A DNA stretch of 64,000 nucleotides from Raillietiella orientalis (Eukaryota), in the NCBI GenBank assembly GCA_036172245.1, contig JAYWIR010000006.1, positions 1,178,001 through 1,242,000 on the forward strand, read 5' to 3'. Shown here piece after piece: positions 1 through 64,000 of the stretch (the first letter of the stretch is position 1; each line of letters begins with the position of its first letter). The translations under genes were made by a program, and so were the position numbers. The notes beneath the pieces were generated by a model that did not search any database, had not been told where the DNA came from, and saw only the letters and a list, made by a program, of their open reading frames with translations.

Positions 1-373
1 ATTTAAGAAAAAGATTCACAGACATTCAGGAAGCAAATGGGGCTCGATTTCCAGAATATTCACACGCTCCAAAACTCGAAAAAGTTTAGATTGTGGTAAT
101 AAGAATTTTATCTTGTAAATTTGATCGCAAAAGGAAACTATGTTTACTATCTAAGAGAAGGAAACTGCTATATAGTACTATATATGTATATGTTAGGCTG
201 TCGCTAGAAAGAAAGAAAAAAAAAAAAAATGATTTGACGGTCGCCTCTTCTTGTTAGCCGAAATTTGCTCTGTTGGAAGCAGTTTGAGTAATGATGATGA
301 CGCAGATTCGATCGTGTCCTCTTGAGTTGACCAGGAGAAACCTCCAAAATGTGTTTTGTTCTCTTTTGTGTAG

Positions 374-3300
374 ACAACTTGAAAGCAAAACGGAGCTCAT
401 GGTCACCGTACAGCTCTACTTGCAGTTCGCCAGTTCTTGAAAACAATTACGTGCAAAAATTAAAATCCCTGGAGGATGCTCTGAAGATTCCAATGGAGAA
501 GTGGAAGGCTAATATGGTGTTAGCATGGCTGGAAATTGCTTTGGGGATGCACCAGTATAAGGTGGCATGTGCAGAAAACATCAGAAGCGGAAAGGTAAGA
601 CACTCAGTTCCCTTTGAAAAAAACGTTGCCGAAATTGCCTGCATTCGCCGATCAGAAATCGGCTTAGCGTAGTTTCCTCAACTTTTTCAACCTTAATTTT
701 AGTAAAGAGGCAATGTAATGAGGATTTTCAAAGCGACTTTTTTTGCTCAGGTGCTTCTAGAGCTTACAGACGAAGAGTTCGAAAGTGGGCTTTCCATTCG
801 GAATCCAATGCATCGCAAAAAACTCAGGTTAGCAGTCGAAGAACAAAGGAACTATGCATCAGTTAAATACCCTAAAATAAGACAATTAGACCATCTTTGG
901 GTGTGCAACGAGTGGTTGATTGATTTAGGATTATCACAGGTAATTCTTGCTACCCAATTCTTCAGCATCATTACTTATCGGAAATTTTTCCCGTCTTTCC
1001 AAATAATTTATTGCGAGCAACAAGCATTAGCACGCTTTCCTTTGCTCCACCAGAAGAGCTCAACAGCATCGGAATTCTGCTGTCGCAAGAATTTTGTTCT
1101 TTACTTCTTCTTTGTCCGTGCCATTGGAGGCAACGTCGCTCATAACTGGCATAGCCAGCAAGCAGATTAGTAATTAATGCAGATTAATGCTTTGTCGATT
1201 TCGGGTAGATTGAGATCACGTTAAGGGCGAATTTTCTTTTCTTTTTTTTTTTTCCCCCCCCCCACCCCATTCTGCGAACACCGCTCTTCTCTTCTTCACC
1301 ATTTCACTGTTCCCAAGCGGCGACTGCGTCCACCGCTTGGGCATCGCTTGGTTCCCATAAAGAACCATTGCCTGCACAAGTGTACTAAGGAATAAAGGGG
1401 ATTCCAAGTACGACATGGAGTTTCGAGCTTTTCAATGAGCAGGCTGTCGAATCCTTCAGTGATTATCTATCTAATCACTTCAGAAAGAACTAAAAAAAAA
1501 ATAGGCCTCTTTCAAAATAGAAAGAAAGCAAACTGTCTTAGGAACCTAATTAAGTACGATGCTCCTTTTAACAACTTAAACATGCTTTCTAGTATCGTGA
1601 AGCATTCATGACTTTTCTCGTCGATGGAAGAATGCTGGATAATCTAACCAAGAAAGAGCTCGAGAAGTATTTGGGGTTATCCAAAAAATTCCATCAAGCT
1701 TCCATCTTTCATGCAATTCAGCTATTGAAGATGATTGGTTATGATTTAGAGTTACTCCAGGAAAGAAGGGCAAGGAGTGAAAATTACAATATTGATCCTC
1801 TGTTCTGGACCAATAAAAGATTTGTGAAATGGGCAAGAAGCATTGATCTCGTCGAATATGCAGACAGTCTGATAAGTAAGCATCCCATCCTTAATGTCCT
1901 ATCATTCGTTTATTTTATTGAGACAGCATTACCTTAGTCAAACTGTAATTAAAGCGCTGACCTCACAATGCCTTTGTTCATCATCAAATGTAAGCATTCA
2001 CACTTCAACACCTGCTCGCTGCGGCTTGATCGTTTGTACTCATCCGAGTCATTATGGATTCATTACTTTTTGAGCTCCGTACACACTTAACAGTAAACAG
2101 ATACGTCAAAATATTTTTTTTTCCCAAAAAAATATTGAGTGTCAAATTGACGCTCTTTGCAAGCCTCGCAATTTTCAGCGATCACTAAACACGAAACATT
2201 TCGATTTGATCCCAACGACCGACCGTTATTTTTCGTCCCTCTTTCGCCCTCCAAAGCAGACGTTCATCCAAGCTTTTTCTCCTCCTCCTCAAGATAGTGG
2301 GATTCATGGGGCCCTCGTGATCCTGGAGCTGTCTTTCGATGCAGAAACCATGGCTACCGCCATCGGCATACCGCAAAACAAGGTCATCATTCGCAGGCAT
2401 CTAGCTTCCGAACTGGAAGCTCTCGTCGGTCCAGCCAGGTACGGAGCGGAAACTCTTTCCCATAACGCCCTCGGTTCTTGGACAGGCACGCGATAGAAGA
2501 GCACATCAGACAGATCCGATTCCAGCCGGAGAGAACGCCGTCACAAGGAAACGTGTACCACAACCAAAGCGTGAACCACTCCATGGAAAGTGCCAAAAGC
2601 TCCGAATCCTCGAGCAGGGCTCGGCAAAAGAATAATCTACGGGTGAGAATCCCCCGCGCGCGAGAAGGACGGGCGCAGAGGCCGGCGGCGCGCGCTCGCC
2701 GCCGTTCCGAGTCGCAGGACGGGCGCCCGCGCTCTCTCCCCCAAGAGCACCTTCCCCGGGGATCGGCTCCAGAGCCCCCGATTCTCCCCGCGGACGGTCG
2801 AAGCGGAGGCAGGCGGAGCCGACGCGAAGAGCGAGCCCAGCCAACAACCCCTTTCCTGCTTCGGGAAGGGGTGGCGCCGACACGTTCCCCCACATCAGCG
2901 CCCGTGCCGCCGGGGGGGCAGCTCGTGCGCGCGGACCCCGGACGATGCTGCCGGTGCCTTCCCGAGGTGCCCTGCTCTCGCCGACCGCGCGCCGTTTCCT
3001 TGGTTTACCGGCCGTCGCGCTCCCTCCTTGGCGCGCCCTTTCGGTCGCCCGCGCTGGCACGGCTGCATGGATGCGAGGAAGTGCCGACTCCCGAACGACC
3101 CTCCACCCCTCTCCTCTCTGCGGACCACAGGAACTGGGGCGCCGAGCGGGGACTGCCCCAGGGCTTCGCCTTGACTTCCCGTTCCCTTGCATTGCAGCAG
3201 TCCCTGAGCAAGGCGCTGGGCCTGAAGCTGAGGAGCGAGCTGGGGAGGAGCTGCACCGCCGAGGAAGAGCAGATGAACGCGGAAGACGGCGTGCCCGTAG

Positions 3301-3407
3301 AACAGCAGCAGCAGCAGCAGCAGCTGCGGAACTTCCCGAAGAACGAGAACGGGGGATCCAAAGACCCGTTCTCCAGCATCTCCTCCGTGATAGTGGCTCC
3401 CATTTGA
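374..3407 (+). CDS. KAZN: Kazrin-like (liprin-related) triple SAM domain protein, 3' portion; 5' exons lie upstream of the window
   Basis: Frame-consistent GT-AG exons: 374-594, 751-939, 1593-1875, 2294-2438, 2486-2642, 3198-3407. The spliced translation has kazrin SAM motifs: WKANMVLAWLEIALGMHQYKVACAENIRSGK|VLLELTDEEFESGLSIRNPMHRKKLRLAVEE, LDHLWVCNEWLIDLGLSQ|YREAFMTFLVDGRML, DPLFWTNKRFVKWARSIDLVEYADSL, SGIHGALVILELSFDAETMATAIGIPQNKVIIRRHL. The last exon is less certain than the SAM exons. Confidence 0.88.
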
Positions 3408-5300
3408 CGCTCGCCTCCCTCTCGCCTGGTTCGGGAAGAAACGGGAAGGCGCCCCGGGCGCGGAGCGGTCCTGCGACGAGTCGGAGGACGGCGATGAGGC
3501 GGCGGCGTCCGGCGCGTTCCGTCTGCTCGCCTCGTGACGTCACGCCCCCCCTCCCGTCCTCCTTCTCGTCCTTCCCTCCCGCCGAGGCGGGCGAACGGGC
3601 GAGGTACGCACCGAGACGGGTCTGCCGGTGCGGCTGCAGAACCGCGGTGGCTCGTGGACCATGCCGCCCGTGCGCCAACGTGCAGTTGGCGGGATCGCTT
3701 CGCAGCGCCCACCGTCTCTAGTCATGCGGAAACGTCCACGAGCAGAAGCTGCCCAACGAGACGTCCAGTTTGATCTCAAGCTAGCCGTCCGCTCAGCCGC
3801 ACCAGAGCGGCCAGACGGCTGCTGCTGCTCCGCCGGCACCGCCCCGCGACCGACGGCCGCTCGTGAGGATTTGGTGCTCACGTGACCGGCGGCTGCTGGA
3901 CAGGGGAGGCCTACCGTCTGGAGCAAAGCGCGCAGAAATAAAAGGATTCTATTTTTCGAAGAAGCGGCTTGTTCTCCTGGGTGACGGAGGGGGAGGTGGG
4001 GAGCCGCCGTGTCGGTTGCGGGGACGCTGGTCGCTTGGCGAGCTGGGTCCCTTGCGGGGTGCGAGAACGAGGGCCAGGGTGCACCACCAGCGTCACCTGT
4101 TCGTTGGCGCGCGCGCATCGATTGGCGCCGGGACCGTTTTGCAGTGGGTGGGTCGGGGGTTGCCGGTTGTCGTTCTGAAGTCGGCGGGCGGCCCGTTGGC
4201 GCTCTTCGTTGACCGGAAGGACGCACCTGCTCTTTGCTCCTGCCCTGCCTGACGAGGCTGCCGGACCCGGAGGCGGAGGACTGCTGGCGCGGGCGCGGCT
4301 GCTGCTCAGCGATTTCTCGTCTCCTTGGAGCTCGCCTCCTTCGAGGATGGCGGGACTGAGCGCTCCTGGGGAGTGTGCAGTCCCGCTCAGCTGCTCGGCG
4401 TCTCCGGCAGGTGTCTCGCCAGAGACGCCGCACATCGGCTCCCTTCACCCCCTCCTCCCCCCCCCCCCCCCCGCTAGCACGCACGCGCGCACCACGCTGT
4501 CTTGCGCAGGGAAAGCGCCATGGGGGAGCGCCCGCTAGGGTTGCGCGCCAGAGGCACCCGGAAGCATGCGAGCGAGCGAGCGCGCGCCCTCCCGCTCCCG
4601 CGCCCGCTCCCTACCCTCGCGCCGTCCGACCAGCCCTCTGCCGGGTGCTCGCCTCCGCGCAGCCGACCCTCTCAGCCTGGCGCGAGCGCGCGCGCAGGCG
4701 CAAGCGCGGTGGGCAGGCCGTCGCGCGGGGCGGCGGGCGTGCCGTGGGCCGAGCGAAACCCCGAGACTGGGCGTTCCGCTGCGCGAGCGCCTTCGAAACG
4801 ACGTCTCCGTCTGCGACAGGCGGGCCGAGGGAGCGACCGCCTCCCCGAGCGGGCCCGCCCGCCGTCCGGAGCCTCCGCTGCGCTTCCGCCCCGCTTTGGA
4901 CCCGTCCGACCGCTGCCGAACTGTTCCCCCCACATGGACTCGTCCGGCGTCGAGTAGCGCGCGCGCCGCGACGGCGGCGGCCGCCTTGCGAACTAGCGTG
5001 TCGTCGGAGCGCGCCCGCTTCGAGGCGCCCGACCCAGCGCTAACGGGCGTTGGCGCCCTTCGCCCGCCCCTTCGGGTGTCGTCGGGGCTGGCGTCCGGCG
5101 GTCGCCTCCGGAGCGAGAAAAAAAAAAACTGCTAGAGGCGAAAGGCTGCCGTTGCGAACGGAACGGAATTGGCGGCGGCCGTCTCGTTCGTGGCCAGGCC
5201 GAGTCCGCTGTGTCTGTGACCCCCTGCGGACCGGGGTCCCGCCGCGGTCTGCTCTGCCCCTCCTCCTCTTTCGAGACGCGCTCGGGTGCCCGCCGTCATC
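2643..5300. other. Very GC- and CpG-rich island
   Basis: Dense CG/GCGC runs and a poly-C tract near 4457-4473. Long overlapping Arg/Pro/Ala/Gly ORFs occur in all six frames, as expected at very high GC. It contrasts sharply with the AT-rich first 2.2 kb. Confidence 0.8.
3303..3323 (+). repeat. (CAG)7 encoding polyglutamine in the last kazrin exon
   Basis: cagcagcagcagcagcagcag, in frame as Q7. Confidence 0.9.
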
Positions 5301-5329
5301 GCTTCATATACGCCTGTTGCCTGAATTCT

Positions 5330-6290
5330 GCATGGAGCACAATGCGAGCGCCACCTGTGGGACACGGCGGTGCTTTGGCGTTGGGAATAGCCGAAAGTCA
5401 GCACCTTCTGTGCTTGGTATGCACGGATGCTGCGTTGAGGCCCCGTACGAATTCATTTCTTCGCGCCCCCTTTTCCAGCGGTATGTCGATGGTCCTTCGA
5501 TGTGAGCAGAGCAGCTGCTGGATTGGGAGTACCCTTAAGAGAGTGCTCGTTCGACTCTTGCTGGACATCTGTGGAACTGCTTTGCTTGATGTTTCGGTCT
5601 TTTTTTAAAAAAAATAAAATGAAATGCAACAAAATGGACTTTCTGTTATTCTGATTGCGAACCATACAGTCTTCTATCGGATTAGGGATCTGGAAGATAA
5701 GTGGAAGATCCACTTCCCATTTCTCCGAGGCGTCCATCGGTTCCTATATTGACTGATTCCTCGATTCGCTCTCCTCTTCATTGTGGTTCCAGAGAATGTT
5801 TCAGCTGAGTCTCTCAGCTGGACCGTTTGTTGGTCAGGGCGAACGCACGTGTTTTTGAAACGTACACACATGTACCGGCAACTTTTGTGCAGTCCGAGGA
5901 GGTTGCGTTCAACTCCCCCAGGCTGTGTCCACGCGGACAAGTTCTCCCTGTGGCTTGTCGAGCTGCCCCGCGTCTGCCGTAGCGGCGAGGTGCCCCGTCC
6001 GACGCTCGAGCACGTCAGTCCGGGCCCTGTCAGCTCTCCTGCACCAGGGGGACACCGCGAGGGACTTGATGCGCCGCTTCTTCACGCCAGGCGGCCTGTC
6101 TTTGGGTGCTGTCGTTGCAACCGTGTGTTGCACCCGCGCCATCGACAAGGCCCACCGAGAGTTGGAGAAGCTGGCCATCCTTCGTCAGCCCACCGGATTA
6201 GCCAGCGCGAGCATGTCGTCGGCTTCCGAGTGGGCCCACCTACCAGAGAGCGTGAGGAGAGAGATCGCCGGCATCCATCGCCGGTTCTGA
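5330..6290 (+). CDS. Possible small multi-exon gene of unknown product
   Basis: Exon-like blocks flanked by pyrimidine-AG and GT sites. The terminal block reads GGLSLGAVVATVCCTRAIDKAHRELEKLAILRQ...IAGIHRRF*, followed by AATAAA at 6482. I could not build one consistent splice path or recognise homology. Confidence 0.25.
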
Positions 6291-6950
6291 AAGGAAGGAA
6301 CGGCCGAACCAAAGACCCCTGTCCCCTGCCCTCCATATTTTTATTTTTTTATAGTAGTGTATTTGTGGTCCCCTCCCTCCCGTTCCGGACTTTCGGTATA
6401 CCGACCTGCGTGTCGGGGATCCCACATCCTTCGTCTTCTCTGTATCCTTTGTCCGGGAGCTCTGTTCCCGGATAGTTTTGTAATAAACGCCCCGGCGCAC
6501 CCGGGTGATAATCAGTCCGGGCCCTCTTTCATGAAGGGTGTGGATCTACAAAGAGGGGTGGGTGTATTTTCGAAAAGGGAAGCACGCCGAGGTCTTTGCC
6601 CGAGAGACCGCGGTCCATTCCAGGAAGTCGCATCGGGTGGACGAGATTCTCGAGGGCTGCAGCTCCCGCGGGAGCCGCGGCCTCACAAACGCGCGGGGCT
6701 GCCTTCTGCCCAGACAGGAGCGTTTTTCTGCTGAAAGCCCTTCCAGAGGAAGCATCGCCCACCCTCCTTCTGGACTTTTCCTGCGATGTCTTTCTGAAGG
6801 AAGTGCAATCGGTGCTCGTACAAAAGCACCCTTTCCCATGCAATCCCTGCTCCGTTATGTCCCCCACCCAAAAATTTCGGTAGCGAACTTTTGCGCATTT
6901 GGTTTTATTTTTCCCACGCTCGCCAGCTGGTCCAAAAATAGATTCCAACA

Positions 6951-8482
6951 ATGCTCGCCGGTGAGTATGCTGATGGTGGTGTTCAGCAACACGTCAAAAA
7001 ATCGATACGTGAGCCAAAGTTCATGAATTAAAGTTTATCTCCAATGTGTTTCTTGAAATGGGCGCTGTTGGCGCGATCGCTGTTCTTGGCGCCACAGGAA
7101 TTTTGAGCTACATGCTGTACGTGGCCTCGAAGAGATTCGAGAAAAATGCAGCATTGGTAAGAAAATTTCTTTTCTTCATGGATGCCGGTATCGGAGAGTG
7201 GAAAATGGAGAAGCACTAATCACCTTCCGGATTTTTTTTTTTTATTTTTTTTATGGTGGTGGTAGTCGTGTTCTTAGTATTTTTACCTCTTGAAGCAAGA
7301 CGAACGAATGGTGTTTTAAAAAAACGCCATTCCCGTTGGTTCACATGAGTAATCCGATGGTGTTTTTCCGGAAAAAAACTCATCCTGGTTGCTGCTGCTC
7401 CCTCCCTACATTGGCATTAAGTAAGGGGATCGCCAGCCGCGTTTCGTCCACATTTTTGATGCATGAGCCGATTCTCTGGTGCTCAGACGTGACGTGTGCA
7501 AAAAAAAAAAAAAAAAAAAAATATATATGCCATGAAATCGAGGGTGGAATCCATCTGTCCTAATGCGGACGTGTCTCCAAGGCCTCCAAACTCGAGAAGC
7601 AGCTGGACAGTTTCCGCGACGACATGCGTTCGTATGCAGAAGCCCTGGGCCAGCGGACGAATCGCGAGATCGCCCTGAGGGAGCAGGTCAGTCCGGCCCC
7701 TCCAGTCGTCTCCCCGTTCGAACCAGCTTTTCAGGACAGAGTTGCGAGCGTGCAGGCGCATGTGGCGGCGGGTCCTTCCGAGGACGAAAGGCAAAGTGAA
7801 ATCGAAAGCCTTCGAGCGAGGCTGAGAGTAAGTCGAGCTCTCAGCGTGTGTGCATGCGATGCAATAGAACTCCCGGTCGTGTGTGCATTTGTGCTTTCCT
7901 TTCGCTCTTTGAGTTTCTCTTTCTCTGCACTCCTCTCTCTCTCTCTCTCTCTCTCTCTATGTCCCCCCCCATCGCATCTCCATTTCTGGCTTTCAGGAAT
8001 TCAAAGGGTTGACGGAAACTCTCGAAAGCCAGCTCAGGAAGTCCATCCAAGAACTGGAGGGGAAGACCGTCGACCTCGAAGCGTACTCTGGTAAGATCAG
8101 AGAGCTGGAGGAGTCGAACAGCAGCTTGAAGGAGTACATACGAGATCTGGAATCTTCCAGCATGAGGAAGAGTCAAGAGAACGAGCTGATTCTCGTGCAC
8201 GCGGATGTGCTGCAGAAGAAGATGGAGTTCTCGGAAAGGAACAACCGCGACCTGGAGAAGCTCATCAAGGAGCTGGAAGGCTCCTCCTCCGGAAGGAAGC
8301 AGGAGCTGCAAGCCTTGCGTCACAGGGTCAAGGAACTGGAGAGGACGCGGCAGCATCAGAAGGAGCAGAACGAAAGCGTCCTGACCACAGCACTCGGGGA
8401 GGAATACCTGCACTTGGACAAGTGCCTCCAGCACATGACCAGCAGACTCGAAGACTACAAGAAGCGTCACAACAGCATGTGA
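6951..8482 (+). CDS. Unidentified coiled-coil protein with a hydrophobic N-terminal segment
   Basis: Frame-consistent exons 6951-6960 (atgctcgccg|gtgagt), 7098-7156, 7582-7686, 7735-7827, 7997-8482. Translation: MLAGILSYMLYVASKRFEKNAALASKLEKQLDSFRDDMRSY...EIESLRARLREFKGLTETLESQLRKSIQELEGK...RLEDYKKRHNSM*, which is E/K/L-rich with heptad periodicity. The start codon is uncertain. Confidence 0.65.
7933..7958. repeat. (CT)n microsatellite in an intron
   Basis: Perfect CT run. Confidence 0.9.
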
Positions 8483-11400
8483 GGTGGAGATGACGTTATC
8501 CTCCAGAGGGGAGGTCCGCGTGGTCGGCTTCCGGAGATTTCTTCCTCTCGGGGGACAGAGGGAGAATCAGGAAGGAGGAGAAAGTTTCCTGCCTCCTTCG
8601 GGACCGAATGCTTCGTTCTTCGTCACGAGGGAGCTTCCCGTCTGGGTGACGGCCAGGTCGAAGATCCCTTCTGACGGTCCTTGCTCCGGGATCGGAGGAC
8701 GGCGCTGCTTGGCTGAAACAGAAGGTTCCTTCTGGTTCGCTGGATCTTCTCGAGTGAGACTGCTGGTTTCTCATTGGCGCTGAGGATCAGGCCTTCCTCT
8801 CACACCGCCCCCTCTGCGGAGCGCTCTTGTCCTGCGTCTCCTACGAGCTTTCCATCAATCGGGAGAGGCTGACCGTTGCTGCCCGCGCTAGATTCTTGCC
8901 GTCTTCCGCTAGCAGGAGCCAGGACCAGCGCTCCGTCAACGCGGACCTCTGAAGTCGTTGCCCCACCCATTCGGGCAAGAGCTCTCAGCTTCCGCAGTAG
9001 AGTAGACTGAAAGGAAGCAGGGAGAACTACAGCTGTCCTGCGACCGCCACCATCCTCCCCGGGTTCTCATTGATCAAAAAATAAAAGACATGAACTTTTA
9101 ATGCTTTTCCGCCTTCGCACCTCGCCCCCCCCCCTCTTCCGGCAATCAGATCACTGAGCTGTGGACCCAGCATTTCTGGTCACGGTAGATCGACGAGGAT
9201 CCGCGCTTCTTGGGCGAAGGCAGCCACATGGACGCGCGCTTCACCCGATCGGGTCGCGTCGAGGCCAGGGATGTTGACCTCCTCTCGTAACACCCCCGTG
9301 CTATCTCGTGCCTGTCGTGAAGACCCCGTGAGTCATCACCATCTGCTGTTCCGCGCAGAATACCACAACCCGGGAGACTCGGTTGCCATGCTGGCCCTTC
9401 CTTCCCCATTCTCCTCCCCCCCCCCGCACCATCCTCCTTCAGGCGATCGAGCAGGAACACGAACTGTGTCTCCGGCACGGAGCAGCGACCCGCTCTCTCA
9501 TCTGCTCTCTCAGGAGATCCCTGTCGACCTTGAAAAACCCTCCTGCTTTTCCGGAAGCGCGCATGCCGTGCGCAAGTGCGACCAAGAGTCGAGCAGCAAC
9601 GTGCGTATCGCTTTCTTGGGTGAGAGCACCTTCGGCACTGTCACGGGCAGACTTGGTGAGGACACCGTTTGCTCGCTGTAAGCGGTCCTCGAAGCGGCGC
9701 ACTGGAGGCATGGAGTTCGGGCCAGCTGCTTGGATTCCCGGTCTCTCTTCGTGGGCTAACGCGCGCACGGAGCATTTCTTCGATGGTTGCACCGTGCGTC
9801 TTTTCAAGAGCCTCCCGACTCTCGCAAACTTGGCTCCTAACCGAATGTCCTCTCCGGATCAGGGATTCTTTCTTCACTCAGCTTGAATCCCTCAGTCGCC
9901 TCTGCATCCCTGTAAAAACAAAAAACAAAAAAACCGCTTCTAAAGTTTCTAGTTCGCTTCGGCAGTTTCTATATGCGCAGCGCCATCTTCGTTCAGCTCC
10001 TCAAATTGCATCTCCGGTCCGTGTCCCTCGTAGATGAGGGCTTGTGGAAAGTGCCGGCAGGTGGCTCGCAAAAAATGCCATCCTTTCGGAAGAACTTTGC
10101 CTTGCACTTGTTGAACCTTCTCTTCTTCCGGGAAGACGTAAGGATGATGAGCGTGGGGCAGCAATCAATAAAGTGAATTGCCAAAGCCAGCATGCCAGGT
10201 TTGGAGGGTGCCAAATCATTTCTTGAGGGGTTCGTCGAAAAACGGGGTCTATCCAATGAATCAAGGGAAGGAGGGAGTCTGCTGGACAAGCTAACAAAAG
10301 AGAAAAGGGGGGGGGGGGGAATGGAGATAGGAAGGGAGCTGAAGACTAGAAGAAAAAGAAAAATTCCAGACACCTCGATTGTTATAAACTACAACAGGAC
10401 GCAATTTCGTTCGCTGACCGATTCCTTGGCTGTGCCCCAAAATTGTTATGGGCGGCACGAAGAAGCATCCTGCTCCACCGATAAGTCGGTGCCCATCCCG
10501 TTTTGACGGGAGTCTTCCTGCGGTTCCTTTTTCGATCGATTGCGCCTGGAGTGGCGGCACAGCAGAGCGGTGCCTCGGCCGTTGGAGAACGCGCTTCGGC
10601 GGAAGGCAACTACCTGCGCCGCCGCCCTTCTCTCTCCGCCTTCTTTGAGCGGCCGCAAAACCTCCCGTCGGGAAGGGGAGGGGGGAGGAGTCACCACGGC
10701 ACTCCTGCAAGCCGGCTTCTCCTGCTTTCCAGCGGGCAGCGGCATGCCCTGAGGTGAATTCCGCCATTGTCGCGACCGGGAAACGGGGTCGTTTCGATTC
10801 TGTTTGTAGACCTGCGCGAGGTCCTCCCCCCCCCCCTTCCGAAGTCCTCCGTTTGCGAGATTTGCCACCCTCTTAAGGGAGGAGCCATGCGCTGCGTGAA
10901 GAAAGTCGCCCCCAAAGCGTGTCAGGTGACATAGCACGGAAGGGTTCCAACCCGAGTCCTCCATTTGCGGAAGGTTTGCGGAAACGAAAGCTGAGCAGGC
11001 ACATTTGTGTGGCTGAAAAAGGGAACTCGGCCTCATGAGGAGTAGGGCGTGACGTAAACGCTGTTGTTGTTGTCGTGCTCAGGGCGCCCAGAACCGTTGT
11101 CTTTCTGGAGCCGCAGGGTTCAGCATTCCCATAACTGAAGTAGAAGGTGAGCCAATACGGGAAGGTTCATTAGGCAATCGTCTCTCAGTAAACATGGAAG
11201 GACGCGACGTGATCTGCAACAAGGATCGGGATGCAGATCAGAGCTATCCTTACTGATCAGTGGCCCAGGATGTGCGCTCCATAGCGTGGCTGTTCTCACA
11301 TCAGCAGATCCCACAGCACACGAACCATTCTACAGACCTCCAAGGTCGATGGTTAGAATGCGCCTGCAAGAGCCACATTAGACTGGCGGAACGCCACGAC

Positions 11401-14400
11401 AAGAGGGCTGCACTACAGAGGGCCATCCATTGGAAGAAACTCATTGTGAGGAGGTTCACTGTGAGATGGCCCATCTGGTAAGCACTAGGAGGCTAAGTTG
11501 AAAGCATCCTGCAGTGGACGTCGCGGGGCACACTGTGATCCCTTCCCAAACCTGCCAAATAAACAGTTTTTTGACTTTCTTTTTCATTTTCTTTTTCTTT
11601 TTTTCCATTCCCCATGTCTTCGCCCAAATGGCAAGGTCTACAAAAATTCAACACGTGGCAGGGCGAAGGGTCCTACCAAAATTACCAGTTTATTATTATT
11701 TTTTCAAAACAAATGCACCAGTGTGACCTGGTGAAAGAAAAAAAAATCCTGGGGTTGTCCTCCGGATCCCGGAGAGCAACCCCAGGAAGAGACCTACGAA
11801 GAGACGCAATCGAACGTCTCTTCGTGTGTGATGTGCTGCTACCAGCAGCGTGCTTAGCATCTGTTTGCTGCTTTTGCGGGATGGTGACGGCATGGAACGC
11901 CTACAGGAGAGACCAGCTCGATAGAGGTGGTGCCATCCTCTGACCGAAAATCTAGAAGAGAATCGCGAGGAGATGGCCCTGCCTGAATAGTGGTAGGATG
12001 GAACTTTGAAACAATCGTGACCATGCGAAGAAATAAAAAGGGAATTTTTGTGGACGCCAATCATTGCCAGAATCGTTGAAAGGATGCAGAGAATGCCAAA
12101 CAACGGAATGTGATCTTTACCAAACTACCCGAGGAATTCCTGTATGCTTATTATTATTTTTTCCTTTTCATTGAACCTCTCCCCCTCGTTGCCAAGGAGA
12201 TCGTCACTCGTCGTCGTACTGGCATCTCGACAGGTTCCGTATTCCGTTACCGTGCGACCGTTTGATATTTTTTTTTTTTAATAAACGCCCGGAGACACCA
12301 GGCGGAAAACCTTTCCACCGGTAAAGATGATGGAGTGTCCGGTTCCAGTTGGGAAGACTCGCCTTAAAGACGGAGTTTTGGATGACGCGTTGGTGCGTCC
12401 CTGCACTCCTCCGCCTTGCTGAGAGAGCAGCCGGCTTCAGAGGATAGGCATCGCTGCTCGTCGGCAGCCGCCGGAGCCTGGTGCATTGAGGGCATCAGCT
12501 TCGGCGGATGGTTGCCCTGGTGAAAGGGAACGCATGGATCTCCTGCCTCCCTGAGAACTGCGCTGCCTGGCCTCAGGAGACAGTTGACACGTGGGATAGG
12601 ATCCGCGACACGAGCGAGGAAGATTTCGCCTGTCAGCGAGGTGACAGGCACACTCGTCATTCGTCCAAGGAGATTGCAGGCAATCACCGAGAGTCCCTTT
12701 GGGCTTCGTCAACTTAGTCGCAGGGCTACCCTCCTTAAGGGAAACAAGTAGCAGCGGCACATCGGCGAGGCGGGACGTGACCTGCTGCATTTCGGGTAAA
12801 AGGTTGGTCGGCACGTGGACTCGCGAACGCTGCAACCCCGAGAGTCACACGAAAAGGACTGCTCCACCGGACAGAACATCTCCACGATGAACCACAATGG
12901 CTCCGCTATTCTTGTCGACAGTTCCACGCTTCCCTTAACGTGGCAGAGTCGGCGTTGCTGGTCATGCATCGAGGTCTCCCGTGCGTCTCCACCATTGGAC
13001 GCGGGGGAGTGTGGATGCGAACTGCACCAGGCGCGAGGAACGGGAAACGCTCCCGCATCTGCGTGTGGACTGTGTTGCCCTTCATCCCTCATCCCTTGCA
13101 GCATGCTGGCCTCATTACTTGTGTATGCTTTCCAGGTGGGGGCATCTCGCGGCGACCCTCATAAAGAGTTTCGCCCAACGGATGGCGTCCCTGTCGTGAT
13201 GGCCTCTTCTTGCGGCACTTCTAGCCGCCTCTACCCCGCGCAGGCAGAAAACCACTGCTGAGGGTGGAGCTGCGGCAGTGCCTCACTCACGAAGAGGCGT
13301 TTCATGAAGTACTTGGGGCTGCTCTCATGGGATTTGTTGTTCGAACGTAGTGGCAGGACTCTCAGCCCCACCACCGCCGGTCGCGGCAAGATTTACGCAA
13401 GTAGTAGAACCAAGTGTTCTACCACTCTCTCGTTAATGATATGACTTTTATTATTATTTTGACAACGCAAATCCACTGAGAAATCACTTCACCCGAACAG
13501 CACGCGATCGCGTCACGTGCCGACCAACTTACCACACGTTTCAAGGTGCGCCACCTCAGCGCGGTGGGTGGTGACTCTAGCCCGCCCGAGTTGACTAAAA
13601 CGCCCATCGCAGGGTCCACTCTCGCCAGTTTTGCTAAATACCTCCCGGGAGGCATCTCGGCGAAAAGACCATGCTTCACTGTCCACGGATACTCAGAAAC
13701 CAATCGGAAAGAATAGAATCTTTCCGAGAAACAATAAAATGGACAGGACCCGGCCCTGTCTACACTATCATCGGCAAAGATCTCGGGATGTTCGCCCCTC
13801 CTAGATACAGCCCCGCGAACTTTTCCACAACTCAGGTGAACAGCTTTTCCTCCAGAAAGCTCCTGATTTGAACTAGGAAGTGCTGAATGAAATGACATTC
13901 GCCAGCACCAGCTACTACTCCAAAGAAGAAAACTGCGCTCAGTCATTACTTACACGGTAACACCCAGACACTACAAGAACCTGCCTGTAGGAGTCCAGGT
14001 AAGCTCTTCAGAATACTTGCAACAAGGGTGGCGACAAGAACCGCATCGATCGAAGAGCAGCAAGTGAATCACAGAGTGTGCCCTGGACCGACAGAAGCGG
14101 ACTGGAACCATTCACAAACAGTTACTCTACCAAGGCAGACACGATCGTCCTTGTCTTGCAAACTGCGTTTCCCACTGTACTGAGGGTCACCGTTCCGATT
14201 CAGGCACGGAACCTGGTCGCTAGGGGGTTTGGGACGTTCCGTCCGTCCGGACAAGATCTTCAATCTTTCTCAAGATGTAGCGCTACGTCCAGGCTGCAAT
14301 TCGGCCGCGGTTCCCTAAGCCAGTCTCCTTCCAGAATGAGACCTCTGAAGATTCCCATGGTAACTTTTTCGTTTCCCATAGCTTTGCCTTTCTCTCCACA

Positions 14401-16961
14401 GACCTATTCCCGTGACCTAGGGCTGTGAGTGACACAGGCAAGGGTGCAAATGAAAAACAAAGACACGCACAGAAATAACCTGCGTTCACTTGCTGTGAAT
14501 TCCCTCAGAAGAGTGGAGCTGCCGCTCCTGCGCGGGTACGGCGCATACGGAGCCACGGTCGATGTGCTTCAGATACTACGTACACAAGACGGACAGGATG
14601 AGCACTGAACACCACACAACCTTTATGCAAAAGATGTACTCTTTGTGACAGAAGCGATCCGCCTCACCCATTCGAAAAACAAACCGAACTCAACGACAGG
14701 ATTAAGGGTCAGGAAATGGCAAATGAAAATCTTCGACCTTCTTCGACACCCTGTCCACTCATCCAACATATATTGGTAGTACGTTGCAACACTGGCAACA
14801 CAAGATCACGCAAGTATCCCTGGCAACAAAAGGGAGCCACCTGCATGCAGAGATGTAGGAAAATCGAAGCGGTTCACCCGTTATATAACGGTTCCTTTAG
14901 GGCTATTAACTCCCTCCTGAGCTTGCTTCAAGGGAGTCCCATCAGCCAAAGTGGATGGTTGGAAGCCCTGGAGCAGCAATGACCTTGACCTATTATGAAA
15001 CTTTGAATAGGTGAGGTCTAGCGTTCTTGAGAGCTGAAGCTCGGACTATCAGGGCAGTGTAGCACCGTCAGTAAGCCAATTTCACAGAGCAGAACTGGCA
15101 ATGAACCGCACGTTGGGTTAATTCACCGGATGCGAAGCGTACCCGATATCATGGAAAGTGCTGGTTGCCATGGACATCCATGCAAGGTTGGAATCTAAGC
15201 AGTGCACTATGACTTGCCTGCCAAAGCAGCCGGTCCTGAGGATGGATGGTGCTCCTGCACCTAAGGCAGATGATGACCGTTCCGGTTTTTCGGCCATCTT
15301 CAGAGGACGCCAAGGAGTTAGCTACGATCCTCACCCTTCCCCCCCCCCCAGATACACACACACTGCAGTTAAAAAAAGCAATTATTTTTGGGTTTTATTT
15401 TCTTTGTTTCTATGCCCCTTCCATTTTTTTCCTCTTCTGCAGACTTGGTTTGGCACTCTGCTTGCGAGAAGAATCTGGACTAGTGCAGATGCAGTGGGCT
15501 TTCTAATTCTACTACGATAAAGAACTTCTTGTTTCCATTTATTTTTTTACTATTCATTACTATTGATACACTTTTCAATTAATGTACCGGAGTGACCGGA
15601 AACAAAAGTACCTGCACAATTTGGAGCGATCCGTGCTGGATTTGCTGAATTTTTTATTCAGTCAAAATGAACTTTGGAAGTTTTTTCTTCTTTTTAGAAC
15701 TCCCATACGATATTTTTTTTGTACCTATTAAGAATGTTGAAATACATAGTAGGATATGGTGTTGTCAAGAAAATGACAATTTTGTGGTCTCTGCAGCACT
15801 CCTCCCCACCTTCACTCGAGAAAATGAACTATTATAATGTATTATGTGTATCTGTTTTCATAAAGATGATCAAGGTTTTAATGCTTGATTATTCAAAGCG
15901 TGAATATCTATCAAAGATCCTGAGCAACGCAACAAATGTTTGGATAAGTTTAATCTTTGAAAAGCGTTATAAATAAATTCCACGATATTATTCCATCAAA
16001 GGAGCTCAAAGGAGATAATGAAAAAGAGATATCTCCATTACACATTGCAAGTAAAACCAGTTCAGAGGAATTGAGAGAGATTCTGTAAATAATAAAGCAG
16101 TGGATAAAAAAACCTCATCATGAATATATAGGTTTGTCATTATATCATCAATTCCCATTTTCAAAGCTGAAGTGATATAAAATGGAAGACCACTTAACTA
16201 AGTGAAAATGATTTGTTTACTGACTAGAACTCCCTCCATATTAAAGAATTCGCAGACTGAATTGAATACTCTTTAAAAGCAAAGAGTATGCTTGCATTTC
16301 AGCCTATGACTATTATATCTGAAGATTCAAAAGAAAAGTTTAAAAGCTCCAGACACTGCTAGATAAGCTTGTCATGCCAAATGATGGAACAATATGTAAG
16401 TAGTGTTTTTCATTTAATACGTATGAATAGAAAACAATCCCAAGTCGAATCTCTCATTTGATTCCTAACCACATTCCATCCTTCATGGATGCACTCGTGC
16501 AGTGCACGTTGTCCTTCAGCCATCATTTGAGAAATTTCTATGCTAGTACCATCAGTTTCGTCCTAATGAATACTGTTAATTGAGCACCTGTTGCTCAGCT
16601 CTTCTTTTGGTGAATGCTCCCATTTCGCTTTTTCTATTGCTCCCTCACTTTATGTTTCCATAAGTTTTCTTGCACATCGTTTATCTTGTAGAATGGTGGT
16701 AATTGTGTGTGTTTAAGCAGCGCGCTGGAGCAGAGGGGATGGAGAAACACAGCGAAGGTGCAGCAGTGTTTTTTCGTCACCGTGCAGTAGGGCGACGGAC
16801 TCGTTTTTTGCTCAACTTAAAAGACGTTCATCTTTGAAAGACTTTGAAATCTGTCGTTCATCGTGGATTGGTTTCATGGGGGTTCTCTTTGCATCGTAGT
16901 GGAGGAGTCAGTAAAGTTGAAACTTATTCATGTGGACAATGTGTTAACGGAAAAAGACTTG

Positions 16962-17720
16962 ATGGCATCTCCCGATAGCGGTGGCATAAGCGCTTACAAG
17001 AAAGGCAAGATCTTCAAAGAACTGAAAAAAAATTGGGATTTATTCTATAAAAGAAATGAAAGTAGATTCTTTAAAGACAGACATTGGCTTGTGCGTGAAT
17101 TCAACGAATTAGAAGAAGAAAATTTGGGAAAACATAGTACACTGTTGGAACTCGGTTGTGGAGCTGGAAACTTGTTATTTCCTTTGTTAGAAGACAATGT
17201 GACGTCTTTTATCTTTGCTTGTGATTTTTCTCCAGAAGCTATCAAATTAATAAAGTCTCATCCATTGTATGATGAGAGCAAGCTTGAAGTGTTTGAATGT
17301 GATATTGTTAAAGAATCCTTAACTAATTACTTAGGGAAAAGGTTAGTTGACTTTGCCACCTTAGTGTTTGTATTGTCTTCCATACCTCCAGAACATTTCA
17401 TACAAGTACTGAGAAACATAGTTTCTGTCTTAAATGTTGGAGGGTTAATATTGTTCCGTGACTATGGAATTAACGATTTAGCACAACTGAGATTTCATAA
17501 AAGAAAACAGTTAAGTCATCAACTTTATGCACGACAGGATGGAACACTGACTTATTTTTTCACAATTGATGAACTTCAAACTATATGTGAAGAAGTAGGA
17601 TTATATGTCGAGTACTGCAATTTTGTTCATAAGGAGATTGTAAATCAAAAAGAAAAGATTCAATTGCCCCGAGTATTTATACAAGGAAAATTCAGAAAGG
17701 TGATGTATGATCAGGTTTAA
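16962..17720 (+). CDS. METTL6: tRNA N3-methylcytidine methyltransferase, METTL6-type (METTL2/6/8 family); coding region intronless
   Basis: Family motifs KNWDLFYKRNESRFFKDRHW..REF.EL, SAM-binding LLELGCGAGN, FACDFSPEAI, FVLSSI.P, LFRDYG..DLAQLRF, YARQDGTLTYFF and LPRVFIQGKF. The first in-frame ATG is at 16962; the frame is open from 16863. Confidence 0.9.
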   Translation: MASPDSGGISAYKKGKIFKELKKNWDLFYKRNESRFFKDRHWLVREFNELEEENLGKHSTLLELGCGAGNLLFPLLEDNVTSFIFACDFSPEAIKLIKSHPLYDESKLEVFECDIVKESLTNYLGKRLVDFATLVFVLSSIPPEHFIQVLRNIVSVLNVGGLILFRDYGINDLAQLRFHKRKQLSHQLYARQDGTLTYFFTIDELQTICEEVGLYVEYCNFVHKEIVNQKEKIQLPRVFIQGKFRKVMYDQV

Positions 17721-20700
17721 TTTTTAATTACATGCTTGTGATGATACAGTAGATATGACATTAAATGACCTCATCATATCCTCAAACTACATGAAGTTTC
17801 TTCACTGTATGTCTTCTCTAAGTAACTTCTTATAAGCATAATTCATTTTCTGCTCTTGATTATCTTACTTTTCATTCTCATTTCGAGGTCAAGCTGAAAA
17901 TAAGTTTTCAAACTGAATATCATGCATAGGTTGCTTAGGTTCTGGATGATGATTTAAGGCGAATATGAATGGTTGAGCTTGCTCCCATGTGAACAGAAAG
18001 CCTATCTGAATTCAAAGTTCAGTTTTGTGATATTTTAGCTATTTCTAGGTTGCTCCTTCATAAACTGATCTACATCTCAATTAACAAGTACAGTGTTAAT
18101 TTCTTTTTACATGGTTAAAGTTTGGAATCCAATGGTAAGATAGTTTTATTATTATTTATGTCCTGAAAAGTTTGATTGTTTTTAACATATCATTTTTTCA
18201 GAATTATTCAGCATCAGCCATTCAAAGTAACCACTGGTTTGCATCTAACAAATTTCCAAATGACACATGAAGTTCTTTTCACTTAGAGTGGCAGAAAGGT
18301 TGCCAAGATTAAGTGAAAAGAATTAACACAAGCAGATTTGGTGATTTGGGTAGATTCCTTAGTCTACTGAGAACCAAGTTATTAAAAGTATTTCTTTTGA
18401 GAGAAACAGAGTGATTCATTCTTGAATGCAGTAATTCTTGAGAATAAAATTGTCCAAGAGTTTTAAAAATTAAATCTCACTTAAGGCAAACCATTCCTTT
18501 GAAAGTTAGACAGGTATGAAATGTCTAAATTCCATGGGGGCCTAAAAAGATCTTTACAAATCTCAACGAGCCACTGGGAAATCTGTATTGTGATTTGTTT
18601 AGACAAAGAATTCAAACATCAGCTACAATCACTGCAAGTCATATTAAGTATAGAGAGGAATATATAAACATTTAGAGTGTTTGAAGGAATCTTGGAAATG
18701 AAAAAAGCTGTTAATGCAATTACCTGAAAGTTTGTATGGTCTTTTTTTGATGTAGTACCAAATTGTGTATTTAAACACGTTATGATGTGTAGCTTTCAAT
18801 CCAGTTCGAAATTTCGTTTTCATTCTACTGTGAAAGTAAAGCTTAAGTATACAGTTATAGGTGTGAATTTCAAGTAATAGGTGTTCTGGAGAGCAAACCT
18901 AAGCTTTTGTAGGAGACCACATGAATTGTATGTTGTGAAAACGTGATATCAGGTTATTTAGCTTCCATTTAAGACAAGATGCGCAGTGTTTGCATTATTC
19001 GTGAGGCAGAAATTTGTTACGTTGTAATCAGATATGATGAAGAAAGGAAGTTTGGTGTGTAGCAGTGTTGCTTTCGAACCAGTCAAATGTTTTACCTTGG
19101 TTTCGAAACACATTAGAAAATTAAGAAAGCCTTTCGTTGTGTTTGAAAGTTTCGAATAGAAACTGCTCGCCTTATTTTAAGAGTTAATTAAATATTCTAC
19201 CGTGATTATTGGATTGGAAGCATCGATGCTCCTGGCCGTTGCCACCACTTGGGTTTTTTGTTGTCAACGAACGATACATTTGTGGGTTTCGTGGAGTTCT
19301 TGCACAGCATGCCTGTTTCACCTTGAAAGCTTTACTCCCTATGTTGACAGCACCTGACATGTTGTGTTTCCTACAAGAACAGGCTGGCAGTGAGAAAGAA
19401 CGAAGGTCCAGAACAAGTCAACCACAATATCCCTAATGTAATCTGTGCTCTTCGGATTTATTTTTCTTAGAAATAAGTCGTCTTAATAGACTGATTAAAA
19501 AGCCCAAGTTTCCCTTGTGGTTCCAAAAGAAAAAAAAGGAATCAAAGGATTATGCAGTAAATAATTCCAACTTTGCATGTTCTAACAAAAGTCATACACT
19601 GTACGGGAAATTTTGCTCGAACATGATTGTGCCTTGCGTTTAGCGGCAACTAATAACCAGCATGTCTGACTTTGGCAACGCACTAATCATAAAATTCTTC
19701 GGAATTCTTGTACCATGTTCCAACATAAAAACACTGTCGAGGACCGAGAAGTTGTGACTAAAACACACACACCCACACAAAAGCTCCATAATTACGAAGC
19801 CAGATTTCTCGTTATTACGAGGTTCCGACTTGTGCGGGTTGAGAAATCTGGAAATTGGAGCGGAAATGAGTTTGTCAATCCTGCATCGTTTCCCTTCCGG
19901 GGAGCCCTTTTTCGTGTCCTCTTGGAGGATGTATACCTTTTTTACTTCGTTTTTCCTTCGCACTTATTTCAAGGGACTTCCATTTCAGTTCATGCTCGCA
20001 TCACCACAGCTGAACGAGAATTATTGGATCATAATTCTCTTTATGGATACACTTACTCTGTGTGTCCTTGTCGCCTCTTTGCCCCAGATGTGTTCTAAGC
20101 ATTTACAATATGGATACAATGCACAATATGTTCCTAAATATTTAATGATATTTCACGATTTCTTTCCAATGATAGCCACAAGTTGTGTATGGTCAGTAAT
20201 TCTGCTTGAAGAGAACTCGCCACGGATGCAGTAGACTTGGATTAGGTTGTGGATATGCTTCATTTAGAAAGAAAGAAAAAAAATCAGCCATTTCGAAAGA
20301 GTTTGCTGCATCTCATGATGCTGAAAGGATAATGTAAAGATGAGGAAGGTAATCAATGAAATTTATATTGTTCCGCTGCTCTTATATATACGGGTATAAT
20401 TGATTTGTTCCACGCAAACTTATGCAACCTAAGCAGTAGGCGTGGTGGAAACTGAAAGCACGGACAACCAAATTAAAATCAGTCAATTCAGGGTGTATCT
20501 GAAACTTTCGTGTGCACATACACCAGAGCTGTTGAATGTCCGTTTTGTGCTTTTGGCAACAACCTTTTGGTCTCGAAGTCAGGAAGGTGTGGCCATTTCT
20601 TGGTGAAGCAGAGTTGCCCTATGCCGAATGTTCGAGCACGTCTTCCGAAGTCCTCACCAAACAGAGTCAGAAATGTTAACAAGAATTTTCAAATTGCTTT

Positions 20701-21290
20701 GACATTTAATAAACTGACGTTTCCTCCTCTCGAAACTTTTGTTTCGCATTTTAAGCCTTAAATGGAAAATTCACGAGCAAAAAATTTTTAAACTCACGGT
20801 GTTCGAAACTTATGCAAAACCCATTGAATCGAGGGTTCAGTGTCCAGAACACTAAGAAATTAAGGGAGGGCGTAAGGTTCTCACTGTAGCTTTTAATTCA
20901 TTCTATGTAGCGGCGAGTTGTTATTCCCGTTTCCTTTCCGTGCCTTGGGATACAGCTGCATGTGTCTACAACACCTTTTAGGGGTTCGTGTTCTTACAGG
21001 CGGGAGTGCAAACCCTCGTTAGCACTCTGATCGCAGACGAAAGTGCCTTGTCAAATCTGTCCGATTACGGGGAACCAACACTCTTGGATTTTTGTATTCC
21101 AGTGCATTCGTAGTGATGGTTTCATGAACGAACCCAAAGGTTTTTTCTCTCAGATTCCAAACAGGGCAAATTCGATCTTCAATGTGTAGTGATATTCAAG
21201 AGAAAAAGTAGTCCAAGAATATGGGTTTGAAAATTTCAACGTGGTATGGACCCTCAAATTAAATGAGGCTGTAATTCAAGTCTTTGAAAA

Positions 21291-22248
21291 ATGGCAGGAA
21301 TGAAATTAGTTCCTTCTTTGTGGAACATGAAGTGTGGTGTTCTGAGTAGGGTAATTATGAAAAATTACTTCCATGTGACCTCAAAAATGAATCATCTCAT
21401 GGAGTTCTTTGATTCTCCAAAAAATTGGGGTGAAACAGAAGTAAAGGTAGGAAGATCATGGAAAAAAAGTGAACTTCGGCTCAAAAGTAATTCAGATCTG
21501 CACAAATTATGGTAATCATTCGTGTTTTGCTGGTTGTTAATATGCTAATAAATTACAATATTAATTCATAGGTACGTGCTCCTAAAGGAGAGAAACATGC
21601 TTCTTACAATGGAAGAAGAATGTAAAAGGGAAGCACAGTTATTTCCCAATGCTGAACGAATTGATAAGGTTACAGATTCTTCATAAATTGTAAATCCATG
21701 TTATTTGTTTTGTTAGGTGGAAGAAAGCATGAAGCATTTGGAAGATGTTGTTCGGGAAAGGAACAGAGCATACTGGGAATTAGAAGTAGGAGAAACAGGT
21801 GAAATACCTACAGTGAAGAAGCCTGGAACATTTGGTAGATTTCATATTTTCATGTTAATTTTGAATTGAAAGTCTGTTAGCGGACTGGATTGATGTTAAA
21901 GCTGTGGAGCACAGAGTACCTAAAGGTATGAATCCCGACTTCAAGGAAGCAGGAATACCTTCAACCAGTGCATATCGTAGGGAGTATGAAATCTTGAGAA
22001 ATGAACAAGTTTTTCTGAAAAAGAAAAGAGCAGCTTGGTAGGCAATTTTATGCTTTTTACATAAAGCATAGAAAATTCTCAGTCGTCAGAGAAAACATGT
22101 GATGGGGTTGCTACGTCGTTTCCCAGACATTGAGGAGCCCTTGTTGAAAGAGAAATACTCTGATGTTGATTTGGATAAGATAAAACAGTCACGTAAAGCA
22201 GATGGTCACTATTCTCCATTGGAAAGAAATCCCAGACTTCAAGGATAA
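21291..22248 (+). CDS. MRPL47: Mitochondrial large-subunit ribosomal protein L47 (uL29m)
   Basis: Exons 21291-21511, 21572-21668, 21717-21834, 21881-22037, 22083-22248. The spliced protein contains [58 protein letters not shown]...[38 protein letters not shown] and a basic, presequence-like N-terminus. Confidence 0.95.
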
Positions 22249-25200
22249 GGTACTTTGTTTTCAAACCATGCATCATGTACTTATTACTTACTTCCCTTGA
22301 TCATATTAGTGAAATGAAGAATTTGCCACAGATTCACCTCTGATAGCAGAGTGTTTTGAGGGTGTTCCCATTCCATTCTGGTGCTCTGTTCTACCAGAAG
22401 TAAAATTTGAAGAAATCACAGCATGAAATTATTTACTGTGATGCTAGTGAAGTACCTTGTTGTTGGAGCCAAAATGGTTTTATGCAAGAAGGAAAACAAT
22501 ATAACAAATAAGGAGATTCCTAAGTTTTTCTTAAGATAATTACAGATAATTTTGATGAGTTTTGATGTGAAAAACAAAACAAAGCAAAAAAGGAAGGATG
22601 AAGGAGAAAATTTTCATCCTTTTTTCGAAAGAAAAATTATTGCATGTAATACCAACAACATTGCATGCCTGCCATGCCTGCTGAAAACAGCAGCAGCATG
22701 TGATGTTAGTTGAAACAGCTTCAGTTAATGGGAAACAGAGTGCAAATCTGTTTTATGTTTTGTATTTTGTGCACAGAAGCACAGCTCACCCTATAGTGAA
22801 GTGCAATGCCATTGACTCCAGTATGAACAACCATAACCCATGAGAAGGATAAATATCTACATGAAAGTATAAGAATCAGGTGGAGGACCTAATGAACCTT
22901 AGTGGATGTTTGGAACGGAACTGCCTGCATTGGACATGTACACATGAGAACACTTTTGTTTGCTACAGTGTTTAAAAATGTGGAAAGCACATGCACCAAC
23001 GAATTTAGGAGAAGAACGCCAAGCTAAGCATCACCGTGAATGGTGTAGGTACTTTGGTCAGCCACCGTTCTTCCGAATAACACGTCATGTACGAAACGGG
23101 CATGGTTTTAGTGATATTGATTGTGCTTTCACCTTGGAGACGAAGCACACTCATACTTGGGTTGATGGGAAAAGTAAACTCGGGGAATCCGTCTGAGTAC
23201 TTAAAGCTTGCCGATTTCCCTGCTGTTCAGCGATTGCGCGCGTACTTAACACATGAATGTGGAAGCTCTTGGTGTGGGTATGCACGTGGTAGTTTCGTGA
23301 ACATGCATACCGTCATGCAATGTATAAAATCTCAACTGGATACGCGGCTTTTGATTGCGAAGGCACAAAAAGTTTCAGCATGAAACATTGGATGCATACG
23401 TACGTAGTGTATATATCGATAATATACGTGAATCCACACCACGGACTATGGCGTGGTGGTGCTATGAAGCGAAAGCTCATGGATCCGACAGTCGGCAATG
23501 CCATTCGCGCGCGCTTATAAGATCGCAGGGCTCATCAGCATGACGAAAGCGATCGAGCAGCTTCCGCTCCACGCCTTCGTGGATGACTTCAGACGGGTTT
23601 TTTTTATCGAAAGGCGCCCCCCCCCCTTGAGGTCGAGGATGTCGGCTTGGGTGAAGAATGTTCGGACACAACAAGTCTGCTGTCACCAACATCAGCGGCC
23701 TTTCATTCCATCGGGATCGACCTCCAGCGTTACCAATTGTGTTCGGCATCCATTTTCTATTTGGGAAGGGAACTACTTTATGGGCACGAATTCACTTCAC
23801 TTGAATTCATCCGTTCGTTCAGATTCACGCATTCTGATCTGGTGTATGCATCCCAGCTTCTTTTCGGCCAGAACTTGGGATGAGTAGTTTCCGTAAAGGT
23901 TTCGAAGGGAGGGATGAGACCGTTAAACGAGACATTTTCTCTTTACTCTTAAGAACCTGCTCGAACGTGGCAAAGAATTCTTGTAATTGACAGAACAGAT
24001 GGTTACCCATCTGCAATTCTTCCAGTCCCATGATTTCTTAGTCTGTTGTCATTTACTTTGGATTAAAGATAAGCAAGCGTGCTGCAACGAAACGATATTT
24101 CTCAAACAGGTAAAATTCCACGCACAAAACGGAATAAAATGAGTTTCTTTGAACAATGCGTTGGATTATTTTCAAATCTCGGCTTTGTCCCATAGATTTC
24201 ATTAAGAGGATGCTTTTCATTAAAACTTATTGGAACCTCTAATCCTCTAAGAAAATCCACGTTCTCTATATTTATGCCAATCAGAATTCTATTCATTGAA
24301 GTCTGTTGAAACGAACCTTTGGATATAATGTTCAAAATATCAACTTTGCAAGTTGGTAATTTTTTCTTAATTTTCGTTTCCTGTTAAAAAGAGAACAGGT
24401 GAGAAACTCCCGTAAAAAACAACAACAACAAAAGTGAGCTGTCTCGTGTGCCTCTCCAAAATGGTTGAATAGAATAACTCAACAGGCTAAAATGGACATA
24501 TTCGATCCACTGTTCTCTGTTTAGCATTTGCTCAAACTTATTATTTATGCAGACGAAGTAGCTTCTTAGTAGGGACTTTGAACTCTAGCTTCTGGAGGTC
24601 TGCTATGTATTCAATGCTACCCATTATTTTGTTCCCCCCCCCCCCCCTGAAGAATTTGTGCTACTTGGAGATGTACAATTAAAAAAATGCGTCTTAGTAA
24701 CTGCATTGGAATGCACTTTAATGTGGGTGGCTTTTGCAATGTCAAAACAAACAAATATGTTTTTGATATGTATTGCTTATTTTATAGTTTCTTTCATACT
24801 ATTTGGATAATCTGAACAAAGTTTGGCACAGTGTATTGGAAAATGTTGAGCAAGTCTCGAGGAATTCTTTTTTGAAAGAAGCTGTTACCTTCTTTATCCA
24901 TTCCCGTTTCATTTTCTTTGCAAATTAATGATGGATGCATTCAGCACGTACTGGTCATCAGTCACGTCTTCCATATTTTCACAAATATTTAACTGTTGTT
25001 TTCTGGATAAGCACTTCCATTTAATGTATTGCGGTCTTCTGACCCTTACAAGATTAGGAATTTTTGATTCATAGCCTTGAAAATTACCCAATGCATGCAA
25101 ATGAATTTGAGACTTCACCATAGTTATGTATTTACACGAATATGTTATTTATTGATTTTCAAAAATACAAAGTATATGCCAAGATGAATTTAAAAAATCC

Positions 25201-27761
25201 CACGTCCATTTTCTTTTTATCAAGTCATGTTGAGATTCATGCAATCAGTCGCTCAATCATGCTGTAAAAAAATTCCAAAGCAAAAAATGGAACGTTATTG
25301 AGTAGTTTTTGTTTTATTGCAATCTAAGCAATAAGCAAGACAGAAATATCGGTAAGATAGATAGACTTTATCTACATGATGTGCTACCCTGCATTACATA
25401 AAGTTCTAAATTTAAATGCAGTTGAATTCCGCCTCATTCAAGCCACACTCGAACTCTTCCCATTTTTCCCCTTTGCCCACTTTCAAACTCCTCAATGAAT
25501 ATCTTTGGGAAAGCAAAAGAGTAAGAGACGAGTGAAGCAAAAGGACAAACACCCATGAGATGATGATGCACTTCATCATGCTGCATTTGCGAAGGAGTGC
25601 AAACATCCCATTTTGAAATATTCTCAGAGGTGCCTCCGCAAGGAAAACCTACACCACGATGTTTTCACGTCAAGTGTATATCCTTTGTGTATTCCTTTGG
25701 GTTAGTTCAGAAGACCAAGTATTTTTGCTGCGAAAATTCTCAATGGACCATCGTAGCGTGGGGAATGAAAAATTGGCCTCGATCCCCTCTCTGAAAACAG
25801 AGCATCTTGAAGGTGCATCCTGTCACCCTTGACCATGAAAAGCATGAAATATACACACATATAAATATAAAAAGACCAGCAACTTGAAATGAATTCGTTC
25901 ATCTAATGCTAAGACGGTTCTTCGTTTCAGAAATGGAAATGGTTTCATGCAAGAATGAAAAGAAGATAACGACAGGGGAGATTCCCATGTTTTTGTTGAG
26001 ATAAGTGCTGATAATTTGGATGAGTTCTTGTTTGAAAAATGAGGACAAAGCAAGAAGACATGCATGCAAAAAGTCGGAATCTGATGCCGCTGCTGAGTAC
26101 GATTCTCCGGAACTCGTCGTCTATGCAGGTTAGGGTGTCTAAAGATCGAAGGAAAGACGCAGAATTTCCAACAGAAAACTGATAACTGCCACCAAGTGTA
26201 TCAGTGGATGGCACATTCGGCTCGCCGTGAGCTGTTCAGGCTAAACCCTGGGACTCTGGAAATGAGCATTTTTACCGCTTATCATATCGACCAGTCATGG
26301 AAATGACTAAGTCTCTCGAGACCTTTGAGAAAACTCCAACTGCAAAGAGTGAGGCCGGGGCGCCAAGGACTTCGTGTTTTCAGTAATAGAGGCACGTCGA
26401 GGGGAGCAAATACACGTGGTGTTTTGCTAACCCCTCCCGGTCACTCCGCTGCTCCGTGCAACTGCTGGAAACACTCTTCGAAGAATAAACGCACACGCTG
26501 TGAGGTTGTTAAATGTGGTGGCATGGGCATGAGGGAGACTTCTTCGTGGCTCTGCATGCGAGCAACGAGATATACAATGAGGCGGTGCTGTGACACAGTC
26601 TTGTAAGTGTTCATCAACACTGTTGGTCCCACAAGGGCTTGACATCACAACCCCCCCCCCCCTTCCTCAAAACCTGAACTCTGACTTCACGGTGCCAATT
26701 GATTAACAACAGTCAACTGATAAGCTTGAGCTCAAGCCATTCAAAGCAGTATGAAGGAGGGAATCGACTATATTAATCCTCACATTTTCATGCAAACCGG
26801 AGTCACAGCCACTTTGCTACCCGTCTCCTTACCGAAGAAGATGGAATTCGTTTCAAAAGTCATGTACTTTCGTAATGAAACTTGATCGATTTTTTTTTTT
26901 TTTTAATTTCAAATCAGCACGTTGGTTTGATATCAAAGAAGCGTGTTATCTGGCATTGGATCGACCAGGCAGACCCAGGAAACTGCCACCTGCTAACTGG
27001 AAAAGGTGCGAAAGTGGTCCTGCAGACGAAACGTTGCAGAGTTCAGCTGGGAATAAGAGCATCCCTCGCTGAGAAACAGCGGCTAAACTCGGAAGGAAAC
27101 CATTTGGGCTTCTGCCTGGACGGCGATTGCGGTAGACTGTTTGGGTTTGCACATTTCATTCATTCGAAAGCATCCATTGCTGGTAACAGATGTCGCCGAG
27201 AACGCCTCCGGAAGGAGAAAAGACCGAACGAGTTGTGTTGCCTTGAAAACTGCTGGTAGATGGGCCTGGAAGTCTAGAAAAGGGCAAAGTATCTTGCCCG
27301 GACGCCAAGGGATGGAACACAGTCGCCCATGATTCTTGTTGCACATTCACAATGCTGATTCCATTAATGCCTTTCCCTTCTTCCCTGGACATATTGGAAA
27401 ATGTTCGATTTTGGTGTGTTTATTTTGGGATGTAAATTTTTTTTTTGTGCCATCTGCCTGATTGGATGGTGCCGTCAGGCAGGTTCGCAGGGGAAAGACA
27501 AGGCGAACGAGAGGCAGAATTTACAACGTTCAGTCCATACCGGTCGCTGCAGTGAACAAAAGAGCAAATGATCGGAAGACCACCAACAGTGAATGCACTT
27601 TTCAGAAATTGCTGGCAACAAAAAGATGAAGATGCTCACATCCACGAAATCCTGCTTTCCACGGTAGAGACGATCGCTTTTGTCCTCAAATGAATATGCT
27701 TTATGGAATTCCTGATTTCAGATTCCATCATGCGTGCTCTTGTGAGAGGTGAGGAGGCTGC

Positions 27762-29192
27762 TTATTCCTCGCCGTCGAATACTGAAGGCGGTGACCGATT
27801 CCTGAGAGCAACCGGACTGTCCATGGTGGAAGAGAGGGTTTCTTCTGATGCTGCGTCACCCCCAACGGGAATCGTCTGACGACATATAGGGCAAGTGACA
27901 TTGTTCCGGAGCCAGGGAAGAATGCAACTTTCGTGGAAGAAGTGGTCGCAAGGCAAAATTTTCAGTCTGTCTTCCAGGCGGTACTCGTCCATGCAGATTG
28001 CGCACTGTTCGCCGTTCAAGAACTGCTTAACCACAAATAAGGTGGGCAGATTTTCGATTCCATGCTCGTCCACCTTGTTCCAGGAGAACGTGACGTCTTC
28101 GAGACCTAATTCTAGATTCGATACTTCGGATTCGGATGTGTCGGAGTGGTCGGAAGAAAGCGATCTCTCCGGAAACTCCTCATCGCTTGTCGGAACATCA
28201 GGTGAGGATCGCAGTTCCTCGAGCCATCTAGAAAAACCGGCACTTCTTGGGCTCGTATAACGTGTCGGCACAGCTACGCCACTCGGGTAATTCTCATTGG
28301 CTAATAAAGCCCAAGCACTTCCTGGGTCCGTCCGGGTAGGGACAAGTGCGATCCCGTCTGGGTGCAGTTCCGTTTCCGCGCCGGTGGCGGTGAAGGCTCC
28401 ATGAGGTCTCGTCCTTGCGCAGCTTCTCCCCACCCACATCCGCAGAGGTGGGTAAGAAAGATCGAGGGTTCCTAGCGCGTCTTGCGACCTCCTCCTGAAC
28501 AGCAAGGTGGAAGGCGGTTTTCGTGATTTCGCTACTGAGCCAGGGAACAAACCAAACCCACCAACCGAATTGGATTTGTGGGATTTGTTGCCTCCTGCTG
28601 GTCCTCCTTGCCCAGGACCGACTTCGAACACACGCCTGCAGTATTCGGACAAGAGATCCAGCTCATCTTCTAAATTCTTCGCGTCCTGCATGAAGGAGGA
28701 GAGGCTTGAGAAGATGTTTTGCGTTTCGCGCAGCTCCCTAGTTGTGCGGGCACGATCCCCATCTGCGACGAAACTGCGACGTTCTCTGTGGATGGCCCAT
28801 GCATTTCCTGCAGCTGCTCTCAGAGCCTCCAAGTAGGGGATGGAATTTTCATCTTCTAGAATGGGATCGTTCACAAACAGTTCGGAATCTGCGGTAAATG
28901 TCCAATCCTCGAACAAAAAAGGGTCATCACAAGTGTACCCATCGAACAGATCTCTGGCATCTTTTGCCTCGCTCATACAGAAGGATAAGTCGCAATCACT
29001 AGAGTGGACATCATAAGCGAGAACGCTTCCTGAACATTCACCATCTTCAACTTGATGAGAATCGAAACTTGAATGAAGAATTGAAAAAAACAAAAAAACA
29101 GATATATATATATATATATATAGCCACAGCTCCTCTAAGAGCAAAATTTACCGATCAGAACTTTCAGCTGAAGGTGTCTCGTCCTTTTCCAT
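27762..29192 (-). CDS. RING-H2 (C3H2C3) E3 ubiquitin ligase, RNF126/RNF115/RNF181-like architecture
   Basis: Exon 29192-29152 (MEKDETPSAESSD, donor gtaaat) splices in frame to exon 29067-27762. The C-terminal CAICMDEYRLEDRLKILPCDHFFHESCILPWLRNNVTCPICR is preceded by IENLPT. The N-terminal region is long, acidic and Ser-rich. The ortholog cannot be assigned by eye. Confidence 0.88.
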
Positions 29193-30486
29193 GACCGTCT
29201 GAAAAAATGTTTCAGCATTTTCCAAAATGCTATCCATTTGTTTTAACCAGTGCAGCACTTTCAAATGTGGTTTATTCTGTACTCTTTTACTTTCGTTTCG
29301 ATCATCTATCAAAACACCTGTTAGTGAGGTAGATGAATGTCATGCATATTCTATATGTATATATATATATATTCGCTGTTATTGCACTACTAAGACTGCT
29401 GGTACATAAAGGAGCTTCGCTTGAGGAATTGACCACATAAATCTGTCAATTTGTCAAAGTTTCATTCTACATTTGTACGCTGCGTCACGTCATTTACAAA
29501 GACATAGTTACATGAAAAAATGCACCTTATATGAGTTGCTACAGGTGCAAAAGCAAATTATGGGAACCTACAAATGACGGAAGGATTTTCCATGACGTCG
29601 AGTGAATTAGGGAAAAGCAAACAAATTTGGATTTGCAGTTGCTTTGATTTTGCTCACTGCACGCACCCCGCACATGCAGCTTTTCATCTCACAGCTTCAC
29701 CCGCGAAAGATGAAGCAGCACGCGGAAGCGCGGGGTCAGCCGATTTTCACCCATTCACTCGGACCTCGAGGTGCTCGAGAAAATTTTCAACTTGGAACAT
29801 TTGAGGGTTTTTTTTTTTCTCTTTTTTTTGTCACTTTATATTCAGATACCTAATTCATAGATGGGCTGCCATCGGTTTCTCCCCGCTCTGAGCTCGGCCC
29901 AAGAGTTCTCCGGCAGCTTCCCCGCCATCTTTAGAGGAAACGGATGGGAGAAGTGTGCCTCCGTGAAAGCTTTTTCATGTCTTTATAGTGGCTGAAGAGA
30001 AACGGAGATTTCGTGCGACGACAGCGATCGTGGTTCGAGGAAAGCATTCGCGCGCGAGTTGTTTATTCAGTTCCATTCTTTGGCCGAACAATTGCGACGT
30101 GGCTGCCAACCACACAGTTCTGTGGTTGCCATTGGAACACGTCAAACAAGGGACTACTAGGTTGGAAGCGGAAGGAGAAGAGAGAGAGAGAGAGAGAAAA
30201 AAAATGGATCGCCGTCGGCGTTTGACCCATCCGCTGAGCTGGAGATGTAACATCTCTTCTTGCGCGCCTCTTGCCTTTGCCTCTTCCGGTTTCCGATTCG
30301 AGGGCGCGAGAGCTTCAAAGCCTCCCGAAGCAAAGTTTCCCTCCGAACTCTTGTCAACGACTCATCCTGCCAACTGGAAATAAAACAAAGCATGCGAACG
30401 AACCCATTAAAGAGAACGGAAAAGGGAGCATCAGGAAATGAGTTCGCAGGAATACGCGTACGCACTTAATGTTTACTCTGTGGTAC

Positions 30487-30489
<3 letters not shown>

Positions 30490-30520
<31 letters not shown>
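30490..30520. repeat. (TG)n microsatellite
   Basis: Perfect TG run. Confidence 0.9.
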
Positions 30521-30521
<1 letters not shown>

Positions 30522-32013
30522 ACAAATGATGAGTGAAAGAATGAATCATGGCAGGTCATGGATGCAGCAGGTTCTTCAGGCCACGCAAGGGAAGCATGCT
30601 GTTTACGTAGTGATGATTTCCGGGAAGAGCCGATGGCACTCTGTCTGCTGCCGTTCGAGCCGGGTGGAGAAGATTCGCAGGTTGACAAGGAGGCTCTTCT
30701 CGCCGACCACCGCAACGGACCGCGCAGAGACGGAAATCGCATCCGCGCCGCTGCTCACATGAGACGGGAAAGCCGGACTTTGGGAAACGTGGCTCGGGAA
30801 ACTCACAACAAAATCTGACATCGATGACATTTGATATCGAAATCCGATGAGCTTACGGATCGCCCGCGCGAGTGCTCTGCAACTCTTTTCGCAGAATTCC
30901 CGTAAAGTGAGAGCTGAGCCGCAGGCGCAGACCGCATCGCTTCTTCATTTCAGTTACTTTATTTTAGGGTTTGCATCCCAGCCTTATCTTTTTGGTGTCG
31001 TTTTCAGCACGGTAATCTATCGAGGCTCAGGGCGAGCACCCTTGCGTTTGTTCATCTCTTCGTATTTCGTAGCTTCAGAGCATTTTGGGATTCGTGCTCA
31101 GAAACAGGGATGGAATAGGGAGCTTCGCCAACTCTTTCTGTGATCCTCGCAAGGCTTCTGCACCGGTCGATGGAAGTATCTTACAAAAACATTCCCAAAA
31201 GGAAAAAAGAAAAAAAGTTTTTTTTTTTTTTTTCTCTTTTGCTATTTCTGGATTTTTTCTAATCTCCTTTTGCTCCTCGCGAAGCATCGACTCCTCGGTT
31301 AGCTGCAGAATCTGCAGCGGAACAAATGCCATTTCTTTTAGACGCCATGCAAGTTTTTACGATCTGAAGAAATGGAATCCATCTGGATCGATCCACTTGC
31401 CCCAATAAGCACCACCTTGAAAACTGTCGTCGGGAAAATCGAATCCAGAGAAGGCACTCTGGAAGGAGGTTCCCCATCGGTGCTTCATGTGTATATATAT
31501 ACACACTTGACTGACCCAAGTTGACACACTGTCCCGTTCAAATTTCGAACGCAGGGAGCTGCGATGGTAAGTTTGTTCGGTTCGCACGTCTTTTCACTCG
31601 GCCGAGCAGTGTGTCGTCTTCAATCGACTAACGGTCACAGTGAACCCATTGGCAATTCCAATTCCCTTCCGAGTGATTCCACTCACGTCTCGTTGACATT
31701 CTCGAGTCACTTTGGCTCTCCTTGCAAGGATGAAAGTTTCCACGTTGCAGCCATGATGCCTTTCCCCAAAGGCACCGAATTAGTGTGACCACAACGGCGG
31801 GATCCGTTAAATTTCCAGTGTTCCTCAGAGCATCTGAAACAGCCTCGGAAATCGAAATTTCAGCTTATCTACAGCTTTCGATAGCAAAGATAAGAAGAAT
31901 GAATTACTGTTGCCTGCTTCTTGCTCGAGGAACGGCGTTTATCTGTTGTTTGGAAGACCCTGGTAACAGAACTCACAGCATGGAAAGCATTCGTTATTCA
32001 TGAAAATTTGAAT

Positions 32014-32017
<4 letters not shown>

Positions 32018-32044
<27 letters not shown>
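32018..32044. repeat. (CT)n microsatellite
   Basis: Perfect CT run. Confidence 0.9.
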
Positions 32045-32050
<6 letters not shown>

Positions 32051-33161
32051 CTTTCCAGGAAGGTCGCAATGACGAATGCTAAGTTGAGTTAGGGATCGCC
32101 AAGAAAATTATCATCAGGACTCTTCCTTCTTGTTATCCCATCAAAGTATGAAAATACAGACGCAATTTAAAGTTAGCATTTTCCTTTTTTATGAATGCAG
32201 GCGATTCTGGAAAACTTCCTTCGCTAATTGAACGATATGCTGATTAGGAATGCTAAATTTTTCAAGTGCTTTTTTCTTCCATGCATATTTTTTGGGTCCT
32301 TGACGGCCCTGACGGATTCTTGCAGAGATACGTTTCAAGGGTATTCATTTTAGTGAGGTACTAATAAGAGTGGACCTAGTATTGTACTAATCCATCTGAG
32401 AGTGCATAGAGTGTTTACTATTTTTATTGCAAACATTTGTCGGATAACAAAAATATCACTTTTTCTCAATGGCAGAGGTTTAGCTGATCAGAATTAAACC
32501 CGAAAACAAGAACATCGGATCGGATATCTTTCCTTTTTTTTTTTTCTCCTTCACTATTTCTAGGTAACGTCACTCCCTCATAATTGCTATTCGAAGAATT
32601 GCACATCCGTATGTATGACCAAAGCTGTTGTTATCCGCAAAAGGAAACCTGCTTTTATAAGATGAACTGAAACAATTTTTTAAATTTGGTGCCCAGGAAA
32701 GGCTAAAGGTATTTCTTCATGTGTCTGTTCTCATCAAGGGAGCCGAAACTGATTCAGCGGATTGGTTCTCATGTCTGAAAACCTGAAAGTCGGATTCAAA
32801 CACGAAGAGTGAGCTCGTTTTCTCCAACTAGCTATAGTATCAAAACTGTAATGCCACATGGCATGTGCATCGGGAAAAATTATTGCCTTATCAACAGACC
32901 ACAAAGGGATATTCAGTCCTATACAAATCCGTACGTGAAAAATTTCTTCAAGGAATGCTTGCATCTGCTATTCACGTTATTGAGGATCCGCAGTGTGGTA
33001 ACACCGAGAGCATTGGGAAATTGATATAATGGACTTTGAAAAAAAAAAAAAAACATACACACACACACAAAAGCTCAAAACATTATCATTGCACGTGGAC
33101 TCATCTGAACGCAGTGCTTCTTCAGCTGCTCGGTTCTTTCCCAACAGAAGAGAGACCTACA

Positions 33162-33163
<2 letters not shown>

Positions 33164-33204
<41 letters not shown>
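33164..33204. repeat. (TG)n microsatellite
   Basis: Perfect TG run. Confidence 0.9.
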
Positions 33205-33207
<3 letters not shown>

Positions 33208-35940
33208 TGCTTTTATCAGGTCACGTGGGTTATGGCTCCTCCATAAAATCATGGAGTGAATCTGCATCGCCTTTCTCGCGGTGGATTCTTAAGAACTACG
33301 GTTAATTTCAAGATACAGATTTCAGAGGCAGCTGATTAGGAGAGAAAGGCTCAAAACACCTGCTTATTATGCCGAGCGTGAAATTTTTTTACTTCATTTT
33401 AATGCACTCGTAAGACTCTCCGAGCCGAAGAATAGAGAACGTACGTGATATACGATATACGTGGTCCACGCTTACCCACATTTTCCTCCTTTTTTTTTGT
33501 GAAGCTTTGCTAAACAAAACCGGGAATGTCTGGCCGTGTCGTACTGGTTGGTCTTATCAGCAATACAACACGATTAGAATTTTAATTGAACGACAGAACA
33601 AGGTGCTTATCTCCTCGAAATGCTTCAAAAGTGAGAAAAAAGGCATGTGTGTGTTTTTCCTTGGTGAACGGCGAGGGTTTCCCATCTCAGCCAAAGGCAT
33701 TCTCAAATGAAATATCCCGTGCCAGTGATCCTCATCTGCGTGAATTCATTCCATAATGCCCTGCTGGCGTCCATCATGAGAATGCCAAGCACATGGCTTT
33801 TGAAAAATGCACGTTCATCTCATGTCGGACATGTTGAGTGTCATCTCACGTACTTTTTTTTTTTTTTTTTTTCTCCCGTTTCGTCTGCAGGCAGATGTTA
33901 TTCTTTTTCCTCTTCGATTTTGACATCACCTCCAAACACGTTTATTTTCTTGAAGCCACGTGCTGGAAAATTCTCGGGGAATTCATTGGGCCCACAATGC
34001 CTCACGTTTCTCAGCTGTTCTTTTCATGAGAGAAAAGAAGGAGAAGACAAAAAAAAAAAAACGATCGGTGAACACCCATGAAAAGTGCATCCAGTTGTAC
34101 GATAGGAATTCATTTGCTATTTGCCAGTTGGCCTGGGAAGTGTAAAAACAGCTTCAGTGCCTCCTTTTTCCTTCCCCCCCCCCCCGAAAGGAACAGCGCT
34201 CTCTTAAATTCGGTTATTGCAAAAGCACTGAGCACAACACCAGCAGCAATCAAAGATAACCCGAATGATGAAAACTGGCTGAAGGCGACGCTGCTGAAGG
34301 ATTTTGCTGCTTGGGTTTCATGGAGGATTTCAGTGAAATAACCACGACTGGAGGACTTCCACCCCCCCCCCCCCACACACCTCCCCACCCACCCCACCTC
34401 CACATCTGATTCTGTTTCCAGCATTCCAAAAATATTGCCTTCTTTTTTGTAACGTACAGGACCACGGCATTCGTACGCTTTTCAAGGCTGCCATGAAGAA
34501 GGTTTCGATAACTAATTGCATGGCATTTTTTTTTTTGTTGTTGTTGTTGTTCCAACACCCAAACACCCAAGATATTGTCGCTGACGTTTTAGGTGTATCA
34601 CACGAGCGAAACACATTTTTTTTCTTTTCTTAGTTTTCCTTTTTTTTGTTGTTGTTGTTGTGAAAGTACATCGATGCATTAATAAAAATGACGCTGCCGC
34701 TGTCATCTTGTATTTCGAAGAATGGAAAGTACACGCAAATGCAAGTTACACATGTACGGACCCAACGGACCGGAGAAAGTGTACGTCGGCACGATTATCC
34801 CTGCAGCCTTCCCTCTTGTACTCTGCCCACGGAATTACCGTTCCGATAATGAGTGCCGTACCGCCGTGTACATTAAAATTAACGTCGTTAATGCACCCGA
34901 AACGAACGTGCACGTCGAAAGGGGTCGTCCGCCAGGACGTCGGAGGCAGCCAGCTTTAAAGTTGTACACTGAACACAACAGATTGTGAAAATATTCCTTA
35001 AATACGCATCATTGCATTTTTTTCACTGATATCTGTATTTCAGTGTATTATATATTCGTATGGTGCTTATTACCACGGCATGAAAATTCAGTAATTAATG
35101 CAGCGATGTGGTAAATTTGCTGTAGCTTGAAATCAAGGGAACAAAGCTGTGAAAGTAGAATCTTTTATCTTATCATGTGCGGTCGCTGGTGGTGTTATGC
35201 ATTCTGTTTATTTATCGGCATTTTCGTATCAATTAAATGCACTTCAAACAGGAAATGAAAATCCGAGATGTAGGAGTGAAATCTGCGGATGCAAAAATCA
35301 TTACTATTTACATTGCAAAAAATCCCAGACGTCATGTAGAAAGGCAAAATTGCATTTCATGTTCATGAAGTGCCCCTTTTTAATTCTGTCTAATTGTTGC
35401 ATTTGAAATGCCATGTACTGCCTTTTTTTTTGTTTTTTTGTCTTGTTTTTTTTTTTTTAAAGAAAAAAAAAAAAAAACAAGAAAAGAAATTTCCATATGC
35501 TTGTGTGATTTCCCCCAAAGAGAACAGATTTGAAATGTATGTGCATAGTGTTGATCCTTTTGAGTAATTGTCTTTACAAGTAAATGAATAATCCGTACGC
35601 AATAAATCCGATTAGTTGCGGTCGTTAAGTGCAATGCAGTTTCTGTGTTCAAATGTGTAGTTAAAAGCATATGCATATATGATTGATTGACTATGTACTG
35701 GAAAATTTACCGAAACTTTTTATGAAATCAATGATTTTAAAAATATTATAGATAAGTATTTTTTTCTTCATCCTGGTTTCACAGATTTTCAAAGAATTTT
35801 AGATATTTTAAAATTCCATATTATAAATTCATTTGAAAATTTTGATTTTAAAATTACATATATTTATGAAAGGAAGAAGGAAATATTAATAAATATTTCA
35901 TTTGAAGTTTTATGTCTTAGTCTTTGTTATAATTTGACAA

Positions 35941-38900
35941 ATGGAGGATCAACAGTTCTGCTTAAAATGGAACAATTTCCAAAATAACATTGTTGCATCT
36001 TTTGAAACATTACTTAAGGATGAAGATTTTGTAGATGTAACTTTAACTTGTGAAGGAAAAATACTCAAGGCTCATAAGATGATATTATCTGCATGTAGTC
36101 CATATTTTAAGGATCTTTTGAAAGTAAGAATCTTTGCATGATTTGGAAACAACCAATTCTAGGAATGCATTTTTTCGTTTTTTTTTTTTTTTTGAAAAAC
36201 TTAATGCTAAATATCAAGGGCAAAATTCGCAGTTTATAAACAGCACTCACAATTACATCATTTGTTAAGCCGAGTAATGATTAAGCATTACCATTGGTTC
36301 TTATTTAGTGATAATTGAATTTTATAAATGAATTTGGCCACAAACTCAGTTTTCATTTGATTTATGTTGTTTCAGCACGTATCTCTAATGGTTAGGATAT
36401 ATTATCGATGTATTAAATACAACTCAATAACTGCTGCATGAAATACAACATATATTCAAGCAATTGAACACACTGGTTTTTCTGTGAAGTTTGTAAAAAG
36501 TGAATAACATCCACATCTATTTTTACATATATCTTTAGCATGTATTTGATTTCAATGGAAATGTTTAACTGAGGCTTGGGAATGACCTCACCGATCTATT
36601 CTTCTTAAATATCAAGTAATTTTCCTTATTTGAATGCCATTTCTGATGTGTCTAAGGACATAGCAATTGTTGATTTATCCTAGATACAGTGCACTTGATT
36701 TGCAATCAGTTTGTGTTGTTTGTCATACAGTGCATGTAATCCAAAATTTTTTTCAAGAACATACCACCTTCATCTTGAATTTTTGCCGTAGCTTACATGT
36801 ACGGTTTTTGGTAAAGAAGTCCCCAAAATAATTTTCTTAGTAAGTTATTTTCAAGTCTACATGTTCCTTGAAATTTCAGCACATTGAGTGTAAGAAACTG
36901 TTTCATGAGATAAATCATGAAAGACCTTGTTTGTAGGCTGTGACACATGTACAAATTGGTGTTTGTAGATCACACAAAGTTTTAATATTGTTTTCATTGC
37001 ATGATGATTGCTCTTGGGATGCTTTTGTATTTCTTGAAAAAGCATAGGATCATAGAAAACTTTCTTTGTAAACTACTTGAAACAATGGAACTTGATTTGG
37101 GAATTCATTATCTATTTCCTTAATTTTATTGTGTTCTAACAAGTTTGCAGCCACAATAAAAGTTCATTTTGATTCTAGATTCATTTTGAAGTTCATGTTT
37201 TCAAGAATGAAATTAATACAGTGAAGTGATTGTTTCCCTTGAGATTGAGCAAAAATGTGTTTAGGATTTGCATTGTCAACTAAAGTGAAATGATAATCTC
37301 ACAGAGTTTGTAATGTGCATTCATCTTCAGATTCAGAATTCTAAAATACTTTTTCTTGTGGACATATTGAATTTTAGCAACAATTTGTATTTATTTCAAA
37401 TGTGAAGATAGCACATTGCTAAAATTCAATTCAAGTTTGTAATATTTTCAGATGATTCCAATTGAATTACTTTTGATGTTTAGCTTTTCATCTCACCTGA
37501 AGTAATCAATTTTGGTTCCAGTAAATATGCTAAAAGTCTTTTCCAACATGTCTTGATTTGCCTGTTCTTATGGTTTAAAAAGTAATTCCAAATTATTAGT
37601 GTTCACCAGTCCAAGTTATTTTGAATTGTGTGGATTTTGTAAGTATTCTATACTGAGGCAGTTGAGTGCTCCATTGAGGTGATTAGTAGATTACCCTCTG
37701 CATTTCTGTCTGACTTTGTCTAACCAAACTTCAGCTTCCTTCATTTCTGTCCCTTGCTCTATTTTATAGGCAGTGAGAATTCAAATGTAGTCAGCTTATT
37801 GCCAGAGAAACCAGACAGAAACAGTTTTAAAAAAGAAATAATAAAAGCATTCATTTAAAGTTCCATCTAGGGTCCCTGATGTTTGTTTTAGTATTAAAAG
37901 AGTTCAGACTATCATTATTAGACTAAGGATTTTTATTTTGAAAATAATGTATTCTTTAAACTGATTCAAAGTGATGAAGATGGTAAGACTCCAAAATTAG
38001 TGTGAAGGTTTGACTGTACTTTTCCAGCATGATGACCTTCATATTGTGTTCATCTTCCCTCTCTCTCTCCCCACCTTATTTTGCCCTCTTTCATATTTCT
38101 CAATTCTGGAGATTTGAGTCATTTTTATCGAAGTTTCACATTAACATATTTAGAGATTTGTTAGCTTTTGAGAGTTGTTTTCAGCATCCTGTTGAAGAAC
38201 TTCTGCACATGTGAATATTTAACTTTCTTGTGTGGCAGTACAGTACAGAGCAGTACTAAGTATTTTACTATAATAAGGCACAGTTGGATATTACAAGTGA
38301 TCAGGATTTGTACAGCTGAATTAAGATCTTCTGAAAGGAGAACACCATTAATTTTTTGTGATTTGAAACTTCTTTCATGTTATGTTAATATTTCGTTTTT
38401 GTTTTCTTATTGAGTGTTTCTTGTGTCCCTTTTTTGTTTGTGTTTACACTTGGTGGTGGTATTTATTTTAAATTATGCAACACTGTTTTAATATACAGCT
38501 TTATTGTTTTCTTTTTGTTATTGTGGTTCTTTGTTGTATGAATTCTTGATTTGTATCTTCAGATATCTTTCTTTGATTTTGTGCACATTGGATAGATTAT
38601 TCTGTAATTTCCTTTTACTGGCAGATGTGATTTGTGTTGTACTTTGGTTACCACCCAAAGGGATATGTAGTTTACTCCATATTGTATCACAAGATAATTT
38701 TAAATCTTTTCCATTAAAATTGAGTTCCTGTATGCCTAATCTTATTTCATGTAATGAAAGATTATTTTAGTAAATGAAAACGAAAATGTTTTAGTTAAAT
38801 TTCAGATTTCACTTGTTGAAAGACATTAGTAAAATGATAACATGTTAGAAAGATGTAAGCTACAATTCAGAAAAAACTACAAAATTTTTTATTAATGATA

Positions 38901-41742
38901 AAATTAAGTTCCAGAGGTTTGTAAGCAGTAAATAACTAAGCTGTCCTATTGTGGCAGTATTTTTACTTAGAATTTTTGTCCATTGACGTACTTCAAGAGG
39001 TTAAAGCATTTCAATTAGAAAAAAAGCGAATCCTTTAAAACTTCCCCCATTATTAAATTTCATTTTCATATAATATAACTTCATAGTATTCATTTATTGC
39101 AGAGAAATATCGAACTGGATATTTGGTGCTAAGTGATCTTATCTCTGGTTAATGCATCATTTGTATATCTCAGCATTTAAGAGGCTTAACTTTTGATGCT
39201 ACGTTATTTAATCCTTGTAAAAGATTTTAAGAGGTTCTGGTAGTAACTTCATTCATACAGAAGATATATTGTTTGCTTATAACCAAAAATATTGTCAAGG
39301 CATTTCATGAATTCGTAAACTAATATTGGTTACTTGGTGAAAAAAACTGATTGCCAATTTATTCAAAGAAGAAAACACCAATGTAGTTGGTGTCATTACA
39401 TAGATTGCATTGTTGATGAACTTTCAGATTGGTTTATTTTTATCAGTTGCAATATTCATAATTACTGGGATGTGTAATCATATAAATGTGCATCCTTATA
39501 TGACAGTACAGCAGCATTGGAGATTGAGAAAATTACTATGTATGTATGCACATTGTGATTCGCAAATTTTCAGAATGTGAGAAACCAGAGTCATGACTTC
39601 AAAATATTAGAAGCATCACACAGTAAAATATTTTTCCATTAATGGAATTTTACAATTAATAAGTAAATTTGGCTATTAGTAGATTTTTTGGAAGTGGACT
39701 ACATAAAAGTAGATCATTTAGTGGAATACTTGTATTGAATTAGTTTGTGTGTGTGTGTGTGTTTTCATTTGATACCATTGGCATATATTTAGCCATCATT
39801 TTGGCATTCTTTCAGAGATAATCTGGTGTAGGCATCATGTTTAAAAAGCATTTCTTCCCACTCATCATTGTTCTTCATTAGTGTTTCAGCGAATTCCAAT
39901 TCCAAAATTGTGTATGTAGTTAAGGAAATTCCGTATAAAACTCATTTTTTTATTTATTAACAAATTGGCAGCTTGTGAATAAAATGAAATGTTGGAATCT
40001 GATGTACACCAAGAACAGAATATTAAGCACGCAGTGTGCACATTATGTGTACATAACAAACATATGCATAAAATTAACCCTCATGCATTTCAATTGTGGA
40101 ACTTAATTGCTTTATATTACCTCTTTGCTATTAACGTATTTTTAGAGAGTTCATATTTTATCAGTATGGGAGAGTACTTTTGGTACTTCGATGTATTTGT
40201 TTAGAAGTTAAATTGGAAAAATATTCAGAACATTCAACCATCTTATTATTATCTTTTTCCAGACTGCCTTAACAAGCACTTACATCACGTAAATTTTGAA
40301 TGCCAAGTTTAGTCTGTAGCACATGTCACTTTCATTTGATCTAGCAGAAATCTTTAAGGCTTTGGTTAAATTGAAAATTTTGGAAAATATGTATTTTAAG
40401 TTTTCCATGAATCAGTATCTAGTATTCAAATTGTAAAAATTAAGGAATAATGATCAAATATTTCGAGATGGACTTGTGTGCATTGGCATATTTGATAATT
40501 CTGGTTCTGTTAAGCATGGATAATTAAATTTCAGGAGCAAAATGGGAACCAAACTACCTCAAGAGTGTTTAAATGATGTATTGTTAAAGACTTACTGCAT
40601 ACATATGTATAACTCGTTTGAGTTAGCACTCACGTATCAATCATTAGTGATTGTATTGAACATTAACGGGATTTTATAGTCTGCATTATATTATTATGAA
40701 GTACTAGTCACCCTTACGAAGGTTTTTAAGACTTATGTTTTCAATGTTCCTGTTGTGTAAAAAGTCAGTAATGATTGTGTATTTTATATATCTGTATCTT
40801 GAATCTAAAGGATATTATAACATAAATTGAAGCAAAGCTTAATAGCAAATAAACTGGTAGAATAAGAGTTTATTGTTTTTGAATCCTTTGCAAATGAGTG
40901 AATAATTTTATTATATCTTATTATAGGCTAATCCTTGTCAGCACCCTATTATTATTCTACATGATGTATCATTTAATCATCTGCGTAATATTCTCATCTT
41001 TATGTATCATGGGCAGGTGAATGTTGCACAAGAAATGTTAACAGAATTCTTGAAAACGGCAGAGTCCTTAAAAGTCAAGGGTTTAGCTGAAGATAATGTA
41101 ACAAGATAGTATTTTTGTTGGTAAATATCATTAGAAAACGTTATAGGGCCGACGTTTGTCCGCATTTGCAATGGGAGAGCAGATGACTGGAGTAAATATT
41201 AGCCGTAAACGGAATCGGACTTCACATGCTGCTGTAGATTCTGCAGCCTCTTATTGCAAAAAGATAACTAATGATAATGGTAATGAAGTGCGGAGATGAA
41301 GAGCTTTTAATTCAAATTGTTTTAGACTTAGTTCATACTAAAACTGAACCTGCTGAAATGTATGATCCTGCTTTTGCTGATGACTCCCTATCATCAACAA
41401 CATTCCATGGAAGAAAATGGAGTGGTGATCCAAATAGAGGAAGTGGACAGTCTAGTGCAAATTTAGCAGAAAGTGCAGAATTTCTCGATGAAGAATACGA
41501 ATCCATAAGCACGCCAGAGCATGTAGATGGTAATTTTATTAAACTTTACTGTGATTATTTCTTAAAATATGTTTTAGTAAAAGAGCATTTAGACTCAAAT
41601 TACAGTGATAAATCTATATTAGAACCCAGTTATTTAGGTAAGTATTTCGTTCTCCTTTGTTTGTTGCAATTAAGTCTTATAGAATCCAATACTCTAATAT
41701 CCGAAGAATATGAACATGCAGTAACGCAAGATACATCCCAGG
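35941..41742 (+). CDS. Tramtrack-group BTB/POZ transcription factor, common (constant) exons; Broad/Lola/Fruitless/Mod(mdg4)-like
   Basis: Exons 35941-36123, 40927-41097, 41147-41279, 41326-41529, 41578-41637, 41683-41742. BTB domain: [117 protein letters not shown]. The linker has a basic RKRNR stretch and KTEP. It ends at a phase-1 donor, cagg|gtgagt. Confidence 0.93.
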
Positions 41743-41782
41743 GTGAGTATATTTCTAAAATTTCTACTAGCAATTAATGGGT

Positions 41783-41788
41783 AATAAA
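41783..41788 (+). terminator. Candidate intronic polyadenylation signal just after the last common BTB exon
   Basis: AATAAA 40 nt after the donor and 5 nt after the in-frame read-through stop (41775-41777). The context is AT-rich, so it may be chance. Confidence 0.3.
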
Positions 41789-42277
41789 CAATTACCTAAA
41801 AGTGTTTTCAATATCGATTATTGATCATTTTTCATTGATGGGGTCTCTGATTGTCTTGTTCACTTCTTATGGTGTTTGTACCATCTACTCATTTTTGTAT
41901 ACCTGTATAGGATAGAATTATATTAGAAATGCTTAAACAATGCTTTTAGTGTCTTAATTACTTGCATATTTATCCTTTTGTACCATCACCTGATCCATAT
42001 GATTCCCATACAATACTATTATTGTTCATTAGTGTCACATGTTGGAGGCCAGAAGGGCAGAGAACAAGGTATTTATTCCAGTTAGTTGGATTAGCTTGAT
42101 CTTGTCCTCCATGGCTTATTAATCCTTTACGTTGTGCTATACCATTGTCCAAGTTTATCTGATTGGTGCTCTGGTTAGGCTTCTTCCACATGCATCTACT
42201 ATTCGATTTTTACATCCACATAAGCTGATCAGTTAGGGTGTGCAGTATGGTGATAAGGAAATCTGTCTGCTTTTCAG

Positions 42278-42465
42278 TTATGGTTCAGGACAAAAAGTCA
42301 ACCTTTGGTAAATCACTGGACGACTGTTATTCACCTGAACTAGGATTGTTCCAATGTAACTTCTGCTTCAGAAGCTACAAGACCCGAAATAGCTTAGCCA
42401 ATCACCGTTCACTTAGGCACCGGGATAAAAAGCGTAATATTCCGGTAGAAGTGTTGCATCCATAA
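42278..42465 (+). CDS. BTB gene alternative terminal exon A: single C2H2 zinc finger
   Basis: Acceptor ttttcag|tt, phase 1, matching the donor at 41742. Encodes FQCNFCFRSYKTRNSLANHRSLRHR, resembling the second finger of Broad-type pairs. AATAAA at 43412. Confidence 0.88.
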
Positions 42466-44913
42466 CTGCCAGATTTTGGTTGTTAAGTTTTTTGCAACAG
42501 TTGGGAAATTGATTATTTCCTTAGTATCCAAATGCATAAGTTAACTGTATGTCAATGCATAGTGCCAGTAATGCATTCCTGTGACTAATCCCAGTGCAGC
42601 AGAGAATGAAATATTTCATGTGATATTTGCATTGGAAGCTTTTTGACATCAAAATTGAAAATATATGATATTTTAGGAATACTTAGTTTTCTTGTCGTGA
42701 GTTTGTTTTTGCTTGTCATTTTTCTTGCATGTTTTATGTTTCTTGCAAGCTTATCATGCAATGTTCTTTTAGTTCTTTGCAATTTTAGGTGAGAAAGGAT
42801 TTATTTTTGGTGAATCAGAATGACAACACTTAATTTATTCAATGATGATTCTCATTGTTTTACAAACTTAACCTTTTAATATGAAATCATTTGAGGATAA
42901 TGCACGGTAGAGATTAGCAACACAAACAAGTAATTACCGTGAACCTGTTTTAACTTTCTGTTTTAAATGTTATTTAGGTCTTTCTGATTGAAACAAAGTT
43001 AGTTTTGGGGTGTTATTTATTAGGTACTAATGCATGCATTTATAGTTGGCTGTTGGAATTGACAGTAATGAAGAGAAGTATTGGTTTTTTATTGATTCTT
43101 CAGGCATTTGAAAATAATGTCTCCTTTGGTCTACTCTTATGATTTACATGGCAGATCATCTGTACAGATGATTGAACTTAGAATCTTTGTACTAACACCT
43201 GTTGTAATTAATGGATAATGCATCAATCCTGAATTAAATTTTATTTTATATTTTTCATATTGTGCTTGCATTATTTTCAGATTATTAAATTTTAAGACTT
43301 TAAATTTTAAGAGATCCTCTCATAATCGACTCTCATCATAAATACTTTTAAGAGTGATTTGATAGATGCTTATATAGAACATATATATATAAGTTGAGTT
43401 TCCTATTTGTCAATAAACAATCCAAACATTCAAGAAATATTTCAGTAATTTAAAGTGTCAAAATAAAATAGATGTTTCATTTATACACAAGCCCTTGAAT
43501 TGAAATCCAATTTTTAAATTGGACTTTAGAGTTTTTTATCTCATTTTATATTAAGAAATGATCTCATTATATTTGTGTTGTTCTTATGTTTGTTTAAAAT
43601 CATAGTTTATATTGAAAAGTTTGTATAAATACTCTTCATTGTAGTAACACTAAGGACTTTCTCCAGTGTAACTAAATTAATGCAGTGACTACACTAAGTA
43701 GTTGTATTGTGTGGTGTATTAATCAGGTTTTATGTATTAGAGTTCAGTGTGTTTTGTTAAGAAACTTACCTGACAGCTACATAAAGTAACCTTTATAAGC
43801 CCATTATATTAGTTTTCCATGTAGTTACCTGACATCAACTTAAAGAAGCAACGTGATCGTAATTTCAATTTAAGGTAATTTCTTAGAAAGTCAAGAAAAA
43901 CTGTGGCAGTACATGTGAAAATTCAGATAACCTAAATACACTAAAGTTTACAAATACATAAAGCATTATTTCATGTTGTTTGTGCATTACATATCAGTCT
44001 GAGTAACCTACTTGTGTTTAATCTGTAGAATGCGGCACTTTAGTTAAATATCCACTATTCTAGAAATGAAAGAGACTTATACAAATGGAAAGTTCGTCTG
44101 CTTTTTACTTGATTTCCAATGCAATTGCAATATGAATGAAGATGCAACATAGTCAATCTATTTGAATGTGTACCTTGATCATTCAATTTTATTTTTGATT
44201 ATATATTTAAAATATATTCATCATTAATAAATTAGCATATTGTGTTTCATAGGTCAAGAAAGTGTTTGGTGGCAAATGTTTGAGAGTATTCTGCGCTTTC
44301 TGCAAAAAAAAAAAAAAAAAGTTTGTTTTGCATTCGAGCAGATCTTGCGAATCTCTTCAGCTCCATTCATGTTGTAGTCATGTACTCGTTCATTTGAACA
44401 TCAGAGTTTAGCTCTCCAAGATAAGAATTTGCATACACTACTCTTGTGACTTTTGTTTGGTTTATAATTTGTTTCGTTGACCGTTTGATGAAAGCTTGAC
44501 GAAGCTGTTAGTAATTAATCAGAAAAATTCTCTTATAATACAATGATGTCTTTGGCAGTCAAGGATGAACTAATAGATGAAAGTTACATATCCTTAGGAT
44601 GAGCGTCTACATAAAAATTTGCCATTCGTGAAGGCAGTTTATTCAAATTTGTGTCAGTCACAAAAATGCGTCTTATAGATAGATGATGCTTCTCGAAGGT
44701 CAGGGTTAGATGGGATGTGCATGATTTAGATGCGCTTTTCTATATGGTCATGCGTTGTGCATTCCTAATTGTTTTTCGTTCAGTTTCTCTGGTTGCTTGA
44801 TGGTTTTCTCAAGATGAAGTTCAGACAGTTTGTTTATTACTTTTAAGTTAATTGAAAAAAGTATTTTTATGATTGTAGCTTATGTGGTTTTTATTATCAT
44901 TTATGTTAAGAAA

Positions 44914-44921
44914 TATCGATA
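44914..44921. promoter_or_regulatory. DRE-like palindrome TATCGATA
   Basis: Exact match to the Drosophila DREF-binding core promoter element, located at the CpG-poor to CpG-rich transition. Function is untested. Confidence 0.25.
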
Positions 44922-47900
44922 TTAGTCTTTTTTCTTTTTAACCAGTTTGTCAAGCAGAGTGAAGGAGATATGTAGTAAACCAGCGTTTCTGATCCGTTCA
45001 TTAAAGATACAACGAATAAGTAATTCGATGGGAGGGAACATGAAAGTGGTTCTGTTTTGACATTATTTTTGGAGATAATTCATTTTTTTCTTATTTGTGC
45101 TGGTCCGCGTTTATTACACTCCAAGATTTGTTTATTATTTTCTTTACTTGTTCAAGTCGATTTTGCCCGAATGCCCGCGAGATATGCTTCACGAGATAAA
45201 ATGCGGAGATGAGCGGTCTGCTTGCGTTTTGCCACAGTTGATAATGGGAAACTGGGGCGACCTCCTGATAACTTGGTAATCGGTCACTGCGAAGCTGTAG
45301 CTCGACTTCCAGAGACTTCCAGAGTCGTGACTTGAATCGCGTGCTCCCGGATCTCTCTCCAGTGTCAATCCAAAAGTTGCACCGTAAAAGGTGTTTTTCC
45401 TCCTCCCTCTTCAGACGTTTCGTGTCCCATGCTGGGAGCTCTCCGCGTACCAAATTTTGCATCAGAAGTACCGAATTACGGTAGAAACCCGAACGAGTGG
45501 AGTCTTTTCCGGTTTTCTGTCGTTGCGAAACTTGAAATCGTCTGGGCGTGTCAACTGAGAATGCACTGAATCTTTGAAACAAGCATGGGCATAACAGTTT
45601 TTGTGTTCAATTTTGGCTACTGATTAGTCAGGGCTGTGTTGCGAGTCTTTTGGTTTCTCCTTACACATTCTTTGGTATCGCAGTTGGACCATTTGGTTAA
45701 AGTCCCGCGTTACTAATTAAAGCGCGCTACTAGACTGAGGACAGATGGCAATGATCCCCAGGGTTCGGATAGTTTGATAATTATCGAACAGAGGTAGATA
45801 ACCTACATTCCATAATAAGATTGCCGCATACGTGTCGAGCCCACGTTGGATAGCTTCTTCTTCTTCCCCCCCCCCCCCCAGCTGGGCAGATAATTTTTCA
45901 TAGGATGCAATCAGCGTTTGAGAATGAAGAAATTAGAAACTTATCGGCATTACGGAGAAAGCTATTGCAAGACGAACTAATAACTGTAATTGCATAATGA
46001 GTACTTTGCCGTAGTAAGTGTACTGCATGCACCCCCCCCCCCATTATAAAAGACAGCAAAAGGAAACTTGTCTTGGGAAACATTAAGTTGACGTCCTTAA
46101 GAGAATTTGGAACTGCTACTGTTTGAAAAATGGGATTTCAGATTCGATGTTTTACTTTTATCGTGAGATAGGAGAGGAACGTTGGTTTGCTGAGATTTGC
46201 TGGCAGTAGTTTATAAGGACAGATATGGCGATGCTTCGGGTACAGATCTAATTCATAGTTTAATTTCAAAACTCGTGATTAGTATCTTCATCATTATAAA
46301 TGTAATGTGATAACCGTCAAAATGACAACCAAGTAGATACGGCCAATTTCCTGAAAATTATCGTCTGTTTATGAATACAGAAATCTCTTTTTTCAATTTG
46401 TTTTTTTTTTTTATTCACAAGAGCAGGAAAAAAAAAAACATCCCCGGATTCTTACTCAAGTAAAACTTCATATGTAGATTTTGATATGCGGGAGAAATCA
46501 GAGAATCCCTGTTTGTTACAGAGTCCAGTTTGATATTTTATCACCTACAAGAAAATTCTGAAAATTTGTAACAAGCAAAATAGATGTGTAAAAGAAACTT
46601 GGTGAATTTCACCGATTGATGAATATCACGAATACAAAAGATGAAGCATCCAGTCCGATGTTGATGAAGCCGAAACGGTGGTGACCTTTCGATTTTTGAA
46701 TGCCTTTGCTCAAATAATTGGGTTGATATGTGAGACACGAGAAGCTTCTCGAGCAACTCATCAGAAAGCGTGCCGTTTCTGAAGAAGTTTTGTGAAAGTT
46801 CCATTGCTTCATGCAGTAGCGGGAGTGGACTGATGTAGAAAAGCTCTACTTGGTCTGTTATTTGTCGAAGACTCTAGAACTCGATGACTGCTGCTCTTGC
46901 ATTACCCACTTATTCTTTCTAACCCTTTGCGATTTTTGCACTATTCGATGGATTTGTCTACGGGGCTTTTTTCCGCTCCCAAGCCGCTCTGACGAAAAAA
47001 TCGACGTAGCAACGAACGTCAAAAAGGTGAATTCCATCTAATTCAGTGTGCTTCAAGGTGTTACTGTTGTTCACAGAAAAGACTGCTTGGTGTTTTCCGA
47101 TGGCAGCTGCTAAAAACACAGCACCTAAAGCCAAAGAATGTATGGAACTGTAATGCAGAAAACTAGAAGTAACATCAGCGAAGTTTGCGCGGCGAGCGGA
47201 TGGCAGTAAGATGTCTTGTCGCTGGACCCACTCTCATATGACACACTGCGAAAATCGGTAGCGCAAGGAATCAGAAACGGGTTGTGTGTACACTGTTTTG
47301 CATATTTTTTTTGTGTGTGAAACATTTGCGTATGCAAAGGGAAGAGCACTTCGTCTCGACTCGGTGCATCTCCGAAGCATTGCGAATCCGAGTTGACAGA
47401 TTGAAATTTTCCGATGCTGAGGTCGTAAAAGTTGTCGGTCTGTGTGCATGGCTCGAGACGTGGGACCATCCTGAAGATCCCGGACCGTCCTGATCATGAA
47501 CATCACCTCTATGGCCACCATCGCATTCTCCAGTAATTGTGCTCGTGTTTCTTTTCTTTTCTTTTTTTTTTAAAAAAAAAAGTTCCACGGATTGCATTAA
47601 AAATGATCAAATACGTGAGAATGGTTTTAAGCTGTAGCTGTATTCTTCGCTCTTATCGCCGGGAATGCTGTTCTTCGATTTGTGTACATCGTGCTTGTTG
47701 TCGTGCTTTGGGGAACCCTGCAGACCGTGGAGATTAGGACGTGTATTCGTATTTTGTCCGCACAATGACATGCTTTACCGAGAAGGTTGGGAAGCGCTTA
47801 GACCTTCTCTTGAGCATCCAAACTTGATTTTGTCGGTATTCCCTTCAAGGAATAGTGACTTTTCCGAAGTCATGGGCTTCTAAAACCGAAAAAAATGGAA

Positions 47901-50863
47901 CATTAAACAAGAAGTGCTCATGAAGTGGGCTCTGCCTTTTGCTTGTATTTTTCGTCTAAGCACGAAAAGGAAAGGTGTGCAAGAAAAAGGAAAGTCGATT
48001 CGTAATTGGGAAACTGTTTTGAATCCAACACACCCACAACTTGAAAAGGATTTGCGAGTGTAGAGTACTCACATGCATTAGGTCAGCGGTGGGAATGCGG
48101 GTTGCGAAACAGTCTGATGGCCTCGTGGTGGATGAAGAGTACCTGTTGAGAAATGCGAGTCTCTTATGTAAGATTTCCGAAATTGTCGACCCAAAAAGAA
48201 AGAAGGAAAGAAAACCAAGGAAGGTAGAGAAAAGCTGTCTTTGGGAATTGCAAAGCGTATTTGAAAGCGAATGCAGATAGAGAAAAGGAAAGGAAGAAAG
48301 AAAAACAGATACTTCTGGGGTGTTCTAAGGGCATCAGCAAAGTGGAAAAGCGGCTTCCGAAGCACTTTTTCTTGAGACTTGCGGAAAATTCTTTAGTCGG
48401 ATGCCACGCCCACTCTGGACAATTTTACTCGGGGATCGAAGGATTGGAGATACTGTAAAGGCGAATTAGAACGTATTTGATTCAGACAGTCGTCGAGACT
48501 GCATCACTGAATCAGTTCGGAGTGCGGAAAGTTTCCCAATCACAACAAAAAGGTTTTCAATCTTTTTCCATTCTGCATGTCGTGTTCGACTGTGCGCTTG
48601 TGCGAGGTGCGCAATCAGAACAAATTCGTCCATGCGAGAACAAGAAGCGAGCTGTCGTAGAAGGGACTTTCTAGGAATGCAAATCAGTGCAACGGGAGGC
48701 ACACAAGGAAGCCTTTTGCATATTCAGATAGCTCAGCCAGGGGAAAATTTTGTTTAGTTGCCGCGATCAAGAGTGGTCAGAGTCAACAAAAGTGATCTTC
48801 GTTGTTTTCAAGCATCCCGATGTGTCAGATTATGCGTGAGAATGAAGTGATGTATGCTCGCAAAAAAGAAAAAAAAAAAAGGTTGACATAAAGTTTGGAA
48901 AAAAGTTGGAGGAAAGAGCTCTCTTTTTGCTATGTGGGCTGTATTTGAAAGCAGCCGCCTTCTTCGTATAGACCATGAATGTGGAACCTGTGCTGCTGCA
49001 CAGGCTTCTTCTTCTTTTTTTTTTTTTTTTCCTTCCCCCCCTTTCTTTTTCACGTGGCTCTCGAGAATTCTTCGGGAATGGAACTGGATTCCCCGCTCTG
49101 AGGTTCGCTAATGTAAATCTACTACTTGAGCCAGCAACCGAACACGTGGTATTAGAAGATAAGGTAAAGAAAAGAGCTTTTAAATACTAAGACAATGGCA
49201 TACGTTGATTATAAGATGCGCATGTCTTACACCCACTGTCTGCCCCTGAGGCATGGGAAAGCACTGCGTGCCACCACCGAATCCACACACACAAGTCATT
49301 TCATCGTGTCTGGGGTGGAAAAAAAAAAAAAAAAAGCAGGGAAATATAGATCATACAGTTGTGGGTTTGCGATGCATCACCTCTCTCTGATGAGGTGGGC
49401 ATGTGGGTTTTCTTTAGCATCCCACGAGGATCACTAAGCGTTGGTTGCGTGCGTAATATGCGTGCGAATAAGTTCTTGATTTCTCGTTGCGCAATGAGCA
49501 CATGTTTGGGACTATTTCCACGAGCGTTGAATGTTCGTTGTCTTCATTGAAATGCATTCATAAAGCTGCTGCTCTTGTAGGCGTTTGTAGCATTTTCAGA
49601 CGGAAGCACGGAATTGCAGAATACGCCTCACGAAAGAATTTCGATCTTAGGGAGTATTCAACAAAATTTGTATAGGCGAGCAAAGTTCCCTGTCGTTCAT
49701 TTCGGTTTCCCAGAAAGTTTTAGGGAGGAGATTATTGGGGTTTTCGATTCCCTCCCTTCCCCACCCACCCCCTTTTCCTCATCACTCGTCTCTTGGAAGA
49801 TGCCGGCCACGCAAAATTTTCGTTTGTTCCGCCCTGAAGGAGGCGGAAGGCTCGTATCTTGGGAAGCTCGCGTGCGTGTAGTGGTTTTGTCTTCGGATCA
49901 CCCACCAGTGCTCCTGTCGAGCCCAACTCCTCACCCTGTTGCCTTGTCTCGTGAAGGGAGCTGTAGAAATTTCTTCGACGGATGCTGCGGTGTTTTCCTG
50001 GAACTTTGTTCTCGTTCACGTCTAAGCCCATTCAAGATGGAACCTCTTGGGTGGAAGAGATGTCTGGAGAAGGCGAAGTGGTTTCACAATTTGGGTTCGC
50101 GTCTGCCCTTATTGCCAAGGACTTGCGCGACTTCATATTCTGTTTCTTTTGCTTGTTTGTTCATTTCTCCATTCGAAGGTTCTTCACGAGATGATATAAG
50201 TAGGAGAATAGAGGATTCTGTATAAATGCAGAATGATGACCGCACGCGACGTGACGTTTCCGATTAGGACAGCACCAGTTGGATTCACCCATTCAGTAGA
50301 TCATAATTGGAATGGCGTAGACGTAAATCGTGTTATAGAGAGGAACGTTCCGGCATTTGGAACAGCGTTGGAATTCCACGGACTCAACGGAACGGATTTC
50401 TATGGAAAGTTCACCGTCAGGGATCGAAGGAGCAGAGACGTTCGCGCGAGATTCCCGTCTTACGAGAATAATTAGTAGTAATTATCAACTATCAAGGGAT
50501 CAAAAAATGTGCATGCACGCTTCATAATGGGTTTCCTTTTTTTTTTTTTTTTTTCCGGTCATCTTAGTTGATCAGCGTTATTCGGAATGAAGGACAGGTC
50601 AGTTTGGGAGACAGCTTTCGTTCATCGAATAAATAACATATTGATAGATGCGACATCGTATGCATCTTCAGTTTTCAGAAAATTCGGCTAAATTGCTTTA
50701 CAGGTGGTTTCGGTTGAGCATTGCTCTTGTTTTGCTTGTAGAGGGTAGTGTTTGGACACTGCGGTATTCTCGATAGGTGGTTGGGTCTCCCAACCTCTAG
50801 AAGTTTGCGTTTCTTTTTGTGATTTGCTTTAGACACTGTGGTGGAATTAATGGAAATGTTTTC

Positions 50864-50897
<34 letters not shown>

Positions 50898-53574
50898 CTT
50901 TCATGCAACATATAAGATGTAAACGGTATTCAACAGCACATCATTTAGTGATCATAATGGTGTGATTCTCTCTCTAGAATATTTGGATTAAGCAAATAAT
51001 TGAGAAGCTTGCAGAGGTAGACCTTGGAACCATTGCAGCGTCTCGGTAACAGTTTGATAATTTGCGTGATTATGGAGAGTTTACAGCTTATTAACTCTTT
51101 CGGTTCTGGAAACTTCCTGTTCCCACTACTCATTCTGTAGGTTGCTTAAGAAAACCATCGTTGTTTTCGGGAATCGGTTGCCCGTATCCAGTAGAGAAAC
51201 CAATTTCGAATCAGTTGGCTGTTTGTGGTGAACATCATGAATGCAAAACATGCTTGGCACCCTCCTAAGACAGTGGGGCTTCTGGATTTTCCGTTTTGTA
51301 GGTCCCGAGGTTTTATAGTGTCATCAGTTTGATTGACGCCTTTTTTTATCTCCTTGATTGTGCATTTTCCCAGTACTGGTTGTACATTCAGTCGATGGCT
51401 CTTGATTTTTCATAGCGATGTCTCAAATTCATATGAACATTTGGGTCACTGATACGATCATCGGCAAAGAAATCAACCGGTGATGAGATTCGATCACCTT
51501 GAGGCTATTTAATTTTTTTCGTTATCACCAGAAGAACTGTTTCGTAAGCGAAATTTTCACCATTTCTTTTTCTGCATCGCGTTTCATTCTCCGATGTAGC
51601 TGAGACTTCCTGTAAACTGCTCTTGTTGGATGGTGAAAGCATGTAGAGCAGGAGGGGTGAGTGAAATCCCCATCGATGGAAATGAGGGATTTTTCGCCTT
51701 ATCGATCGTATCGGATGATCAGCAGTGATCTCTCTTTCAGCCGTTTCGGTGTTGTAATGTTTTCTATTTGGAATATGCCTGAAATCGTTGTTATTTCTCG
51801 TGAAGAGGTGCCTATATCAAATTGGTGGAAGAAAGCTTTCACTTTCTCATTCTCTGTTCTCTCTCTAGGACTCCTTCAATGGAGTGTTTTTTTTTTTTTT
51901 TTTTTTTTTTTTTTTCTTGGAGGGAGGGAGGGGGGGGGGATCATTTATCTGTTCATGTTGAGAAGCTACGATTTTCCTGGTTTTCTGTCTTCCCAGGGTG
52001 TGATTTTGTTGTTGTTGTTGTTGTTGATTTTTTTTGTCATTCCAACATTTTCCCCATGAATTGACTGCAGTAAGAAAGCAGATGGAAAGCGGTCATATCG
52101 GGAAAAAGATGTTGGGCGTCGTGGTTCATTGGTTGAGAATGTTCTGCAGCCTTCCTCCTCGTAACTTTGAGCCGGTCCGTTTCGGTCGCACAGAGTCCAC
52201 GCGGAGTCGTGCGGTTTCGTTCCTTGCTATGAGGTTCCAAACATGTGCACTGGAAGTGCGGGAAGCTCCTCCCCTCCCCGCCCCCCTTTCTACTTCCGTG
52301 TGACCCAGACTGCTCCTCCAGACTTGTTTTCCTTTGGTGCTCCATCAGATTCGTACTTTTTTTCCAAAGTTTGGCACGTGGGGTGTGCCTCTCTTCGCCC
52401 GTGGCAGTGGTAGTTGCGAGGACGTCGAGGCACGATCTCGGTCCTGCTTGTGGGGTGTGCACTTTGTGAATGCGAGGGAGGAAGAGAAGGGAGAAAATCT
52501 GCACCGATTAAAGCTGTAAATGAAAGTGCATGTTTGTGACTGTATTGAAACATATGAAGTACACTGCCGTTGCTTAAAGAATGTGTGATTTCGTTTTTAT
52601 ACTCACAAATGGATTCAGAAGTTTTGCAGTACCTAGGATAGTACAATAATGGGAAAAGTCAAAACCTGCTATCAAAAAGTGAGTCTTAATCCGATTGCAA
52701 TATTATTCTTTTTACTGTATTCATAAAATTCATGTGTGCATTACCTTTTTTCGTGTTGTGTCATCTAAAAATGAATGGCGAAGAGTTGTTTGACGCCGTC
52801 ATAATCGAAAACAGCGCCGTTCGAAACTGTACGAAGAAGTATACATGCTTAAAGTTGGGTTCTTGCTATCAGTTATCTGTACAGAACAATAACGAGTAGC
52901 CTCCGTACACCTCCTTAATCAGTGTGCATAACGAGAACAGAAATCTTGCTCGTATGCCACGCATTTGAAATGTGATTGCTCATCGGTGAAATTGCCGATT
53001 GAATTGCCCTCCCTCCCTCCTCCCTCCCCCTCCCCCCCATCCAAAAAAAAGGTGCATTTTTTTTATAAAATAAAAAAATAAAAATAAAAATCCATGCTTG
53101 TAAAACTCCCAGTGTACTTCGGTCCATTCACTGTGAAGCATACTGGAAAGGACGTTTAGAAGACACGTTTGATTCTTGTGTTATTGTGCATTCTTGTGTT
53201 ACTGTGCATTATTGATGCTCCTGTTGTAGATGCTGTCTTGGGTCTGTGATGTTCCAAAACTTTTATACTGTTTGTCCCGAACCCCACTTTTTTTAACCCT
53301 GTTTGTACTGTAAGCAATTTGTCAAAGTCGCAATGCCCTATTAAAGCTCGCTTTCGATTTTTGATCGATTTTTTTTTTTTTTTTTTTTCCCTCCCCACCC
53401 CACTGTTTTATCTGTGGTTTCTCTCTTTCTGCCGTTCTTTCTAGGTAAACAGAACAATTTTTCGTGTAATTGCATTTTCCGAGCTATTATTTCAAGAAAA
53501 CACTGTTGTCGATGATGAACAAAAACCTGGGGTTAGCTGCTACCTGAGAGAGTGTAATTAAGAATGAATTTCAG

Positions 53575-53834
53575 GAGTTCTGGAAGTGGCGCTGAGTCCA
53601 GATGAACTTATGGGAATTTGTCCTTTATGTCAGAAGATAATGAACAAGAACAACATACCTCGTCACATCAAAAACATCCACAAGAGCGGAACGGAGCGCT
53701 ATGAATGTTCCTATTGCCACCGTAGCTACAAGAACGAAGCTTCTTTGTACACTCATCGTTACCATTGTAATGTACGATTCCATCTGTCTGAATCCAGTGC
53801 CGACACAAAACTGAAAGACGACTCGAAATCCTAA
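53575..53834 (+). CDS. BTB gene alternative terminal exon B: C2H2 + C2HC zinc-finger pair
   Basis: Acceptor tttcag|ga, phase 1. Encodes CPLCQKIMNKNNIPRHIKNIH...YECSYCHRSYKNEASLYTHRYHC, stop at 53834. AATAAA at 54373. Confidence 0.85.
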
Positions 53835-54052
53835 TTCCATCACTCTGACGAAAGAAAAAGGAAGAAGACAAAAGAGCGATCACTAAATAGTACTTATTTC
53901 ACAAAGCTTTTTCTTCCTCTTCTTAGATTTTGGTTTGACTTTAGATTGTTAATAGGCAAGTTAATTCTGTAACTGAGATTAAATCTTACAGGAATGGCCA
54001 AGTGAGATTTTTTTTAAATACGTATTACAAAGTGATCTCGAAATGATCATTG

Positions 54053-54089
<37 letters not shown>

Positions 54090-55461
54090 GAAAGAAAGAA
54101 AGAAAGAAAGATTCCCTTTTCACTGTGCAGACAGTCTTGATTTTCCATGGTGCGTACACAGTTGTTCAAAGTTACTAATTGGATTGTGTACAGGACTCTT
54201 TGTAGAATCAATCATCTTTAAGGAAAGTTTATTTGCGTGTATAAAATTGCTTGCTTAGAAGAAAAGCAAAGCTCTATTTTTTGTAAGTGCCGCTATAATG
54301 GGAGGATTTAACAAATGACATAAGTGAGATCTATGTTTATATTTTACTAAAAAAAAAAAATGCCTTGAAGACAATAAAGATTACCTAACATGACTTTGCT
54401 TTTTTTCTCTGGGGTACAGATTCTGGAACATTCTCTCAGTATTTGCATCGGACTGTACTCGTACGCCATAGAACATGCAGCACGTGGTGTTTTTCTGATC
54501 ACGATTCTCATTTACATATTCGGATCGAAGTGCGGATTCATTCATCTTAGCATCGATTTCTCCGAAATTCTGGCAGTACTTTTCCATTTTCATGCCTGTT
54601 GTCCAAAAGATTGCTCCCAAGCATCGGCTGCTGCGAGCCCCTTCCTCTCTTCCCATCGAATCCACGAGAACCAGTGGTACGATCGAGTGGTCGCGTGGCC
54701 ACCGCTTCGTTTCCCCATTTTGAAAAGTGTACACATTCCTCAGTTGGTAACTCCTTGCAGTCTGCGTAAGCGCACGCTCAAGAGAGTCTGTTCTTCTTGC
54801 ATCACATACGGCATGGAAGTTCCATGGGTTTAGACTTTTGGTGCCAACTACTCATACTGTGGTGGATGTCTTGTGTTTCGTATGTTTTTTTTCTTTCTTT
54901 TTTTTTTTTTTTTTTTTCAAAAAAAAGGAAAAGAAAGAAAAAATCTTTTTTCTTTTCACGTTGGTTGTTTGGCAAGTTGAGACTTTCGGTTGCTTTTGCC
55001 GGTCATGGAAACAGCATCCGTTGCCCCCCTCCTCCTTCCAAACGTGCCTACCTACACCAAGTGAAATCTTCTGATTGCCTACCAGTCGTTTCTGGGAAGT
55101 TTGTTTAGTCCCCACCGTTATCGTTTGTGTCATTTGGATATTCGCTCCCACGTACTTATCACTTACCACGCAAGAGCCAGCGGAGGCGGAAGTGGTTTCA
55201 GCGGTAATGCTTCCCACTACTGAAACCGTTAACTTACAGTTCGCTCCCCCCCCCCGTGCTTGCCGGCGTTGCATTTGTGAGAGGACAGTGGTCCAGATCG
55301 TTTCAGAATAAGGTGTAGGATGATAAAAAGCAGAAATGTCAATTTCACGAGAACCTTGACTCCTTAAAGCAAAGCGTGAAGCTATCATGATGGACCGCAG
55401 GAAATGTACATCGAACGAAAGGCAGTTGTGTGAATTTCATGTCCTTGCATTCAGTTACCAG

Positions 55462-55463
<2 letters not shown>

Positions 55464-55499
<36 letters not shown>
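55464..55499. repeat. (CT)n microsatellite
   Basis: Perfect CT run followed by poly-C. Confidence 0.9.
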
Positions 55500-55501
<2 letters not shown>

Positions 55502-55779
55502 CCCCCCCATTTTTCTCCAAGTTGTCGAACACCTTCTCATTTGCATGTCACGATTGTTTCATCAGCATGTACATAGGTTTGCAAACTTTTTTTTTTTTTA
55601 TGTAAATGTTATGTTTTGGTAACTTAAGAATCACGTTAGAGTTATTTCATAAACCTGTTTTCGAGGAAATCGCAACATGGACACACATTAATTGGATCAG
55701 TTCTCGGGATTAATGATCTTAAGTCGATACTCCAAGCAGATATTTTCCGAGTCGCAGGGTCACCAGCTCTGTTTTCCAG

Positions 55780-56009
55780 ATACTTTGGAGTGGGGCCGTT
55801 TTGCGCAGTGTCCCGTGTGTTACAAGAGGATAACCAAGCATCACATGAACAGGCATATCAAGAACATTCATCGAGAAGACACGTCCCGAATTCCGTGCAT
55901 ATATTGCCAGCGAACTTTCCGCAATGATGCCTCTCTCAAGACACACTACTACAACTGTGCCAAGAAACAGTCCCAGTTGGCCAACAGTTGCTACAACGAT
56001 TCGCAGTAG
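55780..56009 (+). CDS. BTB gene alternative terminal exon C: C2H2 + C2HC zinc-finger pair
   Basis: Acceptor gttttccag|at, phase 1. Encodes CPVCYKRITKHHMNRHIKNIH...IPCIYCQRTFRNDASLKTHYYNC, stop at 56009. AATAAA at 56385. Confidence 0.85.
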
Positions 56010-56664
56010 CTGCTGGCGGAGATTGTGAGATCACCGTGAGCTGTCATTTTATTTTCACCTATTTCTAGGAATTTAATTTTGAGCATCGGAGAAGAGTATT
56101 GTGTGCTTTCTTGGAATCATAGCTCAAAAGATTGGATTTTTGTAATCACGTTATAGAAATCCCCTGCACTCTATTGCGAGGGACGGATAGTCTCTTTACA
56201 ATGTGAATGGTTGTTGTTTTCTATGCCGCCAACGTTCTCGCTAAAGGCGTAATTCTATATATATATATATATATTTGAAAGAAAAAAAAAAAAAAAAGAT
56301 AACGATAATACTATTTGACGCACTTCACAGTATGCTGAAGAAAAAAAAAAAAAAAAAAAAAAAAACAGATAAACAGGTGCAGCGAATAAAAGAAAAATGC
56401 TATAAACATGGACCTATCAAAGTTTGCTGCATGTTGATTTCTTTAAATAGACGTAGACTGAATATTGCAAAAAAAAAAAAGAAAGAAAGAAAAAGAAAAA
56501 AAAAAACGCAATAGTAGTATTAAGCGATTCATACTGTATTCACATAATTTGAGTTTATCCATAAAGAATTATAATTATTTTCGTCTCTGGGTTTCATTGT
56601 ACGTAACGCAGGACCTACGTCTGCCCTATCCTCGTTTATTCAGAATGCACACGACTATGCAGCC

Positions 56665-56698
56665 CTTCTTCTTCTTCTTCTTCTTCTTCTTCTTCTTC

Positions 56699-56730
<32 letters not shown>
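56665..56730. repeat. Compound (CTT)n-(CT)n microsatellite
   Basis: CTT run at 56665-56699, then a CT run to 56730. Confidence 0.9.
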
Positions 56731-57772
56731 CCCACTTCCCCTTCTTGTGCCTCCCCAGAAAAAAAAAATGAAGTTTTTGTTATTTTCACAATCTCTATTT
56801 TGCAGTGTTCTGATACTTGCTAATAAATGCAATATGTGACCAGTTTCATTTTTTTTTATCTATTTTATTTTGTGTATGTGTACATTCAATGCATTTTGAC
56901 AATGTATCCATACATGCATCAGTATTTCTGGCGAATTTATGGTTTTTTCTTCTTCTTTTCCGAACTTTTTTTTTTTTTTTTCTCCGGAGTAGAGTAGCCA
57001 CTATTAGCAAGCATGCCCGGATTGCATGCAGTAGTTGCTTATTGACATCGGGAATTCATGACCAGTCTTGAGGATAAGTTCTCCCGTGTTTTCCCTGGAG
57101 AATAGGTTTTTGGGGAATTCCTTTCGGGGAACCGTGTTCCTGGTCGCCGTGGTGTTCTCCCTCGCTGGTGTAGGAACGGTCTCGTACGGTTTTGACGGGC
57201 TCTCGACAAGTGGTCAGGTCCTCCGTGTGCCGCTGAGCAAGGAGGAGCTGAACGTAAAGCGAAGCGCGCACCGGGAATCGTTCTGTCAACACGTCGCCGG
57301 AAGCACATATAGGATGATGATGGCACAGCATTACCCACCTGGGAAGATCCCATCCTCAGTCCGTGGAAGAGTCCGCGGAACGTACCGAACTCCGGAGTCT
57401 TCGTGCACGGATGGCTCCTTCCTTCCCTCCCTGAGCCGCCCGCCTACGATGTTGGCGCGGTTTCGTGCAGCGGCAGCGAAGCTGACTCCGTGTTGAGGTG
57501 TTCCATCCGTTTTGTTTATTTTGTTTGCAGCTTCCGGAACAGTTTGAATCTTCGCCCGTGTGACCTTGGCGCGCGTCTTGACCTTTGAGTGCTTTCTGGT
57601 TGGTTTCCTTGGGTCGCGGCGGTTCCATCTCTCCATGTTCTCTCGGAAACGAAGTGTCGTATCCATTGGATTGTTTCTCACGTGTGGGCAATGGGATGTG
57701 TGCACTGCTGTGTCGGTTCGGGAGTTTCGAGCAACTGTTCCCTGATCACCACCGTCCGTCATGAAAGTATTC

Positions 57773-57774
<2 letters not shown>

Positions 57775-57804
<30 letters not shown>
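57775..57804. repeat. (TG)n microsatellite
   Basis: Perfect TG run. Confidence 0.9.
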
Positions 57805-57810
<6 letters not shown>

Positions 57811-58186
57811 TCGATTTTCGCTTATACGTGACAAAAAAAAATGAAGGTTCCATCCCTGTTGAAATGCATCCACGGAATGCATCCACCGTTTCAGCAGAGT
57901 AAGGAAACGTGGATAGGTTCATTGGAAAAAGAGTGAATATTAATTAGGATCTTCGGGTTTTTTGCCTTTGGTGCCCACGATGGAAAATTTTTTTTTTCCC
58001 TATCCCTCTTTCACGAGAACTGCTGAAGAAGCATTCCCGTTACCTCAACGGGATGCCTCCTTTCAAATCGATGTCCCCAATGATGTCAGTGCTTAAAGCT
58101 GAAAAAAATCCACCGCATCTCCTGCAATTTTCCGGGTGTAGTCGGTCGTCATACGGGGCTGCTGGCTGATGCAGGGTTGTTGTTAG

Positions 58187-58223
<37 letters not shown>

Positions 58224-58686
58224 CTTTCTAAGATGGTCGTAGGTAGCATTGAAGAACGGATTCTGTTTCTCGACGACCATTCACGCTCCCATCAGCAGAC
58301 CTACAGTCGGAAGTTGCATCTTTTGAGGTTCACAGCCAGTCCACGCCGTGTTGTTGTGAAGGAAGAAAAAAAAACAAAAAGCATTGATAGGTTCATTTCG
58401 TTCGTTGAAAGCAATAACTTGTAATGAGCATACATAGCATTTGTCAATGTGGGCTGCAGGAGTAAGCCATGTCGTGTGTGTCGCAAGATTTCATAAAGTA
58501 TCATAACATTCTGTTTCATACAGTGTGCACTTGAGACAAGAAGCATACTTTCGTTTTTTTTTTTTTTTTTTTTCCTTTTTTTGAAAAAAATGAAAATACA
58601 AAATCGAGTTTTTACGATACAAGCATGCGTAGAGCAATGCGAAAAATATTCGTTTCATAGTGGAAATAATTGAGAATGAATTTCAG

Positions 58687-58961
58687 GAGTTCTGGAAGGG
58701 GTCCTAGAAGGAGCAATGAGCCCAAATGAAATTATGGAGGCATGTCCTCTTTGTCGGAAGACCATGAAAAGGAATAACATAGCTCGGCATATCAAAAACA
58801 TCCACAAGAGTGGAACAGAGCGTCATGAATGTCTCTATTGCCATCGGACTTACAAAAACGAAGCTTCCTTGTACTCTCACCGTTACTATTGCACGGTCCT
58901 TCGCTTTCAAATGTCAGAAACCGATAGTGACACGAGATCTCAACAGAATTCTAAGCCATAG
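58687..58961 (+). CDS. BTB gene alternative terminal exon D: C2H2 + C2HC zinc-finger pair, paralog of exon B
   Basis: Acceptor tttcag|ga, phase 1. Encodes CPLCRKTMKRNNIARHIKNIH...HECLYCHRTYKNEASLYSHRYYC, stop at 58961. AATAAA at 59395. Confidence 0.85.
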
Positions 58962-61900
58962 GTTAATTGAAGTGCTTTTGAGAAAAAAATAATAATAATA
59001 ATGATAATGATAATAATAATAATCATGAGTAACTTCACCAGGATCCTCTCCTCGTTTTTCATTTTTTTTTTTTTTATTTTCCCTTTTATGTAGCTCAAGA
59101 TGGTCCCCGCGTGTGAACGAACTAACATGATTTGCAAGTTGCATCTCTGGATCGCATATAAAGTGACTTCTGTACTCATAGAAAGTACGAGATCGTGATA
59201 TGTGTGTTCAGAAAGATATGACTGCTGCATGGTTCAGATGCAGGAGATCAGTGGAAAAAAAAAAAAAAGTATTCAAGCACTGCGGGGCTTTGTGAAAGCA
59301 CATTGCAGTACAGTAACTGCCATACTCGCATCTTCATGACTCTTCTCAAACGCAGTGTGGATGCTGCCAATGTTTTCAGTCCTTTCTTACGCAAAATAAA
59401 TTTTTAGCCAAACACGCAGCGTGAAAATGAGCATTCTGCATAGCAGAGCTGCGTGATCATTTGCTTTTCACTGTGCTTTGGGTTCACCTACGTTTCACGT
59501 AGGTGAACGTAGGTGGGAAGGGGAAAGGGGCAGCACACTTTTGGGCAACACACTCTCGTGCAGCGCAGACGTCTCGTTGGGATTCCTCCCCTCGGTGTTC
59601 ACACCCACTCGCCAGCCATGCCGAATGTTCGCAATATATTCCTGTACATTTATCTCTCTATCTATCTATCTATCTATCTATCCCCCCCCCTCCCACTCGA
59701 AAACACACAGACGTCTCTTCATCCCGAAGTGGCTGTTCAAATGAAATGAAGAGACGGAAGAAATTCTAATAGTAGCTGCTGCTGAAAAAGCCTTGAGCAA
59801 TAGGTGTGTGTGTATGTGTGTGTGTGTTTTTCTTTCTTTGTTTCCGAACGCAACCACACAATGGCTTGGAGAACCAAATATGCAAATGAGCAAAGTTTTG
59901 AATCCCCGTTCGATTTCGTGGAATGCATTGCTGCAGACTCTTTGCTGTCGCGTACTTTTCGGGTTCGTGGGATTTTGGGAAAGCCCATTTTGAAGACATT
60001 ATGAGTTCCAATTTTTTTTTTTTTTTTTTTCCTTCTTTTTTTTCCCTATCTTATGCGAGCCTCAGCTGCTAATAAAGTCAGTGCGAATCGCGCTGAAGGC
60101 AACTCTGTCAGGTTGCAACGATCGAACATCACCATGTGCCGTCGTTTGCATGTCGCCATCGGCATCCGTGACTGTTTTCGGTGTTATTCTACCAATAAAA
60201 TGTGCGCGTATCACTTCTTTTTTTCTTTTTTTAATATTTGGGGGTGGGGGTGGGGGGCGTCTTTGTTTCCGTGCTTTCCTCTGAACATTTCAGCGTGACG
60301 CAGTTCAAATTATGACCATCTCCACCGTATGTTTCGTGAATCTTCATCTTCGTCATCCTGGCTTACAGATGTTCGTGTTTATCTGTTCACTCGAACTTTG
60401 ACGACTTTTCCCCTTCTTCTTTTTCCCTCTTGGAAATGGAGCATCGCTCTTCCACTTAGGCGCCTCCATACCACGCGGAACGGAAAGCGTTCCATGCGTT
60501 CGAGAGACACCGAACTGTTGAAGAAGAGTGTTGCGTTGAAAGCGTATTATGCTTGGTTGGTGTCCCCATTTTCGTGCGGCAAAAACCACGCTGGGTTCGA
60601 AGTCTTTTTGTGCATTCGGAAACCGGAAAACGCAGCCTTGGAACGCTCCGTGTTCCCGCCGATCAAGGGGGAAAGAAGGTCTGTTTCGAGAAAGGGGGGA
60701 AGGGGAAAAGAGGGCAGGTTGAGTCCCGTCGACACTCTTCCCATCGGATTCATCAACTCGCGTGCAAGCCTTTTGTCTTCGCGGGGTGCGAGGACGTGTG
60801 GTTGGTCACACGCGTTGCGTGAGACCCCGTGGTCTGGGATTCTGGCCGGCCCCCCCGCAAGGCCCAGAGCCAAAAGGCGTTGGTCCTATGCTTTCGCCTG
60901 CGCCCCCGAGTTTCGAGCGCGTTGTTCCGTGAGCGGGGAAGATTCGTCGGTCCCGCAGGGCGTCCGAGGTGGACGGACACGCGCAGGGTGCTGGAAATGG
61001 GACCGACGATGACCAGAAGGGTTAGCCTTCGGTTTGTCGCCGCTCCCATGTGGGAACCGGAATTGGGGTTTACGGTTTCGAAAAATGGGATGGGATGGAG
61101 GAAGAGCCGCACTTCGTACGGTGCTCAGTTTACGTGTGCGTACCTCCATCCATCTGTTTGCGGAGAACGGGGAGGCACTTCGATCCATCCACGCGATGGA
61201 CTGCCACAAGCACCTCCGTTGCTCCTCCTTCAGGGTGTTCACGGGAAAGAGATCCCGCCCCCGCGCACTCCTCCTTCCCCGATTTCGTCGAGGATCCTCT
61301 CGTTTCACGAGGATTCACCAAAAGGCGGCGGCAGCCGTCAAAGCCGTTTCAAGTGGTTTGGAGTTTGGGCTTTGTTCAACGTGGTAACACTCTGTGCGCT
61401 TTCGACACCGTTTGCACACATATCCATATCTATATATCTATATGATCGTGGATTCCATAATTACGTATGTGCACCACTTCGCAGCATCCGTTTCAAGCAC
61501 AAAGGCAACGCAGGAATTCTGCATTCCTCTGACTGAAAGGGCGTCTTGTTTTCGTGTTTCCCGTCTCAGGAAAATCATCGGTCGCAAACCATAACGATGC
61601 TGCAGCGATTCTTTCCTTTATTATACTTTTCTGACCGTGACAGCGTCCATGACTTGTTCGACGTAAAGGAGCAAAGGGGGCAAATGCAAACGCCCTGCAG
61701 GCATTTCATCATGCCGAACCTCCCTGTCGAAAGAATCCCTCTTGTAAGTGGACTGTCAATGGCTCACTAGTACTAGGACGCAGTATCATTGACGCAGTCG
61801 GAATTCTCGTGAAATGTGTTTCTCCTTCCTTCCTTCCTTCCTTTTTTTTTTTTTTTTTTTTTAAAAAAAAATAGTAAACAAAGGGTGCACTTTCTGTCCT

Positions 61901-62158
61901 TTTTCATTTGTGCTGGACGGAAACAGCGACACTGCAAACTGTGCGTTGTGATGCTTCGGCTAAGCAAACCAAATTCGTAGATCACTGTCCTTCTCTTAAG
62001 ATCCGACGCTCCGCCCAGTTGCATGCGCCCTTCGTCTCTTTTTCCCTTTTTTTTTTTTTTTTTTGGGGGGGGGGGGGGGATCCCTTTTAAACATTTTTCC
62101 TTTCTTCTCGCACCAACTTCGCCACGTTTTACCGTCACCCTTGGCCTCTTGTCCACCA

Positions 62159-62199
62159 CGACTCCAATCATAGAACGAAACGTTCTATGATTGGAGTCG
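62159..62199. repeat. Perfect 19-bp inverted repeat with a 3-nt loop
   Basis: cgactccaatcatagaacg-aaa-cgttctatgattggagtcg; the arms are exact reverse complements. Confidence 0.92.
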
Positions 62200-63634
62200 G
62201 TTCTCCACCAGTCTCTGGCTCCAGATTCTCGAACGCTGCGGACTTTCACGTAACAGCCGGCCGCAACTTTGCCTTCTCCGTCCCTGCGCTGCAAATCCTT
62301 ACCCCTTTCTCGCATTCTTCATCCTCTCTTCCTTCGCGATGCTGACGTTTCGTGGGTGCAATGTGCGACCGTTCCTCTTCTGATTCGTGTGTGTACGAGC
62401 ACGCCCTTTTCGTTGTACACGACAAATAACTTTCAACTATTGAGAAATTTAAGAGTAGTTCTTTTAGTGTTCGAGATGAAAAGCTCAAGAACACTTGAGT
62501 GGAGCTTGTGGACACCACCGTTCGTGGTATATGTACTCCATTACTCGCCATGCCATCACTACCAAGTAGTCTGCTGTGTCTTCCTGAGCATTTTCGGTGT
62601 TTCCGCTGTACACGGTTTCGAGCACACTCGCAAAAAAAAAAAAAAAGTACCGAAACGCATCCTCAAAAGTCGCCAGCGGGCTATGAAACGGTTGCGCCTT
62701 CCACTCGGATAACTCTTACGTGACCGCAAGATGATGATGATGATGACGACGACGACGTGCCTGTGCGTCAGAGCTATGAAACCCAAACAGACTTTTGAGC
62801 ATTTCGGATCCGCCAAGGAAGCTCGTGAATTCCACCCCGCTCGGATTGCTTCGATCTTTTGCGAACTTCCCGCAGCGAAAACACAGTTCCCACGCCAAAG
62901 ACAGTTCGTGTTTCGAGCGTGTGCATTTGACCCGTGCTGACCGAGTCCCTGGCGGCGAGCTTTGACGCGTAACCTCTGCCAGGAATCGGCAGGTGCGTGG
63001 AAACCACCGCCATGTCACCACTTCCGATTTATGAACTGTCTCCTCATCCGGTAGCATATCATCCATAGGGATTTTTTTTCCCAGCAGCATCGGGAATTTT
63101 TTTTTTTCCTTCCTCTCTCTCTCACTGGTAAAACCGGAAGCAGAAAGCTAAAAGCCATTTGCTTGGTTCGCAAGCGCCACCCGGCGTGGTCGGGTGGTGG
63201 TGGTGGTGGTGCTGCTGCTGCTGCTCTTTGCAGCAGGAACGCGGCATCCCCGTGCCGGCGCTCGCTCAAACGTGTCGCTCCAGCCTCGTCACAAAAACTC
63301 CCCAGTCTGAGCGTGGGCTACCACCTGAACACCGAGTAACATGTAGGAGTATAGCTCAAAGGAAAATATACGGGAAAAAACACATCGTAACAAAAATAAA
63401 CTCGTTCGTAGGCGGCTGAATTGAGAGATGGATTCAAGGTCATGGAATTGATGAATAGCTAATGAAACGGAAAATGCGTTTATTTAATTTCGGTTCACAT
63501 TATGAGTGTAGGACTATAGGAACTTTGGATTATCTTGGCCTTATTTTTATGCTGCCAATACATGAAGGTAGATTTTTTTTTTTTTTCCATAGGATTGGAC
63601 ACATGATTTGCAGGAACTCTATACAAAAGTATAC

Positions 63635-63665
<31 letters not shown>

Positions 63666-64000
63666 ATATATATATGTATGTATCTATCTATATATATATA
63701 TATAAGATTGAATATATATATAGTAAAGCAGAGTGGAGAAAGGAGGCTGTAAAATTAGCCCAATAATCAAGGCAGATGCCCTTGTCCAGCATTACCATGG
63801 CACTAAATTGTCACCGGGCTACATGAAAACATGGATACAACTGAACCACATGCACTCCCCATTTGCTTCTTGTATGAGGGCAACCTTATTGGTATCACTG
63901 AGTCATCAGGCTATCCTTTTTTTTATCTTCATCATCACTGGACGTTAAATGATTTGGGGGGTGAGAATGGGGAACAGATGGTGTTACAGTGTGCCAAGCT

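Follow-up and report, generated by a model that had tools for sequence, protein, structure and literature searches.

Several described systems, among them lola, fru, broad and ttk, join one BTB-coding part to different zinc-finger ends. In Drosophila lola, a constant part with a Tramtrack-type BTB is followed by a series of alternative 3′ exons, and 17 of the 20 isoforms are reported to end in different C2H2 fingers (PMC11426971). According to one study, Lola is confined to insects (PMC5026256). Drosophila mod(mdg4) is likewise described as having many alternative 3′ ends behind one shared 5′ BTB part (PMC4667647), but its variable parts carry FLYWCH domains instead of C2H2 or C2HC fingers. 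Among crustaceans, the Penaeus monodon cDNAs Pmfru-1 and Pmfru-2 are reported to be products of a single locus that uses its finger exons in a mutually exclusive way; this locus is annotated as longitudinals-lacking isoforms (PMC8858584). The BTB zinc-finger family is also described as strongly expanded in barnacles (PMC8220330).

Here we analysed a locus of comparable design in a 64-kb window, the term used below for the whole stretch of DNA that was analysed. As in lola, a Tramtrack-type BTB constant part precedes an array of candidate alternative 3′ exons, whereas lola is described with about five times more variable exons and with the use of trans-splicing. In mod(mdg4), some variable parts are encoded on the opposite strand and can be joined only by trans-splicing, whereas no finger exon was found on the minus strand of the window. 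Compared by description only, the fruitless-like locus of P. monodon has one BTB part and two finger variants, versus four in the window.

The constant part and its BTB domain

We first give the common part of the gene. An earlier note on this DNA had proposed six common exons that end at a single phase-1 donor at position 41742, and checking of the frame indeed recovered all six at the proposed place:

35941-36123, + strand: constant exon 1 (e1), with the ATG start and the N-terminal half of BTB, including FCLKWN at residues 6-11; donor GTAAGA
40927-41097, + strand: constant exon 2 (e2), C-terminal half of BTB, phase 0; acceptor TTATAG, donor GTAACA
41147-41279, + strand: constant exon 3 (e3), linker, placed by splice sites and frame
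41326-41529, + strand: constant exon 4 (e4), acidic and Ser-rich linker, placed by splice sites and frame
41578-41637, + strand: constant exon 5 (e5), 60 nt, phase 1 to phase 1
41683-41742, + strand: constant exon 6 (e6), 60 nt, ending ..QDTSQ plus one base, G; donor GTGAGT

When joined, these exons (35941-41742) give 811 nt (mod 3 = 1), that is, 270 stop-free codons and one additional base, and code for a Tramtrack-type BTB domain followed by a linker of 150 residues. The introns between them measure 4803, 49, 46, 48 and 45 nt, the acceptors are ..TAG in 5/5 cases, and the last exon ends at the phase-1 donor AGG/GTGAGT. Linker exons 3 and 4 gave no Pfam match and belong to no known family; among metagenome contigs, neither a relative of the exon 4 linker nor any related transcript contig was found.

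The Pfam BTB model (PF00651) matched 35941-36120, which is the first 60 of the 61 e1 codons, with an E value of 1.4e-12 (48.2 bits; cut-off 20.5), and it also matched e2 above the same 20.5-bit cut-off (E 3.7e-8). The domain is N-terminal, beginning at residue 21 of the ATG-opened frame. A tblastn search with 120 BTB proteins matched e1 with all 120 and e2 with 113 of them, and this was the single BTB in the 64-kb window; the claim that no finger exon has a BTB domain of its own was thus borne out. To our knowledge, Tramtrack-type BTB proteins are restricted to arthropods, and the named proteins among the best 120 of 288 BTB matches (E <= 1e-5) were all from arthropods.

A conserved N-terminal FxLRWN motif is described for TTK-type BTB proteins (PMC11426971), and the window has this motif as FCLKWN, with K replacing R. 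The same FCLKWN occurs in the barnacle protein P0030 and in P0044, while FCLRWN is found in the decapod relatives. Over the first 60 e1 codons, the best relatives of this BTB reach 75% identity; they are multi-isoform genes found in Eriocheir, Scylla, Portunus, Macrobrachium and Palaemon. In a BTB tree of 47 rows, which included no D. melanogaster sequence and in which non-fly rows bear automatic names, the window branches from an unresolved fork together with ostracod, amphipod, decapod and unnamed rows; it lies outside the starred clade of bab/ttk-named rows (96/92).

Four candidate terminal exons

We then examined the four downstream exons for which the earlier note had claimed a phase-1 AG, one or more fingers and a separate stop codon. 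All of them were found in frame at the positions claimed:

42278-42465, + strand: ZF1, one C2H2 finger (42355-42420) and stop; 535 nt from the donor; predicted isoform 332 aa; acceptor TTTCAG
53575-53834, + strand: ZF2, C2H2 and C2HC finger pair (53619-53768) and stop; predicted isoform 356 aa; acceptor TTTCAG
55780-56009, + strand: ZF3, C2H2 and C2HC finger pair (55809-55958) and stop; predicted isoform 346 aa; acceptor TTCCAG
58687-58961, + strand: ZF4, C2H2 and C2HC finger pair (58743-58892) and stop; predicted isoform 361 aa; acceptor TTTCAG

As a result, 4/4 finger exons fit the phase of the constant donor, and each joined frame is free of stops up to the stop of its own finger exon (332-361 aa). 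The first variable residue after QDTSQ is V, G, D and G in ZF1 to ZF4, respectively. In the open reading frames at 53568 (ZF2) and 58680 (ZF4), the upstream in-frame stop lies just 2 codons before the acceptor, and because of this distance no other entry into these two frames is possible.

A six-frame regular-expression scan across the whole 64 kb returned 14 finger-like matches, of which seven, all on the + strand, are in the four finger exons; the remaining 7 are in short or low-complexity frames without other support, and the scan gave no finger motif between 58961 and 64000. All 7 fingers have the C2H2 Cys/His spacing, 3 of them ending in Cys (C2HC); in each pair of ZF2-4 the C2H2 finger comes first and the C2HC finger second. 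The best Pfam zf-C2H2_4 scores of ZF1 to ZF4 were 19.4, 22.3, 26.0 and 17.8 bits, all under the 27-bit gathering cut-off. The acceptors of ZF1, ZF2 and ZF4 did not pass a 70% pyrimidine filter. An AATAAA after each finger exon, also claimed in the note, is present downstream of the stops of ZF1 (+947 nt), ZF2 (+539 nt), ZF3 (+376 nt) and ZF4 (+434 nt), but this is only mildly above chance, with 27% of trials at random points in the window having an AATAAA within 550 nt.

Duplication and selection among the finger exons

A repeat search identified ZF4 as a tandem duplicate of ZF2 (repeat family D2, 76% over 220 nt), and over the 150-nt finger core the two exons gave a dN/dS of 0.11 at a dS of 0.94. 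By these measures, ZF2 and ZF4 are old duplicates under purifying selection, and the same values rule out that ZF2 and ZF4 are unused relics. ZF3 is 43% identical to ZF2; judged by such similarity, ZF2, ZF4 and, more distantly, ZF3 are local duplicates of one another. The intron sequence directly before two of the acceptors is conserved as well:

53555-53574, + strand: conserved intron element before the ZF2 acceptor, 20 nt, 19/20 bases shared with the ZF4 copy
58667-58686, + strand: conserved intron element before the ZF4 acceptor, 20 nt, copy of 53555-53574

These last 20 bases of the intron flank contrast with the preceding 20 bases, of which 6/20 are identical between ZF2 and ZF4, and the 14-nt core of the element has exact matches at these two places only in the window. 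Given the low dN/dS and the conserved acceptor flank, selection has maintained the two exons along with their acceptors.

The junction in crustacean multi-isoform genes

The annotated crustacean relatives share the type of junction seen in the window. In 30/30 isoforms (8/8 from decapods and 22/22 from barnacles), the constant part ends (D/E)(T/G)S(A/S)Q and is followed by G, D, V or A, the codons of which all begin with G, as required by a phase-1 junction with G. Among the 10 named insect proteins examined, none had the junction motif before a finger.

The decapod genes of Eriocheir, Scylla, Portunus, Macrobrachium and Palaemon resemble the window in having an N-terminal BTB and then a linker, and their constant part ends ..DTSAQ, followed by G/D/V and differing finger-bearing C-termini. 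However, their linker is about 260 residues longer, and the linker that crabs and prawns conserve between BTB and junction is not found in the window, as tblastn of P0001-P0013 (E <= 0.01) matched the two BTB exons only. The BTB tree, moreover, gives no supported grouping of the decapod genes with the window, and the decapod isoforms are annotated models whereas those of the window are predicted. The loci of the barnacle Amphibalanus amphitrite (P0020-P0046), with 17 and 5 isoforms, likewise have a common constant part and alternative fingers, and their constant parts end ..DGSAQ, ..DGASQ or ..DGSSQ, then G, D, V or A. They differ in having many more isoforms, most with more fingers, and in a BTB that belongs to another clade of the tree (93/90 support).

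Proposed mechanism and alternative explanations

The locus is probably one arthropod Tramtrack-type BTB zinc-finger transcription factor gene, most like crustacean genes, in which a shared donor is joined to one of at least four alternative terminal finger exons. The pre-mRNA would join donor 41742 to one of at least four 3′-terminal exons, each of which contributes a distinct finger or pair of fingers together with a separate stop and 3′ end. The output would be four proteins of 332-361 aa that share an oligomerising BTB part and differ in DNA-binding specificity, and exon choice would depend on whether splicing reaches a distal acceptor before the transcript is cleaved and polyadenylated after a proximal exon. 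Ordinary cis splicing would suffice, because all of the parts lie on one strand and in their order of use. The proposal of the earlier note that a constant BTB part feeds alternative finger ends in the manner of lola, fru and broad thereby gains partial support, from the phase fit, the selection, the acceptor flank and the junction type of decapods and barnacles, whereas use of the junction, its mutually exclusive use and DNA binding by the fingers are predictions from sequence.

The same products could also arise if ZF2-4 were transcribed from promoters of their own, situated in the 11.8-kb gap or between one exon and the next, and then joined in trans, as has precedent in Drosophila lola and mod(mdg4) in the accounts cited (PMC11426971, PMC4667647). 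The long gap that separates ZF1 from ZF2-4 differs in composition (G+C 0.38-0.45 versus 0.30-0.32) and could hide another promoter, and the conserved intron element stands directly upstream of the ZF2 and ZF4 acceptors. We nevertheless regard joining in trans as improbable, since the exons are all on one strand and ordered, so that cis splicing suffices, and RNA pairing between the post-donor intron and the 150-nt stretch upstream of each distal acceptor was not significant (z +1.1, 0.0 and -1.5). The distance of ZF2-4 from the donor (11.8-16.9 kb) and the weak, purine-rich polypyrimidine tracts of the ZF2 and ZF4 acceptors would fit another arrangement, in which the exon at 42278 is the only true end of the BTB gene and ZF2-4 are exons of another gene, with its 5′ exons located elsewhere, or unused duplication relics. 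Furthermore, 148 of the best 150 profile matches for the finger pair lack a BTB, and the pair thus occurs in other protein contexts too. However, ZF2-4 need an upstream phase-1 partner, and 41742 is the only one seen in the window; a Pfam match was obtained for 0/9 long frames tested between 42.5 and 64 kb; and relatives join the same type of finger to BTB, namely P0051, P0044 and P0101 (tblastn E 3.5e-8 to 1.2e-6). We give this arrangement an equally low probability.

Splicing of the finger exons in series, to yield one multi-finger protein instead of using one exon at a time, appears still less probable, indeed very improbable. Database proteins with 3 to 5 tandem copies of the finger pair do exist, for example P0122 and P0134, but such proteins may be gene models that fuse alternative exons. 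A stop codon follows shortly after the fingers in each exon of the window, and each isoform in the decapod and barnacle sets has one C-terminal variant. The alternative use of single terminal exons remains our preferred reading. It involves no new kind of mechanism, as the architecture is already annotated in crabs, prawns and barnacles and well studied in flies. With four variable exons in 23 kb and introns of 45-49 nt, the locus would show in compact form how arthropods diversify DNA-binding specificity behind one oligomerising BTB.

Evolution of the finger array

The junction (D/E)(T/G)S(A/S)Q with its phase-1 G might mark one ancient crustacean BTB gene with swappable fingers, the array of which predates the split of the window, decapod and barnacle lineages. 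This is a tentative idea that we consider rather doubtful. In that case the lola-like design would predate insect lola, to which it might even be ancestral, and the 20-nt intron element would be part of the machinery of exon choice. Such an ancient crustacean array, if real, would contradict the insect-only origin of Lola as published in one study (PMC5026256). The shared junction motif also offers an easy way to follow this gene design through the crustaceans.

Finally, we compared the fingers themselves, which the earlier note had suggested may form a lineage-specific array. ZF1 and the first finger of the barnacle isoform P0030 share 41% identity (E 3e-7), ZF2 is 43% identical to the BTB-finger protein P0051 (BLASTP), ZF3 was matched by P0044 (tblastn E 1.2e-6), and a Scylla isoform (variant P0004, P0011) is 34% identical to the window finger pair (E 1e-6). 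The finger types thus recur in other crustacean-like BTB proteins and are not lineage-specific, although the local duplication that links ZF2, ZF4 and ZF3 agrees with the suggestion in part. A profile built from the three paired finger exons matched 3783 proteins at E <= 0.001, most of which have multiple fingers.

BTB constant part and terminal zinc-finger exons

Comparison of sequences supports the locus, in its core, as a Tramtrack-type BTB gene with putative alternative terminal zinc-finger exons, a design already annotated in other crustaceans. The earlier note had proposed that BTB constant exons lead to a phase-1 donor at 41742, followed by four in-phase finger exons with their own stops, and our analysis of the frames, splice sites and fingers confirmed this arrangement.

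Exons of the constant part (BTB domain and linker) and candidate terminal exons ZF1–ZF4 with their predicted products
35941-36123 (+), constant exon 1, first half of BTB; ATG at 35941; Pfam PF00651 at 35941-36120, E 1.4e-12
40927-41097 (+), constant exon 2, second half of BTB; Pfam PF00651, E 3.7e-8
41147-41279 (+), constant exon 3; GT..AG introns, frame
41326-41529 (+), constant exon 4; GT..AG introns, frame
41578-41637 (+), constant exon 5; GT..AG introns, frame
41683-41742 (+), constant exon 6; donor AGG/GTGAGT (cut at the slash)
from 42278 (+), ZF1; acceptor TTTCAG; one C2H2 finger; product 332 aa, first residue V
from 53575 (+), ZF2; acceptor TTTCAG; C2H2 then C2HC finger; product 356 aa, first residue G
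from 55780 (+), ZF3; acceptor TTCCAG; C2H2 then C2HC finger; product 346 aa, first residue D
from 58687 (+), ZF4; acceptor TTTCAG; C2H2 then C2HC finger; product 361 aa, first residue G

When joined, the six constant exons gave 811 nt, corresponding to 270 codons without a stop and one additional base (G), and the introns between them, the first of 4.8 kb and the others of 49, 46, 48 and 45 nt, have GT..AG ends throughout. The Tramtrack-type motif, written FxLRWN in PMC11426971, is present at the N-terminus as FCLKWN, and the constant part closes with QDTSQ and the G. The surroundings of 35941-58961 are AT-rich (G+C 0.30-0.45) and resemble arthropod DNA. A tblastn search with 120 BTB proteins detected one BTB in the 64 kb, in agreement with the claim that no terminal exon has its own BTB domain; a further match at 32797-32994 was weak (E 0.23) and was discarded, as its translation was nothing BTB-like. 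When solved structures were compared with the first 60 codons of exon 1, matches were confined to BTB chains of vertebrate type and to CP190 (best E 9e-10), and no Tramtrack-type structure was found with this query. No relatives of linker exon 4 were found in metagenome contigs. The last two introns of the constant part, 41530-41577 (48 nt) and 41638-41682 (45 nt), are multiples of three and stop-free in the exon frame, within one open frame at 41268-41777, and thus their retention would preserve the reading frame.

With the G from exon 6, ZF1–ZF4 each read in frame to their own stop (4/4). In two of these frames, an in-frame stop lies just two codons upstream of the acceptor, so that the acceptor position is forced. 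The Pfam finger scores of all four exons are under the curated cut-offs. A six-frame scan of the window yielded 14 finger-like matches, half of which (7/14) are within ZF1–ZF4, while no support was found for any of the other seven, and the same scan detected no finger motif between 58961 and 64000. The AATAAA reported after each terminal exon is indeed present, at +947, +539, +376 and +434 nt, but just mildly above chance; like the low finger scores, this is a weak part of the observation. We also searched for further phase-1 terminal exons without fingers by using a crude acceptor filter, which passed 11 frames, including only ZF3 among the four finger exons. The long frames 45091-45606, 49581-50225 and 60299-61012, covering five of the ten non-ZF3 candidates, had no Pfam match; the first of them is on the minus strand and merely overlaps its plus-strand candidate.

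Relatives of the BTB domain, the junction and the fingers

The first 60 codons of BTB exon 1 matched 288 proteins at E <= 1e-5, with the best relatives, at 75% identity, in crabs and prawns. These crab and prawn genes have several annotated isoforms, in which the N-terminal part is common and the finger-bearing C-termini differ. In all of the isoforms compared (8/8 decapod and 22/22 barnacle), the common part ends with (D/E)(T/G)S(A/S)Q, resembling the QDTSQ plus G of the window, and the variable part opens with G, D, V or A. Since the codons for these four residues all begin with G, the pattern marks a phase-1 junction that has the G on the constant side. None of the 10 named insect proteins that were examined has such a junction before a finger. 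Outside the BTB domain and the junction, the linker has no similarity between the window and the decapod genes. The comparative evidence supports the core of the earlier proposal that the terminal exons are swappable.

The BTB phylogeny suggested in the earlier note was run by maximum likelihood with 47 rows, which included no D. melanogaster reference and otherwise bore automatic names. The window BTB was outside the supported clade of fly bric-a-brac proteins and planthopper tramtrack, but fell among ostracod, amphipod, decapod and unnamed rows without resolved placement. Given this placement and the composition and naming of the rows, the gene cannot be called lola, fru or broad. The literature itself disagrees over whether crustaceans have lola at all: PMC5026256 places Lola in insects only, whereas PMC8220330 reports barnacle families of 'Lola' and 'Br-C'.

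As for the fingers, three BTB-finger database proteins (P0051, P0044 and P0101) join a BTB to the finger type of the window (tblastn E 3.5e-8 to 1.2e-6; BLASTP 43% identity for P0051), a BTB-bearing Scylla isoform is 34% identical to the window's finger pair, and the single finger of ZF1 shares 41% identity with a BTB-bearing barnacle isoform. The finger types thus have relatives behind BTB domains, and are not confined to this lineage. With a profile built from the three paired exons, 3783 proteins matched at E <= 0.001; the best 150 were mostly multi-finger proteins, with a BTB in just two, and hence the profile search gave no link that would tie the finger pair to BTB genes. A word-index search for longer proteins matching ZF2 yielded none at E <= 0.001, although it was weak, as only 15 candidates shared words. 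A few profile matches, including P0122 and P0134, contain 3-5 copies of this finger pair in tandem. In P0122, P0134 and P0171, which lack a BTB and carry 1-5 copies, a first finger ending ..KNIH precedes a C2HC finger with ..YKN..SL..H...C; these proteins may represent gene models in which the alternative terminal exons of comparable loci from other genomes were fused. In metagenome contigs, the finger profile found one locus, on a 7-kb contig of 23% G+C (L001), where one finger ending ..RHIKNIH at 2932-2994 is in a 140-residue frame with a GIY-YIG-like N-terminus. This single finger in an unrelated frame, without a BTB, was dismissed as irrelevant.

Duplication of the distal exons

ZF2 and ZF4, tandem duplicates of each other, share 67% protein identity and 76% nucleotide identity over 220 nt. 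Their 150-nt finger core has a dS of 0.94 and a dN/dS of 0.11, indicating an old duplication with both copies retained as coding sequence. The flanks are past aligning, except for the 20 intron bases directly before the acceptor, which are identical at 19/20 positions, versus 6/20 in the preceding 20; the 14-nt core of this element occurs exactly at only two places in the window, before ZF2 and ZF4. Such conservation would be expected if the acceptor is used and its branch-point or regulatory region is constrained. ZF3 belongs to this finger type as well but is more distant (43% identity, with saturated synonymous sites), and the triple of paired finger exons arose through local duplication. 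The earlier suggestion of a possibly lineage-specific array is therefore only partly borne out: the paired exons are of local origin, but the finger types recur behind BTBs elsewhere.

Proposed mechanism of terminal exon choice

Cis alternative splicing linked to 3'-end choice is the simplest reading, with junction use predicted from the sequence and the comparison. From the single donor at 41742, splicing would reach any one of four acceptors, at distances of 0.5, 11.8, 14.0 and 16.9 kb, and each terminal exon would bring its own stop and 3' end. A cDNA precedent is provided by Penaeus monodon, with two mutually exclusive finger exons behind one BTB part, as described in PMC8858584, and many isoforms are known for fly lola, according to PMC11426971. 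Trans-splicing of the kind described for lola and mod(mdg4) is a less likely alternative, for which the 11.8-kb gap of higher G+C might contain a promoter; it is not needed, since all of the parts are on one strand and in order. A search for RNA pairing of the docking/selector type, with the intron following 41742 on one side and the distal acceptors on the other, gave no signal (z +1.08, +0.04 and -1.45), and such pairing was rejected.

Neighboring features

Other features of the window
706-1170, SAM-domain frame
7913-8482, coiled-coil frame
16848-17720 (+), METTL6-type tRNA methyltransferase frame, 290 codons uninterrupted; Pfam Methyltransf_23, E 6.8e-15
27762-29147 (-), open frame of 461 codons with a RING-H2 finger at its end; Pfam zf-RING_2, E 2.1e-15
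35432-35497, 54044-54109, 54891-54956, 58179-58244, 61830-61903 and others, T-run/A-run stretches; repeat search

The METTL6-type frame has relatives spread over insects, molluscs, echinoderms and vertebrates alike, and no database protein exceeds 51% identity to it (48% for the top-scoring match), so that the collection contains no close annotated relative of the organism; the frame gave no taxonomic placement. The RING-H2 frame, which lies upstream of the BTB gene on the opposite strand, probably represents a single-exon E3 ligase gene. At 2001-6000, G+C reaches 62-65%, against 30-45% in the rest of the window, and this block holds open frames on both strands, 200-400 codons long, which look compositional rather than coding.

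T-run/A-run junctions (~20 T then ~20 A) recur in and around the BTB locus, where (GA)n and (CA)n runs are likewise frequent. The repeat search grouped 10 low-complexity stretches at 35-64 kb, about half of which are clear T-run/A-run junctions, and one inverted pair was found among them (54041-54105 / 54885-54949).
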